This document shows positions 1-64,000 of a stretch of 64,000 bases of DNA, piece after piece. The position numbers were made by a program, and so were the translations under genes. Location of the stretch: positions 7,733-71,732 of the forward strand of contig JAYZCG010000009.1 in NCBI GenBank assembly GCA_036338435.1, written 5' to 3'. The stretch's first letter is position 1, and each line of letters begins with the position of its first letter. Origin of the DNA: Acidobacteriota bacterium. GTDB lineage: Bacteria > Acidobacteriota > UBA6911 > RPQK01 > JADFOI01. The notes below the pieces were generated by a model. The model ran no database searches. It saw only the letters and a list, made by a program, of their open reading frames with translations, and was not told the origin of the DNA.

Positions 1-878
1 CGGGTTGATTTCACGATGTCGGCGCGCTCATCAATCCACCAGTCTTGTCTCAAACCATAGTGCCTCCCTGTACCAGGCATAAACTGCCAAACACCCCTCG
101 CTCCAGCTCGCGAATAAACAGCGGGCCTAAAATTGCTTTCAACATGGGCCATGTAAATCAGACTCTCCGGGATATTCTCTTCTTGAAAGATTTTACGGAA
201 CAAAGGCATGTATTTTCCCGAACGCCGCATGCCAATTTCCATCACCCTACGGCCTTTATTTTGAAAATAATCTAAGAGTCGCAAAACGTAGTCATTCAGG
301 TCGATAGGAATATCAAAGCGGGCATTCAGAAGATCCTGACTGACCTTCTCTTTAATCTCTTGAAGTTTGTCAGGTTCTACTTGGATGCCGAAAAGATCAA
401 GACCAGCCATTGCTTCCAAAGGAGTGGCTACGAACAAAGAGGATTCTATTTGTGATGGATGCGTCCAGATTTGAAGTTCTAGTTCCTGTGTATTCCTCAA
501 CAAGTCATAGTAGGTTTTTTCTAAATCCGGATACAAAAACAGATCGAATTTCGAGTCCTTCAGGTTACTCAATGCCCTCTCGAAGTACTCGCGAGCTTCT
601 TGAAAGAGTTCGTCCTTGAAGAGCTTCTCCCCCTCTTTGAAGAGATCTCTTGACCTTTGAATCAATGGAGCAATGGGATCAGTTTGAGGGATTTCATCAA
701 CAGGAGATTTAACAGGAGATTCAGCTACGGGACTAACCTCGGATACCGGTGCAACCACAACCGGATCGGGATTCTTACTGACCACTTGAGGAGAACTAGT
801 CCGTCTGGCACTACAAGCCGAGAAAAAGAGAAGTCCACTAATCGCTAGTGCTACTAATCTACACGTATCCCGGTGCAC
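1..878 (-). CDS. Lytic murein transglycosylase (MltD-like) lipoprotein, 3'-truncated by the window edge
   Basis: Not in the ORF track because it runs off the window. Manual translation gives GTG at 878 (MHRDTCRLVALAISGLLFFSAC, lipobox-like) in frame with SRAGARGVWQFMPGTGRHYGLRQDWWIDERADIVKST, the SLT-domain signature of MltD-type enzymes. The middle of the frame was not fully translated. Confidence 0.85.
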   Translation of the reverse strand, partial: MHRDTCRLVALAISGLLFFSACSARRTSSPQVVSKNPDPVVVAPVSEVSPVAESPVKSPVDEIPQTDPIAPLIQRSRDLFKEGEKLFKDELFQEAREYFERALSNLKDSKFDLFLYPDLEKTYYDLLRNTQELELQIWTHPSQIESSLFVATPLEAMAGLDLFGIQVEPDKLQEIKEKVSQDLLNARFDIPIDLNDYVLRLLDYFQNKGRRVMEIGMRRSGKYMPLFRKIFQEENIPESLIYMAHVESNFRPAVYSRAGARGVWQFMPGTGRHYGLRQDWWIDERADIVKST

Positions 879-914
879 TCTTACCCCACAACCCCAAATA
901 GGATTCTACAAACT

Positions 915-2609
915 TCACAGTCCTACATCATTGTTCTGCATCAAAGCCATAGCATCGGGCAGAAAATCAATAGCTTTCTGTAATTGATTATCAATTCTCA
1001 ATGCTACTCTAAAACCCTGCTCATCGCCAAAAAGACTCAATACCACTTCACGTTTTAATCGGTTCGCAATAACTTCACGATCCTCTTCAAAACTCTCATG
1101 TGTTAAATCGACTTCTTCCTCTTTCAAAAATTCCTCGAAGAGCTGCAGTGTATGGTCCGTCATTGTCAACGCTTCAATCCGCTGCCTGCGCTCCTCCTCA
1201 GTCAGATCAAACTGTTCTTTGCGATCAAATTGATATTGAGTATCGGATTGTATATCTCCGTCAACTAACTTAGCAGCAAACGCAACAAAGAACTGCTTTC
1301 GATTGATCATTCTCACCAAACTGCTATAGCTATCTAAAGCAACCTCTTGGTCAGGTCTAATGCCTCCGCCCCCAAAAACAGTACGCCCACTGTCGGTTTG
1401 AAAATCTTTACTTTCCGCCCCGGGATTATCGGAACGAGTCAAATAGTATTCATAGAAACTGCTGGAATAGTCACGCTGAATGAGACGATTACTCGGAGTT
1501 AAGTACTTTCCAGTCGTCAACGCCAACCCTCGATTGCCTTCCAAGGGAAAAACGGTCTGCACCAGGGCCTTGCCAAAACTAGTCTCACCCACGATCAGTG
1601 CTCGATCATGATCCTGAAGAGCACCGGAAACGATCTCACTGGCACTAGCGCTGTTCCTGTTAATCAAGACCACCATCGGATATTTGTACTTACCGCCCTC
1701 CTTAGCTCGAAACTCTCGGCCTCGGCCACTACGATTTAAGGTGCTCACAATGACCTGTCCCTTTTTCAAAAATCGATCTGAGACCGCCAAGGCCTGACTC
1801 AAGGCGCCTCCAGGATTATCACGCAAATCCAGCACAAGACCAGTGAGGCTTTCTTCATCTAACTTGGCCATGGCCTCATCAAGCTCGTCACCTGTTGTTT
1901 CAGAAAACTTGTTGATTCTGACGTAACCAATCCCCTGACCGAGCCGAAAAACATACTTGATCGTATACAGAGAAATCTCGTCACGTATTACTGTGAGCTC
2001 TATGGCTTCTCCCTCGCCTGGACGTTCAATGGTTATGTTGACTGGCGTGCCTTTAGGGCCCTTTAAATTAGGGATGACTTCTCCATTAAGATCCCAGTCA
2101 TCAATGGGAGTCCCCTCAATTTTAGAAATAACATCTCCAGCTCTCAATCCCACTTTGTAGGCTGGAGTCCCGGGGGATGGTGGTTCCATAATGGCCACCC
2201 TCCCACTACCCGGTGACTCAGCACGAATAGTAATCCCCAAGCCGTAGTACCGCCCGCGTTGCTCTTCTTGAAGCCGGTTATAGTTAGAGACACTAAAAAA
2301 GGAACTATGGGGATCAAATGTTCTCAGTAGGCCGTGAATTGCACTTTCCACCAATTCTTCTGTCGGTACTGGCTCGACATAGTGTTTCTGAGCGGCCGCC
2401 AGAGCCACTGCAAAAGTCTTTAGTAAACGAGTGGTATCACTTTCTAGCGGAGGCCCTGCAGTCAACGGCTTGCCAAACCAACCACCTAGCAAGGCGGTGA
2501 CCATAACGCTACTCAGTAAAAAGACCCCCAGTTTATTTTTCATCGGCTCTCTCACAGGACAGTATATCACTGTAATAAGCATCAAACGAGTCAATATGCA
2601 ATGGTTCAA
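915..2609 (-). CDS. S41 family C-terminal processing peptidase (CtpA/Prc-like) with PDZ domain
   Basis: Motifs DPHSSF, YYGLGITI (PDZ), LDLRDNPGG, SASASEIVSGALQD and GETSFGKALVQ. Likely true start is the ATG at 2543 (MKNKLGVFLL, signal or anchor). Confidence 0.92.
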   Translation of the reverse strand: MNHCILTRLMLITVIYCPVREPMKNKLGVFLLSSVMVTALLGGWFGKPLTAGPPLESDTTRLLKTFAVALAAAQKHYVEPVPTEELVESAIHGLLRTFDPHSSFFSVSNYNRLQEEQRGRYYGLGITIRAESPGSGRVAIMEPPSPGTPAYKVGLRAGDVISKIEGTPIDDWDLNGEVIPNLKGPKGTPVNITIERPGEGEAIELTVIRDEISLYTIKYVFRLGQGIGYVRINKFSETTGDELDEAMAKLDEESLTGLVLDLRDNPGGALSQALAVSDRFLKKGQVIVSTLNRSGRGREFRAKEGGKYKYPMVVLINRNSASASEIVSGALQDHDRALIVGETSFGKALVQTVFPLEGNRGLALTTGKYLTPSNRLIQRDYSSSFYEYYLTRSDNPGAESKDFQTDSGRTVFGGGGIRPDQEVALDSYSSLVRMINRKQFFVAFAAKLVDGDIQSDTQYQFDRKEQFDLTEEERRQRIEALTMTDHTLQLFEEFLKEEEVDLTHESFEEDREVIANRLKREVVLSLFGDEQGFRVALRIDNQLQKAIDFLPDAMALMQNNDVGL

Positions 2610-2628
2610 ACTAGAATTTGGGGGAGCA

Positions 2629-2658
2629 TTGACAATCCTGGCAACCTGCGCCTAACAT
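2629..2658 (+). promoter_or_regulatory. Putative sigma70 promoter for the NRAMP-family gene
   Basis: TTGACA (2629-2634), 18 nt, TAACAT (2653-2658), about 22 nt before ATG 2681. Confidence 0.4.
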
Positions 2659-2680
2659 CCTGTGTTGTCCCTTACACTTT

Positions 2681-3883
2681 ATGTCGAAATTATCCAACAT
2701 AGGGCCTGGGCTAGTTATTACCGCTGCCTTCATAGGTCCTGGCACTATCACCACATGCACTCTGGCCGGTAGCAACCTAGGCTACACTCTCCTGTGGGTC
2801 TTAATTTTTGCCAGTTTAGCAACCTTTGTTCTACAGGAGATGAGTGGTCGATTGAGCCTTGTGGGAGGTATGGGATTAGGAGAAGCCCTCCATGATGAAC
2901 TGCCCGGTCGAATCGTTCGTCTAATGGGACTCGTCATCGTAATTTGTGCTGTTGGTATCGGCAATGCGGCCTATCAAACGGGAAATTTCCTGGGAGCCTC
3001 CCTTGGCCTGTCAGCCTTAACCGGAACAGGAGTCCAGATGTGGCCTCTAATCGTCGGGACTATTGCATTCGTGCTACTGTGGATTGGCTCCTACAAGACA
3101 CTGGAGCGTGTTTTGTTTGGGTTCGTAATAATGATGAGTGCCTGCTTCGTTCTCACTGCCCTAATCACCCGACCCAACATGAGTCTACTTCTCAAAGGGA
3201 TGTTTCTTCCTCAACTTTCCGAAGATAGTATTTACATTGCTATTGGACTGGTTGGCACTACAATCGTCCCCTACAATTTGTTTCTCTACTCTTCAATTGT
3301 CCGAGAACGTTGGGGCACTGGGACAGATCTCCGAATTGCACGAACAGATCTGATGGTAGCGGTGCTACTGGGAGGGGGAATCTCCATGGCCGTTGTAACA
3401 ACAGCGGCATACGCCTTTTTCCAGAGGGAAATGGGAATCTCCAATGCAGCTGATATGGCGATCCAGCTAGAACCCCTACTGGGCAGTATGGCAAAAACGG
3501 CTATGGCCATAGGACTCTTTGGAGCCGGCATGTCCTCCGCTATAACCGCACCACTGGCCACCGCCTATGCCTTGCAGGGCATGTGCGGCTGGAAAGGGGG
3601 CCTCAAACAGGCACGTTTCCGTTTGATCTGGATTTCCACATTATTAACCGGAGTTGTTTTCTCGTCCATGGGCTTCCAGCCCGTTTCGGCTATTCTCTTT
3701 GCCCAAGTGGCCAACGGCATCATGCTCCCTTTCGTTGCCGTCTTCCTCCTATATGCCGCAAACAGTCGCCGATTGTTAGGTGATCAGGTAAATTCGTGGA
3801 AGGCTAACATGGCAGGAGGGCTGGTCATTGCCATCACTCTAGTGCTAGGGTTCCGTGGAGTAACGAAAATTCTTGATCTCTAG
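2681..3883 (+). CDS. NRAMP-family divalent metal transporter (MntH-like)
   Basis: N-terminal GPGLVITAAFIGPGTITT, LQEMSGRL and GTTIVPYNLFL motifs; about 11 hydrophobic segments. Confidence 0.85.
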   Translation: MSKLSNIGPGLVITAAFIGPGTITTCTLAGSNLGYTLLWVLIFASLATFVLQEMSGRLSLVGGMGLGEALHDELPGRIVRLMGLVIVICAVGIGNAAYQTGNFLGASLGLSALTGTGVQMWPLIVGTIAFVLLWIGSYKTLERVLFGFVIMMSACFVLTALITRPNMSLLLKGMFLPQLSEDSIYIAIGLVGTTIVPYNLFLYSSIVRERWGTGTDLRIARTDLMVAVLLGGGISMAVVTTAAYAFFQREMGISNAADMAIQLEPLLGSMAKTAMAIGLFGAGMSSAITAPLATAYALQGMCGWKGGLKQARFRLIWISTLLTGVVFSSMGFQPVSAILFAQVANGIMLPFVAVFLLYAANSRRLLGDQVNSWKANMAGGLVIAITLVLGFRGVTKILDL

Positions 3884-3913
3884 CCGGGTCAATAGGGCTA
3901 CTCGCAAGAACGG

Positions 3914-4483
3914 CTAGTGCATGTAGAAGAAACAACTGAAAATAGCAGGAGGCGCGTCCGGCAAAACATGTGAAACCTTTAGTACAACATCACCAAACTC
4001 CACCTCTTCAACACGCTCCCCCTCCTTACCAGAGGCCTCTACTCGGTGGGGAAGGACGATATCCTCAGGCGAGATTGAGCCAACATTGAAAGTTATCTCA
4101 GCTATGGGACCATTGGGGAGGGCTTTCCCACCCTGGACTGATAAGTGAAGTATGGAGATATCGCCTTCTGAACTATCCTGGATCTCTGCCTTGACCACCG
4201 CCCCAGCCAGATCTGCTGCAATCCCCGCTCGTGTGCTTAAGTAGGTAAGTTTGGATGTAGGAAATTCTAACCAATGCTCCAGTTGGGACATAGAAACATC
4301 CGGCGCATTCGAAAGTAGGATGGTCACATAAGTCCGTTGTCCAGGCTGTACCGTGGGAGAAGCAAGTACAATGGATGCCCTACCACTTTCCTCTTCTTCC
4401 TGACTCAGCTCTGGCACCTCGTCCTGGGCCCGAACCAGCCCAAAACTAAGTAGCAAGATCGCTACACCAGCAGTCTTGTACAT
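3914..4483 (-). CDS. Secreted cohesin-like beta-sandwich protein with C-terminal CFFYMH tail (copy 1)
   Basis: Sec-type signal peptide (MYKTAGVAILLLSFGLVRA), alternating beta-strand pattern (LEFPTSKLTY, GPIAEITFNV), ends PPAIFSCFFYMH*. The cohesin assignment is by pattern only. Confidence 0.75.
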   Translation of the reverse strand: MYKTAGVAILLLSFGLVRAQDEVPELSQEEEESGRASIVLASPTVQPGQRTYVTILLSNAPDVSMSQLEHWLEFPTSKLTYLSTRAGIAADLAGAVVKAEIQDSSEGDISILHLSVQGGKALPNGPIAEITFNVGSISPEDIVLPHRVEASGKEGERVEEVEFGDVVLKVSHVLPDAPPAIFSCFFYMH

Positions 4484-4610
4484 GACCTACTCCTCACTCT
4501 CAATACTCTCAAAATGCCCAGATCCACTGTCTAAAACTCAAAGTGATTCACGCAGTCGTAAGAGGTTTAAAACCGACCCCTAACTATATCACATTCCCGA
4601 TCAAGGCCCC

Positions 4611-5609
4611 TCAGACCCGAATAAGTCTCTTTATATTCTCCTCATAAATCTTCCCCTTGTCCTCTCCAGAGGCTTCCAGATCCTCCATCGTTTTGATGGT
4701 GTCACCGACAAAGACGTGGCCTCCTTCGGAGTCAAAAGGCATGTCCGAACCAAATAGGACTCGGTCCACACCGAAAAAATCAATTCCACACTCCAGGGCC
4801 GCAACTGAGCCATTGGTAGCTGTATCTGCATAGAACATCTTGAAATAATCATAGGGATGACGTTTGAGTTTACCTAATAGTTCCCGACCGGCATCCGATC
4901 TCTTGCCTACCTTGTTGTATCCCTGGAGAATTCTTCCGTGGGTATAGGGAACTAAACCACCAAGATGATGGGTTATGATCTTCAGAGTGGGATATTTGTC
5001 AAAAAGACCGGCAAAAACTAGTCGAGTCATGGCGGCCGTACTGTCATAAGTCCATCCGAAAATATGCCAGATATCGTATAACGACTCACTCTCAGCTGGA
5101 TAATCAGAGAACTTCCCATTCCGCCCTGGATGTAGCCAGATAGGCAAATCACATTCTGCCATTTTTTTAAAAATGGGCATGAATTCAGGGTCGTCTAAAG
5201 GACGCCCCTTAACATGGGTAAAAAGCTGGATGCCTTTGAGATCCAAATCGTTAATTGCCCTATCTATTTCAATCAGGGCTGCATCGGGATCGTTCATGGG
5301 AATACAGGCCACAGCCCCCACAAAACGATCCGGATATTTGGTAACCAACTCTGCCATTTCATCATTGGCAATGCGAGACATCTCCGCAGCCTCTTCCGGA
5401 TCGGCTATCACTTCCACAGGAGGATTAGCCATGGTCAAAATCTGGACGTAGTCATCGAACATATCCATGACTCTGAACCTCTCTTCAAGATTGATTATAG
5501 CGGGCATTGTCTTAAGCCGTGCCTCTAGACCCATCGAGGGTGGAGCCGCAGCTAAACGTCTTTTGTTAAACTCTGGTGTGAGGATATGGCAGAAAACATC
5601 AATTTTCAC
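4611..5609 (-). CDS. Amidohydrolase_2 family protein (cytoplasmic; nonoxidative decarboxylase/hydrolase class)
   Basis: MKIDVFCHI start, PIWLHP, IITHHLGGLVP and RVLFGSDMPF motifs; no signal peptide. Confidence 0.88.
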   Translation of the reverse strand: MKIDVFCHILTPEFNKRRLAAAPPSMGLEARLKTMPAIINLEERFRVMDMFDDYVQILTMANPPVEVIADPEEAAEMSRIANDEMAELVTKYPDRFVGAVACIPMNDPDAALIEIDRAINDLDLKGIQLFTHVKGRPLDDPEFMPIFKKMAECDLPIWLHPGRNGKFSDYPAESESLYDIWHIFGWTYDSTAAMTRLVFAGLFDKYPTLKIITHHLGGLVPYTHGRILQGYNKVGKRSDAGRELLGKLKRHPYDYFKMFYADTATNGSVAALECGIDFFGVDRVLFGSDMPFDSEGGHVFVGDTIKTMEDLEASGEDKGKIYEENIKRLIRV

Positions 5610-5613
5610 AACT

Positions 5614-5637
5614 CTGTACTCCTTTCTGTACTCCTTT
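5614..5637 (-). repeat. 12-bp tandem duplication containing the Shine-Dalgarno sequence
   Basis: CTGTACTCCTTT x2 on plus, which is AAAGGAGTACAG x2 on minus, directly upstream of GTG 5609. Confidence 0.85.
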
Positions 5638-5803
5638 AGTAGTCCTGGGTAAACATGGCCAGAGTTTAATTAGAGACTGCGTAGGTGTCAATGGAATGCA
5701 ACGACAGATTAAGAATACTATTGGACTAGCTAGTGTGTACACACCCCAATCCAGTCTTGACAAACCCATCTTGCGACTTTAGACTACACGCCCAACCACG
5801 ATA

Positions 5804-6784
5804 ATGAAAACTCAACCGTCGTCCCTTCCCTCCTTCAGCGGAATCATCGGGGCATGTCTGACGCCCTTTCACGAGGATGGTCAGATTAATTATGAGGCGC
5901 TGAAACAAGAAATCGACTTTATTGTCGAAGATGCAGACGCAATCTCCATTGCCGCTGTAGAAGCCGCAGAATACACGATGCTTTCCATCCAAGAACGGAA
6001 AGAGCTCATGAAGATCGCAACCGAGATGGTTGGGAAACGCATTCCGGTTATTCTCGGTGCATCCCATCCCTCTCCAAAGCGAGCTATCGAGCTATCTGAA
6101 TACTGCGCTGATGTGGGTGCCGACATGGTTCAAGTCTTAATGCCGCTCCGTCCTTGGGGAAACCAGCCAACCATGAAGGAATTAATTGATTATTTCACGG
6201 AAATCGCCATGGCTTGTCCCGTTCCCATCATTGCCTATCACAATCCTGGAGCGGGAGCAGATCCCGATATGGAAACAACCATACGCCTAAGTGATATCTT
6301 TAACATCTGTGCCTTCAAGGAAAGCTCTCGCGATATTACTAAAATAACAAGGATGATTGAGGAAATTGAGCTGAGTGGGAACGCCCAGTATTTCACAACC
6401 ATGCAACCACTTTTGATGACCCTGGTTATGGGGGGATCAGGCGCTACCATGCCACCTCCGGGAACCCGCATTGGCGCGAAGGTAGTAAAGGCATTTCGAG
6501 AGGGCGATCAGGAAAAAGCTAAATATTGGCAACGCTTTTACTCCATGTTTCCAGCTAAATGGGGTGCCTATGGACTACCGCCTGTGATGAAATCAGCCTT
6601 AAAACACTTCGACATTGACATGGGAGATCCATCTCCACCTTACAAGCCTGTTGATCCCCGAGACCACGCTCAAATCGGAGAGTTTTTCCGTCAAATTGGC
6701 CTCTTTGATAAAGGAGAACAAACGGAAGTATCCTTCACGGAAGTAGTCTCCAAAATGGGACGGAAAGATACCTTTCTCCGTTAG
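5804..6784 (+). CDS. Dihydrodipicolinate synthase-family (class I aldolase/lyase) protein
   Basis: IIGACLTPFHEDGQINYEAL, IAYHNP (Tyr) and AFKESS (Schiff-base Lys). Confidence 0.85.
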   Translation: MKTQPSSLPSFSGIIGACLTPFHEDGQINYEALKQEIDFIVEDADAISIAAVEAAEYTMLSIQERKELMKIATEMVGKRIPVILGASHPSPKRAIELSEYCADVGADMVQVLMPLRPWGNQPTMKELIDYFTEIAMACPVPIIAYHNPGAGADPDMETTIRLSDIFNICAFKESSRDITKITRMIEEIELSGNAQYFTTMQPLLMTLVMGGSGATMPPPGTRIGAKVVKAFREGDQEKAKYWQRFYSMFPAKWGAYGLPPVMKSALKHFDIDMGDPSPPYKPVDPRDHAQIGEFFRQIGLFDKGEQTEVSFTEVVSKMGRKDTFLR

Positions 6785-6813
6785 ACCAGTGAGGTATTAA
6801 TCCGGATAAATAA

Positions 6814-8199
6814 ATGCTGACAGTATTTTGGAGTATTGGTCTTATTTCGGTGTTCTTTGTCTTCCTGTTTGTGGGCAAAACCAAAGGTCCTTTCGAGCTG
6901 ATTAAACAATGGACGGACACCTGGATTTCTCGATTCTTGAGGTCAACCTCACACTTTGGCCAGGAACTCACTAAAGAAAGCCTTGCAGATCAAAGATGGT
7001 TGCGAAGAATACGTCTGCGGGATTTGCACTATCACGCTCCCACAATTATTACCCACCCTCGCCACAGAATCGTAGTATTAGGAGGGGGAAGCGGTGGCTT
7101 GGTCGCTGCTACTCAGCTAGCTCGAACACTCGGAACAGATCATGAGGTCATCCTGATTGATCGGCGTCCTGACCATGTCTTTATGCCAGCTTTTCTCTTC
7201 CTAATGGTAGGTCAACGACGTCCTCAGGATATCACTCGCAAACTGAAACGCCTTGAACGACACAACGTCAAAGTTGTCCAAGCTGAGATCGAAGGTATTG
7301 ATCCACAACGTCAAGAGATTATGCTGGACACAGATTCGCTTCACTACGACCATCTCATCATTTCTCTTGGGATGCAAACTGCCCCCGAGCTACTTACCGG
7401 ATTCACTGAAGCAGCTGAGCATAGTTGGGAGTTAGATGCCACTGTCAGTCTGCAGAAAACATTGCAATCCTTTGAAAAGGGACGCATTCTTGTTGGAGTC
7501 CCATCTGGTCCCTACCGGTGTCCACCTGCCCCCTACGAGGCTCAGTGGATGCTGGATAGTTATTTCAATGAGCGGGGCATTCGAGAAAAGATCAAAATTG
7601 AATTTTTTACAACCAGTCCTGAGCCAACAGGAGAAGAACGCACCCCTGCCGTGTGGATGGATGCACAAAGCAAAAAGCGGGGAATCAGGCAACACTACTC
7701 ATTCACTGCCCAATCGATTGATGCCGAACAACGAACCGTCAAGGGCCTTTATGGAGTTGAACTGCCCTACGACCTCCTGTTTATGGTTCCGCCTCACAAC
7801 CCAGCTCAAGCACTGGTCGACAGTGGGTTGGCAGAAACAAGAAACGGCATCCGCGTTGACTACGATACCATGGCAACACGCTGGAACAATGTTTACGCAA
7901 TTGGAGACTGTGCCGATATGCCAGTTTCCAAATCGGGCGGAGTAGCACACCAACAAGCCGAGCTGGTAGCCCATAATCTGATGGTTGAGCTAACCGGAGG
8001 AGGAGAACCCAAAACTTTACACTTACATGTTTTGTGACTACTTGCTTATGGCGCGGGCCGCGCCGCTGCTAATCGGACCATCTATCCTGCCAGCTGGCCC
8101 CCCTTTGGTTCGCCTGAGAGCCGTACTTGGGGCCCCTCTAGACTAATCTATGGAGCCAAGGTTGGTTTTGAAAAATGGTGGTTGTGGCGTTATTTTTGA
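6814..8199 (+). CDS. Sulfide:quinone oxidoreductase-like FAD-dependent oxidoreductase; candidate selenoprotein (in-frame TGA at 8035-8037)
   Basis: GGGSGG FAD motif, YRCPPAPYE and YAIGDCA. The ORF track stops at 8037, but the frame continues open for 53 codons (LLAYGAGRAA...GAKVGFEKWWLWRYF*) to TGA 8197-8199, supplying the typical SQR C-terminus. The family call is strong; readthrough is inferred. Confidence 0.75.
8050..8064 (+). promoter_or_regulatory. SECIS-like hairpin downstream of the in-frame UGA
   Basis: GGCGCG-GGC-CGCGCC perfect 6-bp stem starting 12 nt after the UGA, with a G-first apical loop. Confidence 0.5.
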
Positions 8200-8211
8200 G
8201 GAAATTAAGTA

Positions 8212-9720
8212 ATGAAAAGTACAAAAAATCAAACTCAGCACAATACTGTTACAGATCCGTCTAATGAGCAGACTATCCAGCTAGATTTGCGGGATTGGAT
8301 AGAGGAAATCAGAGAGCTAGGGAAATTAAAGGAAATACCAAGAGCCTCATGGGACCTGGAGATAGGCATTTTAACTGATCTCAATGTTAAATCCCATAAA
8401 TGGACACTCCTGTTTGATGAAATTGAAGATTATCCTGCCGGATATCGACTTCTGACGGGTTGTTGTCTCGACGCAAGTCGGGTTGCCCTGACCCTTGGTT
8501 TGTCTCCAAAATTAAATGATCTACAACTGGTCGAGGCATTGCGTCCCAAGCTGGATAAGATTGACTCCAACATCGGTCAGTTTCCTTTCATAGAGGTTTC
8601 GGATGCTCCGTTCCTGCAAAACCGCCAAGTAGGATCAGCAATTGACCTCGAGGCATTACCGGCCATGAGGTGGCATGAAAAGGATGGGGGACGCTATCTG
8701 GGCACCGTTGATGCGGTCGTCACTCGTGATCCAGATTCCGATTGGATTAATGTCGGAACCTATCGGATGATGATCCACGACAAACAACACCTGGGAACAC
8801 ATATCAATGTGTCTCACCACGCACGCCTGCATGCAGAAAAGTATTGGTCCCGTGGAGAAGACTGTCCAATAGCTATTTCTCTAGGTCAGCATCCTCTCAT
8901 TTCGCTTCTGGCTGGAATGGAAATACCTGTAGGAGTTTGTGAATATGATTACGCTGGCAGTCTATTATTGAGTCAATATCCGGTTGTGAAAGGACCCATC
9001 ACCAATCTACCTATCCCAGCAGATAGCGAGATTGTAGTGGAAGGATATCTCACTCAGGAATTAAGGAAAGAAGGGCCCTTCGGGGAATTTATGGGCTACT
9101 ATGCAGGAGGCACCATTGAAAATCCAGTGATCAGAGTAGAAGCGGTTTATTTTCGGGACAACCCCATCATCCTAGGCACAGCCGGTGGGCGACCTCCATA
9201 CGATTACTCGTATTATCGCTGCCCTCTCCGGTCAGCAATGCTTTGGAATGCTTTGGAAAAATCTGGAGTATCTGGAATAAAAGGGGTCTGGTGTCACGAA
9301 GCTGGCTATTCTCGTGCTCTTAACGTTTTGGCGCTGGAACAAGCCTACATGGGACATGCCGAGCAAGTTGGACATCTCGCTTCCCAGCTTCCGGAAGGTG
9401 TTTTCGGAGGCAAGTACGTAGTGGTGGTAGACTCGGACATCGATCCTTCCGACACCGACCAGGTGCTATGGGCGATTTGTTCCAGAACCGACCCAGCTGA
9501 AAATATTGAATTCATTCGTAATTCGTGGGGGATGAATCTAGATCCGATGGTCAAGATAGAACATGACAGCCAGCTTGGAGAGCTCCGAATGTCCCGAGCC
9601 ATCATCAACGCCTGCAAACCCTTCGACCGATTCATACGCGGGGACTTTCCCGAGGTCGTGGATCCTCCTGTCGAAATGAAGGATAAAATCCTGGCTAAAT
9701 GGGAGGACATCCTCGCTTAA
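8212..9720 (+). CDS. UbiD-family (prFMN-dependent) decarboxylase
   Basis: GGRYLGT, NVGTYRMM, EGPFGEFMGYY, VVVDSDIDP and LWAICSRTDP motifs. Confidence 0.92.
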   Translation: MKSTKNQTQHNTVTDPSNEQTIQLDLRDWIEEIRELGKLKEIPRASWDLEIGILTDLNVKSHKWTLLFDEIEDYPAGYRLLTGCCLDASRVALTLGLSPKLNDLQLVEALRPKLDKIDSNIGQFPFIEVSDAPFLQNRQVGSAIDLEALPAMRWHEKDGGRYLGTVDAVVTRDPDSDWINVGTYRMMIHDKQHLGTHINVSHHARLHAEKYWSRGEDCPIAISLGQHPLISLLAGMEIPVGVCEYDYAGSLLLSQYPVVKGPITNLPIPADSEIVVEGYLTQELRKEGPFGEFMGYYAGGTIENPVIRVEAVYFRDNPIILGTAGGRPPYDYSYYRCPLRSAMLWNALEKSGVSGIKGVWCHEAGYSRALNVLALEQAYMGHAEQVGHLASQLPEGVFGGKYVVVVDSDIDPSDTDQVLWAICSRTDPAENIEFIRNSWGMNLDPMVKIEHDSQLGELRMSRAIINACKPFDRFIRGDFPEVVDPPVEMKDKILAKWEDILA

Positions 9721-9798
9721 TAAAATAAGCCAACCTACTAAACGAGTGCCCCGTCAAGAAAGTGGAAAGTTCGTAGATTTGCACGACGGTTCCGCAGG

Positions 9799-10359
9799 CT
9801 AATGCATGTAGAAGAAACATGCAAACATGGGGAGGGCAACTATGACATTGCCGGCCTTAACTTCAACGTTTTGAATGTTCTCTCCATTAGCGTTTTCCAA
9901 AGAAGCCTCCACAATACTGACGAGAAAGTCCTGACTTTCACTCATCTCTTCTGAAGAATCAAAAATAATTTCCAGTAGAGTTCCCTCCACAATGGCTTGA
10001 GGTGAGTCTAATTCAATGGATACGGTCCCGATTGAGCCCTGAACTTCACTCAGTGATTCTACAACGGCGTTCAGGATAAGACCTTCCGTTTCCACCACGG
10101 GGGATCTTATTTCTGCAAAACTCATAACAGTTAATGGAAACTGAACCTTCAGTCTCATGTGTCGAACATCTTGATCTTCCAGCCCATCCACCTCAATCGG
10201 TATGGCCACTGCACGGCCAGCCTCACCAACCGTATCTCGCACCGATATAATAGGATTTTTGGACTCCTGCCCGGACATAGGAACCGAGAATAGTGTAAGG
10301 ATAACGGCTACTAGGCAGGTCTTCAACCACCTATGAGTAAGAATTTTGGAGAAGGCCAT
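9799..10359 (-). CDS. Secreted cohesin-like protein with C-terminal CFFYMH tail (copy 2)
   Basis: Likely start ATG 10359 (MAFSKILTHRWLKTCLVAVILTLFSVPMSG signal peptide); the ORF track extends to 10446. Contains VQFPLTVMSF and GTLLEIIF; ends ALPMFACFFYMH*. Confidence 0.75.
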   Translation of the reverse strand: MAFSKILTHRWLKTCLVAVILTLFSVPMSGQESKNPIISVRDTVGEAGRAVAIPIEVDGLEDQDVRHMRLKVQFPLTVMSFAEIRSPVVETEGLILNAVVESLSEVQGSIGTVSIELDSPQAIVEGTLLEIIFDSSEEMSESQDFLVSIVEASLENANGENIQNVEVKAGNVIVALPMFACFFYMH

Positions 10360-10568
10360 CTTATGTCCATTTGACTGACAGAAGGGGATATACAATCGAT
10401 ACTGTAGAAAAATTCCCACTCCCCAATTATAGCGCCCCTTCACCAAGGCCAGTCTTCCCTACGAATCAGGCTGTAATGTTAAGGAAGGAAGCTTGCTCTC
10501 CTTGACATTACCCCTACAACAAAAACAAACAAATGAGCATCTGTACGCAACACCAGCCAAAGTAGGAT

Positions 10569-12332
10569 CTAACCGTAGTTTGGATACTCCACTTTTTGAT
10601 TGGGATCCTTGTCAGGGTTGATATAAACAAACTTGCCCCCGATCATGGTCATCAAAACTGGAATGTCCCTGATCTTTTCCTTGGGCACCGTCAATATATC
10701 TTGCCCTAATACTACTAGGTCGGCTAACTTTCCAGTCTCTATAGAACCTTTAACATCTTCCTCAAAAGATGCATAAGCAGGGACAATAGTGCAAGCGCGG
10801 ATAGCCTCCTCTAAAGTCATACGCTCCTCTGGCTGAATGACCTTTCCTGATTTTCTAAACCGATTCACAGAAGCCCAAATAGTGTTGAGCGGTCCGATAG
10901 GTTTTTGATCCGTTCCCGTCATGACTTTAATTCCGCTATCCAAGTACGTTCTGGTGGGAATTGGTCCGTATCTTCCCGGCTCTACCTGGTTCTCCAAATC
11001 GTCGCTGGCGCGTAACAAACTACTCGTTTGAGGTTCCACCAACACATCATACTTCTTAAGAACCTCAATGTTTTCCCTGGAGGGATAACGAGCATGAGTT
11101 ATAACATGGCGAGCATCCTCACGTGGAAATTCTCGGTATGCCTCCTCCAGCGACTCGGTCACCACATCGAAGGATTCACCTCCACCAAGGTGAATGAACA
11201 TCTGCCAACCCGATTTGTGAGCAGCCTTGATGATAGCTTTCACCTTGTCCGGAGGAACACGCATTCCAGAACCATCCACGCTAATTTTTAGAGTCCCAAC
11301 CCGCAAGGAATCATTGCGAAATTCTGGAGCAAATAGAAAGCTGTCCAAAAAGGCCAGGTTCTGTTCTAGGGTTTCCACCCTAATGGGCATACGGATCATC
11401 GCATTGATTCGAACCGTCAATTTACCCTGTCGACTGAGACGCTGGTAGGCTTGCAGACCCGGCTGGTTGTCCATGGCCTTACCTATGTTGGTGCAGGGAT
11501 CATATAAACTGGTAAGTCCCTGCTTTACAACCGCTTTCGATCCTCTCAAGATATTTTCTTCCAGTACCTCAGTAGGATACAAATTAAAGGGTCCACGGGC
11601 TAATGTAGTCGCTCCTTTTTCCCTCAAAACCCCAGTTGGCTCACCAGTCTCAGGATCCTTCACAATCTCCCCTGCGAAGCCTCTCTCAGTAGGTTGAGGA
11701 GTATCCTTGGTGATGGTACCTACCATGTCTATTAATTTACTGTTTACAATCGTAGTATGATCCGCCCCAAAACCTAGAATAACAGGGTTATCCGGCGATA
11801 CCGGATCTAAATCATATCGTGTAGGCCATCGCTTTTCAGCGAGTTCGCTGGAACTTCGCACTCCACGAGAAAACCAAACAATCTCTCCGGGGGGTGTTTG
11901 TTCCACCTTCATTTGTAGTGCTTTTCTAACTGCCTCAATGGAACGTGCTTCACTAAACATGTCCTCGTAACGATCACTTGTCTTGCCCACCTTGTGGGCA
12001 AAGTGAACGTGGGGATCATTAAAGCCTGGGAGCACCGTACGACCCTCTAGATCAATCTCCTCTGTATTAGGTCCGATCAGTGCTTTGATGTCAGCATTGG
12101 TCCCAACAGCAATGAACCTGCCATCCTTAATGGCTACTGCTTCAGCAATACTGAATTCTTCATCGACAGTGACAATTTTGCCATTAAACAAAACCTTGTC
12201 AGGTTTCAGTGCATCCAGAGGATCAGCCGTAGCACCTATGACCGTGAAAATGCCAGGATGTAAGGCATTCAATCCTAATACGGCCACCAACAACAAACCG
12301 AACAACGCCGAATTTCTTGCAGACTTTTTCAT
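10569..12332 (-). CDS. Exported YtcJ-like metal-dependent amidohydrolase (Amidohydro_3), paralog A
   Basis: Start ATG 12332 with GGAAGGAG RBS; signal peptide. Motifs PGFNDPHVH, GTLKISVDG, MFIH, VITHA, GTDQKP and GSIETGKLADLVVL. Confidence 0.9.
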   Translation of the reverse strand: MKKSARNSALFGLLLVAVLGLNALHPGIFTVIGATADPLDALKPDKVLFNGKIVTVDEEFSIAEAVAIKDGRFIAVGTNADIKALIGPNTEEIDLEGRTVLPGFNDPHVHFAHKVGKTSDRYEDMFSEARSIEAVRKALQMKVEQTPPGEIVWFSRGVRSSSELAEKRWPTRYDLDPVSPDNPVILGFGADHTTIVNSKLIDMVGTITKDTPQPTERGFAGEIVKDPETGEPTGVLREKGATTLARGPFNLYPTEVLEENILRGSKAVVKQGLTSLYDPCTNIGKAMDNQPGLQAYQRLSRQGKLTVRINAMIRMPIRVETLEQNLAFLDSFLFAPEFRNDSLRVGTLKISVDGSGMRVPPDKVKAIIKAAHKSGWQMFIHLGGGESFDVVTESLEEAYREFPREDARHVITHARYPSRENIEVLKKYDVLVEPQTSSLLRASDDLENQVEPGRYGPIPTRTYLDSGIKVMTGTDQKPIGPLNTIWASVNRFRKSGKVIQPEERMTLEEAIRACTIVPAYASFEEDVKGSIETGKLADLVVLGQDILTVPKEKIRDIPVLMTMIGGKFVYINPDKDPNQKVEYPNYG

Positions 12333-12628
12333 GCTTATCTCCTTCCCTCCGTGACAACGTTCCCACATCTTGTGGCGGTGTGCAAGGTAATAGTCTCATC
12401 GTCCATTACCTTGTCTCCCCATAGTACTCAGCAATCCGGACACCTATGATATCCATTAAAGCAAAAGTACATTCGCACATCGGGCAGGATGGATTATTCC
12501 CCCCGACGGGCACATGCCCTCCAATCCATGTTGTTCATGCATTAGACCAGCAATTTTATTGATATCTAGCCGGTGAAATGCATGTGCGGATCAAAGCTGG
12601 ATTCAACAAAAATGCGGCCACACACGAG

Positions 12629-13120
12629 TTAACTGGTGATCACTTCACTGTCCAGTAGATACTGTAAAGGTAGTGCTGTAGTCTCTTTGTGGGTTGATAA
12701 GATGAGGTTGCTCCGTGTCGTTCTCACACCGGGCCATGACTGGATCTCTGCCAAAAGTTTCTCGAAGGTGCTCGTATTATGAGTTCTAATTTTCAGAATA
12801 TGAGACCCCTCGCCTGTAATCGCATGACACTCCAAGATCTCGTCGAAGGCGGCAGTACGTTCAATGATCTTAGGGTAATGTTTGGGAGACTCCGAAGTCA
12901 GAACGATGAAAGCCGTGATGTCAAGGTGCACTTTCTCAGCTTCAATCACAGCATTTATGCTGCGGATGAAACCAGCGTCACTGAGTTTACGGATCCGTTC
13001 ACTCACCGATGGAATGGAAAGTTTAACTTCTTCCGCCATTTCACTACGGCTACTCTGTCCATGGGTCTGCAGAATTTCCAAGATCCTGAGATCTATCTCA
13101 TCCAGCTTGTGTCCACTCAT
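12629..13120 (-). CDS. Lrp/AsnC family transcriptional regulator
   Basis: LDEIDLRILEILQ...LSIPSVSERIRKL HTH; ECHAITGEGSHILKI. Confidence 0.93.
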   Translation of the reverse strand: MSGHKLDEIDLRILEILQTHGQSSRSEMAEEVKLSIPSVSERIRKLSDAGFIRSINAVIEAEKVHLDITAFIVLTSESPKHYPKIIERTAAFDEILECHAITGEGSHILKIRTHNTSTFEKLLAEIQSWPGVRTTRSNLILSTHKETTALPLQYLLDSEVITS

Positions 13121-13218
13121 AAATTCAATTCCTTAAATTCTTCACCGTAGTGCATTGGTCGATCACTCGGAGTACCGTGCCGAAAGATCAAGAGATCTAT
13201 AAAAAATCACAACAGCTT

Positions 13219-14649
13219 TTAAAGATCAAAATAAAGCCCAAACTCTGCAGGATGCGGTCTGAGACGAACATGATCCACCTCATTTTCCCGTTTGTAACCA
13301 ATCCACTTTCTCAACAAATCTTCCGTAAAAACATCGCCCTTCAAGAGGTATTCATGATCTTTTTCTAGAGCATCAAGGACACTTTCTAAGGAGCCTGGCA
13401 CGGACTTTACCTGCCCCTTTTCTTCCGGAGACAACTCATACAGATCTCTATCAATAGGTGTTGGAGGGCTAATCTGGTTGTCAATCCCATCCAAACCTGC
13501 CATCACAATGGCCGCAAAGGCAAGATACGGATTACATGAAGCATCCGGAGTTCGAAATTCGATCCTCTTTGCTTTTTCGCTTGCGTGATACATGGGGATG
13601 CGGACACAGGCACTACGATTGCGCTGAGAATAAACAAGATTTATTGGTGCTTCGTAACCGGGAACAAGTCTTCTGAATGAGTTGGTGGTTGGATTCGTAA
13701 AGGCCAACAAACTTGAACAATGATGCAGTATTCCCCCTACAAAAAACTCTCCTAATGCACTCAGACCAGCATAACGATCTGGTCCAAAAAAAAGATTCTT
13801 TCCCTCCTTCCACAAACTGACGTGAACGTGCATTCCAGAACCGTTGTCCATGAAGATCGGCTTGGGCATAAAGGTGACCGTCTTGTTATGACGACGAGCC
13901 TCATTTTTGACAACGTATTTATACTTCATCAGACTATCCGCAGTGTGGATCAAGGTGTTGAATCGAATATCGATTTCAGCCTGTCCAGCGGTTCCTACTT
14001 CATGATGATGACATTCAGCCTCCACGCCAATCTCCAACATCGTTTTCACCATGGTGGAACGTAGATCCTGGTAATGATCCATAGGAGGTGTCGGAAAGTA
14101 GCCCTCTTTGTACCGAGGCTTGTATCCCAGATTCGGTTCGTCACCATTCCCTGAGTTCCAGAACCCTTCTACGGAGTCGACAGAGTAAAAACCGTGATTG
14201 GGGGTCTGGTCAAATCGGACATCATCAAAAATATAAAATTCAGCTTCCGGACCAAAATATGCCTCATCGGCAATCCCCATCCCATTTAGATATTCTTCAG
14301 CCTTTCGGGCGACATTACGTGGATCACGGGAGTAGATCTCTAGCGTGATTGGATCTTCAACAGAACAAATGAAGCTCAAAGTCACGTGCTCTGTGAATGG
14401 GTCGATGAAGGCTGTCCTTATGTCCGGTTTGAGCAACATGTCACTCTCGTTAATTGACTGAAATCCACGTATCGACGAACCGTCAAACCCTACCCCACTA
14501 ACAAATAAATCTTCGTCTAACCCTCCAGCAGGTATGGAAAAATGGTGCATGAGGCCAGGAAGATCGGTAAATTTCAAATCTATGAATTCAACTTTTTGTT
14601 CTTTTACCAGCTTGGTGACATCTTGAAATGTTTTGGGCTCTGTAATCAT
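13219..14649 (-). CDS. glnA: Glutamine synthetase type I
   Basis: [61 protein letters not shown] and the DRDLYEL adenylylation site. Confidence 0.97.
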
Positions 14650-14845
14650 AGTTTTCCTCTTTTCCTAGTTTAGATTTAGCCGACAGCTTCTGCACTACAA
14701 CAATCTAAATGATTTTCCAGTATAAAAACCTTACAAACATTATGAAATGAGAGAAAATTAAATAAAAAACATAAAATAAGCTTATTACCTTTATTTATTA
14801 ATGGTTACAAGCTTGTTTCATATTAATAAATATGGGTTTATGTCA

Positions 14846-14872
14846 TTTATACCAAAAAAATATTGGTATAAA
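14846..14872. promoter_or_regulatory. Perfect inverted repeat, candidate operator upstream of glnA
   Basis: TTTATACCAA-N7-TTGGTATAAA in an AT-rich intergenic stretch about 200 bp upstream of the glnA start. Confidence 0.5.
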
Positions 14873-15157
14873 ATTTTGAATTGTCGATATGGACGATAGC
14901 ATGCTAAACACAAAAATTTGGCTGCCACTATGGCAGAATGCGAACGCATCACGCAGAGTCAGTCATCAGGTCCACCAACAAACGATATGGACGAATGAGA
15001 GTAATGAAGGCAAGGTGAAATGGGCGTAGCTATCACAAACCGACCCCCTGCACTGAAGAAAACCCATCAGTCTTTCTCCAGACATGTGCCTGGCTAGCTT
15101 GCTTTAAATTTGGCTTCGTACGACCTGATCCAGAAGTAGTGTGGTGACATTTAGCGT

Positions 15158-15610
15158 CTAGGAATCTAGGGACTCGATCCCTCTCTGGATGCCGTCAACA
15201 AACTTTTCTAGATTCTTTTTGGCAACCCTTTCGAGAAGCCCTCCGCCACCGAAGGAGGCCAATTTACCCCCGACGGCGATGTCCCCGGACCAAATCACTT
15301 TTGTTTCCCCGGGCCCTGCCTCCTCAAGAGTGAAGTGAGTCGTCATATCCACAACACTGGCAAGACCTGATCCACGACCCACGACTTTTGCACTTACCGG
15401 TGATTCCTTGTCGAGGATCTGAAGCTTCATGACCATCGCACCCTTAATATAGGAAACTCCAACCTTAGCCTTCACTGTAAAGTTAGTTTGATCTTGAATG
15501 TCAACCTCCTCTACATCAGGCAGATAGTTACTAACCTGTTCGGGATCAATTAAGAATCCGTATGCCTTTTCTCGATCAGCTTTGACTATAAATTCCCCTT
15601 CCAATAGCAT
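15158..15610 (-). CDS. CoxG-like (SRPBCC) protein
   Basis: MLLEGEFIVKA, LIDPEQVSNYLP and GDIAVGGKLASFG, typical of CoxG. Confidence 0.85.
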   Translation of the reverse strand: MLLEGEFIVKADREKAYGFLIDPEQVSNYLPDVEEVDIQDQTNFTVKAKVGVSYIKGAMVMKLQILDKESPVSAKVVGRGSGLASVVDMTTHFTLEEAGPGETKVIWSGDIAVGGKLASFGGGGLLERVAKKNLEKFVDGIQRGIESLDS

Positions 15611-15710
15611 TAGCGTCTTTCTCCTAACATGTTAGATGTTGTTTTGCATTGAGCCATTTCAATGAATCTATCCCAACGAGTCTATCTTATAGCAAAGCAT
15701 CCCCTTCAGA

Positions 15711-16145
15711 TCAAAAAGTCGCCTTCTTCTCAAAGAAGTGATCTACGGCTCCTTGTGCTACAACTTGATCCTGTCCAGCTGTGCCGGCACTGATTCCTAC
15801 ACCGCCCACAACATCACCATCAATGACGATTGGAAGACCTCCGCCAATGACAGAAAATCGTCCCTGATTCGTAATGTGGATCCCGAAGGTGGGTTCACCC
15901 GGCACACATAATTGATTGTATTCATGGGTTCCCTTGCGGGCTGCGGCACCCGTGAAAGCCTTATCGATCGCAATAGAAATACTTGAAATTTTGGCTCCGT
16001 CCATTCTGGTAAAGGCAAGCAAGTTGCCTGACTCATCAGCCACTGCAATACACATCGGCACTTCAATTTCACGGGACTTTTCTTCCGCACCTTCTACTAA
16101 AATTCTAGCTTCATCTAATGAGAGCCTTTTTATACTAAGCATCAA
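15711..16145 (-). CDS. GlcG/HbpS family heme-binding protein
   Basis: CIAVADESGNLLAFTRMDGA, AIDKAFT, GGGLPI and GGVGISAGTAGQD. Confidence 0.9.
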   Translation of the reverse strand: MMLSIKRLSLDEARILVEGAEEKSREIEVPMCIAVADESGNLLAFTRMDGAKISSISIAIDKAFTGAAARKGTHEYNQLCVPGEPTFGIHITNQGRFSVIGGGLPIVIDGDVVGGVGISAGTAGQDQVVAQGAVDHFFEKKATF

Positions 16146-16307
16146 GCTACTCCTCCCTAATATTATAAACTTTCCACTCGCGACGATTCATACAATCGCA
16201 TTTGAGGCATAGAGTCAAGTATCTATGACCTAATCCAACTATGTGCTTAATCCAGCCTTGCCAACATCAAATATTTGAGTTATAAAGACCGGAGAACTGA
16301 CGTGACC

Positions 16308-17777
16308 ATGCTTAACAATCTTGGCCCTATACTGAAAGTGTTGTGCGGACCGGTTGCCTTTGGCGCCGTCTACGCAGCTCCCATGGAAGGACTTTCCTAT
16401 GAGGGACAAGTTGCTTTGGCAACCTTCGTCTGGGCAGTATTCTGGTGGATGGCCCGGCCGATACCCTGGGCGATCTCCTCATTGCTCCCTCTATTTGTTT
16501 TTCCAGCATTTCAGGTGATGTCGATTCGTGACGCTACAGGTCTCTACGGACAGAGGCTTTTCTTCTGGTTACTCGGTATTTCAATGATGGGCTACGCCTT
16601 GGAAAAACATGGAGTGGCTAAACGTATCGCACTGGTTTTTCTGCGACTCAAAGGAGTGGCAAACAGTACAGCGGCCCTTACCTTCATGTACATGCTCGTT
16701 GCCGCCGTCCTATCCTGGTTCATTGCCGATGCTGGCGTGATTGCCATGATGATGCCCATCGGGATGTCTCTTTATGCCTATATTGCCAGTGTGGGAGGCA
16801 TTAATCCTCCGGAAGGGCAAAAGAGCAGACTGGCCTCCTTTCTAGCGCTAGGGACTCTTTACGGGGCCGTTGCAGGAGGTGTAGGTACATTGGCGGGAGG
16901 CCCCCACAACGTCATCGCCGTAGCGCTTTCAGAGAGCCTAGCGGGAGAGTATGTTAGCTGGTTCAGATGGATGAAAGTGGGGGTACCCCTTTTCATCGTA
17001 CTTCTTGTCACCTTCTGGCTTCTACTCCGCTTTTTCTTCCCGCCGGAAATTAGCAAAATTCCCGGAGGGAGAGAATTTATACACGGGGAATTGCAGAAGC
17101 TAGGAAAGTTAACCCGAGGGGAAATTAATGTTCTGGTGGCTTTCGCCTGCATGGTTCTGATGTTCACAGGACCCTCAATAGTCTCCCTGGTGCTTGGAGC
17201 ACAACATCCCCTTGCCCTTTATCTGCGTGGTTCTCTAGCAACCTGGGTCGTTCCTCCGACCATTTTAATCCTCCTTTTCCTCCTGCCTGTCAACTTTAAG
17301 AAGGCAGAGGGGACACTAGTCTGGGACGATGTAGCCCAAAGAGCACCATGGAATATTATCTTCCTATGCACCGGTGGTGTGGCAATGGCCGATGCTCTTA
17401 TGGACTTTGGAGTCCTGGATTATACCCAAGGGGTCATCGGATCATTGGGTATCGGTGCAACAGGATTGCCCTTTTTGGCAGCTGGTTCCGTGGTTGTAGG
17501 CACCAACCTCTTCTCAGGAACCGCCGCTGCCACGCTATTTTGTAGCGTCTATATTCCGGCTGCAATGGATGTGGGATTCAACCCTGTCAGCATTGGCATA
17601 CTCGTGACCAATCTAGCCGTAGGCATTCTGTTCCCCTGGTCGGGCGCTTCAGCTGGAACCGCCTTTGCTTCCGGTTATCTGGACATGCAGGAGATGATTA
17701 AGGTAGGGATTGTGGGCACCGTGTTACTGATAGTACTCTCCGTGGGCATACACTTCATATTCGAGCCAATCCTCTAG
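16308..17777 (+). CDS. SLC13/DASS family anion (dicarboxylate/sulfate):Na+ symporter
   Basis: Multiple TM helices; GGVGTLAGGPHNVIA, LFSGTAAATL and PWSGASAGTAFASG. Likely start ATG 16308. Confidence 0.85.
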   Translation: MLNNLGPILKVLCGPVAFGAVYAAPMEGLSYEGQVALATFVWAVFWWMARPIPWAISSLLPLFVFPAFQVMSIRDATGLYGQRLFFWLLGISMMGYALEKHGVAKRIALVFLRLKGVANSTAALTFMYMLVAAVLSWFIADAGVIAMMMPIGMSLYAYIASVGGINPPEGQKSRLASFLALGTLYGAVAGGVGTLAGGPHNVIAVALSESLAGEYVSWFRWMKVGVPLFIVLLVTFWLLLRFFFPPEISKIPGGREFIHGELQKLGKLTRGEINVLVAFACMVLMFTGPSIVSLVLGAQHPLALYLRGSLATWVVPPTILILLFLLPVNFKKAEGTLVWDDVAQRAPWNIIFLCTGGVAMADALMDFGVLDYTQGVIGSLGIGATGLPFLAAGSVVVGTNLFSGTAAATLFCSVYIPAAMDVGFNPVSIGILVTNLAVGILFPWSGASAGTAFASGYLDMQEMIKVGIVGTVLLIVLSVGIHFIFEPIL

Positions 17778-17907
17778 GTCTGGGTTCAGGAACCGATGCG
17801 CTCTCCTCGGATACCGTGTCACGACAGGCTACAGCCAGCGCGCGAACCAAACATTAGCTAGGCTTCTCTTCTCCAAGTCAAAAACCCGTGGTGGTGGCGT
17901 GCGAAAT

Positions 17908-19662
17908 CTAAAATGCCCCCTCGACCTCATAAACAACCTTGCCATCCACGACGGTCATCAAGATTCGGAGTCGCTCAAGATCACTTTCTGGAAAAGTCAT
18001 ATAGTCTCCTGCAAGCACGACTAGATCAGCCAATTTACCGGGTTCGATTGAGCCCAGAATGTCCTCCTCCCCGCTATAAGCGGCGGCCCAAAGAGTGTAC
18101 ATATAAAGGGCCTCTTCCCTACTGACTTTCTCTTCCGGATCTAGCTGACGACCCTTTTGGTCAATGCGCCTCACCCAGTTTTGGATATTAAATAAGGGGA
18201 AAGCGGTGCGGTGAGTGAATGCATCCGCTTCTGCGGCCGGCCTGATGCCAGCTTCGATCAAAGACTTGACCGGTTGCATCTTGTACACTGCATCCATGCC
18301 ATACATTGTGACCAAAGCATCATTACCGTACATGGCTTTTGAATAAACGCTCGGAATAATATCCATTTCTTTGAGCTGTGCGTAGTGCTCTGGCTGCAAC
18401 ATTAGACCGTGATCAATGCTAAAATGGCGCCCTACTAAAGATTTTTCTTTGTGTGCTTCCTCAAAGACTTCAAGCATGAGGGTGTTGCTCATATCACCAC
18501 TACTATGGAGTGAAGAGACCGTCCAACCATAACGATTAGCCAAAATAATGCTTTGCCGGTCACTAGTAGCCAAATCACCGCTTTCTTCCCACTTGTTCAT
18601 TCCAAAAGGTCCGTAAGGATCCTCCGGCAGGAGCGTAGTCTTGGCCTTAGAAGTGTTAGCAGACCCATTGTTGGAGGTTCCATCGACAACCTGTACTGAC
18701 GTCCCGATTATTTTGAACCAGTCATTGCCAACATCAGTCAGGTTGCCTAATCTTTTTAAATAGGCCTCCGGATATCCATTTTGGCGCAGAAAATGGTGTG
18801 CTACCCGCACCCTCATCGTTAGCTCCCGATGCATCATCAGTTCCCGAAATACTGTAACCTCCAGGCCTCCAGCTCGCCCCATCAAGGTAGTTAATCCCAT
18901 CTCATTGTGACGACGGAAAGATGCCTTCTGCGGCTCCAGCAAAGACTCGACTTCCGGCCAAGGTTCTAGTTCGAATCCAGGAATTCCAGCGGCCGCGCCC
19001 CTGAGGTGTCCCGTCAAATCTCCGTTGTCATCTAGAACAATGCCTGCAACATCCTTGGGAATTCTGTCTAAGACTAGACTATTAGCTACCACCTGGTCAT
19101 TCATCGCCTCAATATAGAGAGGATTATTTGGAGCAACTTCATCCAAAAGATTCACGTTTAATTCATGGTTAACTACCGGATTGCTAGGCCCAGACAACGC
19201 TAAGAACTCTCCTGGCTGAGCTTCCTTGACTAACGTTCGTAGACCCTCTAAAGCACTCTCCAGAGTATCCCAATCAATGTCGTCATCGCTAAATGGAACC
19301 GCCATACTTCGATCTCGGGCCGGGCGCGTAACCCACGCTGAGTGCAAATGAGTGTCTATAAACCCCGGCACGACACTGCGCCCCTCTAGGTCTATCCTTT
19401 GGGTCTCTGGACCCGCCATGGCCAAAACCCTTTGGGTGGTTCCCACAGCCAGAAACTTGCCGTCTCGGATCGCCACCGCTTGGGCAATGGTAAATTGCTC
19501 GTCAGCAGTTATAACCTTGCCGTTATAAAAGACTGCGTCGGCATAAGCGACCACCTCCGCAGGCAGGGTACCGGCGCTTTGCCCCAATCCTGTCTGGGTC
19601 ATAGACAACAAAACTACTGCCATCCCACAGCAACGAAAATAACTCTTACAAATTCGAATCAT
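17908..19662 (-). CDS. Exported YtcJ-like amidohydrolase, paralog B
   Basis: Signal peptide; PGFIDTHLH, SSLHSSGD, SIDHG, AAEAD and GSIEPGKLADLVVL. Confidence 0.9.
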   Translation of the reverse strand: MIRICKSYFRCCGMAVVLLSMTQTGLGQSAGTLPAEVVAYADAVFYNGKVITADEQFTIAQAVAIRDGKFLAVGTTQRVLAMAGPETQRIDLEGRSVVPGFIDTHLHSAWVTRPARDRSMAVPFSDDDIDWDTLESALEGLRTLVKEAQPGEFLALSGPSNPVVNHELNVNLLDEVAPNNPLYIEAMNDQVVANSLVLDRIPKDVAGIVLDDNGDLTGHLRGAAAGIPGFELEPWPEVESLLEPQKASFRRHNEMGLTTLMGRAGGLEVTVFRELMMHRELTMRVRVAHHFLRQNGYPEAYLKRLGNLTDVGNDWFKIIGTSVQVVDGTSNNGSANTSKAKTTLLPEDPYGPFGMNKWEESGDLATSDRQSIILANRYGWTVSSLHSSGDMSNTLMLEVFEEAHKEKSLVGRHFSIDHGLMLQPEHYAQLKEMDIIPSVYSKAMYGNDALVTMYGMDAVYKMQPVKSLIEAGIRPAAEADAFTHRTAFPLFNIQNWVRRIDQKGRQLDPEEKVSREEALYMYTLWAAAYSGEEDILGSIEPGKLADLVVLAGDYMTFPESDLERLRILMTVVDGKVVYEVEGAF

Positions 19663-19691
19663 ACTATCTCCTTATTCGCACAAAGTCGGCA

Positions 19692-21701
19692 CTAGTCCAT
19701 AAGGGCTGCTTCCCTTTTTCCCTCTACTGTGAAGGCTTCACCAATTTCAGCAATTTCACTGTCTTCAAAGCTGTAGTGGGGACCTACCGGTGCGGTTTCC
19801 CATTCACTTGCCAAAGTCTCATTTAACACGATGACCTTTCCCCCCACCATAGTCATGAGCGGTCGAATCTTGAGAAGATCATCAACGGGAACAGTAAAAT
19901 AGTCTCGATCCATAACCATAAAATCTGCCCATTTCCCCGTCTCAAGGGTGCCAAGCTCATCCTCCTTCATGATGTAGCGAGAGGCCCAAGCGGTCCACAT
20001 CTTCAAAGCATGTACCCGATCAATCCGTTCCTCGGGTTGCCACACTCTCCCATCATATTTCCGGGTAATAGCTTGCCACAACATAAAGAAAGGTGGCTGG
20101 CGCTGCCCACGTCTCACAGTACCTTCGCCTCCTCCTCCTTTGAAAGCACCGCCGCCGTAGTGCTGTCCCACCAGATTTACTCCAGATTCGATCCAAGTCC
20201 TAAATGGAATGAAAAAGTCCTCAATGTTATCAGTGTAGGGACCATAATCCTTGATCCATGAACGCATCACACTCACGTAGTCGGGACCGCAACTAAGGAT
20301 GAGCCCATACCTCTTAATCTTGTCAATTACATCGGGCTGTTTCCCAATCAAATCACAATGCTCTAAGGCAAAGTGCTGATCATGAATGTCCTGCACCGAC
20401 ATACCTGTTAGTTCTCTAGCCTCATCGACCATCTCAATGAATCTTCTCAGACTTTCGCTGCCACAGGTATGTACTCCCTTAATCCTCCAGCCTGCCCTAA
20501 TTGCATTAACCAAAGTGTCCCAATGCAAATCCCCCTTTTGGGGACATGTCTCACGGGCCTTCAGGTGAGCCGGGGCATTGGTATCTGGTCCCAGACAGGA
20601 CTCTGGGAAGTGTGAATCCCATCGCTCTGAGGCCACACCATCAAACCAGAAATAGTCATTGCCAATCCCCTGCAAAACGCCGGTACGCCGATACAATTGT
20701 CGGGTCTCCTGGGGATCGGTCGGCATCCGGTGCACTTCGTAATGTGCGTTGAACCGGATTGGCATTTGTCCCATCTCGGCTAGTCTGGCATATCCGGTCA
20801 TCACTTTGGGAAACTGTACTCGACTTGAAAACGTTGTAACTCCTAAGGAGGCCCACGCCTCAGACTCCAGTTTTAGCATCTGAGCCAACGTATTGGGCTC
20901 CAGACCCTCCAGAAAGAGTTCCCAGGTGATCACCGACATTTCTTGACTCCCGACCCATCCGATATCCGGGATGTCTTCGCCAATCACATCGCCATGCATT
21001 GTCTCTTGGATAGAGGCAGAATAACCGGGCAGGAAATCATTGATAACCTCCAAACCTTTGGAGTTAATAAACCCTCGATTCCCAGGTCGCACCAGGATGG
21101 GATTATCAGGAGCCCACTGATCCAATGCACGGCGATTAGTCAAAACCCGTGTAGCTCCCCAAACACCTATCTGTTTAGGATCAGACGGATGACCATCAAC
21201 CGCAACCATGAGCCATTTACCGGGTTCCATGTTTGCCACGGCTTCTTGAATTCCATCTCGGAGAGCACCTTGAGTTCTCTCCAGATCCAACTCTGCCTCA
21301 ACTGTCACCTCCTCAGCCGGATACTCGTACCCAAAACGGTCTAACCAACGCAACGACCTTCCATAAATATGCTGGTGGGTCTCAATAATGCCCGGAATCA
21401 AGGTGCGTCCATTCAGGTCCAACACCTGGGTTCTGCGGCCAGCCAAAGAACGAATTTCCTCGTTAGTACCTAGCTTCATGATGGAATCACCTTTAACAGC
21501 TACAGCCTCATAGACATTGCCCACTTCAGCCGAAGCTGACTTGTCATCCATACTAACAACCTTACCCCCAACAAAGATCGTGTCGGCATAGCCCATGATC
21601 TCTACCTCGGGTGGCAGTTGCTGTGAGTACAAGAAAAATCCAGGCAAAAAAACGATGAGCACTGTGGCCCAAAACTTACATTTAGCAGTGTTGATTTTCA
21701 T
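19692..21701 (-). CDS. Exported YtcJ-like amidohydrolase, paralog C (divergent active site)
   Basis: Signal peptide; PGIIETHQH, KGVHTCG, ALEHCD and GTLETGKWADF; GQHYG where paralogs have GTD/EAD. Confidence 0.85.
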   Translation of the reverse strand: MKINTAKCKFWATVLIVFLPGFFLYSQQLPPEVEIMGYADTIFVGGKVVSMDDKSASAEVGNVYEAVAVKGDSIMKLGTNEEIRSLAGRRTQVLDLNGRTLIPGIIETHQHIYGRSLRWLDRFGYEYPAEEVTVEAELDLERTQGALRDGIQEAVANMEPGKWLMVAVDGHPSDPKQIGVWGATRVLTNRRALDQWAPDNPILVRPGNRGFINSKGLEVINDFLPGYSASIQETMHGDVIGEDIPDIGWVGSQEMSVITWELFLEGLEPNTLAQMLKLESEAWASLGVTTFSSRVQFPKVMTGYARLAEMGQMPIRFNAHYEVHRMPTDPQETRQLYRRTGVLQGIGNDYFWFDGVASERWDSHFPESCLGPDTNAPAHLKARETCPQKGDLHWDTLVNAIRAGWRIKGVHTCGSESLRRFIEMVDEARELTGMSVQDIHDQHFALEHCDLIGKQPDVIDKIKRYGLILSCGPDYVSVMRSWIKDYGPYTDNIEDFFIPFRTWIESGVNLVGQHYGGGAFKGGGGEGTVRRGQRQPPFFMLWQAITRKYDGRVWQPEERIDRVHALKMWTAWASRYIMKEDELGTLETGKWADFMVMDRDYFTVPVDDLLKIRPLMTMVGGKVIVLNETLASEWETAPVGPHYSFEDSEIAEIGEAFTVEGKREAALMD

Positions 21702-22001
21702 GGTAATGGACGTACTGGAATCTCAGGCTATCTTCTACCCGCTTCCAGCCGCACGCTCCTTTCACTTTGGTGGTCAAGATTTACAACATTTCAGGCCAGC
21801 TAGTAACGAAAATCGTGCCCAGGTCATTCTCGTTCTTCGACAAGAACTTAGCTTCACCTAGCCTAAGTCTAGAATTGGGAAAACAAACTGTCAAGACAGT
21901 CTAGGACGATTCTACACCACCCGCACCCGCCTCAGCGGCCCGTCTATCATCCTAGGCAAGTCAGTCCAGCCAGATTCCTGGGCAAATGGAGGGCTAATCC
22001 T

Positions 22002-22529
22002 TTAGTGCATATAGAAAAAGCACGCAGGTATGAATTCGATGGATGTGATCGATCCACTCAAACCTCGGGCTGCTAAATCATTTCCGTCCAATGATTTAGC
22101 ACTCTGGATAAGATTCTCTAATTGGATATCATGGTTAGCAGCAATCTCCTGGGAAATCTCAAAACTCAGCGTGACCAGCAACCCCTGGTCAATGGAACTA
22201 GTCGAAGAAATCTCCACTCTTAGAATTTTTTGTTCACCATCGCCATCATCTCGTACCTGGGTATTCAACTTAGCGCCTTGCACATCAACGGCACCACCAA
22301 GAACGGCATCAGTGAAAGAAAGTGACGTGGCGGGAAACGCCATCTCGAACACTACCAAACCCACCTGGGGATCGTTTCGGGTAACTACAGTGACAGGAAT
22401 CTCTGCCGTGTCGCCCTGGGTAAAGGTATCGACAAGAACCCCGAAATCAATATTGACACCAGGTACACCCTGGGGACTGACGACTACAATCACAAGCGCA
22501 AATAGGAAAGCTAGGGGAATACTCTTCAT
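22002..22529 (-). CDS. Secreted cohesin-like protein with C-terminal CFFYMH tail (copy 3)
   Basis: Signal peptide MKSIPLAFLFALVIVVVS; AEIPVTV, MAFPATSLSF and GLLVTLSFEI; ends IEFIPACFFYMH*. Confidence 0.75.
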   Translation of the reverse strand: MKSIPLAFLFALVIVVVSPQGVPGVNIDFGVLVDTFTQGDTAEIPVTVVTRNDPQVGLVVFEMAFPATSLSFTDAVLGGAVDVQGAKLNTQVRDDGDGEQKILRVEISSTSSIDQGLLVTLSFEISQEIAANHDIQLENLIQSAKSLDGNDLAARGLSGSITSIEFIPACFFYMH

Positions 22530-22626
22530 AAAACTCTACCGATCTCTTGTTCTGAACCGAAGAGAATATCGGTCTGTTAGTTAAAAATCCAGTTAAATTC
22601 TTGCCCTCAAAAGACGAACTCACGAT

Positions 22627-22655
22627 TTGACAAAAGTGTAGGATAGCCTTATGTT
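22627..22655 (+). promoter_or_regulatory. Putative sigma70 promoter of the aldolase/dehydrogenase/hydrolase operon
   Basis: TTGACA (22627-22632), 17 nt, TATGTT (22650-22655); GAAGGAG RBS before ATG 22713. Confidence 0.55.
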
Positions 22656-22712
22656 GACCCTGATCAGGCTAACCTAATCCAACGCATTATAATTACGAAG
22701 GAGTATGCCGAC

Positions 22713-23420
22713 ATGAACTTAGATGAAATAAAAGAAAAACTGGCCCGGGCTTGCCGTATCATCGAAATGGAGGGAGTGACACAGGACGGTCGGGGTCATA
22801 TCTCGTACCTGCACCCCGACGGAGACAAAGTTCTAATTCCTGGACACTTACACGACTATGGGAAAGCGATCGCAGATGTTCAAGCCGAAGATATAGTCAC
22901 TATGGATTTTGATGGAAACGTCATTGAGGGAAAGCACCCTGAGCCGATGGGTGAGTTCTACGTCTATGTGGCCGCGTTTCAAGCCCGCGAAAACATTAAG
23001 AGTGTTTCCCATTTTCATCCCCCATACGCCAACATACTGGCTGCTTCCGGAAATAGTATCTTGCCAATCGCCCGTGATGGTTGTGTCTTCTACGATGGAG
23101 TTCCTGTTTACGAGGGATACCCTCTATACGTCGGAACCAAAGAGATGGGTGAAGATGTAGTCACCACACTGGGCGACAAAAAAGCCGTCCTCCATAAGGG
23201 ACATGGTGCCTTTGTGGTAGGGGGAACTGTTGAAGAGACTTTGTTCAGATCAGTAAGTCTCGAAAAAGCTGCCAAAACCCAAGTTTACGCTTCCATCATG
23301 GGTGAATTATCTCCCATTCCAATTGGATCCATGACAGAACGAGAAAAACATCCAGATGCTCATATTGTGGATGACTTTTTCGGATACTATACAGGCAAAA
23401 TGGAGAAACTAGGAAGGTAA
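22713..23420 (+). CDS. Class II aldolase/adducin family protein
   Basis: GRGHISY, VSHFHPPYA and AVLHKGHGAFVVGGTVEE metal-binding pattern. Confidence 0.9.
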   Translation: MNLDEIKEKLARACRIIEMEGVTQDGRGHISYLHPDGDKVLIPGHLHDYGKAIADVQAEDIVTMDFDGNVIEGKHPEPMGEFYVYVAAFQARENIKSVSHFHPPYANILAASGNSILPIARDGCVFYDGVPVYEGYPLYVGTKEMGEDVVTTLGDKKAVLHKGHGAFVVGGTVEETLFRSVSLEKAAKTQVYASIMGELSPIPIGSMTEREKHPDAHIVDDFFGYYTGKMEKLGR

Positions 23421-23508
23421 GTACAGACCTGAATTTAAGTGTTGCGATGGATCGAAAACTGCCCCAACAAAACTCGACGATTATGCCATCATAGCACCAC
23501 ATAAGGAC

Positions 23509-24486
23509 ATGTCTATGCCTGACGCTAAGGTCATCTTCCTTCACGGCTTAAACCAGAAAATTCTCGATTTAATAACCTCCTATGCACCCGCTGGGTTCGA
23601 TGTTGTCGTGATCAATGGAGAGCAGTCCGAACAGAAACAAATTAAAGCCATCAAAGACGTCGATTTCCTGATGGTTTATCGGGCTCATTTGAGCGATCCA
23701 GTGCTTAGAGCGGCTACTCAACTACGTCTAATTCAACTACTGGCCGCAGGACATAATCACATGAATCTCAAACTAATGGGAGAGCTTGGCATTCCCTGTG
23801 CTTCAAATGGAGGAGCTAATGCTTGGGCCGTGGCAGATCATACTGTGTTGCTAATTTTGGCAATCTATAGGCGTCTAATACCGGCTGATCGAGCTGTCCG
23901 TGAGAGCCGTTGGAGATCCCCCATTGACGGATTTAATACCTTCGAGTTGGCCAAGAAAACAGTCGGCATACTAGGTATGGGCAATATCGGACAAAAGGTA
24001 GTCATGCGTCTCCAGGGTTTCGGTGTTACGATTCAATACTCCGACAAATATCCCCTGACACAGGAGAAAGAACAGTCACTCGGAGTAAAACAAGTTACAC
24101 TGGAGGAACTCTTTCAAAGTTCGGACATCATCACCTGCCATGCGCCCTTGACCCCCGAGACCCATCACATAATCAACAAAAAAAGCCTCTCTCTCATGAA
24201 GCCCACCGCCATTTTGATTAATACTAGCCGAGGATCGATAGTTGATGAACTTGCCTTGGTTGCGGCACTTCAAGACAGACAGATCGCTGGCGCAGGCCTC
24301 GATGTTTTTGAAATGGAACCACCTGTCAAAAATAATGTTCTTTTGGGAATGGAGAACGTGGTTTTAACCGCTCACAATGCCGGCACCACTTTCGACACTT
24401 GGCAACGCCGCGCTGAATTTGCCTATCAAAACATGCAAAGGGTACTGGACGGACAACCTCCCCAGGCAATAGCCCAAAACTATTGA
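23509..24486 (+). CDS. D-isomer-specific 2-hydroxyacid dehydrogenase
   Basis: GILGMGNIG, CHAPLTPET, INTSRG, GAGLDVFEMEP and LTAHNAG. Confidence 0.93.
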   Translation: MSMPDAKVIFLHGLNQKILDLITSYAPAGFDVVVINGEQSEQKQIKAIKDVDFLMVYRAHLSDPVLRAATQLRLIQLLAAGHNHMNLKLMGELGIPCASNGGANAWAVADHTVLLILAIYRRLIPADRAVRESRWRSPIDGFNTFELAKKTVGILGMGNIGQKVVMRLQGFGVTIQYSDKYPLTQEKEQSLGVKQVTLEELFQSSDIITCHAPLTPETHHIINKKSLSLMKPTAILINTSRGSIVDELALVAALQDRQIAGAGLDVFEMEPPVKNNVLLGMENVVLTAHNAGTTFDTWQRRAEFAYQNMQRVLDGQPPQAIAQNY

Positions 24487-24547
24487 TACCACTTCAAACC
24501 AATGTCCCATCACCGCACCATCGCTAGCCCATTCTCGATTCAAATAC

Positions 24548-26350
24548 ATGAAAGGATCTACCCTTATGAAACAGACTAAAACCCTTACTCCAACACTACT
24601 AGGCGTGTACCTTTTGTTGATTGCCAGTATTTCAGATCTGGCCGCTGTCGCCCCCCTACCCATGGACTGTAGTGCTCACATTGGATCAACCCGCATTCTG
24701 CAGGGACGCACAATTGGCCCCGAAACCTGTAATATCATTGAAGAACCAGAACTAATCAACTCTTCAGGTGCTCCCTACCGCCGCCGCCGCATTGAAATTA
24801 GTGGGTCGATAGAGGGCTACACGGTGCAAGAACGTCCTCGTTTAGAAATGCTGACTGATCTCCCCGAATTTGCATTAGCTCAGCGGGGAAATCTAGGGCC
24901 CTACTACCATGTGATTGGCGACTATCATGCAGAGAAAGGAAGTAGTGTGACGCTGTTCCTGCCTAAGTCTAATGTTGACTGGAATGGAAAGCTTTTCGTC
25001 CTGGTTCATGGCATGTCCTCCTACGGTTCTGTGGGCGAGCTTCAACCTAGAAAGCCGGATCAGTACAACCCTTTGATGGGCGACAATGCATTTGCCGGAC
25101 TTATGATTGATAAAGGCTATGCTGTTGCTTACACAAGCCGACCGGCAGCCCGTCATGAAAACGGCGCTAGCGAGAAGGCTACTATGATCGACGGCACGAT
25201 ACTAGATGGGAAAAGTTTTGGGTATCACGCGGGTTTAATTCGCGACTGGACTAAAATTTCTGAAAATCTTGTTCAAGCAGAGTTGGGTCGTGCACCGGAA
25301 CAAACCTATTTCTATGGGAAATCAGCTGGAGCCAGTCTGGGAAGACTTTTCAACTATGCCCCTGAAGCCAACTATTTCACTGATGGGGAAAGAGTTTTCG
25401 ATGGCTTTCTGGCTGACGATGCGGGTGGAGGATGGTATATGCCAACGATTGAGTTCGTGCGACGAGATGCTCCCGATGGTACCTTTCGACTAGAGAAAGA
25501 TGTTCGAGATCACCTAGTATTTGATGAGGCCCACAGAAACTCCTTTTCTCCTCAAATAGATGTTGTACATCAGGCCTATGTCGGCGCTGATTTTGTGGCA
25601 GGCGACTATCTTTCAAACAAACGCAAAAATGTTCGCCTATTAAATAAGAAAGGTTTGGGAAACAAGAGTAGAACTTATGAGATCGTGGGTCTGAGTCACG
25701 GTGACGCTGGCACCGTTTGGCCGGATAAACGGTGGGTTGAGAATCTCGATTTAAGTGGAATTTTCGACTCATTGATTGACGTCTTGGACAATTGGTCAGA
25801 AAAAGGAATACAACCAGTCCCCACCCGATCCGACGACTACAATCTCGGTGACATTGACCGTGATGGAATATTAGAGAACCCAGCTATCAGACTTCCTGAG
25901 ATCGCCTGCCCCACCGGAGTTTACTATGAATTTCCACTTGGCATCTCAAGACCCGGTAGCACCGGCTTCTCTCCTTACCTGGATGTAGAGCGTTTCCCTA
26001 TCAACGCCGACACAACTCCTCTCCTCGCCAAGGATCGAATTCGAAATAGCCTGGGCCGGCCTGATTTCAGGGAAGATTGGTTAGAGCCGCTGGACAACAG
26101 AGGTAGACCTCTGGACATGAATCACAATCATGTCCGGGATACCCGTGAAACGGTCGAGCAAGCCTGGAAAAGACGAGCTGTGGAAGGTAAGAGACACGGC
26201 ACCCTAAATCCCGATGAAGTACTGACACACGCCCGGTATGTGGCCTGTGTGGCCTCAGTGGCTTCGGAGTTATTCACACAGAAATTTCTAAGCGGCAACG
26301 CCATGGTGCACTATACCAAAAAGGCAGTCGAGTCAGCTGTTGGTCGGTGA
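24548..26350 (+). CDS. Secreted alpha/beta-hydrolase-fold protein (tannase/esterase-like), function unknown
   Basis: Signal peptide; WNGKLFVLVHG, nucleophile elbow YGKSAGA and candidate catalytic His in GLSHGD. Confidence 0.65.
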   Translation: MKGSTLMKQTKTLTPTLLGVYLLLIASISDLAAVAPLPMDCSAHIGSTRILQGRTIGPETCNIIEEPELINSSGAPYRRRRIEISGSIEGYTVQERPRLEMLTDLPEFALAQRGNLGPYYHVIGDYHAEKGSSVTLFLPKSNVDWNGKLFVLVHGMSSYGSVGELQPRKPDQYNPLMGDNAFAGLMIDKGYAVAYTSRPAARHENGASEKATMIDGTILDGKSFGYHAGLIRDWTKISENLVQAELGRAPEQTYFYGKSAGASLGRLFNYAPEANYFTDGERVFDGFLADDAGGGWYMPTIEFVRRDAPDGTFRLEKDVRDHLVFDEAHRNSFSPQIDVVHQAYVGADFVAGDYLSNKRKNVRLLNKKGLGNKSRTYEIVGLSHGDAGTVWPDKRWVENLDLSGIFDSLIDVLDNWSEKGIQPVPTRSDDYNLGDIDRDGILENPAIRLPEIACPTGVYYEFPLGISRPGSTGFSPYLDVERFPINADTTPLLAKDRIRNSLGRPDFREDWLEPLDNRGRPLDMNHNHVRDTRETVEQAWKRRAVEGKRHGTLNPDEVLTHARYVACVASVASELFTQKFLSGNAMVHYTKKAVESAVGR

Positions 26351-26416
26351 AGATAGACTTTTTCCTGGGGGGGGTAGGATACACGACCGTACCAACAGTA
26401 CCCCTAAAGTGCAGAA

Positions 26417-28126
26417 TTATTCAGATCTGCCGGAGTGAGTAGCCCCCCACTGGGCTCTTAGGGATTTCAATGTGTCCTTTTCCCCGACAGTAACCCTGGT
26501 ATTCTTTAACTTCTCCTCCAGCCGACCATACTCACTAGCAGCAGCAAGCTGTGCTTCTTCATCCAAATCGTCCGGCCACAACCCCATCGTATAACCATAC
26601 CAAGGCTCTCGAGGTGTCAGCTCAGGAAGCCCCAATTCTTCCCAAATTGTCCTAGCCTGCTCCATGTATTCTTTTTTTGGAAGGGAGAGGGGAGGAAAGT
26701 CCGCCTTACGAGTTGCATCGATCAGGAGGGAAGACTCCTGATGATCGTAGTAACTGGTAGGATGATTTGCCACCATGCCAATCGGAGTTGCTCCAAAGGG
26801 CCTATCTCCTACGATTTCGGTATCCTTGTGGGGCTGGGAACGATGAGTAATAGACCAAATAACCGCCAAAGGGTCGGCCGGATTAACATCTTCGTCCACG
26901 GCAACGATAAGTTTTCCCACTCTATCTCCATACTCCAACACTGCATGCATGGCTTCCCTTGGATCTTGTCGGGTCTTCTTCTTCATTCGTAGAACCACAT
27001 AGGGACGCAGATTGACCAGTGGTTCCGTCAGGGAAACTTCTAAAACACTAGAGAAACCACGATTATGAAGGTAGCGGTGTATGAGAGTCGACATACCCAT
27101 GGCCTTTATCTTGGAACTCTCACTCGGAGTGACCTGACTTATAATCGAAACCCAGATGGGGTTCTTTCTATGGGTCACACAGCTGAGCTCGAAGACTGGA
27201 CTAAGAGTTCGCGGATCGACTACCCCCATCGATTCTCCAAAAGGGCCCTCCTCTTCTAAGTAAGTAGTGGGAATAACCCCCTCGAAAACGATTTCGGAGG
27301 TGGCTGGAACCTCCAAATCAACAGTCTGACACTTAACCAACTGAACGGGTTCACCCACTAATCCACCCGCTAGACTCATTTCATCCATGGAATGAGGTAC
27401 CTTTTGGCAAGCTGCATAGGAGACCGAAGGGACGGTTCCGACGGCCACTGCAACTTCAAGAGGCTTGCCCATTTTCCGACACTTTTCCCAGTGCTGGGAG
27501 AGATCTTGGGGCGTACCGATCATGAGCCCACTCAGACCGGGACCACGGATTAAACCTCGGTAATTGCCCATGTTTCTTGCTCCTGTTTCGGGATCCTTGG
27601 TAATCCAATGTCCAGCGGTGATGTAAGGTCCATTATCAAAACCAGGAGTGGAAATAGGGATGGGAAACTCGTTGAAACCGCCGTGACTGAGGAGATCTGG
27701 GCCACTATGAATCTCTTCCGTGGCCGGACCATCCCTAACGATCTCAGGCTCTATGGGGCTGTCCAAAGCACTCTTCCATCGATCAGCCATTTCTTCAGGC
27801 TTACATTGGACTCCTAAACAGTAGATGTCAGCTGATCCTGCCAGTCCACCCACCAAAACAGAACCCTTGTACTTTCTTTTTTGGGAATCTGTGACATTCT
27901 CAAAAAGAAAAGCCTTCCGATCCTCCTCCTCTAACCCTCTAAACTGCCATCGGACCAGGGGTTGAAGTTCTGTGTCTTTGTTAATCTCTCGATCAATACG
28001 GAAAAGTTTGTCCTTGTCTTCGAGTGCCTGAACAAATTCCCGTAGATCTTGGTAATAAGTCTTATTTGATTTCATAATAGTCAGGATGTTTTCACCCACC
28101 TCAGTTGGCAAGTAGAACGTTTTCAC
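26417..28126 (-). CDS. UbiD-family decarboxylase (second, divergent)
   Basis: DLREFVQALE, RNMGNYR, EEGPFGES, VAVDEDVNP and LLIDAT. Confidence 0.9.
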   Translation of the reverse strand: MKTFYLPTEVGENILTIMKSNKTYYQDLREFVQALEDKDKLFRIDREINKDTELQPLVRWQFRGLEEEDRKAFLFENVTDSQKRKYKGSVLVGGLAGSADIYCLGVQCKPEEMADRWKSALDSPIEPEIVRDGPATEEIHSGPDLLSHGGFNEFPIPISTPGFDNGPYITAGHWITKDPETGARNMGNYRGLIRGPGLSGLMIGTPQDLSQHWEKCRKMGKPLEVAVAVGTVPSVSYAACQKVPHSMDEMSLAGGLVGEPVQLVKCQTVDLEVPATSEIVFEGVIPTTYLEEEGPFGESMGVVDPRTLSPVFELSCVTHRKNPIWVSIISQVTPSESSKIKAMGMSTLIHRYLHNRGFSSVLEVSLTEPLVNLRPYVVLRMKKKTRQDPREAMHAVLEYGDRVGKLIVAVDEDVNPADPLAVIWSITHRSQPHKDTEIVGDRPFGATPIGMVANHPTSYYDHQESSLLIDATRKADFPPLSLPKKEYMEQARTIWEELGLPELTPREPWYGYTMGLWPDDLDEEAQLAAASEYGRLEEKLKNTRVTVGEKDTLKSLRAQWGATHSGRSE

Positions 28127-28267
28127 GCCACCCGACGGTTTGCACGTTCCACATTGGGTTTAGGAAACATGGGAATTGAGTTTCTGCCGCTTGCGACACC
28201 TTCCTTTATGTTGTGTTTACTATTTTTCCACCTTAACCGTGGAACAGCCCACATGGATAGGTGTAAC

Positions 28268-30007
28268 TTAAAATGCACCAACAGCTTCATGGACCACTTC
28301 TCCACCTACTATGGTCATAAGAACACGGAGCTTGTCTAAATCCTCCTCAGGAAAAGTCAAATAATCACCTCCTAGGACCACAAGATCGGCTAGCTTGCCC
28401 GGCTCGATGGAACCCAGAATGTCCTCCTCCCCGCTGTAAGCGGCGGCCCAAAGAGTGTACATGTAAAGGGCCTCTTCCCGACTGGCTTTCTCATCAGGAT
28501 CCATCTGGCGGCCTTTGTCATCCTTCCGGGTTATCCACCTTTGCATGTTGTAAAGAGGTGCTGCGTAACGACCACGGGTGTCGGCTTCTGCCGCTGGCCT
28601 GAGGCCTGCCTCTATCAGGGACTTGACCGGCTGCATCTTGTAGACCGCATCCATTCCATACATATGAATTAACTTGTCGTTGTTAAAGAGAGCTTTAGAG
28701 TAGAGACTAGGAATGACGTCCATCGCTTTGATTTTTTCGTAGTGTTCAGGCTTCAGCATCATACCGTGATCGATTCCAAAATGGCGACCGACCAAAGACC
28801 TCTCTCTATGTGCTTCTTCAAAGACCTCCAGCAATAGAGTGTTGCTCAAATCACCGCTACTGTGTAGCGAGGAAACCGACCACCCATAACGATTAGCCAA
28901 TAGGATGCTTTGGCGGTCACTAGTAGCTAAATCACCGCTTTCTTCCCACTTGTTCATGCCGAAAGGTCCATAAGGATCTCCTGGAACCATGTTAATTTTG
29001 GCTTGAGAAGTTGCAGCTGAACCGTTCCCGGCAGTGCCATCCACCACTTGAACTGAGGTCCCAATGATTTTGAACATGTCATTCCCGACGTCAGTTAGGT
29101 TGCCTAGCCTCTTCAGGTAGGCCTCAGCGAATCCATTCTGGCGCAAAAAGTGGTGAGCCACACGGACTCTCATGGTTAGTTCATCCCGCGTCATCAGGTC
29201 CCTAAAGACCGACACCGACAAACCGCCCGATCGCCCCATTAAAGTGGTCAATCCCATCTCATTGTGGAGTAGAAAGGTATTTTTTTGAGCTTCCAACAAA
29301 GATTCTACTTCCGGCCACGGCGCTAGTTCGAATGTTGGAACCCCAGCAGCAGCTCCTCTTAGTTGGCCTGTCATCTGACCTCTAGCGTCTCTTTCAATGC
29401 CGGGGGTATCGACTGGAACTCGTTTTAAAACAAGGCTGTTTGCTGCAATCTGATCATTTGAAGCTTCGATCCAAAGCATATTCTTGGGAGCAATTTCATC
29501 GAGGAGAGTAACGTTTAACTCTTGTGTCACTACGTCGTTGCTTGGGCCGCTGAGGGCAATGACCTCACCAGGTTGGGCGGCTTGCACACGGGTCCGTAAT
29601 CCCTCAAGGGCTCCCTCAAGAGTTTCGTAATTGATCTCCGGTCCATCATTAGCCCTAGCCCCTGGGGGGCGAACCACCCAGGCAGAATGTAGATGGGTAT
29701 CTATAAATCCGGGCACCACGCTTCGTCCCTCGAGATCAATGCTCCGAGTCTTGGGACCTGCCATAGCTCTAATCCTGGTACTACCTCCCGAAGCCAAAAT
29801 TTTTCCGTCTCTAATAGCGACGGCCTCGACAATCGTGAACTGCTCGTCGGCTGTCAAAATCATGCCATTGTAAAAGACTATATCGGCATACGCGATGACC
29901 TCGTCAGGAAGGTCTTGGACATTCTGAGCCTGTAGAGTACACACACACAATATGGACAACAGTGAGAGCAAAAAAAGACGATTCATTCTCATAACGAATT
30001 CCTCCAA
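28268..30007 (-). CDS. Exported YtcJ-like amidohydrolase, paralog D (close duplicate of B)
   Basis: Signal peptide; PGFIDTHLH, SSLHSSGD, GIDHG and AAEAD; long stretches identical to 17908-19662. Confidence 0.9.
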   Translation of the reverse strand: MEEFVMRMNRLFLLSLLSILCVCTLQAQNVQDLPDEVIAYADIVFYNGMILTADEQFTIVEAVAIRDGKILASGGSTRIRAMAGPKTRSIDLEGRSVVPGFIDTHLHSAWVVRPPGARANDGPEINYETLEGALEGLRTRVQAAQPGEVIALSGPSNDVVTQELNVTLLDEIAPKNMLWIEASNDQIAANSLVLKRVPVDTPGIERDARGQMTGQLRGAAAGVPTFELAPWPEVESLLEAQKNTFLLHNEMGLTTLMGRSGGLSVSVFRDLMTRDELTMRVRVAHHFLRQNGFAEAYLKRLGNLTDVGNDMFKIIGTSVQVVDGTAGNGSAATSQAKINMVPGDPYGPFGMNKWEESGDLATSDRQSILLANRYGWSVSSLHSSGDLSNTLLLEVFEEAHRERSLVGRHFGIDHGMMLKPEHYEKIKAMDVIPSLYSKALFNNDKLIHMYGMDAVYKMQPVKSLIEAGLRPAAEADTRGRYAAPLYNMQRWITRKDDKGRQMDPDEKASREEALYMYTLWAAAYSGEEDILGSIEPGKLADLVVLGGDYLTFPEEDLDKLRVLMTIVGGEVVHEAVGAF

Positions 30008-30138
30008 ATCAATTTTAAAATATTTATCATATCGGTGAAAATAAATGGAAGACCCTGGCGAACCACAAACACAAAATACAAAATGGACTTGCGGACTGAA
30101 CCCCGGAATTTGAAGTTCTAAATTGTTGCTGCAAACCT

Positions 30139-31863
30139 CTAGCGCTCATATACAACCTTGCCCCCTACAATCGTCAAATCTACTTCCAATTCGGATATTT
30201 GATCTTCTGATACGCTCATATAATCGCCATCCAACACTGCTAGATCGGCTAACTTGCCAACCTCGATGCTGCCCAGCTTTTTCTCATCTCCTACATAGGC
30301 CGCTGCCCAGATTGTTTTCATGCGTAGAGCATCCTGTCGGGAAACTTTTTGCTCCTTTCCCCAAATCCGATCAGATCCGTCAACACAACGACAGACAGCT
30401 TTCCCAACAGTCCATATGGGACGTCCCAGAGCTTCATCACCCATGTCAGCTTCCACGGTGGGGCGAATACCAAAGTCTAAGTACTTCTTGAGAGGTAACA
30501 TCTCATTGACATAGTCCGCACCAAAAACCTCCCGATAGACTGAAGAGCCTTCCCCGTGCAAGTCACTAAAAACGTTTTTGAGGCTACTACTGGGAATTAC
30601 TCCCAGTTGCCGGATGCGGGAGATATCCGCATCGTCAAGTTCCATCATGTGATCCATAGTAAATCGCTGATTCGAGCTCTTCACTATTTGATTCTCTTGT
30701 GCTTCTTCAATCAGATCTAGTATGGCTCGAACTGCGATATTGCCCTTTATATGGCTATTTGGAGTACTCCACCCGTAACGTAATGCTTCCAATATATCTC
30801 GACGTCTTTGTGGCCAGCCCGCAAGCGTATCTGTGGTAGCCGGTATTTTAGTTGTCCAGTGACCCATGGCTTCTTCCGATCCAGGAACTGCCATGCCACC
30901 GCCCGCCCCTGCAATACGGAACCAATCATCACCAATGTCACTTAGATTCCCGGTATTGGGGAAATTCACAGGACCCGGAAACCCCACTCGCCAACGGACC
31001 GTCAAGCCACCTTGAAGCCAGATCTCACGCAACGAATTAAATTGGTCGACAGTGATGCGAGTTACTGCCATAGTTAGGCCCCAGCTGTTAACCAAGCCCA
31101 TTATTTTCTTGTGCCAAAAAATCTTCTTTTCAACTGGCATCGTATTGATGATATGTTTGCCCAGTTCTATAGCAGCACGATCAGAGATTAGAGTTGAGCC
31201 ATCCGCAGGCATCCCTGGCATATCAGGGGAAATCGTGGCCCATTCCAAGGCTTTTGTGTTGACGATCACTGGCCTTAATTGGGCAGCTGCCACAACTACC
31301 ACCGGGTTTCGTGGAGCCACCGAATCGAGCTTATGACGGGTTACACTTCTAAGAATTCCAGCATTGCGAGCAGGAACTCGAACCAGGTCACCTGAACTTA
31401 CAGCCTCTACAGCACGTTGTATATCCCGCAATGCCTCGTCGGGATCCTCCCAGAGTAAACCTAACAGTTCTACCTTCCCCTCCCACTGTACCCCGTTTTC
31501 CTCTAGCAACATGTGACGGAACACATAATCACCCAGGTGGTAATGAGTGTCTAGAAACCCAGGTACAACTGTTTTCCCCTTGAGATCAATGATCTGAGTA
31601 TTAGGACCCGACATTCTCAAGATCATAGAATCCTTGCCTACAGCTAGGAAGTGGCTATCTCGGATAGCCACTGCCTGCACTATCGAAAAATCGTCGTCTA
31701 CGGTTAGGATCTTGCCATTCAACAATATGATTTCAGGATAGGACAAAATCTCAGGAGGAAGGTCCTCTAGAGATGTCCCAGGCAGAGAACTCTGGGCGTA
31801 TCCAGCACAAAAAACGAGTGTAAAAACCCATGCCCCAAAAAGTTGAAATGCTATTCGGATCAT
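30139..31863 (-). CDS. Exported YtcJ-like amidohydrolase, paralog E
   Basis: Signal peptide; PGFLDTHYH, PNSHIKG, TMDHM, TVEAD and GSIEVGKLADLAVL. Confidence 0.88.
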   Translation of the reverse strand: MIRIAFQLFGAWVFTLVFCAGYAQSSLPGTSLEDLPPEILSYPEIILLNGKILTVDDDFSIVQAVAIRDSHFLAVGKDSMILRMSGPNTQIIDLKGKTVVPGFLDTHYHLGDYVFRHMLLEENGVQWEGKVELLGLLWEDPDEALRDIQRAVEAVSSGDLVRVPARNAGILRSVTRHKLDSVAPRNPVVVVAAAQLRPVIVNTKALEWATISPDMPGMPADGSTLISDRAAIELGKHIINTMPVEKKIFWHKKIMGLVNSWGLTMAVTRITVDQFNSLREIWLQGGLTVRWRVGFPGPVNFPNTGNLSDIGDDWFRIAGAGGGMAVPGSEEAMGHWTTKIPATTDTLAGWPQRRRDILEALRYGWSTPNSHIKGNIAVRAILDLIEEAQENQIVKSSNQRFTMDHMMELDDADISRIRQLGVIPSSSLKNVFSDLHGEGSSVYREVFGADYVNEMLPLKKYLDFGIRPTVEADMGDEALGRPIWTVGKAVCRCVDGSDRIWGKEQKVSRQDALRMKTIWAAAYVGDEKKLGSIEVGKLADLAVLDGDYMSVSEDQISELEVDLTIVGGKVVYER

Positions 31864-31935
31864 GTATCACCTCCAACACTTAAACACCGAGGGAGCAGAC
31901 AGTTTAGATCTAACCACTACGTAGGTTGACTGCTT

Positions 31936-34353
31936 TTATGGATTTAAAAGCCCCCAGATGGCTTCCGATGAAAAAGGCAAGTCCCTAGGCTTGACCCCGA
32001 ATGGATGTAGGGCATCTTCGATGGCACTAGCAAGAGCTGCAGGAGATGGGATAGCCGCTCCTTCTCCCGCAGCTTTTTGCCCCAAAGCACTAAATGGAGA
32101 AGGCACCTGGTAGTGCTCAATTTCGACCTCAGGAATTTCCATGGTAGAAGCCTTCGAGCAATCGGTTAAAGTGAGCGTTAACAACTGCCCTTCGGAGTCA
32201 TATACGAATCCTTCCCCTAGAGCAACTGAAATTCCATGGGCAACGGATCCGTAGATCTGCCCATCCACTACCCCTGGATTGATGATAGTGCCATTGTCGC
32301 TCACAATAACATAACGGACAACCTGAGTACGGCCGGTCTCAATATCAACTTCCACCACAGCTGCATGGGCCGCTGCCGAAAAAGTGAATTGTGCACGTAC
32401 GCGACCCTGTTTATCTGGCAACATAAAAGGCTCAGCGTGGGGGAACTTGTAGTAGTAAGTAGTTTCCAAACCTCCCTCTACATCTTCCGGTATATAAGAT
32501 TGGTTCCCGTAGGCAAGTTTCCCCAACCTCTTTAAGGTTACATTCTGGTCAGCTGACTCTTTAGAGGAAACGAGGTCCCCCTCAATGGTCAACTCTTCGG
32601 GAACAGTCGAGAGTATATGAGAAGCGAGTTTTAAAATTTTTTCACGTAGTTGCAGAGAAGCACCATGAACCGCCCCGATGTCATAAAGGTGGAAATTGTT
32701 CCCAGTGTTGGACGAGCCAACGCCCCAGGGCGATAGCCGACTATCCCAACTACTCACCACATTAATCTGTTCTGGAGAAACTCCTAAGGCTTCCGCCACT
32801 ACTTGAGATGTAGTGGTTTCATGAAACTGGCCGCAACTAGGCGCACCCAAAACAACGGTTATAGTTCCATTCCTCTCAAGTTTGAGGGTAGCGCCCTCCA
32901 CTCCTCCTGCTCCCGGCATTTCCTTAGCATCCGGAAAGATAGCCATATCACGTGCCGCGTTTCTACCTCCTGGCTCTAACCCAACTACCACCCCAACACC
33001 TATGTATCGGCCTTCCTTTCTCGCCTTTGTCTGCCCAGCCTTCACTTTTTCAAACTCAACGTTCTTCAGGGCTCTCTTGAGCAATTCGGGATAATCACCA
33101 CTATCGTATACATTCCCATTGGGCGCCTGATAGGGAAACTCGTCCGGCTGAACTAGGTTGACCAGTCGCACATCGGCAGGACTCATCCCTAGTTCCTCCG
33201 CTATACGATCCATTATGCGTTCCCAAATGAAACACATACTCGGCTTACCAATACCTCGATTAGGCACGACTGGACACTTGTTGGTTACAACCGCTTGGCC
33301 TTCGAGACGCAAGCTTTTTACTTTGTATGTACTAAACAAATTATTCAGTTTGTTGGTGAAATGGATGGTCAACGTGCTAACCGAGCCACCCACATCGTCT
33401 ATTTCCTGAATGCTCAACCCCAGCACAGTCCCGTCCTCTTTGATAGCTGCTTCCACATCGAATTCCATCCCACATGACTGTCCTGCAGCTAGCATGTGCT
33501 CGCTACGATCTTCGATCCACTTAACAGGCCTACCGGTTTGCAGTGCCATCAGACTGGTTAATACGATGTACTTACGAATGAGATGGATCTTCTGACCAAA
33601 ACCACCTCCAATATCTGGGATAACTACCCGATAGTCTTCCAAACTGAGTGCCTCTGACAGAGCGTCATAGACAACCTCAGGATTTTGCCCATTACACCAA
33701 ACATCCAACTGGTGACTGACGGCGTCAAAAGAAGCAAGGCAACCTAGAGGCTCCAGAGGAGTCGAACTATAGCGATGAGTCTTCAGACTTTCCCGAACAA
33801 GCCGATCTGCTGATTGAAAAGCCTCCTCCACATCTCCATAAGAAACCCCTCCCTTCCAGGCAACATTAGAACCCAATTCCTCAAAAAGGAGAGGGGCCGA
33901 AGACTCCATTGCCTCGCGGGAATCCATCACTGTGGGGAGCGGTTCATACTCAACAGAAATGAGCTCCAGGGCATCCTCTGCGATGGAGCGACTTTGGGCA
34001 GCCAGCATCGCTATTGGCTCACCTAGGTAGCGGACTTTATCAATGGCTGTGGCATATTCAGTAACAGGCTTTCGCAGCCCTGCGGCATAGCGTCCCGGTT
34101 TAAATGGGCGAGTCTTCTGCTTAACTACATCAGGAGTAACAACGGCAACCACACCAGGTACTTCCAACGCTTCCTGGGCATCTACTTTAAGAATGCGAGC
34201 ATGGGGATATGTGCTACGAAGCACTATCCCGTGTAACATCCCCGGAAGAGTAAAATCGTCGGTAAATTGCCCGCGGCCACTGACGTGGCGAGGACCCTCT
34301 TTACTACGAATGGTTTTACCCAGATATTTGGTTTCAGTCACCCTTGCTCCCAC
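31936..34353 (-). CDS. Xanthine dehydrogenase-family molybdopterin-binding large subunit (CoxL-like Mo-hydroxylase)
   Basis: DKVRYLGEPIA, PDIGGGFGQK, YDSGDY, INPGVVDGQIYG and KAAGEG (catalytic Glu). Confidence 0.92.
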   Translation of the reverse strand: MGARVTETKYLGKTIRSKEGPRHVSGRGQFTDDFTLPGMLHGIVLRSTYPHARILKVDAQEALEVPGVVAVVTPDVVKQKTRPFKPGRYAAGLRKPVTEYATAIDKVRYLGEPIAMLAAQSRSIAEDALELISVEYEPLPTVMDSREAMESSAPLLFEELGSNVAWKGGVSYGDVEEAFQSADRLVRESLKTHRYSSTPLEPLGCLASFDAVSHQLDVWCNGQNPEVVYDALSEALSLEDYRVVIPDIGGGFGQKIHLIRKYIVLTSLMALQTGRPVKWIEDRSEHMLAAGQSCGMEFDVEAAIKEDGTVLGLSIQEIDDVGGSVSTLTIHFTNKLNNLFSTYKVKSLRLEGQAVVTNKCPVVPNRGIGKPSMCFIWERIMDRIAEELGMSPADVRLVNLVQPDEFPYQAPNGNVYDSGDYPELLKRALKNVEFEKVKAGQTKARKEGRYIGVGVVVGLEPGGRNAARDMAIFPDAKEMPGAGGVEGATLKLERNGTITVVLGAPSCGQFHETTTSQVVAEALGVSPEQINVVSSWDSRLSPWGVGSSNTGNNFHLYDIGAVHGASLQLREKILKLASHILSTVPEELTIEGDLVSSKESADQNVTLKRLGKLAYGNQSYIPEDVEGGLETTYYYKFPHAEPFMLPDKQGRVRAQFTFSAAAHAAVVEVDIETGRTQVVRYVIVSDNGTIINPGVVDGQIYGSVAHGISVALGEGFVYDSEGQLLTLTLTDCSKASTMEIPEVEIEHYQVPSPFSALGQKAAGEGAAIPSPAALASAIEDALHPFGVKPRDLPFSSEAIWGLLNP

Positions 34354-34356
34354 ATG

Positions 34357-34851
34357 TCAGCCTTTTTTGTACTCCTTACCCGCAGCTGTCACAGCCTTGA
34401 TTATTTGAGTATAACCCGTACACATACATAGGTTTCCTGCGAGTCCTTGCCTAATTTCCTTCTCGCTGGCATTAGGATTTTTGGTTAACAGATGGTGTCC
34501 GGCCAAAACCATTCCCGATGTGCAATAGCCGCATTGAAGAGCATAGTGCTCAACAAAGGCCTCCTGAATCGGATGAAGTGTCCCCTCAGTTGCTAAGCCC
34601 TCAACAGTAACAATTTCTTTCTCGTGAACCCGCACAGCCAGAACCAGACATGACTTCACCAACTGCCCCTCAAGAAGTACAGAACAAGCACCACATTCTC
34701 CGACAATACACCCGATATGCGTTCCGGTAAGGCCCACCTGCTCACGAAGGAAAAAAGACAACAACATTCTTGGATCAACTTCTTCACGGTAGCGTTGTCC
34801 ATTGATTGTCACACAAACTAGTTGCTTCATTCGGGGAGACTGTAGCTCCAC
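34357..34851 (-). CDS. 2x[2Fe-2S] small subunit (CoxS-like)
   Basis: [20 protein letters not shown] and NLCMCTGY. Confidence 0.95.
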
Positions 34852-34961
34852 TTGCCCCCAGTGTCAATGCACCACAATTCATAGGCTTAAATAGCACGCC
34901 TCCAACAAGCTCCGTTACGTTGACTTGTCAAGCACTCGTGTCATACACTTGCCCGCTAGCG

Positions 34962-35192
34962 ATGTGGAATCTAGGCTTTCCAGAGTTAATTGTTATTTTT
35001 GTTGTGGCCCTGGTTATTTTTGGCCCCCGAAAATTGCCTGAATTAGGCCGTTCTCTGGGCAAAAGTCTATCTGAATTCAAAAGAGCCTCCAATGAGCTCA
35101 AACGGACCTGGGAGAGCGAAGTAGACGCCTTAGAACATGAAGTAAACACTCACAAAGAAGAGCTGACTAAGATCGAGGCAGACCTCGATTAG
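34962..35192 (+). CDS. tatA: Twin-arginine translocase TatA/E subunit
   Basis: [40 protein letters not shown]; the start was refined from the 128-aa ORF. Confidence 0.9.
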
Positions 35193-35251
35193 ACCGTGAC
35201 CCCAGATATCTCTACTACAGGTTAGTCCAAACCCGTTTCCGATGACTGCTT

Positions 35252-36169
35252 ATGACAGACGGCACCAGCAAACCTCCTTCAACCGAACCGCCGGACACCG
35301 ACACCCATTCGGTTAAAGATTCTCCCCCCGATCCCACGCCTTCGAATACCCCTCCACCTCACCCCCCCAGCAATATTGATCATGAAGACAACCTTGACGA
35401 TGGGGAGAAAGAAATTGGAGGCACCATGACCTTCCTAGAACATCTGGACGAATTGCGCAAACGGGTCGTCCATAGCGCTTCGGCGGTTGCCATCGCTTTC
35501 ATAGCGTGCTGGATCTTCAGAGAGGAAATTTTCAGAATTCTGGCAGTACCCATTGCCGATGTGATAGCTCCTGGTCAAGGAATTGAGGCAGGGATGAAAG
35601 AGCTGGTATTCCTGAGGCCTACGGAGCCCTTTTCCATCTGGATGAAAGTGTCTTTTGTCGGAGCAATTTTTGCAGCTTCCCCCTACATACTCCTCCAGGT
35701 TTGGTTCTTCATCGCACCCGGCTTGTACAGAAAAGAGAAGTCCTATGCTATTCCATTTCTAGTCTCCTCTACCGGACTCTTCATGGCGGGTGGAATTTTT
35801 GCCTACTATGTCATCCTGCCCACAGCTCTCTCATTCCTCATCAATCAGTTTGGTAGACTCTTCCGACCGATGGTAAGTGCCATCGAATTTTTTAACTTTG
35901 AAATGGTCATCCTGGTGGGTATGGGAGTGATTTTCCAACTGCCCGTCCTCATTGCTTTTCTCTCCCTTTTTGGGCTGGTGACACCAGGTTTCTTGTGGAG
36001 AAATTTCCGCTATGCTTTCCTAATAATACTCATAGTAGCTGCCGTGGCGTCACCGACGGCTGACATCCTCAATCTATTTATGTGGTGCGGCCCAATGGTG
36101 GTGCTATATCTTATGAGCATCGTCGTCTCGTGGTTCTTCCAACGAAGGAGATCACGGGAAAAACCCTAA
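35252..36169 (+). CDS. tatC: Twin-arginine translocase TatC
   Basis: MTFLEHLDELRKR, PTEPF, FIAPGLYRKEK, FQLPV and ASPTAD; Pro-rich N-terminal extension. Confidence 0.96.
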   Translation: MTDGTSKPPSTEPPDTDTHSVKDSPPDPTPSNTPPPHPPSNIDHEDNLDDGEKEIGGTMTFLEHLDELRKRVVHSASAVAIAFIACWIFREEIFRILAVPIADVIAPGQGIEAGMKELVFLRPTEPFSIWMKVSFVGAIFAASPYILLQVWFFIAPGLYRKEKSYAIPFLVSSTGLFMAGGIFAYYVILPTALSFLINQFGRLFRPMVSAIEFFNFEMVILVGMGVIFQLPVLIAFLSLFGLVTPGFLWRNFRYAFLIILIVAAVASPTADILNLFMWCGPMVVLYLMSIVVSWFFQRRRSREKP

Positions 36170-36283
36170 TGCAAAACCCAAAACAAATGTTTCCGAGACT
36201 TCCTTCTGCGCATCGAATACACACTGGGCAGTTTTCTGTGTGTGAAGGATTATGGCTTGCCTTACCCCTACCATGGAAGCTTG

Positions 36284-37342
36284 TTACAGCCCGTTGACAT
36301 CGTACTCTTTACGGTACTCTGGAGCCACGTAAATATAGCTTTGTTCGCGTATTCCATCTACGAATTCTTTTACCTGCGGCCCTGCTTTAACTTGGTATAG
36401 TTCCTGGGAAATCTCGGATCTTACCTCCTCTAACGGCCTCTGATAGGGTTCTTTCTTGCTAACGACCCTGAGAATCTGTAGTCCATATTCGGTTTCAATG
36501 ATCCCGCTAACTCCACCCACCTCCATCTTGAAAACAACATCCTCGATGGGTGCAGCCATAGAGCCCTGCTGGAAGCTGCCAATATTGCCCCCTCTGGAAG
36601 CACTGGGTCCTTCCGAATACTCTCTCGCCGTGTCTTCAAACGAACCTGGAGAGCTGAGTTTGGCGAGAGCCTCCTCGGCTCTCCTACGAAGCGCTGAAAT
36701 CTCCCGGCCCTCTTTCAGAAACAAAATTTCCTGCAACTCAATTTCAGCTCTCTCGGTAAAGCGACTAATATGCTCGTTGTAGTAGGCCTGGATTTCAGGG
36801 GTCAGAAGAATGATCTTCGAATATACGAATTGATTCAGTAAAGAGTCAATTATCATCCTCTCCGTCAGCGTCTCCCTGTATCTATCCAGTGAAGAACCTT
36901 GTTGACGAAGATATTGGTCTAAAACCTCCATATCGGGAATACCTGATGACTTTCTCATCTCTTCCAGCGTGGTACTCACCCTCACATCAATGTCAGATGT
37001 CATTCCAAATTCTTCAGCTCGTTGCACTAGCATCTTGTTCTGGATCATAACTCTCAATACGCCAGACTTCTGTTCTTGGAATTGATCTTCCAGGTCCTGC
37101 AGACTTGGATTGTCTTGCCGAAGAGTGGCTTTAAGCTCTTCAAGTTCACGATTTAACTCAATCATGGTTATGATTTCGTCGTTGACCTTGGCAACAATCT
37201 CATCCAGGAGAACGACCTCTTGGGCCCAGAGCGCCCCGCCCCATTGAGCCGTAACCGTAGTCAGGGCTAGGAGATTCACTGTCAAAAATCTACTGAATTT
37301 TTCCACTACTTTCGTCCCATTTGATGTCCAAATTATCATCAT
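36284..37342 (-). CDS. SurA-like peptidyl-prolyl isomerase/chaperone
   Basis: DEIVAKVNDEIIT SurA N-domain; FEDTAREYSEGPSASRGGNIG rotamase motif. Confidence 0.85.
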   Translation of the reverse strand: MMIIWTSNGTKVVEKFSRFLTVNLLALTTVTAQWGGALWAQEVVLLDEIVAKVNDEIITMIELNRELEELKATLRQDNPSLQDLEDQFQEQKSGVLRVMIQNKMLVQRAEEFGMTSDIDVRVSTTLEEMRKSSGIPDMEVLDQYLRQQGSSLDRYRETLTERMIIDSLLNQFVYSKIILLTPEIQAYYNEHISRFTERAEIELQEILFLKEGREISALRRRAEEALAKLSSPGSFEDTAREYSEGPSASRGGNIGSFQQGSMAAPIEDVVFKMEVGGVSGIIETEYGLQILRVVSKKEPYQRPLEEVRSEISQELYQVKAGPQVKEFVDGIREQSYIYVAPEYRKEYDVNGL

Positions 37343-38240
37343 GCACTTCGACGGAAACAGTCTCTAAGAGTTGCTCCATATACTGATCAAGGGCAATGCG
37401 TTCCTTGTCAGTGATTAGTTTGTCAAAGATTACTTCCTGAACTTCATAAAATTTTTGAGCATGGCGCTGAACCCATTCCTCCATCATAAAAATATGAAAA
37501 CCCTCTACAGAACGGAATACCGGACTGATTTCCCCAGGTGTGAGCGTAAATATTGTTTTCTCAAAATCCTCAGGAAGCTCTCCGCGCTCAAACATTCCCA
37601 AATCTCCACCCGATTCGGCTGTCAAGCCTTTGGAATATTCCTGTGCCAAATTCTTAAAGGTTTTGACATCACCAAAAATTAACTGGCTGCGGATTTCTTC
37701 CGCTTGATTCCGTTCGTCAAGTAACAACTCCAACACATGCGCTTGATCATTGATAATAAAATCTTTTTCATGGGCCCGGTAATAATTGTACATTTCCTGG
37801 TTGCTAATCGTGATCTTGTCCCCAACTTCCTGTTTGATAAACTTTTGAATTTTCAAAAGAGCTCTGACGCGTTCCTGTAAAGCTGGGGTTACCGACTGCC
37901 CTCCGGAAAACCAGTCGGCAAGTTGTTGCTGAACTTCTTCGTCGAGAACACTAACTCCTGCTTTATCTGCTTCCCTAAGTACAAGCTGCTCGGCCACCAT
38001 TTCTCGAAATAGTATATTCTTTCGAGAAATGGAGGAATCACTTTCCGGTTCGTCTGGATCCAGGGAAACAAAGTCCTCGAATTGTCGCTCACGAATAGGT
38101 TCTCCATTAATAACAGCGATCGTGGAGGACGTAGGCCCGACGGTCTGAGCCACGTCCTCCTGTTGACACGCTAACGCAGCAACAGCAATACATGCAAAAA
38201 CAATAGTACGTATAATAATCATGTTTTCGAAGTTGCTCAT
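37290..38240 (-). CDS. PpiC-type peptidyl-prolyl isomerase (lipoprotein-like)
   Basis: LAC lipobox-like signal, IAVINGEPI, and AQEYSKGLTAESGGDLGMFERGELP. Confidence 0.85.
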   Translation of the reverse strand: MSNFENMIIIRTIVFACIAVAALACQQEDVAQTVGPTSSTIAVINGEPIRERQFEDFVSLDPDEPESDSSISRKNILFREMVAEQLVLREADKAGVSVLDEEVQQQLADWFSGGQSVTPALQERVRALLKIQKFIKQEVGDKITISNQEMYNYYRAHEKDFIINDQAHVLELLLDERNQAEEIRSQLIFGDVKTFKNLAQEYSKGLTAESGGDLGMFERGELPEDFEKTIFTLTPGEISPVFRSVEGFHIFMMEEWVQRHAQKFYEVQEVIFDKLITDKERIALDQYMEQLLETVSVEVHDDNLDIKWDESSGKIQ

Positions 38241-41200
38241 TCTAGCACAGCGATCTCATCCAGGAGTGTGTGAATCTGTTTCACTAGTTCGTGGGAATCT
38301 CCCGAAGTTAATTCTGCAACCATAATGCCTTCTGGAGTCAAGGACAGTAATCGATCCCGTTGTACCAACTCGATAACATTACGTCGAGATACAGGGGTGT
38401 CCTCACGAAACTTCAAAAAGATTCTAGATCCCTTTTTCTCTAAAGAAGTGATACTTAGATCCTGGGTTCTTAGGCGTAGCTTCGCGCACTCAAACAAATT
38501 GTTGACAGAGCGTGGATATTTTCCAAAACGATCGACGATCTCTTCCTCGAGACCTATTAACCCAGCTTTGTGTTTCGTAGATGATATCCGTTTGTACAAC
38601 CAAAGACGCATACTGGCATCCATGATGTAGTCCTCAGGAATTTGTACATCTAGTCGAAGATCAATCGTGGTTTGGACTTCTTCTTGAACCTGTTCACCCT
38701 TCAATTCTCCCATGGCTTCATCTAGCAATTTTATGTACAACTCAAAACCTACAGCGTCAATTTGCCCATGTTGTTCCGCGCCCAAAAGATTTCCAGCGCC
38801 CCGAATCTCCAGGTCACGTGCGGCTATCCTAAACCCAGCTCCCAACTCACTAAATTCCTTGAGTGTAGCTAATCGGCGGTTTGCATCTCGAGTTAGTGTC
38901 TCCTCCGACGGTACCAGAAAATATGCATAAGCCCGACGATGTGACCGTCCCACCCGTCCCCTTAACTGATAAAGCTGTGCCAAACCAAAACGATCGGCTC
39001 TATTGACTATTAGCGTATTGGCACGAGGAATATCTAACCCATTTTCAATGATAGTGGTTGAGACGAGAAGGTCATATTGGTAATTCAGAAATCCAACCAT
39101 AACCTCCTCAAGCTGTTTTTCTCTCATTTGCCCATGGGCAACAGCCACTCGCACTCCTGGAACAATTTTCCTAATCTTGTTAGCAATCGAATCAATAGTC
39201 TCCACCGTATTGTGAAGAAAAAATACTTGCCCCTCCCGTTTTAGTTCTAGTTCAATGGCACTACGTATGATGTTTTCGCTGAATCTGATCACGACGGTTT
39301 GTATAGATAGGCGATCTCTGGGCGGGGTCTCAATGATAGAAATATCACGCAAACCCACAAGTGACATATTTAAGGTTCGAGGAATAGGAGTAGCGGAAAG
39401 AGACAATACATCGACTGATGGTTTCATTTGTTTAAACCGTTCCTTCTGGGCTACTCCAAAGCGCTGTTCTTCATCAACTACAATCAGCCCCAAATCACGA
39501 AATTCGACATCCTTTGATAGAAGTCGATGAGTTCCGATGAGCACATCCACTATCCCAGATTTTGCCCTTCGGAGTGTCTTTGACTGTTCCCTTAGGCTCT
39601 GAAAACGGCTGACCATTTCAATATTTACCGGAAAACCCTGAAAACGCTCTTTGAAAGTGCTGAGATGCTGAAAGACGAGAACCGTAGTAGGGGCCAACAC
39701 GGCCACTTGTTTGTTGCCATTAACGGCCTTGAAAGCCGCTCTCATCGCAATCTCAGTTTTCCCGTAGCCGACATCCCCACAAATGAGACGATCCATTGGT
39801 GACGTTGCTTCCATATCCGATTTCACATCCTGGATAGCTGCTAATTGATCGAATGTTTCATCATGTTCAAACACTTCATCAAACTCACAGCTCAAGATGT
39901 CATCGGGAGAAAAGGAATGTCCCTGGGCAAGTTCCCGGCGAGCATAGAGTTTGAGCAAGTCCCCAGCCAAATCACGCATTGATCTCCTAATGCGTTTTTT
40001 TGTTTTACTCCAAGAAGCGCCTCCTAACCTGTCGACACGCGGCGATGCATCACCCGCTCCGCTGTACTTGTGTACGAGATCCAGTCGATCGATAGGGAGA
40101 TATAGCTTAGCTCCATTCTGATATATAAGAACTACAAATTCTTTTTTCTCCCTGCCCACTCCAAGTTGCTTCAGCCCGCCGAATCTCCCAATACCATGAT
40201 CCAGATGAACGACGTAGCTGCCCTCCTTAAGATCCCGAAAATCGGACAGAAATTTTGAGGTTATCTCACTGTGGGTAGTCCTCCTGGTAACTGACTTGAG
40301 CTGGCTTTCTTCAAAAATATTGTCTTGAGTTAGAACGTGAAGCCCTAATTCAGCGGAGTAGAATCCCTCCGAAAGATTTCCTTGCAGAACCGAGATATTA
40401 TGTGACAGTGCCTGATCGATTCCACTCTTCACAAGATGTACCTGGACCTCATACTCACCCAAAAGATCAATGATGCGTTCGGCTATTCCCAAAGAATTGG
40501 TGACAAAAACAACTCTTTCTTGAGCCACCCGCCACTTCTCTACATCAGCCATAAAATCCTGAATTCTACCTTGATACTTGCGTTCTAACTGGAAATCAAA
40601 ACGGGAGATATCCTCATTGGAATCAATAATTTGAGCGACAGAAAACATCTTGTGTGTTGATAGTTCTTGACACAATGACGGAGCATCAAAAAATAGCTTA
40701 TCTGGAGGTAGGACAAGTCCTCCACTCGCATGTCTTTCCTGAAAAATCCCTCTTTGACGGATATGAAATAATTCAAGTTCTTCCAGAAAACTATCCAAGT
40801 GAGGTGCAATAACCGTACAATTCTGTACATCTGGGAAAAATTCTAAAAGACAATGAGTGTGATCTTTCACCAAGGGGAAGGCATATTCAAAACCATTGAA
40901 CAGTTCTCGGCTTCCGGTGAATTGCATCTTTTCCTGCAAAGCTGCAGCAAAACGGACCTCATTCCAGTACTCAGGAGCTTCCTCATGCCAGCGTAACACC
41001 TCGGAGTCGGTCAAAACCATCTCGCGCATAGGTACCACTTCACAAAAATCAATTCGTTTGATTGAACGCTGGGTGACCGGATCAAATTCTCGAATGGACT
41101 CAATTTCATCTCCAAAAAACTCAACTCGCACGGGATTACTTTGAGCGGGGGAAAAAATATCTAGGATTCCTCCCCTAACTGAATAGTCACCGACCTCACT

Positions 41201-41767
41201 GACTGGATCTTGCAACAAATAACCAGCCTGCACAATTTTATTGATCAAGTGATCCAGAGGCAAAAAGCTGCCCGATTCTAGATGAACGCAATGGCTCATA
41301 AAGTCCACAGGCGATGGCATCTTGGTTGCCATGGATGTCATAGGAACTACAACGAATCCCTTATATCCATTTAAAAGCTTCCAAAGAGCAGTGGACCGTT
41401 TTGATGCAATTGCCGGATGCGGGGAAAGATCTCGGTACGGATCTGTCTCGACACCGGGGAGGATGAGAATCTTGTCGCGCCTCCCCGGGGCCATGAAAAC
41501 GCTCAAATTAGCTGCTATCGTCTCAGCTTCTCGATTGTTGAGGCACAGCCAGAGATAAAGGCCGGGAGCTCGCCGAAAAAGTGAAGAAAAAACTAGGGTA
41601 GAATCAGGCCCGTGAAGACCCTCTAGAAGAGTAAACCCTTCCAGCTTGTCGGCCAACTGCTGGAAGATTGTCAAACTATCGTCCGCAAATCGATAAGTAC
41701 TTTTATCCTCGGACCTTTTGTATGATGCGTGATGTTGAGAATTCTTCTTCAAAATCGACTGAGACAA
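38237..41767 (-). CDS. mfd: Transcription-repair coupling factor
   Basis: VRGGILDIF, CarD-like domain, [33 protein letters not shown] and [12 protein letters not shown]. The true start may lie downstream of the ORF-track start. Confidence 0.97.
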
Positions 41768-42182
41768 CCCTTCCCTGATTTGCTTCCACCACTTGTCTCC
41801 CTAGGATCTCATCCACAGGCCAATCACCTCCCTTTACTAAAACTGTAGGCAATAGCTCCTCAATCAGATTTTCAGGGGTCTCCTCCTCAAATACAGTAAC
41901 AAAATCAACACAACTCAAAGCACCCATAATTTCCATTCTCTCCTTTTCAGAGAGAATGGGTCGAGCTTCTCCTTTAATGTGCCTGACCGACCTATCACTA
42001 TTAAGAGCTACGATCAGTACATCCCCTTGAATTCGGGCTTTCTCCAGATACCGTACATGCCCAGGATGGAGCAAATCAAAACATCCGTTGGTGAAAACGA
42101 CAGTTTTCCCGTCAGATTTGAGTCCCTCTACAATTTTCCGCAATGCCTGACGTGATTTGATCTTTGATTGAGCACTTCTCAT
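41703..42182 (-). CDS. rfaE2: D-glycero-beta-D-manno-heptose 1-phosphate adenylyltransferase
   Basis: [26 protein letters not shown] and LVKGGDW. Confidence 0.9.
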
Positions 42183-42330
42183 TTTTAAAACAGAAAAAAC
42201 AAAATATAAGAAAAATACAAATACCGGAAATCAGATTCTACAACCAACATGCAAAGTTTGGCCTCCATGTTAGTTGTCAACTGGGAAAGATCTACTTCAC
42301 AAGTTGGCGTCACTGAAAATAGATGCCTCA

Positions 42331-43689
42331 TTAATTAAGCTCTTTATCACCCAGTTTTTCCTCAAACTGAAACGCAATGGCTTCTGCATGATGTCTAATT
42401 TCCTTTTCTCTTTCCCCCTCCACCATAACCCGTACTAATCGTTCCGTTCCCGAGTAACGAACCAACACCCTTCCCGTTTTACCCAATCTCTTCTCAGCCA
42501 TCTTAATCTCATGCTGGATCCCCGGAATCTGTGAGAAGTCTTTCTTTTCCTTGATTGGGACATTAAGAATGATCTGCGGCAGTTTCCAGAAACCGTCTAC
42601 TAACTCTCCTAACGATCTTCCTTCCCGAATCATGATGTCAGCCATTTTCAACGCCGTAATGATTCCATCACCGGCTAAAGAGTGTGCTCTCATAATGATG
42701 TGCCCAGAAGGCTCTCCTCCTAATACATGATTTTCCCGGAGCATCGTAGCCAACACATGCCGGTCCCCAACTTGGGTACGCACAATCCTCAAGTTTTCTC
42801 TTTCAAGAGCTATTTCTAAACCCTGATTTGCCATAACCGTTGTCACTACACATTGACTTGGTAACTCATTCATCTTTTGGAAAAACCGAGCTAGAACGTA
42901 TAGAATCTGATCACCGTCCAGTACATTGCCTTCCCCGTCACAAAAGACAGATCGATCGGAGTCTCCATCAAGTGCTACCCCCAGGGAGGCTTTGGTATCA
43001 ATGACTTTACGGATCATTTCGGTAGGACAAACTGCCCCACAATCTTCGTTAATATTGTGTCCATTCGGATTGACATTGAGAGGCACAACCTCAACTCCTA
43101 AATCCTCGAAAACATGAGCGGCAATGTGAAATGCCGCTCCATGAGCACAATCAATCACTATCTTCAAATGACTCAACGAGTCTACCGATGGCACAGACTT
43201 GAGAAATGAAATGTAACTATTGACCAATTCCTGGTCGAATGAACAGATTTCCGGTGGCTCAGTCTGTTCGGTAATTAGCGGCAAAGTGTCTAGATCAGAA
43301 TCAGCAACTACTGCCTGTTCAATCCATTTTTCTTCTTCATCAGTTAGCTTTAGTCCTTCATTGGAGAAAATCTTAATACCATTGTCCCCGAAGGGATTGT
43401 GTGAAGCAGAGATCATAATTCCGGCATCAAAATCTCTCTGACTGCAAAGAATTGCTATAGCTGGAGTGGTAATCACATTAGCCAAGGTAACCTCCCCACC
43501 CACACCCACGATAGCCTCTTCGAGAACTCGAGTGATCCAAGGTCCACTAATACGGGTATCACGGCCAATCAGGACCTTGCGTCTTCCCGAACGGACGATA
43601 GCCTTACCTAGTTTATAAATGGTAGCCACATCTATGGGCTCTTGACCGGCAACTCCGCGAATGCCATCTGTCCCAAACATCCTGCGCAT
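42331..43689 (-). CDS. glmM: Phosphoglucosamine mutase
   Basis: FGTDGIRG, ISASHNP, DGDSDR and GGEPSGH; start refined to 43689. Confidence 0.95.
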   Translation of the reverse strand: MRRMFGTDGIRGVAGQEPIDVATIYKLGKAIVRSGRRKVLIGRDTRISGPWITRVLEEAIVGVGGEVTLANVITTPAIAILCSQRDFDAGIMISASHNPFGDNGIKIFSNEGLKLTDEEEKWIEQAVVADSDLDTLPLITEQTEPPEICSFDQELVNSYISFLKSVPSVDSLSHLKIVIDCAHGAAFHIAAHVFEDLGVEVVPLNVNPNGHNINEDCGAVCPTEMIRKVIDTKASLGVALDGDSDRSVFCDGEGNVLDGDQILYVLARFFQKMNELPSQCVVTTVMANQGLEIALERENLRIVRTQVGDRHVLATMLRENHVLGGEPSGHIIMRAHSLAGDGIITALKMADIMIREGRSLGELVDGFWKLPQIILNVPIKEKKDFSQIPGIQHEIKMAEKRLGKTGRVLVRYSGTERLVRVMVEGEREKEIRHHAEAIAFQFEEKLGDKELN

Positions 43690-43690
43690 A

Positions 43691-44392
43691 TTACCTGCTA
43701 GGCATTCTTTGTTCTGGGGTAGAATCGGGTACGTTAATCGTTTTGTCTTCTTGCTCTTCTTCAATAGTTATGACTATGACGGTTGAAGGAGGATCAATCC
43801 GAACGCCACTACCGTAAGTGTCCATGGATACCTCCCGGACTATGGAAGAAGACAGGCCCTCTATATTTATCGGTTCGGCTTGAACTTCATTGACATTTAC
43901 CACACGGGACTCGGGCCCTCGTACTGTTACCACCTGAGTTTCAACACTGGTCACTTCGAAGCCATCAGCCGGATCTCCTAGAAGTTGTGGCGTCACCTTA
44001 ATCGTCTTTCCAATAGTCCTGTCTAATTGCAACCTAATGCGAGCTGGTGTGAAACCCAGCACATCTACATCATAGGGTCTATTGAGAATTCTCTCGGAAT
44101 TCAGGGGGAAAGACCGTTCAACACCTGGCTCAATTCCTCTCAAATCAACCACAACAGCTAGTTCCCTCTCATCGAAACTAGCTGTACTTCTAGCGCGGAT
44201 GACGACTTCAACTTCTCTTTCGTAGTCGTTTGTGATCTCCATTTCTGAAGGTATATTCACAAATTCGACTGGAAGCAGGAGGGTTCTCTGAACCGGTTGA
44301 CCAGCAATCTGAAACCAAAGCAGGATTGCTAACAACAAGGAACCTACCTTGAGTTCTATATTACTGACCAACAGATCCTTTAAAATACTCAT
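43691..44392 (-). CDS. cdaR: CdaR/YbbR-like regulator of diadenylate cyclase
   Basis: N-terminal TM anchor (LKVGSLLLAILLWF), YbbR-like repeats, and position between cdaA and glmM. Confidence 0.8.
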   Translation of the reverse strand: MSILKDLLVSNIELKVGSLLLAILLWFQIAGQPVQRTLLLPVEFVNIPSEMEITNDYEREVEVVIRARSTASFDERELAVVVDLRGIEPGVERSFPLNSERILNRPYDVDVLGFTPARIRLQLDRTIGKTIKVTPQLLGDPADGFEVTSVETQVVTVRGPESRVVNVNEVQAEPINIEGLSSSIVREVSMDTYGSGVRIDPPSTVIVITIEEEQEDKTINVPDSTPEQRMPSR

Positions 44393-45228
44393 ACAGCCTC
44401 TTGTTGTTCCGTCTTTTCGTCCCCCCCTGCCTTAACTTTCACAACTCGTGTATCAGAATGAGTCATCTTTTGGAAAATCGTGAGTAGCCGATCCCTATCC
44501 AGACCTTGCATAATTTCTCCATCAACGACTGCTGAAATATCACCAGTTTCCTCGGAGACGACTACTACCAAAGCGTCACTCTCTTCAGTAATGCCGATAG
44601 CTGCTCGGTGCCGAGTTCCCAATTCCTTGCTCAGATAAGGATCCAAAGTCAGTGGCAAAAAGCAGGAGGCTGCGCTAATGCGATTCCCTTGAATGATCAC
44701 TGCTCCATCATGCAGCCGACTCTTGGGGCTAAAGATGGTCAGTAGGAGATCGTAAGTGAGAAATGCATCCAACTTAACCCCCCCCTCAATATGATTTCTG
44801 AGTCCAATTTCTCGCTCAATGACAATCAGGGCCCCGATCTTTTTGCTGGATAGGGTCGTGGCAGTTAGAATGATCTCGTCAAATCGTTCTGATGTTTTTC
44901 TCCCGGTCAACTTTTTAAAAAATAGAGGAGAAAAACGTCCTCTACCTATTTGTGCGAGCCCTCGACGAATTTCTGACTGAAAAATTACTATCAACGCAAA
45001 AATGACGTAGGTTAAAAAATTTGCGAATAACCACTCAATGGTTCTCAGACCCAGGAGCCTAATCACGACGTAAAATAAAGACAACGAGATGATGCCCAAT
45101 GTCATCTGCCAACCCCGGGTGCCCTTGATAAGCAGTAAGGTGTGATAGACGATAAAGGAAATCACCAGGATGTCAATGACATCCCTCAGTTGTAATTGCG
45201 TCAAGGTGGCAAAAAAATCGATCATCAT
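44389..45228 (-). CDS. cdaA: Diadenylate cyclase CdaA
   Basis: Three N-terminal TMs, FQSEIRRGL, LHDGAVII and LGTRHRAAIG; start refined to about 45228. Confidence 0.95.
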   Translation of the reverse strand: MMIDFFATLTQLQLRDVIDILVISFIVYHTLLLIKGTRGWQMTLGIISLSLFYVVIRLLGLRTIEWLFANFLTYVIFALIVIFQSEIRRGLAQIGRGRFSPLFFKKLTGRKTSERFDEIILTATTLSSKKIGALIVIEREIGLRNHIEGGVKLDAFLTYDLLLTIFSPKSRLHDGAVIIQGNRISAASCFLPLTLDPYLSKELGTRHRAAIGITEESDALVVVVSEETGDISAVVDGEIMQGLDRDRLLTIFQKMTHSDTRVVKVKAGGDEKTEQQEAV

Positions 45229-46064
45229 TGTAGTGATCCCTCTGTCGCAACAGCATCGGTGATCTGTGCCACTTGGCACATTTCTTCGACATCGTGTACT
45301 CTCACTATGTGTGCACCACGCATGATCGAGACAACAACCGAGGCTGCACTACCCAAAAGCCTATCCTGAACCGGAAGATCTAGGAGATCACCAATAAAAC
45401 TCTTCCGAGAAGTACCGACCACAATCGGCAAATTAAAGGAGTCCAAACGGGAGAGCTGATTCAAAATCTTGCAGTTATTCTCAAGTGTTTTCCCGAAACC
45501 AATACCTGGATCAATCATAATCTTTCCCTTCGAGATTCCACTTTTCATTGCCTTGTCAACGGCTATCTGTAGATCGGCTATAACCTCTTCTAGTATGTCC
45601 TTACTAGGAGCGATACGATGCATAGTTTGGGAAGTACCTCGCATATGCATCAGAATCACTCCGGCGTCCCACCTTCTAACAATTCCAGGTAGCTCGGAGT
45701 CAAATCGGAAAGCACTAATGTCATTAATGATGTCCGCTCCCTCTCTAAGAGCTTCTTCTGCCACTACCGCCCTGTATGTATCAATTGAGATCGGCAGCGA
45801 AACTACCTTACGTACTACTTCGAGTACTGGCAAAATACGGTCCAATTCTTCTTCCCCAGAAATTGGCTTGGCTCCGGGTCGGGAAGATGCACCACCCAAA
45901 TCCAGGATGTCTGCTCCGCTTTCAACTAACTCCAAACAGCGATCAATTGCCTGCGATGGTTCTAAGAATCGACCCCCGTCAAAGAAAGAATCCGGCGTCG
46001 CGTTCACCACACCCATAATGTGTGTGCGGCTTCCTAGCGACAGTTGCTTGTCCCGGGCCCGCAT
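45225..46064 (-). CDS. folP: Dihydropteroate synthase
   Basis: MGVVNATPDSFFDGG, ISIDT, IDPGIGFGK, GTSRKSF and VRVHDV. Confidence 0.96.
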   Translation of the reverse strand: MRARDKQLSLGSRTHIMGVVNATPDSFFDGGRFLEPSQAIDRCLELVESGADILDLGGASSRPGAKPISGEEELDRILPVLEVVRKVVSLPISIDTYRAVVAEEALREGADIINDISAFRFDSELPGIVRRWDAGVILMHMRGTSQTMHRIAPSKDILEEVIADLQIAVDKAMKSGISKGKIMIDPGIGFGKTLENNCKILNQLSRLDSFNLPIVVGTSRKSFIGDLLDLPVQDRLLGSAASVVVSIMRGAHIVRVHDVEEMCQVAQITDAVATEGSLQ

Positions 46065-46136
46065 GGTACAGGCTCTTCTCATATACGGTGGGTTTTCTTG
46101 AGTTAGAGCCGTTTGCACCACTTTCGCTCACTTTGA

Positions 46137-48089
46137 TTAGGCAGGAGCTGGACTGTCGTCAGGATGTGCCAGCGGAGAAATCACTTGCTTCTTTTCTTTC
46201 TGTTCTTTGTCCTTCCGTTTCGGCTCGAGCTGATCGGAATTGTCCGACCCGAGGTCTCTCTGGATTTTTTCTCCCTTAATAGTGGCTACGATTTCTTCGG
46301 AGTCGAGGGTTTCGTATTCCAAAAGGGCTTCCGCTAGACGAATTAAAGCCTCCCGTTGATCTTCCAGAATGGATTTGGCCTTGGTGCGACCCTCCAGAAC
46401 CAGCCTTTTTACTTCCTGGTCAATCTTAATGGCAGTCTCTTCACTGTAGTCTTGGTGCTGGGCAATCTCTCTACCTAGAAAGATCTGCTCCTCCTTCTTA
46501 CCAAAGGTTAAGGGACCCATCTCCTCGCTCATACCCCACTCGCAAACCATTTTTCGGGCACGATCCGTTACCCGCTCCAAATCGTTGGAAGCGCCCGTAG
46601 TACAACTCCCTAAAAAGATCTCTTCGGCACTCCTCCCGGCTAGCAAGATGGCGATCGAAGCTTCCATGTATTCTTTAGTGTAATTGTAAGTATCCTCTGC
46701 GGGGAGTTGCATGGTAACACCCAGAGCCCGCCCTCGTGGAATGATCGTAACTTTGTGTAACGGGTCCGCGTCCGGAAGTATATAAGCCACCAACGCATGT
46801 CCCGCCTCATGATAGGCGGTATTACGTTTCTCCTTGTCGCTCATAATCATGGACTTACGCTCTTTGCCCATCAACACCTTATCTTTGGCTTCCTCGAAGT
46901 CCACCATGGTAACTGATTGCCGGCTATACCGAGCTGCTATCAAAGCGGCCTCATTGACCAGATTGGCCAACTGAGCCCCCGAAAACCCAGGAGTACCTCT
47001 GGCTAAAATGGAGATGTCAACATCCTCCCCCAGCGTAACCTTTCGACTGTGCACTCTGATGATTCCTTCTCTTCCCTTAATGTCTGGCAAACTCACTACA
47101 ACTTCCCTATCGAAACGGCCGGGACGCAAAAGCGCAGGATCTAAAACATCCGGACGGTTGGTGGCGGCGATTAGAATAACTCCCTCGTTGGACTCAAACC
47201 CATCCATTTCCACCAGAAGCTGATTGAGCGTCTGCTCCCTCTCATCATGTCCCCCTCCCAGGCCAGCACCACGATGCCTTCCCACAGCATCTATTTCGTC
47301 AATAAAGATAATACATGGAGCATTCTTTTTTCCTTGTTCGAAAAGATCTCTTACGCGGCTTGCTCCTACACCCACGAACATCTCCACAAAATCAGATCCA
47401 CTTATGCTGAAGAAGGGGACATTGGCTTCTCCGGCGATAGCTCTAGCCAACAAAGTCTTTCCGGTCCCTGGAGGCCCCATCACTAGAACTCCCTTGGGTA
47501 TTCTCCCACCCAACTTCTGAAATTTCTGTGGCTCCTTCAAAAATTCAACGATCTCCTCAAGCTCTTCCTTGGCTTCCTCTACACCAGCTACGTCCTCAAA
47601 TGTCACTTTTTCCTGTTGATTAGTGGAAAGCTTGGCACGGCTTTTACCAAATGAAAGCGCCTTATTACCACCACTTTGCATCTGTCGCATCAGGAAAATC
47701 CAGAAACCCACGAACAGAATGATAGGGAACCAGGAAGTAAGGAGCATATAAAATATAGAGCCTCCATCATCATCACTTACTTTAACGATGATCTCCTTTT
47801 CATTAAGGGTGTTGGCAATAGTCTCTTCAGATCCCTTTGGTATTACCGCTCTGAAACGCTGTTCTCTATCATTGGCGTCAATGTATTTACCTTCGACTTC
47901 ATTGTTGGTTAATATAACTGGATCACTGGGATAGCTCCGGATCTTGTTATCCTTTACCATGGAGGTAAACTCGGAATAATTGACCTCCTCAACATTTTCA
48001 CTACGCACCGTGTTGAGAAAATTCCAGAGAACTGCGACGGCGACAATAATGACAATCCAGAAGAAGACGTTTTTGGCAGTGGCGTTCAA
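46137..48089 (-). CDS. ftsH: ATP-dependent zinc metalloprotease FtsH
   Basis: [23 protein letters not shown] and HEAGH. Confidence 0.98.
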
Positions 48090-48265
48090 CTTTCGCTAGA
48101 CCTCCAGGCAAATTGATAATCCATACTCTCTAATTATAGGCTAAACTAGCCGGCCAGAACCAGATGAACTGACAGAACCCTCAACTTTTTCACGCTTTGG
48201 ACCTATTTTCGTTTCAATTTTAACTCAATTACCTCGACTGAATATCTCGCTAGAAAGACCGTACT

Positions 48266-49666
48266 TCACCCCACATGGTCGATTGTGTCACTTTGAACTA
48301 CAATCTCTATCGCAACTGAATCATCACTTGAAATCCGATGATCTGGGTGAGGGGGAAAGCCCTCTACCCACATAATCTGGTTGTTTCCTTCCAGTATCAA
48401 CAACTTGTCGCGTCTGCTCTTGGAAATCCGCTTACTCTGAAGTAATTCTTTGAGTTTCTTGGACCCAGATCTGGAGGAAGTACGATATTCATCCCCAGGA
48501 CGACGATTTCGGACAATCAGACTGTCCGTTTCCCACCTAACAAAGATCCCCTTATCCTCTACTTTGTCCACCTTTCGAACCATGATGGATTTTTCCGCCT
48601 CCTTTATACGAACCTTTCCCGGCACACTGAGCTGATACCAAAAAGCACTGGAAAAGGATTCTTGTGTGAAACGCAGTTCTTCAAACTCTCTTTGTACCCT
48701 AAGACCCCCAGGAAGATGGACTTCTCTACCACTGCCCGATGTGCACAACTCAGCCACTGCGGCAATGTGCTTAAAAGTGATACCACGCAGATCTCCCTTC
48801 GTGCTCATCACACCTTGCCTCAACACCTGCTTCTGAATGATTGAAGGAAATGTCTCCAACTCTTCTATCTGGATCCGAATCTCCCCCTCTTGCTGGACAA
48901 GACATTGCTCAAACGCTTTCCTACCATGTAGCACCAGATAGTCATCGATTTCCTTAAAAAGTTGGCTGGATCGGTGTAATGTCTCCACAATCGCTGGATT
49001 TAATTTGTTTTGTAGAAGGGGGAGTAGTTCATGACGAACCCAGTTCCGGTCGTAACTTAAATCTCGGTTAGAACGATCCTCTCGATAATCTTGCTTATTC
49101 TCTTTAAGGTAAGCAAGAATATCCACCCGTGAGACTTCTAAAAGTGGTCTCACTATCATAGTAGTGCCTGTCTGGGAACCAGTGTTCAAGTTACTGGACC
49201 TCACCAGAGTCGAAATACCGGAAAGACCTGTAGATCCTGCTCCCCGTACTAGCCTCATCAAGAAAGTCTCCACTTGGTCATTTAGAGTGTGTCCGGTCGT
49301 GACCTTATGTTTTGGGGAAAGTGCAAGCTGGCCGAAAAAATCATAGCGAAGTCTTCGTGCACAACTCTGGAGATTCTCTCCACTAGATCTAACTTCCCGT
49401 CGCGTATCAACCCTTTGCACTTCAATAGGTATTCCAATCTCTTGGCACAAATCGCACACAAATCGCTCATCCTCATCCGACTCTTCTCCCCTCAACAAGT
49501 GGTTTACATGAGCTGCAGACACGTGTAGAGAGAGACTCTTTGTTAATTCTTTTAAAACCAATAACAGGGCCACGGAATCAGAACCACCCGAGAGCGCGAC
49601 AATTATCCGGTCTCCTGCCTCGAAAAGTTGGTGTCGACGAACAGTCTCTAAAACTTTGTTAATCAT
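48266..49666 (-). CDS. tilS: tRNA(Ile)-lysidine synthetase
   Basis: ALSGGSDS, AHVNH, ARRLRY, HTLNDQVET, RPLL and DRSN; start refined to 49666. Confidence 0.95.
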   Translation of the reverse strand: MINKVLETVRRHQLFEAGDRIIVALSGGSDSVALLLVLKELTKSLSLHVSAAHVNHLLRGEESDEDERFVCDLCQEIGIPIEVQRVDTRREVRSSGENLQSCARRLRYDFFGQLALSPKHKVTTGHTLNDQVETFLMRLVRGAGSTGLSGISTLVRSSNLNTGSQTGTTMIVRPLLEVSRVDILAYLKENKQDYREDRSNRDLSYDRNWVRHELLPLLQNKLNPAIVETLHRSSQLFKEIDDYLVLHGRKAFEQCLVQQEGEIRIQIEELETFPSIIQKQVLRQGVMSTKGDLRGITFKHIAAVAELCTSGSGREVHLPGGLRVQREFEELRFTQESFSSAFWYQLSVPGKVRIKEAEKSIMVRKVDKVEDKGIFVRWETDSLIVRNRRPGDEYRTSSRSGSKKLKELLQSKRISKSRRDKLLILEGNNQIMWVEGFPPHPDHRISSDDSVAIEIVVQSDTIDHVG

Positions 49667-49716
49667 ACCTTTGCTTACTTGACAGAATAACTTAACTGGT
49701 CGTATTATCACACTCG

Positions 49717-49820
49717 GAACTTATCAAGAGTGGCGAAGGGAACGGGCCCGTAGATGCCACAGCAACCAGCCTAAAAGAGCGTGGTGCTAATTCCCGCAGG
49801 GTGTTCTGGGAGATAAGTTC
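49717..49820 (+). promoter_or_regulatory. SAM-I (S-box) riboswitch
   Basis: P1 GAACTTATC...GATAAGTTC with core ATCAAGAG, GAAGGGA, GGCCC, GCAACC and GTGCTAATTCC matching the S-box consensus. Confidence 0.93.
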
Positions 49821-49837
49821 GATGTCGAAAAACATCG

Positions 49838-49871
49838 AAGCCCTTTCTTACCAGGAAGGGCTTTTGTTTTT
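49838..49871 (+). terminator. Intrinsic terminator of the riboswitch expression platform
   Basis: AAGCCCTTTC-TTACCA-GGAAGGGCTT stem (one G-U pair) followed by TTGTTTTT, between the aptamer and ATG 49939. Confidence 0.8.
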
Positions 49872-49938
49872 ATGGGCTCACGTTCTATCGAGTTCTGGCT
49901 TCGGCCAGAGGGACGTTTTGCCGGAAAGAATACGGAGT

Positions 49939-51201
49939 ATGAGCTATTTAAAAAGCTTGCAGTGTAAACATTGCGGGAAAGAATATCCGCCTGATCGAAG
50001 CTTTGTTTGCCTAGAATGTTTTGGTCCTCTGGAAGTCACCTATGATTACGCAGCGATTCAGACCGATATTAGTCCAATAGTTTTTAGCCAGCGGGCACAG
50101 AATTTATGGCGATATCGGGAGTTACTCCCGTTGGAAGGAGACCCCATTCAGGGGTTTAACTCAGGCTACACCCCATTGGTAAAAGCAAAACGACTAGCCA
50201 AATATTTAAATGTCAAAGAACTCTACCTCAAAGATGATTCGGTCAACCATCCTACTCTCTCTTACAAGGATAGAGTCGTCCCAATTGCTTTGAGCCGGGG
50301 TGCTGAGTTGGGTTACACGGTTTTTTCCTGTGCCTCCACGGGCAACTTAGCTAGTTCCGTAGCCGCCCACTGTGCCCGGGCTGGCTTCCCCTGCCTCCTT
50401 TTTATTCCCCACGATATCGAATCGGCTAAGATCACTGGCTCCCTGCTTTATAAACCTCACATAATTGCGCTGGAAGGCAATTATGACGATGTCAATCGCC
50501 TATGTGCAGAGATCGGCGATCACTATGGTTGGGGTTTCGTCAATGTTAATCTGAGGCCGTACTATACTGAAGGGGCAAAAACCATGGGCTATGAAATAGC
50601 CGAACAATTGGGTTGGAAACTCCCTGATCACATGGTCTTACCCACTGCTGGCGGAACTCTTCTCCCCAAAGTGGCCAAAGCCTTCCGAGAGCTAATTGAC
50701 TTGGACTGGGTTGAGGGTCAGTGCCGCATCCACTCTGCGCAAGCAGCAGGGTGTGCGCCGATTATCCGCGCCCTTCATGATGGGCATGATGCCATCGAAC
50801 CGGTGAAACCGGATACGCTGGCCAAATCGATCGCCATCGGCAATCCCGCTGATGGGCCTTACGTTCTCCAGGCAGTGCGCGACTCCGGGGGTTGGGGTGA
50901 ATCTGCAACCGACCCAGAAATCTTAGAGGCGGTTGAGCTGCTAGCTAAGATGGAGGGGATTTTTACAGAACCTGCTGGGGGAACTACTCTTGCAGCAACC
51001 ATAAAGCTGATCCACCAAAAACGGATTGACCCGAACGACACGATCGTAGTAGCTATTACCGGAAACGGCTACAAAACTCTCGATGTCTTTGAGTCTCAAA
51101 GACATGTGGACGTGACCTTGAGACCAAATTTACGGGTCTTTCGTGAATGGTACGAGGAACACCAATTAGTCTCCAAAACCCAGGTGGAAATGCCTGCCTA
51201 A
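49939..51201 (+). CDS. thrC: Threonine synthase-like PLP enzyme
   Basis: CxxC...CxxC N-terminus, PTLSYKDR (PLP Lys), CASTGNLA and ITGNGYKT; start refined to 49939. The actual reaction may differ (see findings). Confidence 0.8.
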   Translation: MSYLKSLQCKHCGKEYPPDRSFVCLECFGPLEVTYDYAAIQTDISPIVFSQRAQNLWRYRELLPLEGDPIQGFNSGYTPLVKAKRLAKYLNVKELYLKDDSVNHPTLSYKDRVVPIALSRGAELGYTVFSCASTGNLASSVAAHCARAGFPCLLFIPHDIESAKITGSLLYKPHIIALEGNYDDVNRLCAEIGDHYGWGFVNVNLRPYYTEGAKTMGYEIAEQLGWKLPDHMVLPTAGGTLLPKVAKAFRELIDLDWVEGQCRIHSAQAAGCAPIIRALHDGHDAIEPVKPDTLAKSIAIGNPADGPYVLQAVRDSGGWGESATDPEILEAVELLAKMEGIFTEPAGGTTLAATIKLIHQKRIDPNDTIVVAITGNGYKTLDVFESQRHVDVTLRPNLRVFREWYEEHQLVSKTQVEMPA

Positions 51202-52436
51202 TGATCCATCCCACCAAAATCAAGAAATATGGCGGCAGTTCAGTTGCCTCTGTGGAACACATATGCAGAGTGGCCCAGGATCTCGTATCTGAACATCAGA
51301 AAGACATCTCCCAAGTAGTCGTTGTTTCGGCAATGTCCAAGACCACCGACCAGCTAATGAACATGGCCCTGCAGGTGAATGCCAACCCTCGGGCCAGAGA
51401 ACTCGATATGCTCTTGACTACGGGAGAGCAAGTGTCCGTTTCCTTGCTCACCATGGCCCTCCATAATCTTGGAGCTAAGGCCATAGCGCTTACCGGGGCA
51501 CAATGTGGCATTCTGACGGACGGCAAGTTCGCTCAAGCTCGTATTCAGAACATCGAAATCGAGAAGATAAAACGTCTACTAGATGACAACAACATAGTAG
51601 TCGTGACTGGGTTTCAGGGCATCACCACAGACCACGAGATTACAACTTTAGGTAGAGGGGGATCCGACACTACTGCGACTGCACTGGCTGCAGCTGTGCA
51701 ATCGTCTGTGTGCGAGATCTATACTGATGTGGACGGCGTCTTCACGGCCGACCCTCGCCTTGTTCCTGAAGCTCGACTACTAAAGTTCATCGGCTATGAT
51801 GAGATGCTGGAATATGCCGCATCCGGCTCCAGAGTATTGCATCCCAGATGTGTGGAGTTGGCAAAAAAGTTCGATGTTCCCCTAGTGGTACGATCCAGCT
51901 TACACCACCGACCTGGCACTACTATCGTTAAGGAGGAAACCTTGGAAAAAATAGAAATCACAGGGGTAACAGGTGACGCTGGAATCGCCCGCATCGCACT
52001 GACACAAGTAAAGAACATTCCAGGCACAGCAGCCAAGATTTCAGCATGTCTGTCCGAAGCAGATATCTCTATCCGTCTCATTATTCAGGGTATCCGTCAT
52101 GATGCGACTAACGACTTTTCACTGATCATCTCCGAGGAAGATGCTGAACACGCCAAAACCATTTTGGAAAAGGCGGCCCAGACAGTTGGAGCCGAAAAAG
52201 TCAAAGTTAATACCAACGTCGCCAAAGTCTCAGTAATTGGATCAGGTGTGGCCAGCAATCCTCGGGTTGCAACGGGTATGTTTCGGGCTCTGGCAGATCA
52301 AGATATTAACATCGAGCTTATCAGTTCATCTGAAGTGAGAATCGCATGCATTATTAAACAGGATCAACTAGATTCAGCTATTCTGGCGATCCACAAAAAA
52401 TTCGATTTGGCAAATTTTGAACGGCACGAGATATAA
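51201..52436 (+). CDS. lysC: Aspartate kinase
   Basis: KYGGSSV, SAMSKTTD, TLGRGGSDTTA, YTDVDGVFTADP and two ACT domains; TAATG overlap with the upstream gene. Confidence 0.95.
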   Translation: MIHPTKIKKYGGSSVASVEHICRVAQDLVSEHQKDISQVVVVSAMSKTTDQLMNMALQVNANPRARELDMLLTTGEQVSVSLLTMALHNLGAKAIALTGAQCGILTDGKFAQARIQNIEIEKIKRLLDDNNIVVVTGFQGITTDHEITTLGRGGSDTTATALAAAVQSSVCEIYTDVDGVFTADPRLVPEARLLKFIGYDEMLEYAASGSRVLHPRCVELAKKFDVPLVVRSSLHHRPGTTIVKEETLEKIEITGVTGDAGIARIALTQVKNIPGTAAKISACLSEADISIRLIIQGIRHDATNDFSLIISEEDAEHAKTILEKAAQTVGAEKVKVNTNVAKVSVIGSGVASNPRVATGMFRALADQDINIELISSSEVRIACIIKQDQLDSAILAIHKKFDLANFERHEI

Positions 52437-52579
52437 TCCTTCCCTCCGCTCAAAATATCTAACACATCCCCCCAATCCAATACACCAACATGCTCACTAG
52501 ACCTAACAACCCGGTGGGTTAACTCGGGTCGCTATGGGCCGTTCAAGCTACCCTTTCGTGTCCATAAATTGATCACTTC

Positions 52580-52614
52580 GTCACTTTGACAAAGTGACAA
52601 CTATCGCTTAAAAT
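52580..52614 (+). promoter_or_regulatory. Sigma70 promoter of carD with a perfect palindrome over the -35 box
   Basis: TTGACA 52586-52591, 17 nt, TAAAAT 52609-52614; GTCACTTTG-A-CAAAGTGAC at 52580-52598; AGGAGG RBS before ATG 52650. Confidence 0.7.
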
Positions 52615-52649
52615 GAACCCAACTCATCATGTGAGATTCAGGAGGCTTC

Positions 52650-53165
52650 ATGAACTATAAAATCGGCGAAAAAGTTATCTACCCCAACCAAGGAGTGGGG
52701 GTGATTGAGGAAATTTGCACAAAAAATATCGCTGGACAAAAGGGCGAATTCTACATGCTCCGGATAGTCTCCAACAACTCTACGGTGATGATCCCAAAAA
52801 ACAACATGGAGAACGTGGGCATCCGAAGACTTTGCGGTCGACGAGATGTTAAAACTCTTCTCGAGATCCTCAGGGACGGACTCAGCGAACATCATTCTGA
52901 TTGGAAGAACCGGTATAAGATAAATGTCGAAAGGATGAATTCAGGATCAATTCTGGAGGTCGCCCAAGTCCTCAAAAACCTTTTTTTCCTAAATTTTCAG
53001 AAGAGTCTCTCCTTCCGTGAGAAGAAAATGTTCGACCGTGCCCGACAGCTAGTGGTCTCAGAAATTGCTACGGTTCAAGACCAAAGCCTGGACGAGGTTG
53101 AAGAAATGGTCAATAACTTGCTCACCGAAACCTACGAGCAAGTTCAAACTCCGATGCCCAACTAG
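52650..53165 (+). CDS. carD: CarD family transcriptional regulator
   Basis: YKIGEKVIYPNQGVG, WKNRYK and EKKMFDRARQLVVSEIA. Confidence 0.93.
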   Translation: MNYKIGEKVIYPNQGVGVIEEICTKNIAGQKGEFYMLRIVSNNSTVMIPKNNMENVGIRRLCGRRDVKTLLEILRDGLSEHHSDWKNRYKINVERMNSGSILEVAQVLKNLFFLNFQKSLSFREKKMFDRARQLVVSEIATVQDQSLDEVEEMVNNLLTETYEQVQTPMPN

Positions 53166-53267
53166 ACTGTTACTTCTATTCCTTCTCGCTGCTACAAGTC
53201 GTCTTGGAATCCGGTCAGCGAAGAATGTCAGGATCTCAGGCTGTAAACGCGCGGGCCACCCCGCAAA

Positions 53268-54272
53268 TTATAGATCCCCTTTACGGATCATTAGAGCTGC
53301 TTCCTTAGCAAAATAGGTGAGAATCAAATCAGCTCCGGCACGACGGATAGCTAACAAACTCTCCGCTATCACCTCTTCTCTTTTTAGCCACCCTTGGTTG
53401 GAAGCTGCGCACAGAGACGAGTACTCACCACTAACTTGGTAAGCAGCAACCGGAACTGTTGTCAATTGACTCACCTGATAAATCACATCGAGACAAGGCA
53501 ATGCCGGTTTGACCATGACAATATCAGCTCCCTCATCCAAATCTAGCTGCACCTCCTTGAGAGCTTCGCGAGAGTTGGCCGGATCCATTTGGTAGCTTCT
53601 ACGATCGCCTAGCTGGGGTGTAGATCTAGCAGCATCTCGGAAAGGGCCATAGAAACTGGAAGCGTACTTGACAGCATAAGAGAGAATCGGCACATCTTCC
53701 CTACGCTCCTGATCGAGAGCGATTCGAATAGCGGCTACCCGGCCATCCATCATGTCAGAAGGGGCAACAACGTGGGCTCCTGCGTCGGCATAGGCCACCG
53801 CGGCTTGGGCTAATAGTACTAAAGTCTCATCATTCTGGACGGTTACCTGATCGGTTTCCGAATTGCGGTCTACAATTCCACAATGTCCATGATCAGTGTA
53901 CTCACATAGGCATACGTCAGCAAAAAGCAGTAGATTGGGAACTTCTTTTCGAGCCGTTTCTAGTGCCCGACAGATTACTCCGTCCCGTGCATAACCGGCA
54001 CTCCCTTTTGCATCTTTTTTGTCATCGCCAGGAATCCCAAAAAGCATTACAGCCGGTATAGAAAGTTCCCTAACCCGTTGTAATTCCTCAATTAGAGTGT
54101 CTTGAGAAAACCGGTATTGACCTGGCATGGATACAATTTCCTCTCTAATCCCTTTCCCTTCCACTACAAATACCGGATAGATTAATTGAGTAGTTGAGAG
54201 GCGGGTCTCACGTACCATTCGTCTCAGAATAGGGTTCTCACGCAAGCGACGGGGTCTCAATACTGGCTTCAT
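53268..54272 (-). CDS. hemB: Porphobilinogen synthase
   Basis: RPRRLR, DVCLCEYTDHGHCG (Zn type), APSDMMDGR, SSFYGPFR and MVKP; start refined to 54272. Confidence 0.96.
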   Translation of the reverse strand: MKPVLRPRRLRENPILRRMVRETRLSTTQLIYPVFVVEGKGIREEIVSMPGQYRFSQDTLIEELQRVRELSIPAVMLFGIPGDDKKDAKGSAGYARDGVICRALETARKEVPNLLLFADVCLCEYTDHGHCGIVDRNSETDQVTVQNDETLVLLAQAAVAYADAGAHVVAPSDMMDGRVAAIRIALDQERREDVPILSYAVKYASSFYGPFRDAARSTPQLGDRRSYQMDPANSREALKEVQLDLDEGADIVMVKPALPCLDVIYQVSQLTTVPVAAYQVSGEYSSLCAASNQGWLKREEVIAESLLAIRRAGADLILTYFAKEAALMIRKGDL

Positions 54273-54300
54273 AACATTCTTCTTGAGGACGGAGTTTCTA

Positions 54301-54373
54301 TGGCGGTGGAGGGATTCGAACCCCCGACGCAGCGGATATGAGCCGCTTGCTCTAACCACTGAGCTACACCGCC
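54301..54373 (-). tRNA. tRNA-Met(CAT), elongator type
   Basis: GGCGGTGTAGCTCAGTGGTTAGAGCAAGCGGCTCATATCCGCTGCGTCGGGGGTTCGAATCCCTCCACCGCCA forms a full cloverleaf with a CAT anticodon and G1-C72 pair; CCA is not encoded. Confidence 0.93.
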
Positions 54374-54425
54374 GTTGAACTGATAATGATAACAAACAGG
54401 AGTAGGGCTTGGAAACCGTCCGCCT

Positions 54426-55718
54426 TCACTCCGTAATAATCGGGATCACAAAAGGGTCAACGCAGTTGAAGTCTAAAGACTTCATTTCCTCCACGGCTTC
54501 CTGCATGGGGGAGAACCCAGTGGGTTCGACTGTAATGACAAAAGGGAAGTTAGAGCGATCTGACCAACTCTCCTGAAGAACCAAATCTATATTGATGTTT
54601 CGATCTGCTAAAATCTGGGTCAAGGTAGCGATGATACCAGGCTGATCCTTCACGAAAAACCTCATGTAAAAAGGATATAAATCCTCATCTCCGCCGCCTA
54701 TGGCCATTTCTCCCAAAGAGAATTGTGTGCCAACTGTCTGCTGCTCTTGCTGGGCAGCACGTAGAATATCCGCCACAACTGAGACCGCAGTGGGGCCTTC
54801 TCCCGCACCACTTCCACTCAACAATACTGGACCCAGCGTCGCTCCCGTGACTTCAATGGCATTAAGAACTCCGGAAATCTTGGACAATGGAAGGCTGTTG
54901 CCCACCAAAAAGGGTCCTACGCGGAGGTGTAACTGGTCTGATTGTGTGGTCGTAACACCCAGCAACTTAATTGTGGAATCGATCTTCCGAGCATACAAAA
55001 AATCCACTGCATTTACTTCTTCGATCCCCTGTGTGGGGATTTCTTGTGAATCAACATTGGTATGAAAACAAAGCGTGCTCAAAATGGCCAACTTGTCACG
55101 GGCATCTACTCCGGAGACATCTAGTGTGGGATCGCTCTCAGCATACCCAAGAGATTGGGCTTTGGTGAGAGCATCTTGGTAGTTAGTTTTCCCATCACTC
55201 ATGGCCGAAAGAACGAAGTTGCACGTTCCATTCAAGATACCCCGAATCCGCAGGATTTGATCCGAAGAAAGAGAATTATTGACCACCTGAATTATGGGAA
55301 TACCCCCAGCCACTGATGCTTCGAATCCGAGATGAACGGCAGCTTTAGTAGCCTGTTGCCTGTAATCCGTACCGTGGAGGGCCATCAACGCCTTATTCGC
55401 TGTTACTACACTCTTTCTATCTCCCAGAGCCGAACGAATGATCTGATCAGCAGGATCAATCCCACCGATTAGTTCGACTACTATGTCCGCAGGAACCTTT
55501 AGGAATTCATCCAGCGAATTAGTGAAGATTGGTTCCGATAATATCCACGAGGTATCTTTCTTCTGGTAGCTACGATCCAAAATCATTACCAGTTCAAGAT
55601 CAATGCCGAATCTCTCACTATAACGAGAGGCTTCTCGTTGTAGGAGTCGAACCACACCACGCCCCACCGTACCGAACCCGGCCATAGCTACACAGACTTT
55701 ACCGGAAGTTGATGCCAT
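54426..55718 (-). CDS. hom: Homoserine dehydrogenase with ACT domain
   Basis: AGFGTVGRG, VVTANKAL, FEASVAGGIP, GILNGTCNF, GAGEGPTAVSVVAD and FFVKDQPG. Confidence 0.95.
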   Translation of the reverse strand: MASTSGKVCVAMAGFGTVGRGVVRLLQREASRYSERFGIDLELVMILDRSYQKKDTSWILSEPIFTNSLDEFLKVPADIVVELIGGIDPADQIIRSALGDRKSVVTANKALMALHGTDYRQQATKAAVHLGFEASVAGGIPIIQVVNNSLSSDQILRIRGILNGTCNFVLSAMSDGKTNYQDALTKAQSLGYAESDPTLDVSGVDARDKLAILSTLCFHTNVDSQEIPTQGIEEVNAVDFLYARKIDSTIKLLGVTTTQSDQLHLRVGPFLVGNSLPLSKISGVLNAIEVTGATLGPVLLSGSGAGEGPTAVSVVADILRAAQQEQQTVGTQFSLGEMAIGGGDEDLYPFYMRFFVKDQPGIIATLTQILADRNINIDLVLQESWSDRSNFPFVITVEPTGFSPMQEAVEEMKSLDFNCVDPFVIPIITE

Positions 55719-56081
55719 CGCCCCATCCTCACTTTCTGGATCTACCAAGAAGAGTATATCTCACGACCTATCCAGTATTATGCATAAATTATCTCCTGAG
55801 ATGCCGAAATCATTCGTCCTAATTCTGGAGACCTATGTTCGGTCTATACGACACGCTCTTAAAACACCCCTCTCCAGTCCATATTGACATCGCAAACTCA
55901 TGCCCTTCACAACAAAACCAGGTTCGGAATCCATGCCTTAATTTGTATGGCAAAGTACTCCTGAAAATTAACATCATTCTTTAATTGATTTTTTAAGAAA
56001 GATAAATATTTTATGAGGTCTCGTATGTCCTCACCCTGATATGATTGACCACCTCTAATTGGAAAGCGATTTTATTGAACG

Positions 56082-58385
56082 ATGGAAACTCTATTTACTT
56101 TCCTGTTTAAGTATGAGCCGTTCGTCTTTGATAGAGGGCAACTCACATTCCAATGGAGTCTGGACGCATGGGTGACAACTCTGATTCTACTAATCCTGGC
56201 GATCTTCCTCTTTCTTGTCCACCGCCGTTCTTTCCCTCGTTCTCAAGGGTTAGACGGATGGATCTTACTAACCCTACGTAGCAGTTTCTTCTTTCTACTC
56301 TTCCTGCTGGCTATGAGACCCAGTCTAATCATTCCCCAACTGGTTCCCAAAGAGAACCTACTGGCCATATTGGTGGACAATTCGCGAAGTATGGGCATTG
56401 ACGCTAACAACAAAAAACCTCGTGGAGTGCATGTACAGGAATTAGTTGAGAAGGACTCCGATTTTCTAAAAGACTTAGATGAAAAATTTTCCCTTCGGCT
56501 CTTCCAATTTGACTCAAAGGTAAGCGAACCTAACCGTTCCTTAGAATTAGACTGGCTTGGAGATCAAACTAATATTGTCTTGGGACTGAAAGAGGTATTG
56601 GCAAGCACCAAGAATATGCCCCTTGCTGGCATTCTGCTTTTCTCAGATGGCTCAGACAACAGCTATCGTGATCTACAAGAGGTACTGTCCGAGCTAAAGA
56701 CTCGGCAAATCCCAGTCCACACCATTGGAATGGGCCCAGAATCGCCGACTCGAGACATCGAAATTACCCAAGTCAGTGCTCCACGTGTCTTGATTCCAGA
56801 AACCATCTCAGAAGTTCGTGTCACCTTCCGACACCATGGTTTTGGAGGTAGCCTAGGCCATCTTGAAGTGCGTGAAAGTAATTCGCTGATCATGACCCAG
56901 GAAATCCACTTTCCACGTGACTCCAACACTCTTACAACAACAGTCAAAATAGCTCCCAAGTCAGCGGGAATTAAAAGCTATCATTTCACTCTCCAGCCAC
57001 TTGTAGGTGAAGAAATCCAGAAAAACAATTCCCGTACTGCGATTGTCCAAGTCCGTAATCTGCCGGCTCGAATCCTCTATGTCGAAGGCCATCCACGATG
57101 GGAATACAAGTTTATACGACGTGCCCTCGTTGGAGACGACCATCTCCGTCTGGTCACACTGCTACGTACTGCGCTTAACAAATTCTATCGTCAGGGCATC
57201 GAAGAAGAAACAACTCTGGCAACTGGCTTTCCTTCAAAACGAGACGAACTATTTAACTACCAAGGTGTTCTCTTTGGCAATGTTGAGTCCTCATTTTTCA
57301 GTTATCAGCAGATGGAAATGGTTCGTGATTTTGTAGGACAACGGGGCGGTGGATTTCTCATGCTGGGAGGCAGTAGCGCCTTTGCCGCAGGCAAATATCA
57401 AAACACGCCAATTGAAGAAATCCTCCCGGTCTGGCTCTATGAAGAGGAAGATCGACCCCGATCACTTTACATCCAGGAAGAAAGTAAGATTCAACTTACC
57501 AATCAAGGCCTCCGGCATCCTGCTTTCCAGCTTTCTGGTGAAGATGCACAAAACTTGTCTCAGTGGGATTCTATCCCGGCACTGCTAGACTGGAATGTTG
57601 TCAAAGGTATTAAGTCAGGAGCAACCATTCTGGCAAGGCTCAACACCTCGATGGGAAACACCCCCGAAAATGACAATCCTCCACTTTTTGTTTCCCAGCG
57701 CTATGGCCGCGGCCACACACTGGCCATGCTTACGGGAAGTAGCTGGCAGTGGCAAATGCTTCGTGATCACGAGGATCAAACCCACGAGATATTTTGGAGG
57801 CAAATCATGAGATGGCTGGTCAGTTCAGCCAGGGATCACATAACCATTGAAACCGACCGCGAAGTCTATTCTCAGAACGAACCCGTCCATCTGCGAGCTG
57901 AGATTAGAGACAAGTCTTTTAGTCTTATCAACGACGCACAGGTTGAGGCCTCCATCACCTCTCCAGGAGGAGAAGTCGAGGCTGTGGCACTACAGTGGGA
58001 CGCGCATGAAGATGGAGTTTATCGAGCTCAATGGACTACCCATGAGGATGGCCTCCACACCGTTGGGTTAACAGCCAAAACCAAGACCCAAGAAAACATC
58101 AAAACTTTTGAAACGGACACTGCCTTTCTGACCTCGACTGGGTCGCAGGAATATTTTGAGGCCTTTCAAAAAAAGGACTTCCTCGAAAAACTCGCCCTGG
58201 AAACAGGGGGATCCTACTACACCGTATCTGAAACGGACCAGATTCCTGAGCAAATCATGTACACCAAGTCTCACACATCCGTAATCAAAATACTCGATAT
58301 ATGGGATATGCCCTTTAATTTATTTGTGATGATATCGCTTCTTTCTGCAGAGTGGATCCTTCGAAGAAGATATGGACTGATATAA
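56082..58385 (+). CDS. Membrane protein with vWA-like and GATase1-like domains
   Basis: N- and C-terminal TMs; LVDNSRSM and FSDGSD (MIDAS-like), LYVEGHPRWEYKF, and GGGFLMLGG. Confidence 0.75.
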   Translation: METLFTFLFKYEPFVFDRGQLTFQWSLDAWVTTLILLILAIFLFLVHRRSFPRSQGLDGWILLTLRSSFFFLLFLLAMRPSLIIPQLVPKENLLAILVDNSRSMGIDANNKKPRGVHVQELVEKDSDFLKDLDEKFSLRLFQFDSKVSEPNRSLELDWLGDQTNIVLGLKEVLASTKNMPLAGILLFSDGSDNSYRDLQEVLSELKTRQIPVHTIGMGPESPTRDIEITQVSAPRVLIPETISEVRVTFRHHGFGGSLGHLEVRESNSLIMTQEIHFPRDSNTLTTTVKIAPKSAGIKSYHFTLQPLVGEEIQKNNSRTAIVQVRNLPARILYVEGHPRWEYKFIRRALVGDDHLRLVTLLRTALNKFYRQGIEEETTLATGFPSKRDELFNYQGVLFGNVESSFFSYQQMEMVRDFVGQRGGGFLMLGGSSAFAAGKYQNTPIEEILPVWLYEEEDRPRSLYIQEESKIQLTNQGLRHPAFQLSGEDAQNLSQWDSIPALLDWNVVKGIKSGATILARLNTSMGNTPENDNPPLFVSQRYGRGHTLAMLTGSSWQWQMLRDHEDQTHEIFWRQIMRWLVSSARDHITIETDREVYSQNEPVHLRAEIRDKSFSLINDAQVEASITSPGGEVEAVALQWDAHEDGVYRAQWTTHEDGLHTVGLTAKTKTQENIKTFETDTAFLTSTGSQEYFEAFQKKDFLEKLALETGGSYYTVSETDQIPEQIMYTKSHTSVIKILDIWDMPFNLFVMISLLSAEWILRRRYGLI

Positions 58386-58423
58386 AGGACACTAAAGTGA
58401 ACGCGCGTGGAAGAAAGGAAGTT

Positions 58424-59413
58424 ATGATCCACAATTTGACGTGTGCAGACACAAGGACACTCATCTTGTCCCTTTTGTCTACTCTTGCTCTATTCTCCTC
58501 GTTGGCAGCCACACAGGCCACCGACAATCGCGTCTGCCTCGTTGTCACCGGATTGGGGGGACTGCCTCAATACGAAGAGAACTTTCTGAACTGGGGGAAT
58601 GACACTCAAACGATCTTTGAGGACCGACTGGGCAGCAAAGTTTACTACCTAGATGGCCGAGTACAAAAAAAAGCTGACATACTCAACGTATTCAATGAAA
58701 TCTCGTCATCTGGCGCCCTCGATGAACTTTGGTTTTTTGTAATTGGACATGCCAGCTACGACAATCTACAGTACAAGTTCAACATTTCTGGACCTGACCT
58801 GACAGACACGGAGATCAAAGACTTCCTGGACTCTCTGGGCGATACCAGAGTGTTCCTAATTGCCGCCACTAGCGCTAGCGGAGTGCTGACTTCCAAGTTA
58901 ACCCAGGAAAACCGTGTCATCATCACGGCTACAAAGAATCAAAATGAAAAACAGCCGCCTTTGTTTATGTCTTTTTTTCTAGAGGCTATTGACTCTGCCA
59001 CAGCCGACATCGACAAGAACGGGCGCGTTTCGTTGTTGGAGGCATACCTTTTCAGCCATCACAAGATTGCAACCTGGTTCAAGGATAAAGGCCGCATCCA
59101 AACCGAACATGCCCTTCTGGAAGACAACGGACAAGTTCGTCTAGGAGACAAAGACGATACCCTTCTTGAAAAAAACCCAGGAATCGCAGCTACTCTGCTT
59201 GCCTCGATGGCATATCTATCTCCTCCGCTTGGATCAATCTATACCTCCCAGCACGCTCAAGAACTAGCATTGGAACGAGTTCGAATCGAGAGAGAAATTG
59301 AAGACCTCAAATTTCGTAAAACTCAGCTTTCAGAATCCTCATACTACCACCTCCTTGAAGAACTTTTGATTAAACTGGCCACTCTCAACCAACGCATGAA
59401 AGAGGCGGAATAA
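58424..59413 (+). CDS. Exported hypothetical protein, possibly caspase/hemoglobinase-like fold
   Basis: Signal peptide; VIGHAS, AATSASG and DIDKNGRVSLLEA; coiled-coil C-terminus. The fold call is tentative. Confidence 0.55.
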   Translation: MIHNLTCADTRTLILSLLSTLALFSSLAATQATDNRVCLVVTGLGGLPQYEENFLNWGNDTQTIFEDRLGSKVYYLDGRVQKKADILNVFNEISSSGALDELWFFVIGHASYDNLQYKFNISGPDLTDTEIKDFLDSLGDTRVFLIAATSASGVLTSKLTQENRVIITATKNQNEKQPPLFMSFFLEAIDSATADIDKNGRVSLLEAYLFSHHKIATWFKDKGRIQTEHALLEDNGQVRLGDKDDTLLEKNPGIAATLLASMAYLSPPLGSIYTSQHAQELALERVRIEREIEDLKFRKTQLSESSYYHLLEELLIKLATLNQRMKEAE

Positions 59414-59418
59414 CAACC

Positions 59419-61893
59419 ATGAAACCGCTCCTACTAATTTTCCTGGCTTTCTCTCTAACTCCTGGATATTCGCAGGAAAATGAGACTGATCGTGCCCCCA
59501 AGGCATTGCTTACCGAAATTAAACAGCTGATGCACCATGGACATTATGAGAGAGCACAAGAACTCCTTCGGAACGGTCCTAGAAACGACCCGTTCATTTT
59601 ACGACTCCTGCTTGAATTGGCTCAGCGACAAGGCCGGGACGATGAAGTTAATGACTACGCCCATAGTCTTCTGGACCTATATGCCTCCGAACAACTCATA
59701 GACTCTGATGAGATCGTTCAGGCGGCTTATGGGGCATGGAAATTGGGCCAGTTCCAGAATTCTAACCAGATTTTTATCGCCGCAGGAAAGACCAAGCCCA
59801 CCACAGTATCCATGTTCATCGACTGGGGACACTTGTATCTTACAAAATACAATGCCGCTGAAGCTGAGGCCATTTTCCGAGACGCCATCATGGTTGAGTA
59901 TCCGTCTTTGGCATATACCCGTTGGGACATGGATGCAGCATATGTTGGACTTGCTCAGGCTCTCGACGCTCAGTTCAAGACGGGCGCCGATGAAGCTCTC
60001 AACAAAGCACTTGAACTCAATCCTGAGAATCTAGAGGCCCGGGTTCTTAAAGCTCAGCGAGCTCTCAAAAAAACTCGTTGGCAGGAAGCCAAAAAGTGGC
60101 TAGAGGAGGGCTTAGAGATTAACCCCAACTACCTTCCCCTTCTAGAAGTAAAAGGCTCGTCCCAATTCCTCCAAGGGAAAGACAGTGCCTTTGAAAAAAC
60201 CCGTTCCAAAATTCTGAAAATCAATCCTAACAACGGTGATTTTTTCGAGATGCTGGGCGATTTTTCTGTTTTCCAAAGACACTTCGACCAAGCAATTGAT
60301 TTTTTCCGTCAGGCACTAAAACACAATCCTCGACAAGCGTCTGCCAGGGCTTCCTTGGGAATAAATCTGCTCCGAATGGGCCACGAAGAGGAAGGCGCAA
60401 AAATTTTAGAAGTGGCCTATACACAGGATCCTTTTAACATCTGGACTGTCAATACACTGCGCCTGCTAGACAGTTTTGATCACTTCGTCCGGGTTGAAAC
60501 ACCGAACCTGCAGATCAAACTACATGAAAGCGAGGCTGACGTTTTAAAACCCTACGCAGAAGAACTGGCACAACGAAGTTTGAAAACGCTACAGGATAAA
60601 TACAACCATCAGATTTCCGACAAATATATCTTTGAAATGTACCCTGACCATGCAGACTTTGCAGTCCGCACATTAGGCCTTCCCGGTCTCGGGGCCCTTG
60701 GTGCCACCTTTGGAAGAATTGTGGCGATGGATTCTCCCTCAGCGCGACCCAAGGGAGAATTCCACTGGGGATCCACCCTGTGGCACGAAATGGCCCATGT
60801 AGTAACTCTTTCTTTGAGTAACGACAGAGTTCCCCGATGGCTGACCGAAGGAATCTCGATGATGGAAGAACGTCAGGCAGGTGCCGGATGGGGAGAACCT
60901 CTCACCGTTGGATTCGTGAAAGCCTACGAACAAAATGCCTTGCTTCCCCTCGCCGATCTTAACTTAGGATTTGAACAACCTAAAAACCGGCAACAACTGA
61001 CCTTAAGTTATTTCCAGGCAGGCTGGGTCTGTGAGTTTCTGTTCCGGCGATATGGACTTGAAAAAATCAGATCAATGCTGGTGGCCTTTGGACAAGAAAC
61101 CACTGCTGAAAAAGTATTCCAAAAAGTACTGCAATCCTCCATCGAAGAGGTAGATGAACAGTTTCACAAGGAGTTGAGTGCAACCCTTACGCCTCTAATC
61201 AAACGCTTGAGTCAACTCCCCAGTATGCCGTTGCGTAACATCCCCATGGAAGGGCCGCAGAACACCGGAGAAGATAGCATGTACAATTTGGAGAGCTTGG
61301 AGAAGTCTTGGCAGATCAATCCCGACAATTATTTCCTGAATCTACAACTAGGTTCCATGCTTAAAGCTCTGGGCCGACCCCAGGAAGCACTCCTCTATTT
61401 GGAAACGGCCCTCGACTTGTTCCCCGCTCATGCGGATAGATCAAGTCCGTACGCCCTACTCTCTGCGATATACGAAGAATTGAGCCAGAAAGACAACGCC
61501 ATTGAAATGAGACGACGCTGGTGGCAGGCTCGCCCCCTCTACGTCGAAAATGCATACAAGCTGTCCAGCCTACTTATCGAAACGAATCAACACCAAGAAG
61601 CGGCACAATATTTAGAAGAAGTAATGTATCTAGATCCGTTTCACTCAGAAACCCATGAACGTCTTGGAGAAATCTATTTAGAGTCTGGGCAATTCAAGAA
61701 AGCGATCCGTGAATTTGAAGTTTTCTTAAGCCTTTCCCCTATTGATATAGCAACTGCTCATTATAAAATGGCCCAAGCATTTTCCCAGTTGGGCAATGTT
61801 GAAAGTTCGCGCAAACATGTTTTGCTCTCACTAGAAATTGCACCGGGACACGAGGAAGCCCAAGAACTCTTATTGAAACTGGTTCGAAAATGA
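59419..61893 (+). CDS. Exported TPR protein with a peptidase MA-like zincin domain
   Basis: Signal peptide; multiple TPR-like repeats; LWHEMAH...PRWLTEG. Confidence 0.85.
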   Translation: MKPLLLIFLAFSLTPGYSQENETDRAPKALLTEIKQLMHHGHYERAQELLRNGPRNDPFILRLLLELAQRQGRDDEVNDYAHSLLDLYASEQLIDSDEIVQAAYGAWKLGQFQNSNQIFIAAGKTKPTTVSMFIDWGHLYLTKYNAAEAEAIFRDAIMVEYPSLAYTRWDMDAAYVGLAQALDAQFKTGADEALNKALELNPENLEARVLKAQRALKKTRWQEAKKWLEEGLEINPNYLPLLEVKGSSQFLQGKDSAFEKTRSKILKINPNNGDFFEMLGDFSVFQRHFDQAIDFFRQALKHNPRQASARASLGINLLRMGHEEEGAKILEVAYTQDPFNIWTVNTLRLLDSFDHFVRVETPNLQIKLHESEADVLKPYAEELAQRSLKTLQDKYNHQISDKYIFEMYPDHADFAVRTLGLPGLGALGATFGRIVAMDSPSARPKGEFHWGSTLWHEMAHVVTLSLSNDRVPRWLTEGISMMEERQAGAGWGEPLTVGFVKAYEQNALLPLADLNLGFEQPKNRQQLTLSYFQAGWVCEFLFRRYGLEKIRSMLVAFGQETTAEKVFQKVLQSSIEEVDEQFHKELSATLTPLIKRLSQLPSMPLRNIPMEGPQNTGEDSMYNLESLEKSWQINPDNYFLNLQLGSMLKALGRPQEALLYLETALDLFPAHADRSSPYALLSAIYEELSQKDNAIEMRRRWWQARPLYVENAYKLSSLLIETNQHQEAAQYLEEVMYLDPFHSETHERLGEIYLESGQFKKAIREFEVFLSLSPIDIATAHYKMAQAFSQLGNVESSRKHVLLSLEIAPGHEEAQELLLKLVRK

Positions 61894-62639
61894 AACACGG
61901 TTTGTGCTTAACATTAGCTTTTCTAATACTTTGGGGAACCTCTATCTTCGTTTTTAGCCTCGATGAAATCACTATCCAGACAAACGCCCATAGTCCAACT
62001 TTATTCCAATTTGTCCGTGTTCGATATAACGGATATGTGGCGTTTCTGAGCTCACAGCGATGGGGTCCCCCTCCCTGGGCGCATGACTATCCCAGAGCTG
62101 AGCGCAACCTCTTACAGATTCTACAAGAGCTCACAACCATTCAGACCACACCCGATTCCTATCTCGTTCTGGATCTCCACGATCCTGAAATAATGAACTA
62201 TCCGTTTCTCTATATGAGCGAACCAGGCTATTGGAATATCACTGAAAAAGAGGCCAACAACTTTCGACAGTATCTATTGAGGGGAGGCTTTGTTGTTTTT
62301 GATGATTTCCGCGGTGAAAGTGAATGGGCAAATCTCACCAACGCCATGAAAAAGGTCCTACCAGAATCAAGCTTCCAATTACTGGAGGCTGACCAGCCAA
62401 TCTTTCATTGCTATTACGACATCGACACCTTGGATATGATCCCCCCCTATAATGTCCCCGGACCACCACAATTCTACGGCCTATTTGATCTGCACAACCG
62501 TCTCGTGGCTGTAGCTAATTACAACAATGATATCGGAGACTATTGGGAATGGGCGGATGATTCATTAAGCCCCCTCGATCTATCCAACGAAGCTTTCAAA
62601 TTTGGAGTCAACTACGCTATTTATGGAATAACTCATTGA
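61890..62639 (+). CDS. DUF4159 domain protein
   Basis: WAHDYPRAERNL, YPFLYMSEPG, YLLRGGFVVFDDF and NYNNDIGDYWE. Confidence 0.85.
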   Translation: MKHGLCLTLAFLILWGTSIFVFSLDEITIQTNAHSPTLFQFVRVRYNGYVAFLSSQRWGPPPWAHDYPRAERNLLQILQELTTIQTTPDSYLVLDLHDPEIMNYPFLYMSEPGYWNITEKEANNFRQYLLRGGFVVFDDFRGESEWANLTNAMKKVLPESSFQLLEADQPIFHCYYDIDTLDMIPPYNVPGPPQFYGLFDLHNRLVAVANYNNDIGDYWEWADDSLSPLDLSNEAFKFGVNYAIYGITH

Positions 62640-62793
62640 ACGCCTTACCGACACTTGCTTTCGAAATAAGGCGAAGTGGAGCGACGCACATGAAAAAATT
62701 GAGACAAACTAGCCAAGCTTTGGCAAGAAGTTCTCTAAATTGGACAATAGCAGAAGATAATAAAGAGATTACCCAACAGTGGAGGGGGAAGCT

Positions 62794-63819
62794 ATGAAAG
62801 ACGTGACTCCAACTGGACACGCCAGCATACAAAAATCAGTGGATGCCATGCTAGGTTCTCAGAAGAGAATTGTGCAGGAACTGCGAAAAGTGATAGTCGG
62901 ACAGGACAATGTAATAGAACAAGTATTGATTGCACTGTACGTAGGAGGACACTGCCTTATCACAGGGTTTCCGGGACTGGCAAAAACCCTTCTGGTCAGA
63001 AGCATCTCCCAAACACTGGGGTTAACTTTCAAGCGTATTCAGTTTACTCCTGATCTCATGCCTACCGATATCACAGGCACAGAAATCATTGAGGAAGATC
63101 CGACCACGGGCCGACGGGAACTGGAATTCGTAAAAGGACCGATTTTTGCCAACGTCATTCTAGCAGATGAAATTAATCGTACCCCGCCTAAAACACAAGC
63201 AGCTTTGCTGGAGGCAATGCAAGAAAGAAAGGTAACAGTGCGGGGCGTCACATATGACCTGGATGCACCATTCTTTGTTCTCGCCACTCAAAATCCGATT
63301 GAACTAGAAGGGACCTATCTTCTGCCGGAAGCGCAGTTGGATCGATTTATGTTCAATATTTTCATTGACTATCTGCCTGAAGATCAAGAGGTTCAAGTTG
63401 TCCAGAAAACTACGGGAGAAACACCAGATAAGATCGAGCAGGCGGTTTCGGGCGAGGCGATCCTGGACTATCAGAAATTACTGAAAAAAATCCCTGCTAA
63501 CGAAGAAATAGTGAACTATGCCGTTCGAATCGTGGGAGCCAGCCGTCCTGGTGACAACTCGACATCTGATTTTGTTAAAGACTGGGTCCGGTATGGTGCT
63601 AGCCTGCGAGCCTCCCAATTCATGGTACTGGGAGGAAAAGTACGGGCTCTTCTACATGGACGCTTCACTGTATCAGTGCAAGACATTCAAGCCCTCGCCA
63701 AACCAGTACTTCGCCACCGCATTTTAACTAATTTTAATGCTGAATCCGAGGGAATAACCCCAGACGACATAATTGAGAAACTTCTAGAGCTTGTTCCCGC
63801 TCCCCAGTCTGGACTTTAG
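62794..63819 (+). CDS. MoxR-family AAA+ ATPase
   Basis: GFPGLAKT, RIQFTPDLMP, LADEINRTPPKTQAALLEAM, ATQNPIE and LPEAQLDRF. Confidence 0.95.
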   Translation: MKDVTPTGHASIQKSVDAMLGSQKRIVQELRKVIVGQDNVIEQVLIALYVGGHCLITGFPGLAKTLLVRSISQTLGLTFKRIQFTPDLMPTDITGTEIIEEDPTTGRRELEFVKGPIFANVILADEINRTPPKTQAALLEAMQERKVTVRGVTYDLDAPFFVLATQNPIELEGTYLLPEAQLDRFMFNIFIDYLPEDQEVQVVQKTTGETPDKIEQAVSGEAILDYQKLLKKIPANEEIVNYAVRIVGASRPGDNSTSDFVKDWVRYGASLRASQFMVLGGKVRALLHGRFTVSVQDIQALAKPVLRHRILTNFNAESEGITPDDIIEKLLELVPAPQSGL

Positions 63820-63823
63820 TCTT

Positions 63824-64000
63824 ATGAGAACTGCCACCATCGATCGTTTCATTGATCCGTATACCCTGTCTCGTATTCGGAATTTGAAACTCGTCGCCAA
63901 AACTGTGGTGGAAGGTTTTCTCTCCGGCTTAAATAATTCGCTCTATCATGGCTTTAGTCTGGACTTCATCGAATATCGAGAGTACGCACCCGGAGACGAC
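63824..64000 (+). CDS. DUF58 protein, 3'-truncated by the window edge
   Basis: Manual translation gives MRTATIDRFIDPYTLSRIRNLKLVAKTVVEGFLSGLNNSLYHGFSLDFIEYREYAPGDD, a typical DUF58 N-terminus following MoxR. Confidence 0.88.
   Translation, partial: MRTATIDRFIDPYTLSRIRNLKLVAKTVVEGFLSGLNNSLYHGFSLDFIEYREYAPGDD

Follow-up and report, generated by a model that had tools for sequence, protein, structure and literature searches.

The stretch of DNA analysed here (64,000 nucleotides, referred to as the window) comes from a seawater acidobacterium (Acidobacteriota). It raised the question of how exported amidohydrolases without the metal-bridging lysine of strand 4 form a metal centre, and whether a neighbouring protein supplies the missing ligand. 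Between positions 10569 and 31863 of the minus strand, five intact open reading frames for YtcJ-like enzymes were found (A to E). All passed the gathering score of 29.7 bits for Pfam Amidohydro_3 (PF07969, amidohydrolase superfamily) with 258 (A), 182 (B), 110 (C), 181 (D) and 120 bits (E), and the five paralogs reported by the initial annotation were thus borne out. Their N-termini consisted of a basic start and a hydrophobic 12-mer (mean Kyte-Doolittle value 2.1–2.9), and a twin arginine (RR) was absent from all five, a composition which fits the Sec-type leaders predicted before. All five had HxH where strand 1 ends, invariant within each sub-family, and together with the two later His it aligned in 5/5 paralogs. 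The strand-4 Lys of the K-x-x-x-D-G motif was found solely in A, its position being occupied by V323 in B/D, S358 in C and a Gly run in E. Four paralogs (A, B, D and E) have the strand-8 Asp, while C carries G-Q-H-Y-G there instead. The strings quoted earlier for strand 4 (GTLKISVDG in A, GTSVQVVDG in B/D, GVASERWDS in C, GAGGGMAVP in E) and strand 8 (GTD in A, EAD in B/D/E, GQHYG in C) were exact, and the observation of five paralogs, four of them without the strand-4 Lys, was confirmed.

Paralog A (10569-12368, minus strand; VGTLKISVDGS) served as reference for the Lys position. The top PDB sequence match of A was 3ICJ (E 1.7e-16), with the Lys region inside the alignment. Profile alignment with hhalign placed the Lys opposite V323 of B, and aligned canonical relatives (IKVxxDGALGSR) gave the same placement. 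Outside the Lys motif A was found atypical, with IHLGGGES in place of HAIGD and ITHARY in place of IEHAQ. As a minor correction, its start is likely M13 at 12332. YtcJ-like proteins (cd01300/COG1574) such as 3ICJ, 3IGH and BwBSH1, a metal-dependent bile salt hydrolase, share Pfam family and fold with the paralogs, and the best matches by sequence and by structure came from this group. The paralogs have in common with them HxH, both later His and, apart from C, the Asp, and A also has the Lys. Canonical YtcJ-like enzymes need six residues including the carboxylated Lys, and the K373A variant of BwBSH is inactive (PMC13081902). A would keep this canonical, carbamylated-Lys type of centre. In contrast to canonical members, B, D and E are without the Lys, with a Glu in strand 8 and a 30-residue insertion after strand 4, C is without Lys and Asp, and all five paralogs carry predicted export leaders.

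Paralog B (17908-19662, minus strand) represents a Lys-less type with the motifs TVQVVDG and ExD. Its key residues are H105, H107, V323 at the Lys position, D327, H386, D390, D417-H418 and E478-x-D480. H105, H107, H386, H418, D327, D390 and D417 were found in 117/117 homologues of the B/D type and E478 in 116/117; V, T, I or L occupied the Lys position, K in 0/117. Paralog D (28268-30007, minus strand), 73% identical to B and of the same type, carries AAEADT at strand 8; its start likely lies at M6 (29992), again a minor correction. Paralog E (30139-31863, minus strand) has a Gly-rich strand 4 (RI[SA]GAGGGMAVPG) and the key residues H107, H109, H371, D404-H405 and E471-x-D473, of which H107, H371, D404, H405, E471 and D473 were present in 59/59 homologues. 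Each Lys-less type was conserved across 59 to 119 homologues. B/D, C and E formed three sub-families from marine and groundwater Acidobacteriota, each with an invariant active-site set of its own and with the four His kept. Judged from the sequences, the Lys-less pattern is not due to chance and does not reflect gene decay; B/D, C and E are Lys-less variants of a known enzyme kind. In Acidobacteriota, YtcJ-like amidohydrolases with Sec export would have undergone a large lineage-specific expansion, to which the five genes belong.

K was found at the strand-4 position in 0/350 relatives of the Lys-less types, and the four His ligands were retained in at least 97% of the sequences of every Lys/Glu class among 388 relatives. 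The strand-5 and strand-6 His were invariant (H386/H418 in B, H411/H448 in C, H371/H405 in E). New invariant residues accompanied the loss of the Lys, namely the Glu two residues before the strand-8 Asp in B/D/E, and S-E-R-W-D-S, E-H-C and G-Q-H in C. With the Lys loss fixed throughout the sub-families, these residues gained and the four His kept, the altered metal centres suggested by the initial annotation were supported. The missing Lys itself was real, but its strangeness had been overstated, as both kinds of Lys-less centre, mononuclear and Glu-bridged, are well documented for the superfamily (PMC4407906; for the mononuclear NatAM, PMC7204872).

The AlphaFold model of B (pLDDT 92.3) showed residues 2-27 as an isolated helix with a linker of low confidence behind it, and is confidently predicted to be a YtcJ-like (beta/alpha)8 barrel with a composite beta domain of N- and C-terminal parts. 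For A, C, D and E the alignment predicts the same barrel fold. Foldseek returned 3IGH and 3ICJ as best matches of the B model (E 1e-28, probability 1.00). The next neighbours were 6SJ0-6SJ4, labelled "AHS with 3-HAA", which from ligands and date are probably NatAM, a benzoxazole-forming amidohydrolase; mononuclear deaminases and HutI appeared further down the match list. NatAM binds one Zn through H75, H77, H253 and D345, uses H290 as shuttle and has no Lys (PMC7204872). This Zn set (HxH, strand-5 His, strand-8 Asp) and the strand-6 His shuttle correspond to the residues retained in B, D and E, in which the Lys is absent and the extra invariant Glu is also found. The deaminase-type mononuclear enzymes (ADA, CDA, AtzA, TrzN, HutI) and NatAM lack the strand-4 Lys as B, D and E do. 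However, the sequence similarity is marginal (E 5e-9, short stretches only), they are cytoplasmic and without the ExD motif, and the deaminase-type HxxE after strand 5 is missing from the paralogs (H-S-S-G-D in B/D, H-I-K-G-N in E, H-T-C-G-S in C). We give an even chance to the reading that the Lys-less proteins are active exported hydrolases with a metal centre rebuilt in cis, mononuclear in B/D/E, and with the neighbouring cohesin proteins as accessories. B/D, C and E would then be three old conserved sub-families whose centres were rebuilt from residues of the same chain; metal number and catalysis, unlike fold and conservation, we infer. In B, D and E one catalytic metal would sit at the alpha site, with HxH, the His of strand 5 and the Asp of strand 8 as ligands. 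Proton transfer would fall to the strand-6 His, which has this part in NatAM and deaminase-type members, and the new Glu would be an added ligand or second-shell carboxylate assuming the electrostatic role of the lost carbamate.

The same Glu may instead preserve a binuclear centre, with E478 in B and E471 in E replacing the carbamylated Lys as in-chain bridge. In an eight-stranded barrel strands 4 and 8 face each other, and the Glu should point inward, one layer under the Asp; such a relocated bridge would parallel the Glu-bridged members of the superfamily, in which binuclear centres of this kind are known (PMC4407906). Sorting the 388 relatives by the strand-4 Lys and the Glu two residues before the strand-8 Asp gave 38 with Lys and no Glu, 210 with Glu and no Lys, 140 with neither and 0 with both. 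This mutual exclusivity suits a relocated bridging carboxylate no less naturally than it does a mononuclear site, although the sequences are phylogenetically related and the pattern may thus reflect one or few events. The invariance of both beta-site His (strands 5 and 6) also fits a second metal, but mononuclear members such as NatAM keep both later His too. Furthermore, the Lys-less clade keeps the Glu better than the Asp (Asp in 170/210). Against this stand the place of the Glu, which two residues before the Asp may lie too deep for both metals, and type C, left unexplained with Gln at the Glu position. We regard the relocated bridge as unlikely.

Paralog C (19692-21701, minus strand), 29 bp upstream of B, is the type without Lys and Asp. 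Its strand 4 reads W-x-D-G-V-A-S-E-R-W-D-S, followed by H411-x-C413, E447-H448-C449 and G-Q513-H514-Y-G at strand 8. Among 119 homologues with at least 59% identity, S358, E359, R360, W361, D362, H411, E447, H448 and C449 were found in 119/119, Q513 in 117/119 and H514 in 116/119; H411 and H448 are the strand-5 and strand-6 His. The only PDB match was a remote one (3ICJ, E 8e-5). The complete absence of the strand-8 Asp in C counts against a rebuilt centre. The centre of C would be yet another variant, in which strand 8 carries Gln-His and a Cys adjoins each of the later His. D-aminoacylase has a Cys in place of the Lys bridge and contains a Cys-bridged Zn pair. This enzyme (1M7J, 1RJP) also belongs to Amidohydro_3, with weak N-terminal similarity only (E 5e-4). 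C has five conserved Cys, and since conserved Cys adjoin both later His, a Cys-bridged type may apply to C. Unlike D-aminoacylase, mature B and D contain zero Cys and E has two that are not conserved, so the Cys-bridged type was found in none of these three.

The loss of canonical catalytic residues, Lys in B/D/E and Lys plus Asp in C, might also indicate pseudoenzymes, which would serve as docking modules or bind amide-containing substrates in the periplasm or at the surface for TonB-dependent uptake. TonB-type outer-membrane barrels recurred in the neighbourhood (13 related loci), and no member of the sub-families has a known activity. A few clade members (P0194, P0196 and the neighbour at L060) are without HxH as well, and some relatives may therefore be non-catalytic. 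On the other hand, the four His were kept in at least 97% of the 350 Lys-less sequences, the new invariant polar residues at active-site positions form the pattern of a working metal site, and catalytic Lys-less relatives exist (NatAM, PMC7204872). A pseudoenzyme nature of the paralogs is improbable, and the strict retention of the metal ligands speaks against the non-hydrolytic or binding role considered in the initial annotation.

The window also holds three genes for proteins ending in CFFYMH, all on the minus strand. The first (3914-4483), ending in DAPPAIFSCFFYMH, has no YtcJ-like neighbour; it is flanked by the genes of an Nramp transporter and an Amidohydro_2 protein, and that of an S41 PDZ peptidase is close by. 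Its orthologues in L019, L026, L044, L054 and L094 keep the S41 neighbour. The second (9799-10359), a predicted secreted single cohesin ending in LPMFACFFYMH, lies 122-209 bp downstream of A; its start is most likely 10359, rather than 10446. It matched a 186-aa database protein with E 8.8e-75. The third (22002-22529), 300 bp upstream of C in an arrangement that recurs in the related locus L001, is a predicted secreted single cohesin with strands in residues 24-163 and a free 12-residue tail (IEFIPACFFYMH). Its AlphaFold model reached a pLDDT of 91.5, the tail being coil at about 66, and the top 50 Foldseek matches were all cohesins (best 2XDH, 6KGC and 5NRM; E 1.5e-10, TM at most 0.79). As modelled, the CFFYMH proteins are single cohesin modules, nine-stranded jelly-rolls with a free tail. 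With Pfam Cohesin (PF00963) two copies scored 20.9 and 20.8 bits, below the gathering score of 24.1, and the third gave no match; a profile search with the CFFYMH family also retrieved dockerin-bearing scaffoldins. Across 73 proteins of about 25% body identity only the Cys and the terminal His of the tail were invariant, and this Cys is the sole one of the mature protein. ScaE of Ruminococcus flavefaciens, an anchoring scaffoldin, consists of a single cohesin and a short C-terminal signal, and its gene adjoins those of secreted hydrolases. The CFFYMH proteins resemble it in one cohesin, a short C-terminal signal and neighbouring secreted hydrolase genes, and share the fold of cellulosomal and non-cellulosomal scaffoldin cohesins (2XDH, 6KGC, 1AOH). 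They differ from the latter in their diderm host and in the hexapeptide signal, which is neither LPXTG nor SLH. Pfam detected no dockerin domain in the five amidohydrolases. The cohesin plus CFFYMH-tail module and its hexapeptide signal are undescribed.

The link between CFFYMH and amidohydrolase genes proposed earlier was correct at the genomic level, strong and local: YtcJ-like genes made up 36% of the open reading frames at a distance of one gene from CFFYMH, 9% at two, 2% at three and 0% at four or more. A YtcJ-like gene was abutted by 31/65 CFFYMH genes, and most of these partners were Lys-less. With a tail that is free and flexible in the model, and with a Cys-bridged Zn pair as precedent in D-aminoacylase, the tail might enter the amidohydrolase active site and there complete, bridge or block the centre through its Cys thiolate, its terminal His or its terminal carboxylate. 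In its chemistry a peptide C-terminus is also similar to the N-acyl amino acids that YtcJ-like enzymes use as substrates. However, CFFYMH genes also adjoin Lys-keeping enzymes (A, L051, L089, L097) and unrelated secreted hydrolases (an unknown 506-aa family, alpha/beta hydrolases, an MBL-fold protein), and no CFFYMH gene was found within 6 kb of D, E or the sampled amidohydrolase arrays L116, L117 and L118/119. Moreover, the Lys-less families bear compensating invariant residues of their own, and the invariance of the tail, set against the great diversity of the active sites, points to a third party shared by all. A bridging ligand given in trans, as the initial annotation had suggested, was thus unsupported, and we consider tail insertion highly improbable.

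Since only the Cys and the terminal His of the tail are invariant, contact between tail and metal may nevertheless occur. The motif [small]-C-F-F-Y-M-H-COOH could dock into the metal centre of neighbouring hydrolases as a clasp completing, gating or tethering Lys-less amidohydrolases, a decidedly improbable arrangement. If true, such a metal-mediated protein-peptide clasp would be the diderm, non-dockerin counterpart of cohesin-dockerin enzyme display. A role of the adjacent cohesin-CFFYMH proteins as accessory scaffolds or anchors, and not as donors of a missing ligand, would fit better, because Lys-keeping and unrelated hydrolases are among their partners, and because a CFFYMH neighbour is missing from many Lys-less enzymes.

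A search of seawater metatranscriptomes for RNA contigs covered A, B and C. Contigs, which are assembled and may include DNA, were found over A (10785-11025 and 11353-11556), B (17990-18818) and C (19924-21838), and two Lys-less sub-families, the B/D and C types, were thus seen in seawater RNA contigs. The window further encodes GS, AsnC, a CitMHS transporter, UbiD, an XDH-type Mo enzyme, an aldolase and a 2-hydroxyacid dehydrogenase, and Amt, P-II and GS are encoded in the related locus L001; this gene context, together with the TonB-type barrels of the 13 related loci, fits nutrient scavenging. For location and substrates we infer that the enzymes most likely act in the periplasm or at the cell surface, where they would hydrolyse amide-type bonds of dissolved organic matter and thereby feed carbon and nitrogen uptake.

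The five YtcJ-like amidohydrolase genes A (10569-12368), B (17908-19662), C (19692-21701), D (28268-30007) and E (30139-31863) were found as intact open reading frames of 574-669 codons, all on the minus strand. All five products matched the Pfam family Amidohydro_3 with 110-258 bits, far over the cutoff of 29.7. The NCBIfam models gave only partial, sub-threshold matches to A-E, so that no named enzyme has an equivalog among the five. Paralog A shared 25-33% identity with the other four, and B and D were 73% identical. Every N-terminus consisted of a basic start followed by a strongly hydrophobic 12-mer, twin arginine being absent, and the AlphaFold model of B showed a detached helix at residues 2-27 and then a low-confidence linker; these putative leaders fit Sec export. 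The initial annotation had described five exported paralogs, four of them devoid of the metal-bridging lysine of strand 4. This overall observation was confirmed, and each motif string quoted for it proved exact in the ORF translations and the alignment. Housekeeping genes including SurA, TatC, FtsH and Mfd identify the window as chromosomal DNA of a diderm. Near-identical sequence was found in many seawater metagenomes, and homologues with names came without exception from Acidobacteriota MAGs. Contigs of four seawater metatranscriptomes covered A, B and C, keeping in mind that these are assembled contigs which may include DNA. Decayed pseudogenes were ruled out, since the reading frames are intact, remain conserved in dozens of genomes at identities down to 43-59% and, for A, B and C, occur in RNA contigs. 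Each type lacking the lysine had several members per genome, commonly in tandem arrays. Two arrays from related genomes contained five to seven YtcJ-like gene calls (L116:1043-9775 and L117:172-12128); in L117, short calls of 243 and 372 aa resemble one split or truncated copy. B/D-type proteins ended with a G-A-F-COOH terminus in 61 of 120 homologues (P0001-P0120; window 17908-17916 and 28268-28276), a peptide that may serve docking or recognition.

Canonical relatives carry a six-residue YtcJ signature within the motifs HxH, [IL]-K-[VL]-x-x-D-G-[AS]-L-G-S-R, H-A-I-G-D, I-E-H-A-Q and G-S-D-A-P-V-E. In a YtcJ-like bile salt hydrolase all six residues, the carboxylated lysine included, are required (PMC13081902). 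Paralog A kept the lysine (VGTLKISVDGS) in a region that aligns to 3ICJ. Its remaining motifs depart from the canonical ones, with IHLGGGES for HAIGD, ITHARY for IEHAQ and GTDQKP for GSDAPVE, and the A-like enzymes of two other loci (L051 and L089) have these deviations in common with it. Using a profile-profile alignment of 66 B/D-type sequences versus A, V323 of B was placed opposite the lysine of A with the next D-G in register, and MAFFT with canonical members agreed with this placement to within one residue. In the MAFFT alignment, neither lysine nor an acidic residue was present in the strand-4 stretch of B and D. Strand 4 is a glycine run in E and reads V-A-S-E-R-W-D-S in C.

For the B/D type, 117 full-length homologues of 43-99% identity were compared. 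H105, H107, D327, H386, G389, D390, D417 and H418 were present in all 117 and E478 in 116, with the lysine position occupied by V in 107 and by T, I or L in the others. All 59 sequences of the E type had H107, H371, D404, H405, E471 and D473. For the C type (119 sequences, each at least 59% identical), H109, H111, D354, S358, E359, R360, W361, D362, S363, E367, C369, H411, E447, H448 and C449 were found without exception, Q513 in 117 and H514 in 116. Such conservation in 119 sequences marks the loss of the strand-8 aspartate as a fixed, selected state. Judged by residue conservation, the B/D, C and E types are separate, well-populated sub-families, none of them degenerate. The exported paralog C also has five conserved cysteines, C369, C386, C449 and C471 in at least 98% of the 119 homologues and C413 in 105. 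Two of these directly flank the strand-5 and strand-6 histidines (H-x-C and E-H-C); a disulfide linking strands 5 and 6 is conceivable for them, as is a role as thiolate ligands of the metal. A different state was seen in two collected homologues (P0194 and P0196) and in the amidohydrolase adjoining L060:53-646, which belong to the Lys-less clade and carry DNNGDG or GSDADN in place of HxH; the strand-8 aspartate was absent and the strand-8 glutamate kept. These three are possible pseudoenzymes in the true sense.

A joint alignment of all collected relatives revealed a correlated change on strand 8. Among 388 sequences, which are kin to each other and do not represent independent events, the strand-4 lysine and a glutamate two residues before the strand-8 aspartate never occurred together. 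Glutamate without lysine was found in 210, lysine without glutamate in 38 and neither in 140, almost all of the last class being type C with G-Q-H-[YFW]-G. The four histidine ligands were retained in at least 97% of each class. As only 170 of the 210 glutamate sequences kept the strand-8 aspartate, the glutamate is the more constant residue. By this alignment, the lysine loss was accompanied by a specific same-chain replacement. The initial annotation had held that a glutamate or lysine of the same chain at the bridging position, in enzymes active alone, would speak against its reading; the exclusivity in 388 sequences comes close to the first of these. K357, from an N-K-W motif in an insertion after strand 4, was not taken as an obligate bridge; it was present in 100 of 117 sequences with R, L, Y or H as alternatives, versus 117 of 117 for true ligands. 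For B and D, a cysteine bridge as in D-aminoacylase was dismissed, as the mature proteins contain no cysteine.

The model of B, built with 66 homologues, reached a pLDDT of 92.3 and a pTM of 0.89. A Foldseek search of the PDB placed the YtcJ-like structures 3IGH and 3ICJ on top (E 1e-28), followed by 6SJ0-6SJ4 ("Amidohydrolase, AHS with 3-HAA") and then by mononuclear deaminases, AtzA/TrzN and imidazolonepropionases. From ligand names and release date we take 6SJ0-6SJ4 to be NatAM; a literature search for "6SJ0" gave no match. NatAM holds one Zn by His75, His77, His253 and Asp345, uses His290 as proton shuttle and has no lysine (PMC7204872). This residue set is exactly kept in B, D and E, which likewise have no lysine. 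Mononuclear centres occur in the amidohydrolase superfamily next to binuclear ones bridged by carboxylated lysine or glutamate (PMC4407906). Within the superfamily as a whole, lack of the lysine is thus an already known type of variation; within the YtcJ-like group it is not. Most likely, the Lys-less paralogs would be active, exported metallohydrolases with a centre completed by residues of their own chain. For B, D and E we favour, with about even confidence, a single alpha-site metal on HxH, the strand-5 histidine and the strand-8 aspartate, in which the strand-6 histidine would serve as acid/base and the new glutamate as extra ligand or second-shell carboxylate. The main rival, a retained binuclear centre with the glutamate as relocated bridge, is favoured by the strict lysine/glutamate exclusivity but was considered rather unlikely. 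Paralog C would be a further variant with Gln-His on strand 8 and a cysteine beside both later histidines. That the Lys-less paralogs are non-catalytic binding proteins is disfavoured by the invariant ligands and was considered improbable.

The initial annotation had also considered that proteins ending in CFFYMH might supply the missing ligand in trans. Three ORFs of the window have this end (CFF1, 3914-4483; CFF2, 9799-10359; CFF3, 22002-22529); in same-strand order CFF2 follows A and CFF3 precedes C and B. A scan for the back-translated tail followed by a stop codon, with each species represented by one genome, yielded at least 114 loci, of which, among those listed, 66 contained a real ORF of 165-260 residues with signal-like N-terminus and tail. 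By estimate, roughly 70 matches to a pattern of this length are expected by chance, and the loci beyond the 66 look like chance matches. Where a phylum was on record, the 66 came nearly all from marine and groundwater Acidobacteriota MAGs with several copies per genome. A profile search retrieved at least 627 clusters at 50% identity (E 1e-3 or better), dockerin-bearing scaffoldins among them. In the best 150 of the 627, 136 of 138 short proteins ended with C-[FLY]-[FLY]-[YF]-x-H, usually CFFYMH. Across 73 CFFYMH proteins the mean column identity was 25%, with the cysteine and the terminal histidine as sole invariant residues; in the three window copies the tail cysteine is the only one of the mature protein. 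The structure of CFF3, predicted with database homologues (pLDDT 91.5), comprised an all-beta sandwich at residues 24-163 and a low-confidence coil for the last 12 residues. Cohesins made up all top 50 Foldseek hits, with 2XDH, a non-cellulosomal one, in first place. No paper, Pfam or NCBIfam model for the tail was found in the searchable literature and databases, NCBIfam having been tried on two CFFYMH proteins. The tail also terminates a 559-aa TPR-cohesin fusion at the end of a "Bat-like" MoxR (AAA_3)/DUF58/VWA operon (L036:572-7335, also L010, L014 and L061); systems of the MoxR-VWA kind often act as chaperones in the maturation of metalloenzymes. A C-terminal-processing S41 peptidase with PDZ domain (915-2609) lies near CFF1, and orthologues in L019, L026, L044, L054 and L094 keep this neighbour. 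Hydrophobic C-termini are what the PDZ domains of such peptidases recognise; the neighbourhood may be mere synteny among close relatives.

In the 66 loci listed, the share of YtcJ-like genes was 36% (39/107) among ORFs adjacent to a CFFYMH gene, 9% at two, 2% at three and zero of 25 beyond. A YtcJ-like gene abutted 31 of 65 CFFYMH genes, often spaced by 0-100 bp. These partners mostly lacked the lysine and covered many sub-types, those keeping it being A, the A-like enzymes of L051 and L089 and the canonical enzyme of L097. Other immediate neighbours included a 506-aa secreted family (9 cases), alpha/beta-hydrolase-like proteins and an MBL-fold protein. The secreted family of about 500 aa, second commonest immediate neighbour with its 9 cases in 11 of the loci listed, has the motifs GGG-x-YGE-x-W and H-x-H-x-Y/F-N/P-T-V (L102:667-2367, L069:996-2459, L069:2672-4282, L108:4035-5717 and others); it had no match in Pfam or PDB sequences. 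D and E have no CFFYMH gene nearby. No such tail was found within 6 kb of the amidohydrolases in loci chosen through these enzymes, namely L116 (five genes, three in tandem), L117 (seven gene calls) and L118/119 (one). A Rosetta-stone fusion of the tail in cis to an amidohydrolase was rejected with 0 of 359 sequences. Genetic coupling of CFFYMH and amidohydrolase genes is real; in view of lysine-keeping and unrelated partners and of Lys-less genes without such a neighbour, it is neither Lys-less-specific nor one-to-one. Of the earlier interpretation, altered centres were supported, given the fixed lysine loss and the same-chain replacement, and the ligand donated in trans was not. Contact of the tail with the metal of the hydrolases, for which the tail is free and its invariant residues are classic metal ligands, was judged very improbable. 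The tail stays invariant while the cohesin bodies that carry it vary greatly and the secreted hydrolases beside them vary too; the best reading of it is a shared handle for a cognate adaptor, on which anchoring, sorting or maturation would take place. In this respect, CFFYMH proteins resemble single-cohesin anchoring scaffoldins.

Among the five amidohydrolase genes lie those for glutamine synthetase, an AsnC regulator, a CitMHS transporter, two UbiD decarboxylases, an XDH-type Mo enzyme and its 2Fe-2S subunit, a class II aldolase, a 2-hydroxyacid dehydrogenase and an Abhydrolase_10 protein. In the syntenic locus L001, Amt and P-II adjoin the glutamine synthetase gene, and genes for TonB-type outer-membrane barrels, amidase and S9 peptidase recur in related loci. 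This gene context suggests a role in scavenging amide-rich organic matter. Promoter and terminator counts at 9500-22900 equalled those of shuffled controls, therefore an operon was not inferred. DUF5916/CBM9-type proteins with an aromatic C-terminal residue, likely outer-membrane proteins, recur in amidohydrolase/CFFYMH clusters (L001:7594-9765; L049, L051, L099 and L106). Elsewhere in the window, a SAM riboswitch (79 bits, 49718-49819, plus strand) lies directly upstream of a PALP-family gene (49801-51201), overlapping its listed start. A tRNA gene (69 bits, 54301-54373, minus strand) falls inside the listed ALAD ORF (53268-54395), at its 5' end; the real ALAD start must lie further downstream.

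The amidohydrolase superfamily is divided into catalytic subtypes by the diversity of its metal sites. In the present case, an abundant and transcribed YtcJ-like branch appears to have exchanged the carbamylated lysine for a strand-8 glutamate, or for Gln-His plus cysteine; to our knowledge it has no characterised member, and the current label "amidohydrolase YtcJ" conceals what is likely different chemistry. The Lys-less enzymes have expanded massively in pelagic and groundwater Acidobacteriota next to transporter and nitrogen-assimilation genes, which makes them candidate degraders of dissolved organic matter rich in amides. The cohesin-CFFYMH module is more novel than the Lys-less amidohydrolases, and its tight hydrolase linkage suggests that a Gram-negative phylum has a hitherto undescribed system for enzyme display, sorting or maturation.

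Follow-up and report, generated by a model that had tools for sequence, protein, structure and literature searches.

The window analysed here, a stretch of 64,000 nucleotides from a contig of an Acidobacteriota bacterium, contains a locus in which a gene for a protein with the fold of threonine synthase (ThrC), designated P0001, is followed by lysC, coding for an aspartate kinase (Table 1). A preliminary description of this DNA had proposed that a complete S-box aptamer and an intrinsic terminator precede the thrC-like gene, and that this gene is coupled to lysC by a TAATG overlap. Both proposals were confirmed. The start codon of P0001 is preceded by GGAG 4 nt upstream, and the final A of its stop codon TAA (51199-51201) is shared with the ATG of lysC. 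Promoter, SAM-I riboswitch, terminator and the two genes, the first termed metM below, are best explained as a single predicted transcription unit.

Table 1. Features of the riboswitch-linked locus (positions within the window)
Feature	Position	Strand	Remarks
Promoter-like TTGACA-18-TATTAT	49679..49708	+	11/12 in consensus scan; consensus match only; ends 10 nt 5' of aptamer
SAM-I (S-box) riboswitch aptamer, full length	49718..49819	+	RF00162
Small hairpin between helix P1 and terminator	49818..49839	+	possible piece of a weak antiterminator
Intrinsic terminator, 12-pair stem and U-run	49837..49874	+	hairpin conserved in family and order relatives
metM-type gene, P0001 (420 aa)	49939..51201	+	N-terminal CxxC...CxxC zinc ribbon and ThrC-fold PLP domain, PLP lysine K110
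lysC, monofunctional aspartate kinase with ACT domains (411 aa)	51201..52436	+	NF005155, Pfam

The aptamer matches the Rfam SAM-I model over its complete length (model positions 1-108) with 79.4 bits at a gathering score of 44.4 (E=5e-17), and is the only SAM-I match in the 2.13-Mb genome. Hexamers of the TTGACA/TATTAT type were also identified 5' of the aptamer in two relatives. As expected for the expression platform of a SAM-I riboswitch, a terminator hairpin with a U-run lies 3' of helix P1; the stem (49837-49864) begins 18 nt past P1 and is followed by TGTTTTTATG. The same hairpin, GCCCUUUCU...AGAAAGGGC with a U-run, was also found 3' of the aptamer in related genomes. The search for a strong or clear antiterminator helix in the metM leader yielded a weak pairing alone, GGGAGA:UUUCUUA, which might serve as an antiterminator.

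P0001 matches PF00291 with 230 bits, and its PLP lysine is invariant across the alignment. In the databases, members of its family were met under the name "threonine synthase" throughout, and P0001 exceeds the cut-off of TIGR00260, the NCBI thrC equivalog, with 247.2 bits versus 167.1. However, three ThrC-family genes are present in the genome (P0001, P0003 and P0004), so that the second thrC which the preliminary description had suggested looking for exists and P0001 is not the only one. P0003, with 267.4 bits for TIGR00260, is the most ThrC-like: compared to the crystallised ThrCs 2ZSJ, 1UIM, 6CGQ, 2D1F and 1E5X it scores 227-259 bits, whereas P0001 reaches 155-179 bits for the bacterial enzymes and 110 for the Arabidopsis enzyme, 70-130 bits below P0003. 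P0003 is thus the closest match in the genome to characterised ThrCs, and it is kept at 78-82% identity in 5/5 family relatives. Because this paralogue is far nearer to the crystallised ThrCs, P0001 is not the housekeeping ThrC, and by these comparisons it is not the threonine synthase of the cell. The PDB entries that match P0001 in sequence did not include a structure of MetM. The gene neighbourhoods of P0003, P0004 and thrB were uninformative.

In Streptomyces albulus, MetM and MetO, together with MoeZ and Mec, reportedly convert O-phosphohomoserine to homocysteine. Like MetM, P0001 is a ThrC-like PLP enzyme that carries a zinc ribbon at its N-terminus, and its gene is preceded by a SAM-I element. 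PMC13759103 and PMC12172450 cite the route as that of Hasebe et al. 2024 (Appl Environ Microbiol 90:e01247-24), and the SAM-I/metM/metO layout of S. albulus is reported in PMC12172450 and in PMC13759103 and its preprint. According to that preprint (10.1101/2024.10.14.618325), MetM is frequently misannotated as threonine synthase.

P0001 is 50% identical (377 bits) to a gene of Nonomuraea that lies between SAM-I and ThiS, compared to 28-29% for the other two paralogues. To 80 actinomycete orthologues, many of them from Streptomyces and Kitasatospora, P0001 shows 48-52% identity; a ThiS gene is located directly downstream in 80/80 and SAM-I upstream in 10/10 tested. The orthology to MetM is drawn from these actinomycete proxies (Nonomuraea, Streptomyces, Kitasatospora), which stand in for the S. 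albulus MetM (A0A059WBP2). A phylogeny against MetM-type enzymes and true ThrCs, as proposed in the preliminary description, placed P0001 with the genes linked to SAM riboswitches and MetO: a clade of 31 rows with an SH-aLRT of 100 unites P0001 with the Nonomuraea gene and the acidobacterial genes linked to MetO, while P0003, P0004 and 20 further paralogues lie outside. In 201 Acidobacteriota genomes, the scores of P0001-type proteins are bimodal, with at least 381 bits in 40 genomes and at most 265 in the others. Within the MetM clade, MetO, MoeZ, LysC or Hom were identified as neighbours. One subclade of P0001 orthologues sits behind hom and has no SAM-I match, an arrangement which would also fit a threonine synthase.

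ThrB and MetH are encoded in the genome. MetE, MetA, MetX, the DUF39 route and Cys/Met-PLP enzymes (PF01053) were not found in it, absences to be read against an assembly completeness of 91%. Searches of the other five family genomes likewise failed to find MetX and MetA, and PF01053 was not found in a closed relative of 3.6 Mb. The outcome of this search for metA, metX and metY, suggested beforehand, supports a homocysteine synthase, and the MetM route appears to be the sole homocysteine route in this organism. Whether MetM and Cys/Met-PLP enzymes complement each other phyletically was tested across the 201 Acidobacteriota genomes; they do not, as PF01053 is present in 193 of them. Since most MetM-bearing Acidobacteriota and 3/6 family genomes contain a PF01053 enzyme, such complementarity is weak.

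The preliminary description had pointed out that no MoaD/ThiS-like carrier gene is adjacent. This holds for the whole contig, on which no ThiS/MoaD-family gene was found, the three matches in the genome all being located on other contigs. The place of metO is taken by lysC, unlike in S. albulus, and the adjacency of metO is a typical feature of MetM genes rather than a catalytic requirement. With respect to an orphan carrier elsewhere, a carrier does exist and is not missing from the genome; however, it is fused to its activating enzyme. On another contig a ThiS-ThiF-rhodanese (MoeZ-type) fusion was identified, whose N-terminal carrier domain ends in ...SIAGG; the fusion shares 36% identity with the MetO-like protein of Nonomuraea. 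The carrier domain, fused to its E1, is the sole carrier of the genome that is neither MoaD nor ThiS, and the fusion is present at full length in about 23 of the 41 genomes of the order. To be used, the fused carrier would require cleavage. A JAMM protease gene adjoins cysM, so that ThrB, the MoeZ-type E1, a Mec-type JAMM protease and a CysO/MetO-like carrier are all encoded, as for the S. albulus system.

Mycobacterium tuberculosis synthesizes cysteine by a thiocarboxylate pathway consisting of CysO, CysM, Mec+ and MoeZR. In the acidobacterium, a cysM-like PLP enzyme likewise adjoins a JAMM protease, the CysO-like carrier ends in GG, and the E1 carries a rhodanese domain. In contrast to M. 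tuberculosis, a separate cysO gene was not found in this genome; the carrier forms a translational fusion with the E1 and is probably shared with MetM.

On this evidence, the locus is probably an operon of a SAM-switched MetM-type homocysteine synthase and an aspartokinase. When SAM is plentiful, the aptamer would hold helix P1, the terminator would form, and transcription would end before metM; at low SAM, read-through would allow both MetM and LysC to be made. MetM is predicted to exchange the phosphate of O-phosphohomoserine, provided by ThrB, for sulfur, and the resulting homocysteine would be methylated by MetH to methionine. Sulfur is most likely donated by the thiocarboxylated ...SIAGG C-terminus of the CysO/MetO-like carrier. 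This domain is probably freed from the MoeZ-type fusion by the JAMM protease encoded next to cysM, so one carrier would supply both cysteine and homocysteine synthesis. Aspartate kinase, raised along with MetM, would pull carbon into the pathway, and the ACT domains of LysC presumably handle feedback by lysine and threonine. The preliminary description had suggested a MetM-type, O-phosphohomoserine-dependent homocysteine synthase together with a SAM-repressed lysC; the paralogues, the pathway inventory and the clade support this proposal, the activity itself being inferred from sequence.

A homocysteine synthase of the MetM family might instead work without a carrier, with free sulfide or some other small molecule as its sulfur donor, which would explain the absence of a linked metO. 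In line with this, a carrier gene is missing from operon and contig, the entire SAM-linked subclade of the same order is without adjacent MetO, and the source names of relatives hint faintly at sulfidic or brine-type samples. However, the genome does encode a CysO/MetO-like carrier, a MoeZ-type E1 and a JAMM protease; carrier-linked and carrier-unlinked genes are united in one clade, and the N-terminal zinc ribbon is retained in both forms. A carrier-free enzyme is consequently regarded as unlikely.

That P0001 is a second, SAM-repressed isozyme of threonine synthase, coexpressed with aspartate kinase for general control of the aspartate family, is less probable still. P0001 shares fold, PLP lysine and the predicted substrate O-phosphohomoserine with bona fide threonine synthases, its TIGR00260 score lies above the cut-off, and hom is found upstream of its orthologues in some Acidobacteriota. 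In contrast to these enzymes, P0001 belongs to a separate clade with linkage to SAM riboswitches, sulfur carriers and MoeZ, and the conserved P0003 is much nearer to real ThrCs. Plant ThrC is activated by SAM, and lowering ThrC at high SAM contradicts the logic of the pathway. Moreover, MetH is present, yet the searches revealed no alternative homocysteine route. Another chemistry of the ThrC fold, such as cysteate synthase or a different beta/gamma-replacement in sulfur metabolism, is very improbable: a weak similarity to cysteate synthase (TIGR03844) was detected, but its 66 bits fall well short of the 325-bit cut-off, so that cysteate synthase was rejected as the identity of P0001, and the context consists of aspartate-family and methionine genes under SAM control.

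For the MetM-type operon, the partner gene deserves attention. LysC reaches 491.7 bits for NF005155 (cut-off 346), contains an AA_kinase and two ACT domains (Pfam), and is the only aspartate kinase match in the genome (tblastn, TIGR00657). SAM-I, metM and lysC occur in that order in 6/6 family genomes, and in each of the six the riboswitch-linked lysC is the only aspartate kinase found. In seven genomes, a consensus scan of metM detected no internal promoter from which lysC could be transcribed independently of SAM. In E. coli, metBL codes for cystathionine gamma-synthase and aspartokinase II/homoserine dehydrogenase II and is repressed by MetJ-SAM. Here too, an aspartate kinase is predicted to be cotranscribed with an enzyme of the homocysteine branch and repressed at high SAM. 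However, a protein repressor acts in E. coli and an RNA switch here, and E. coli has two further aspartokinases (Thr, Lys), whereas none besides the SAM-gated one was found in the acidobacterium. AKII of E. coli is described in PMC1885841; among the literature matches listed, titles and abstracts contained nothing relevant on control of aspartokinase by a SAM riboswitch.

It is conceivable, and we propose it tentatively, that in the family studied here transcription of the single aspartate kinase, which serves lysine/DAP, threonine and methionine, is gated by nothing but SAM by way of the riboswitch shared with MetM, and that MetM receives its sulfur from a carrier which is produced within the enzyme that activates it and which also serves cysteine synthesis. 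If true, the entire aspartate family would be wired in a minimal, SAM-centred way, an arrangement of which we know no previous description. Placing the sole aspartokinase under a SAM switch is unusual as a mode of regulation, and it raises the question of how the supply of lysine and threonine is protected at high SAM.

The MetM route, including its SAM riboswitch, was published in 2024 and is not new; the locus is a fresh example of this known system, unusual in its operon partner lysC. Differences to the described examples are also seen in the riboswitch, which contains a transcription terminator here, whereas 10 nt separate the end of the Nonomuraea aptamer from the start codon, and in the host, which unlike S. 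albulus is an acidobacterium with a small genome. For the annotation of these organisms, the name "threonine synthase" would hide their methionine pathway and is to be corrected. The 2024 MetM route would thereby be extended to small-genome marine Acidobacteriota, in a form without a linked carrier gene.

For the leader of the operon, a full-model Rfam match (79.4 bits; gathering score 44.4; E=5e-17) identified a SAM-I aptamer. The genome of the window (G000; 2.13 Mb, 52 contigs, 91% complete) yielded no second SAM-I match. A GCCCUUUCU/AGAAAGGGC hairpin with a U-run recurs 3' of the aptamer in the related genomes examined; the expression platform is therefore an intrinsic terminator, and a conserved one. 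As an antiterminator, a weak candidate alone turned up, in which GGGAGA on the 3' side of P1 would pair with UUUCUUA in the 5' arm of the terminator. The RNA is a SAM-I riboswitch of the ordinary kind. The lysC start codon uses the final A of the stop codon of the metM-type gene (TAATG), and LysC is a monofunctional aspartate kinase of 411 aa with ACT domains (NF005155, 491.7 bits against a cut-off of 346). Thus, the Rfam match, the hairpin and the ORF ends bear out the preliminary description of an aptamer and terminator preceding a thrC-like gene coupled to lysC, positions included. Homoserine dehydrogenase, encoded on the other strand 2 kb downstream, is therefore outside riboswitch control; it is followed by a tRNA-Met gene. 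On the other side, tilS is divergent from the promoter region of the riboswitch.

Location of features in the window and at other loci (L-numbers) of G000
Feature	Location	Strand	Remarks
tilS	48266-49711	minus	
Promoter-like site	49679-49708		TTGACA-18-TATTAT, near-consensus; 10 bases 5' of aptamer
SAM-I aptamer	49718-49819	plus	
GC-rich hairpin	49837-49864		12 pairs; starts 18 bases past helix P1; then TGTTTTTATG
metM-type ORF	ATG 49939 to TAA 51199-51201	plus	GGAG 4 nt 5' of start
lysC	ATG 51201		
tRNA-Met(CAT)	54301-54373	minus	
Homoserine dehydrogenase	54426-55748	minus	
P0004	contig 40, L003:1420-2667	minus	415 aa, zinc ribbon; outside window
ThiS-ThiF-rhodanese fusion	contig 3, L013:1492-2928	plus	478 aa, one ORF; carrier domain ends SIAGG
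cysM-like gene, then JAMM (Mec-type) protease gene	contig 13, L022:1450-2825	minus	146 nt from contig end
Second ThiF-family gene, directly 3' of thrB	contig 22, L015:400-2415	minus	338 aa, no rhodanese domain

In Streptomyces albulus, homocysteine is reported to be formed from O-phosphohomoserine and the MetO-thiocarboxylate, with MoeZ and Mec as helpers (Hasebe et al. 2024, as described in PMC13759103). The MetM/MetO route is included in GapMind 2026 (PMC13759103), the preprint of which calls MetM "often misannotated" as threonine synthase. A SAM riboswitch is located upstream of S. albulus metM, and a Microcystis homologue shares 51.6% identity with S. albulus MetM (PMC12172450). Orthology was judged by actinomycete proxies standing in for the S. 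albulus sequence. A tblastn search of PLSDB identified the Nonomuraea gerenzanensis chromosome, in which a ThrC-like gene has a SAM-I aptamer (68.7 bits) on its 5' side and a gene for a 91-aa ThiS-family protein on its 3' side. P0001, the product of the metM-type gene in the window, shares 50% identity with this ThrC-like protein (377 bits), and the other two ThrC-family proteins of G000, P0003 and P0004, share 28-29%. A search with the Nonomuraea protein retrieved 80 actinomycete orthologues, to which Streptomyces and Kitasatospora contributed many. Directly 3' of all 80 is a MetO-like ThiS gene, a SAM-I element was present upstream of all ten scanned, and the identity of the orthologues to P0001 is 48-52%. 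In Nonomuraea, only 10 nt separate the aptamer end from the metM start codon (L021:4819-4971) and a terminator is not evident, a layout that suggests control of translation in that species, unlike the transcription termination of the window.

Among a sample of 201 Acidobacteriota genomes searched with P0001, the match scores were bimodal, 40 genomes having a match of at least 381 bits (at least 46% identity) and all other matches reaching at most 265 bits (at most 39%). In a maximum-likelihood tree, P0001, the Nonomuraea gene and all high-scoring genes formed a single clade on a long stem (SH-aLRT 100), with P0003, P0004 and 20 lower-scoring paralogues outside. Other acidobacterial genes of this clade are followed by MetO, MetO-MoeZ or MetO-LysC, or preceded by hom. 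At loci from other Acidobacteriota families (L035-L043), hom lies immediately before the MetM-clade gene, twice in the order hom-metM-lysC; no SAM-I match was found within their 1.5-kb flanks, and either the leader is upstream of hom or the control is different. By homology, clade and context, P0001 belongs to the published MetM family, with its activity predicted. The earlier reading of the thrC-like gene as MetM-type is thereby supported; it is right but not new, the route having been published in 2024.

P0001 (420 aa) has a PALP domain and, at its N-terminus, a CxxC...CxxC zinc ribbon, and exceeds the NCBI thrC equivalog cut-off (247 bits against 167). The preliminary description would have been contradicted by a single thrC in the genome, yet three ThrC-family genes were identified, with P0003 (contig 46) nearest to real threonine synthases. 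P0003 scores 267 bits on TIGR00260; for P0004, the NCBIfam model PRK08197 ('threonine synthase') gave 622 bits. Against the crystallised threonine synthases of Aquifex, Thermus, Bacillus, M. tuberculosis and Arabidopsis, P0003 reached 227-259 bits, P0001 155-179 bits (bacterial) and 110 (Arabidopsis), and P0004 122-168 bits. Since P0003 scores highest here and is kept in every one of the five other family genomes (78-82% identity), it is likely the housekeeping ThrC of G000. P0004 is only 29-30% identical to MetM-type proteins; it has no riboswitch, and its neighbouring genes are uninformative.

G000 encodes ThrB (251.7 bits), the source of O-phosphohomoserine, and a cobalamin-type MetH. MetE, MetA, MetX, DUF39-type homocysteine synthesis and a Cys/Met-PLP (PF01053) enzyme were not found in G000, and because of its incompleteness relatives were checked. 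MetX and MetA were found in none of the five other family genomes. PF01053 was likewise not found in G112 (closed, 3.6 Mb) or G214, and is single-copy in the remaining three of the six (G210, G218, G223), where it may act in reverse transsulfuration. PF01053 enzymes occur in 193 of the 201 Acidobacteriota genomes, so there is no general complementarity of MetM and MetY, and the argument from absent alternative routes is valid for this family alone, not the phylum. No homoserine acyltransferase having been found in the family, the sole candidate found for homocysteine synthesis is the enzyme of MetM type.

The preliminary description held that no sulfur carrier gene is adjacent. This is correct for metM, which lysC follows instead, but a CysO/MetO-like domain is encoded elsewhere in the genome, as part of a fusion. 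Three ThiS-family matches were identified: MoaD adjoining MoaE, ThiS adjoining ThiG, and the N-terminal 91 residues of the ThiS-ThiF-rhodanese fusion. The latter share 36% identity with the Nonomuraea MetO-like protein and 39-44% with MetO-like genes 3' of MetM in other Acidobacteriota. Of 41 genomes from the order, about 23 encode the fusion at full length; the sister genus has a separate carrier gene, and in a single genome the carrier and E1 genes adjoin each other unfused. The cysM-JAMM pair, which has no carrier gene alongside, is compatible with a thiocarboxylate cysteine pathway using the fused carrier. The JAMM protease would free the carrier from its E1, and a single carrier may serve both CysM and MetM. 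A carrier-free MetM taking sulfide is a live alternative to such a shared carrier. The second ThiF-family gene, 3' of thrB, could be MoeB, ThiF, or tied to the O-phosphohomoserine branch.

Compared to the S. albulus type, the operon in the window is without metO, carries lysC and uses a transcription terminator. The arrangement SAM-I, metM, lysC is kept in all six family genomes, from two genera, and is found as well in G049, from the same taxonomic order (unpublished; publishing claims requires the depositors' permission), in which hom follows lysC. In each family genome, closed G112 included, the lysC of the operon is the one aspartate kinase detected. DapA, ThrB, ThrC and Hom are present alongside, so that lysine/DAP and threonine synthesis also rely on this kinase, and a consensus scan of seven genomes revealed no consensus promoter within metM. 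Our guess is that incomplete termination and allosteric control via the ACT domains would maintain lysine and threonine supply at high SAM. In its logic, the E. coli metBL operon comes closest among known systems, although E. coli possesses two further aspartokinases (PMC1885841), against the one detected in this family. It is this wiring of a sole aspartokinase, and only this part, that may be undescribed.
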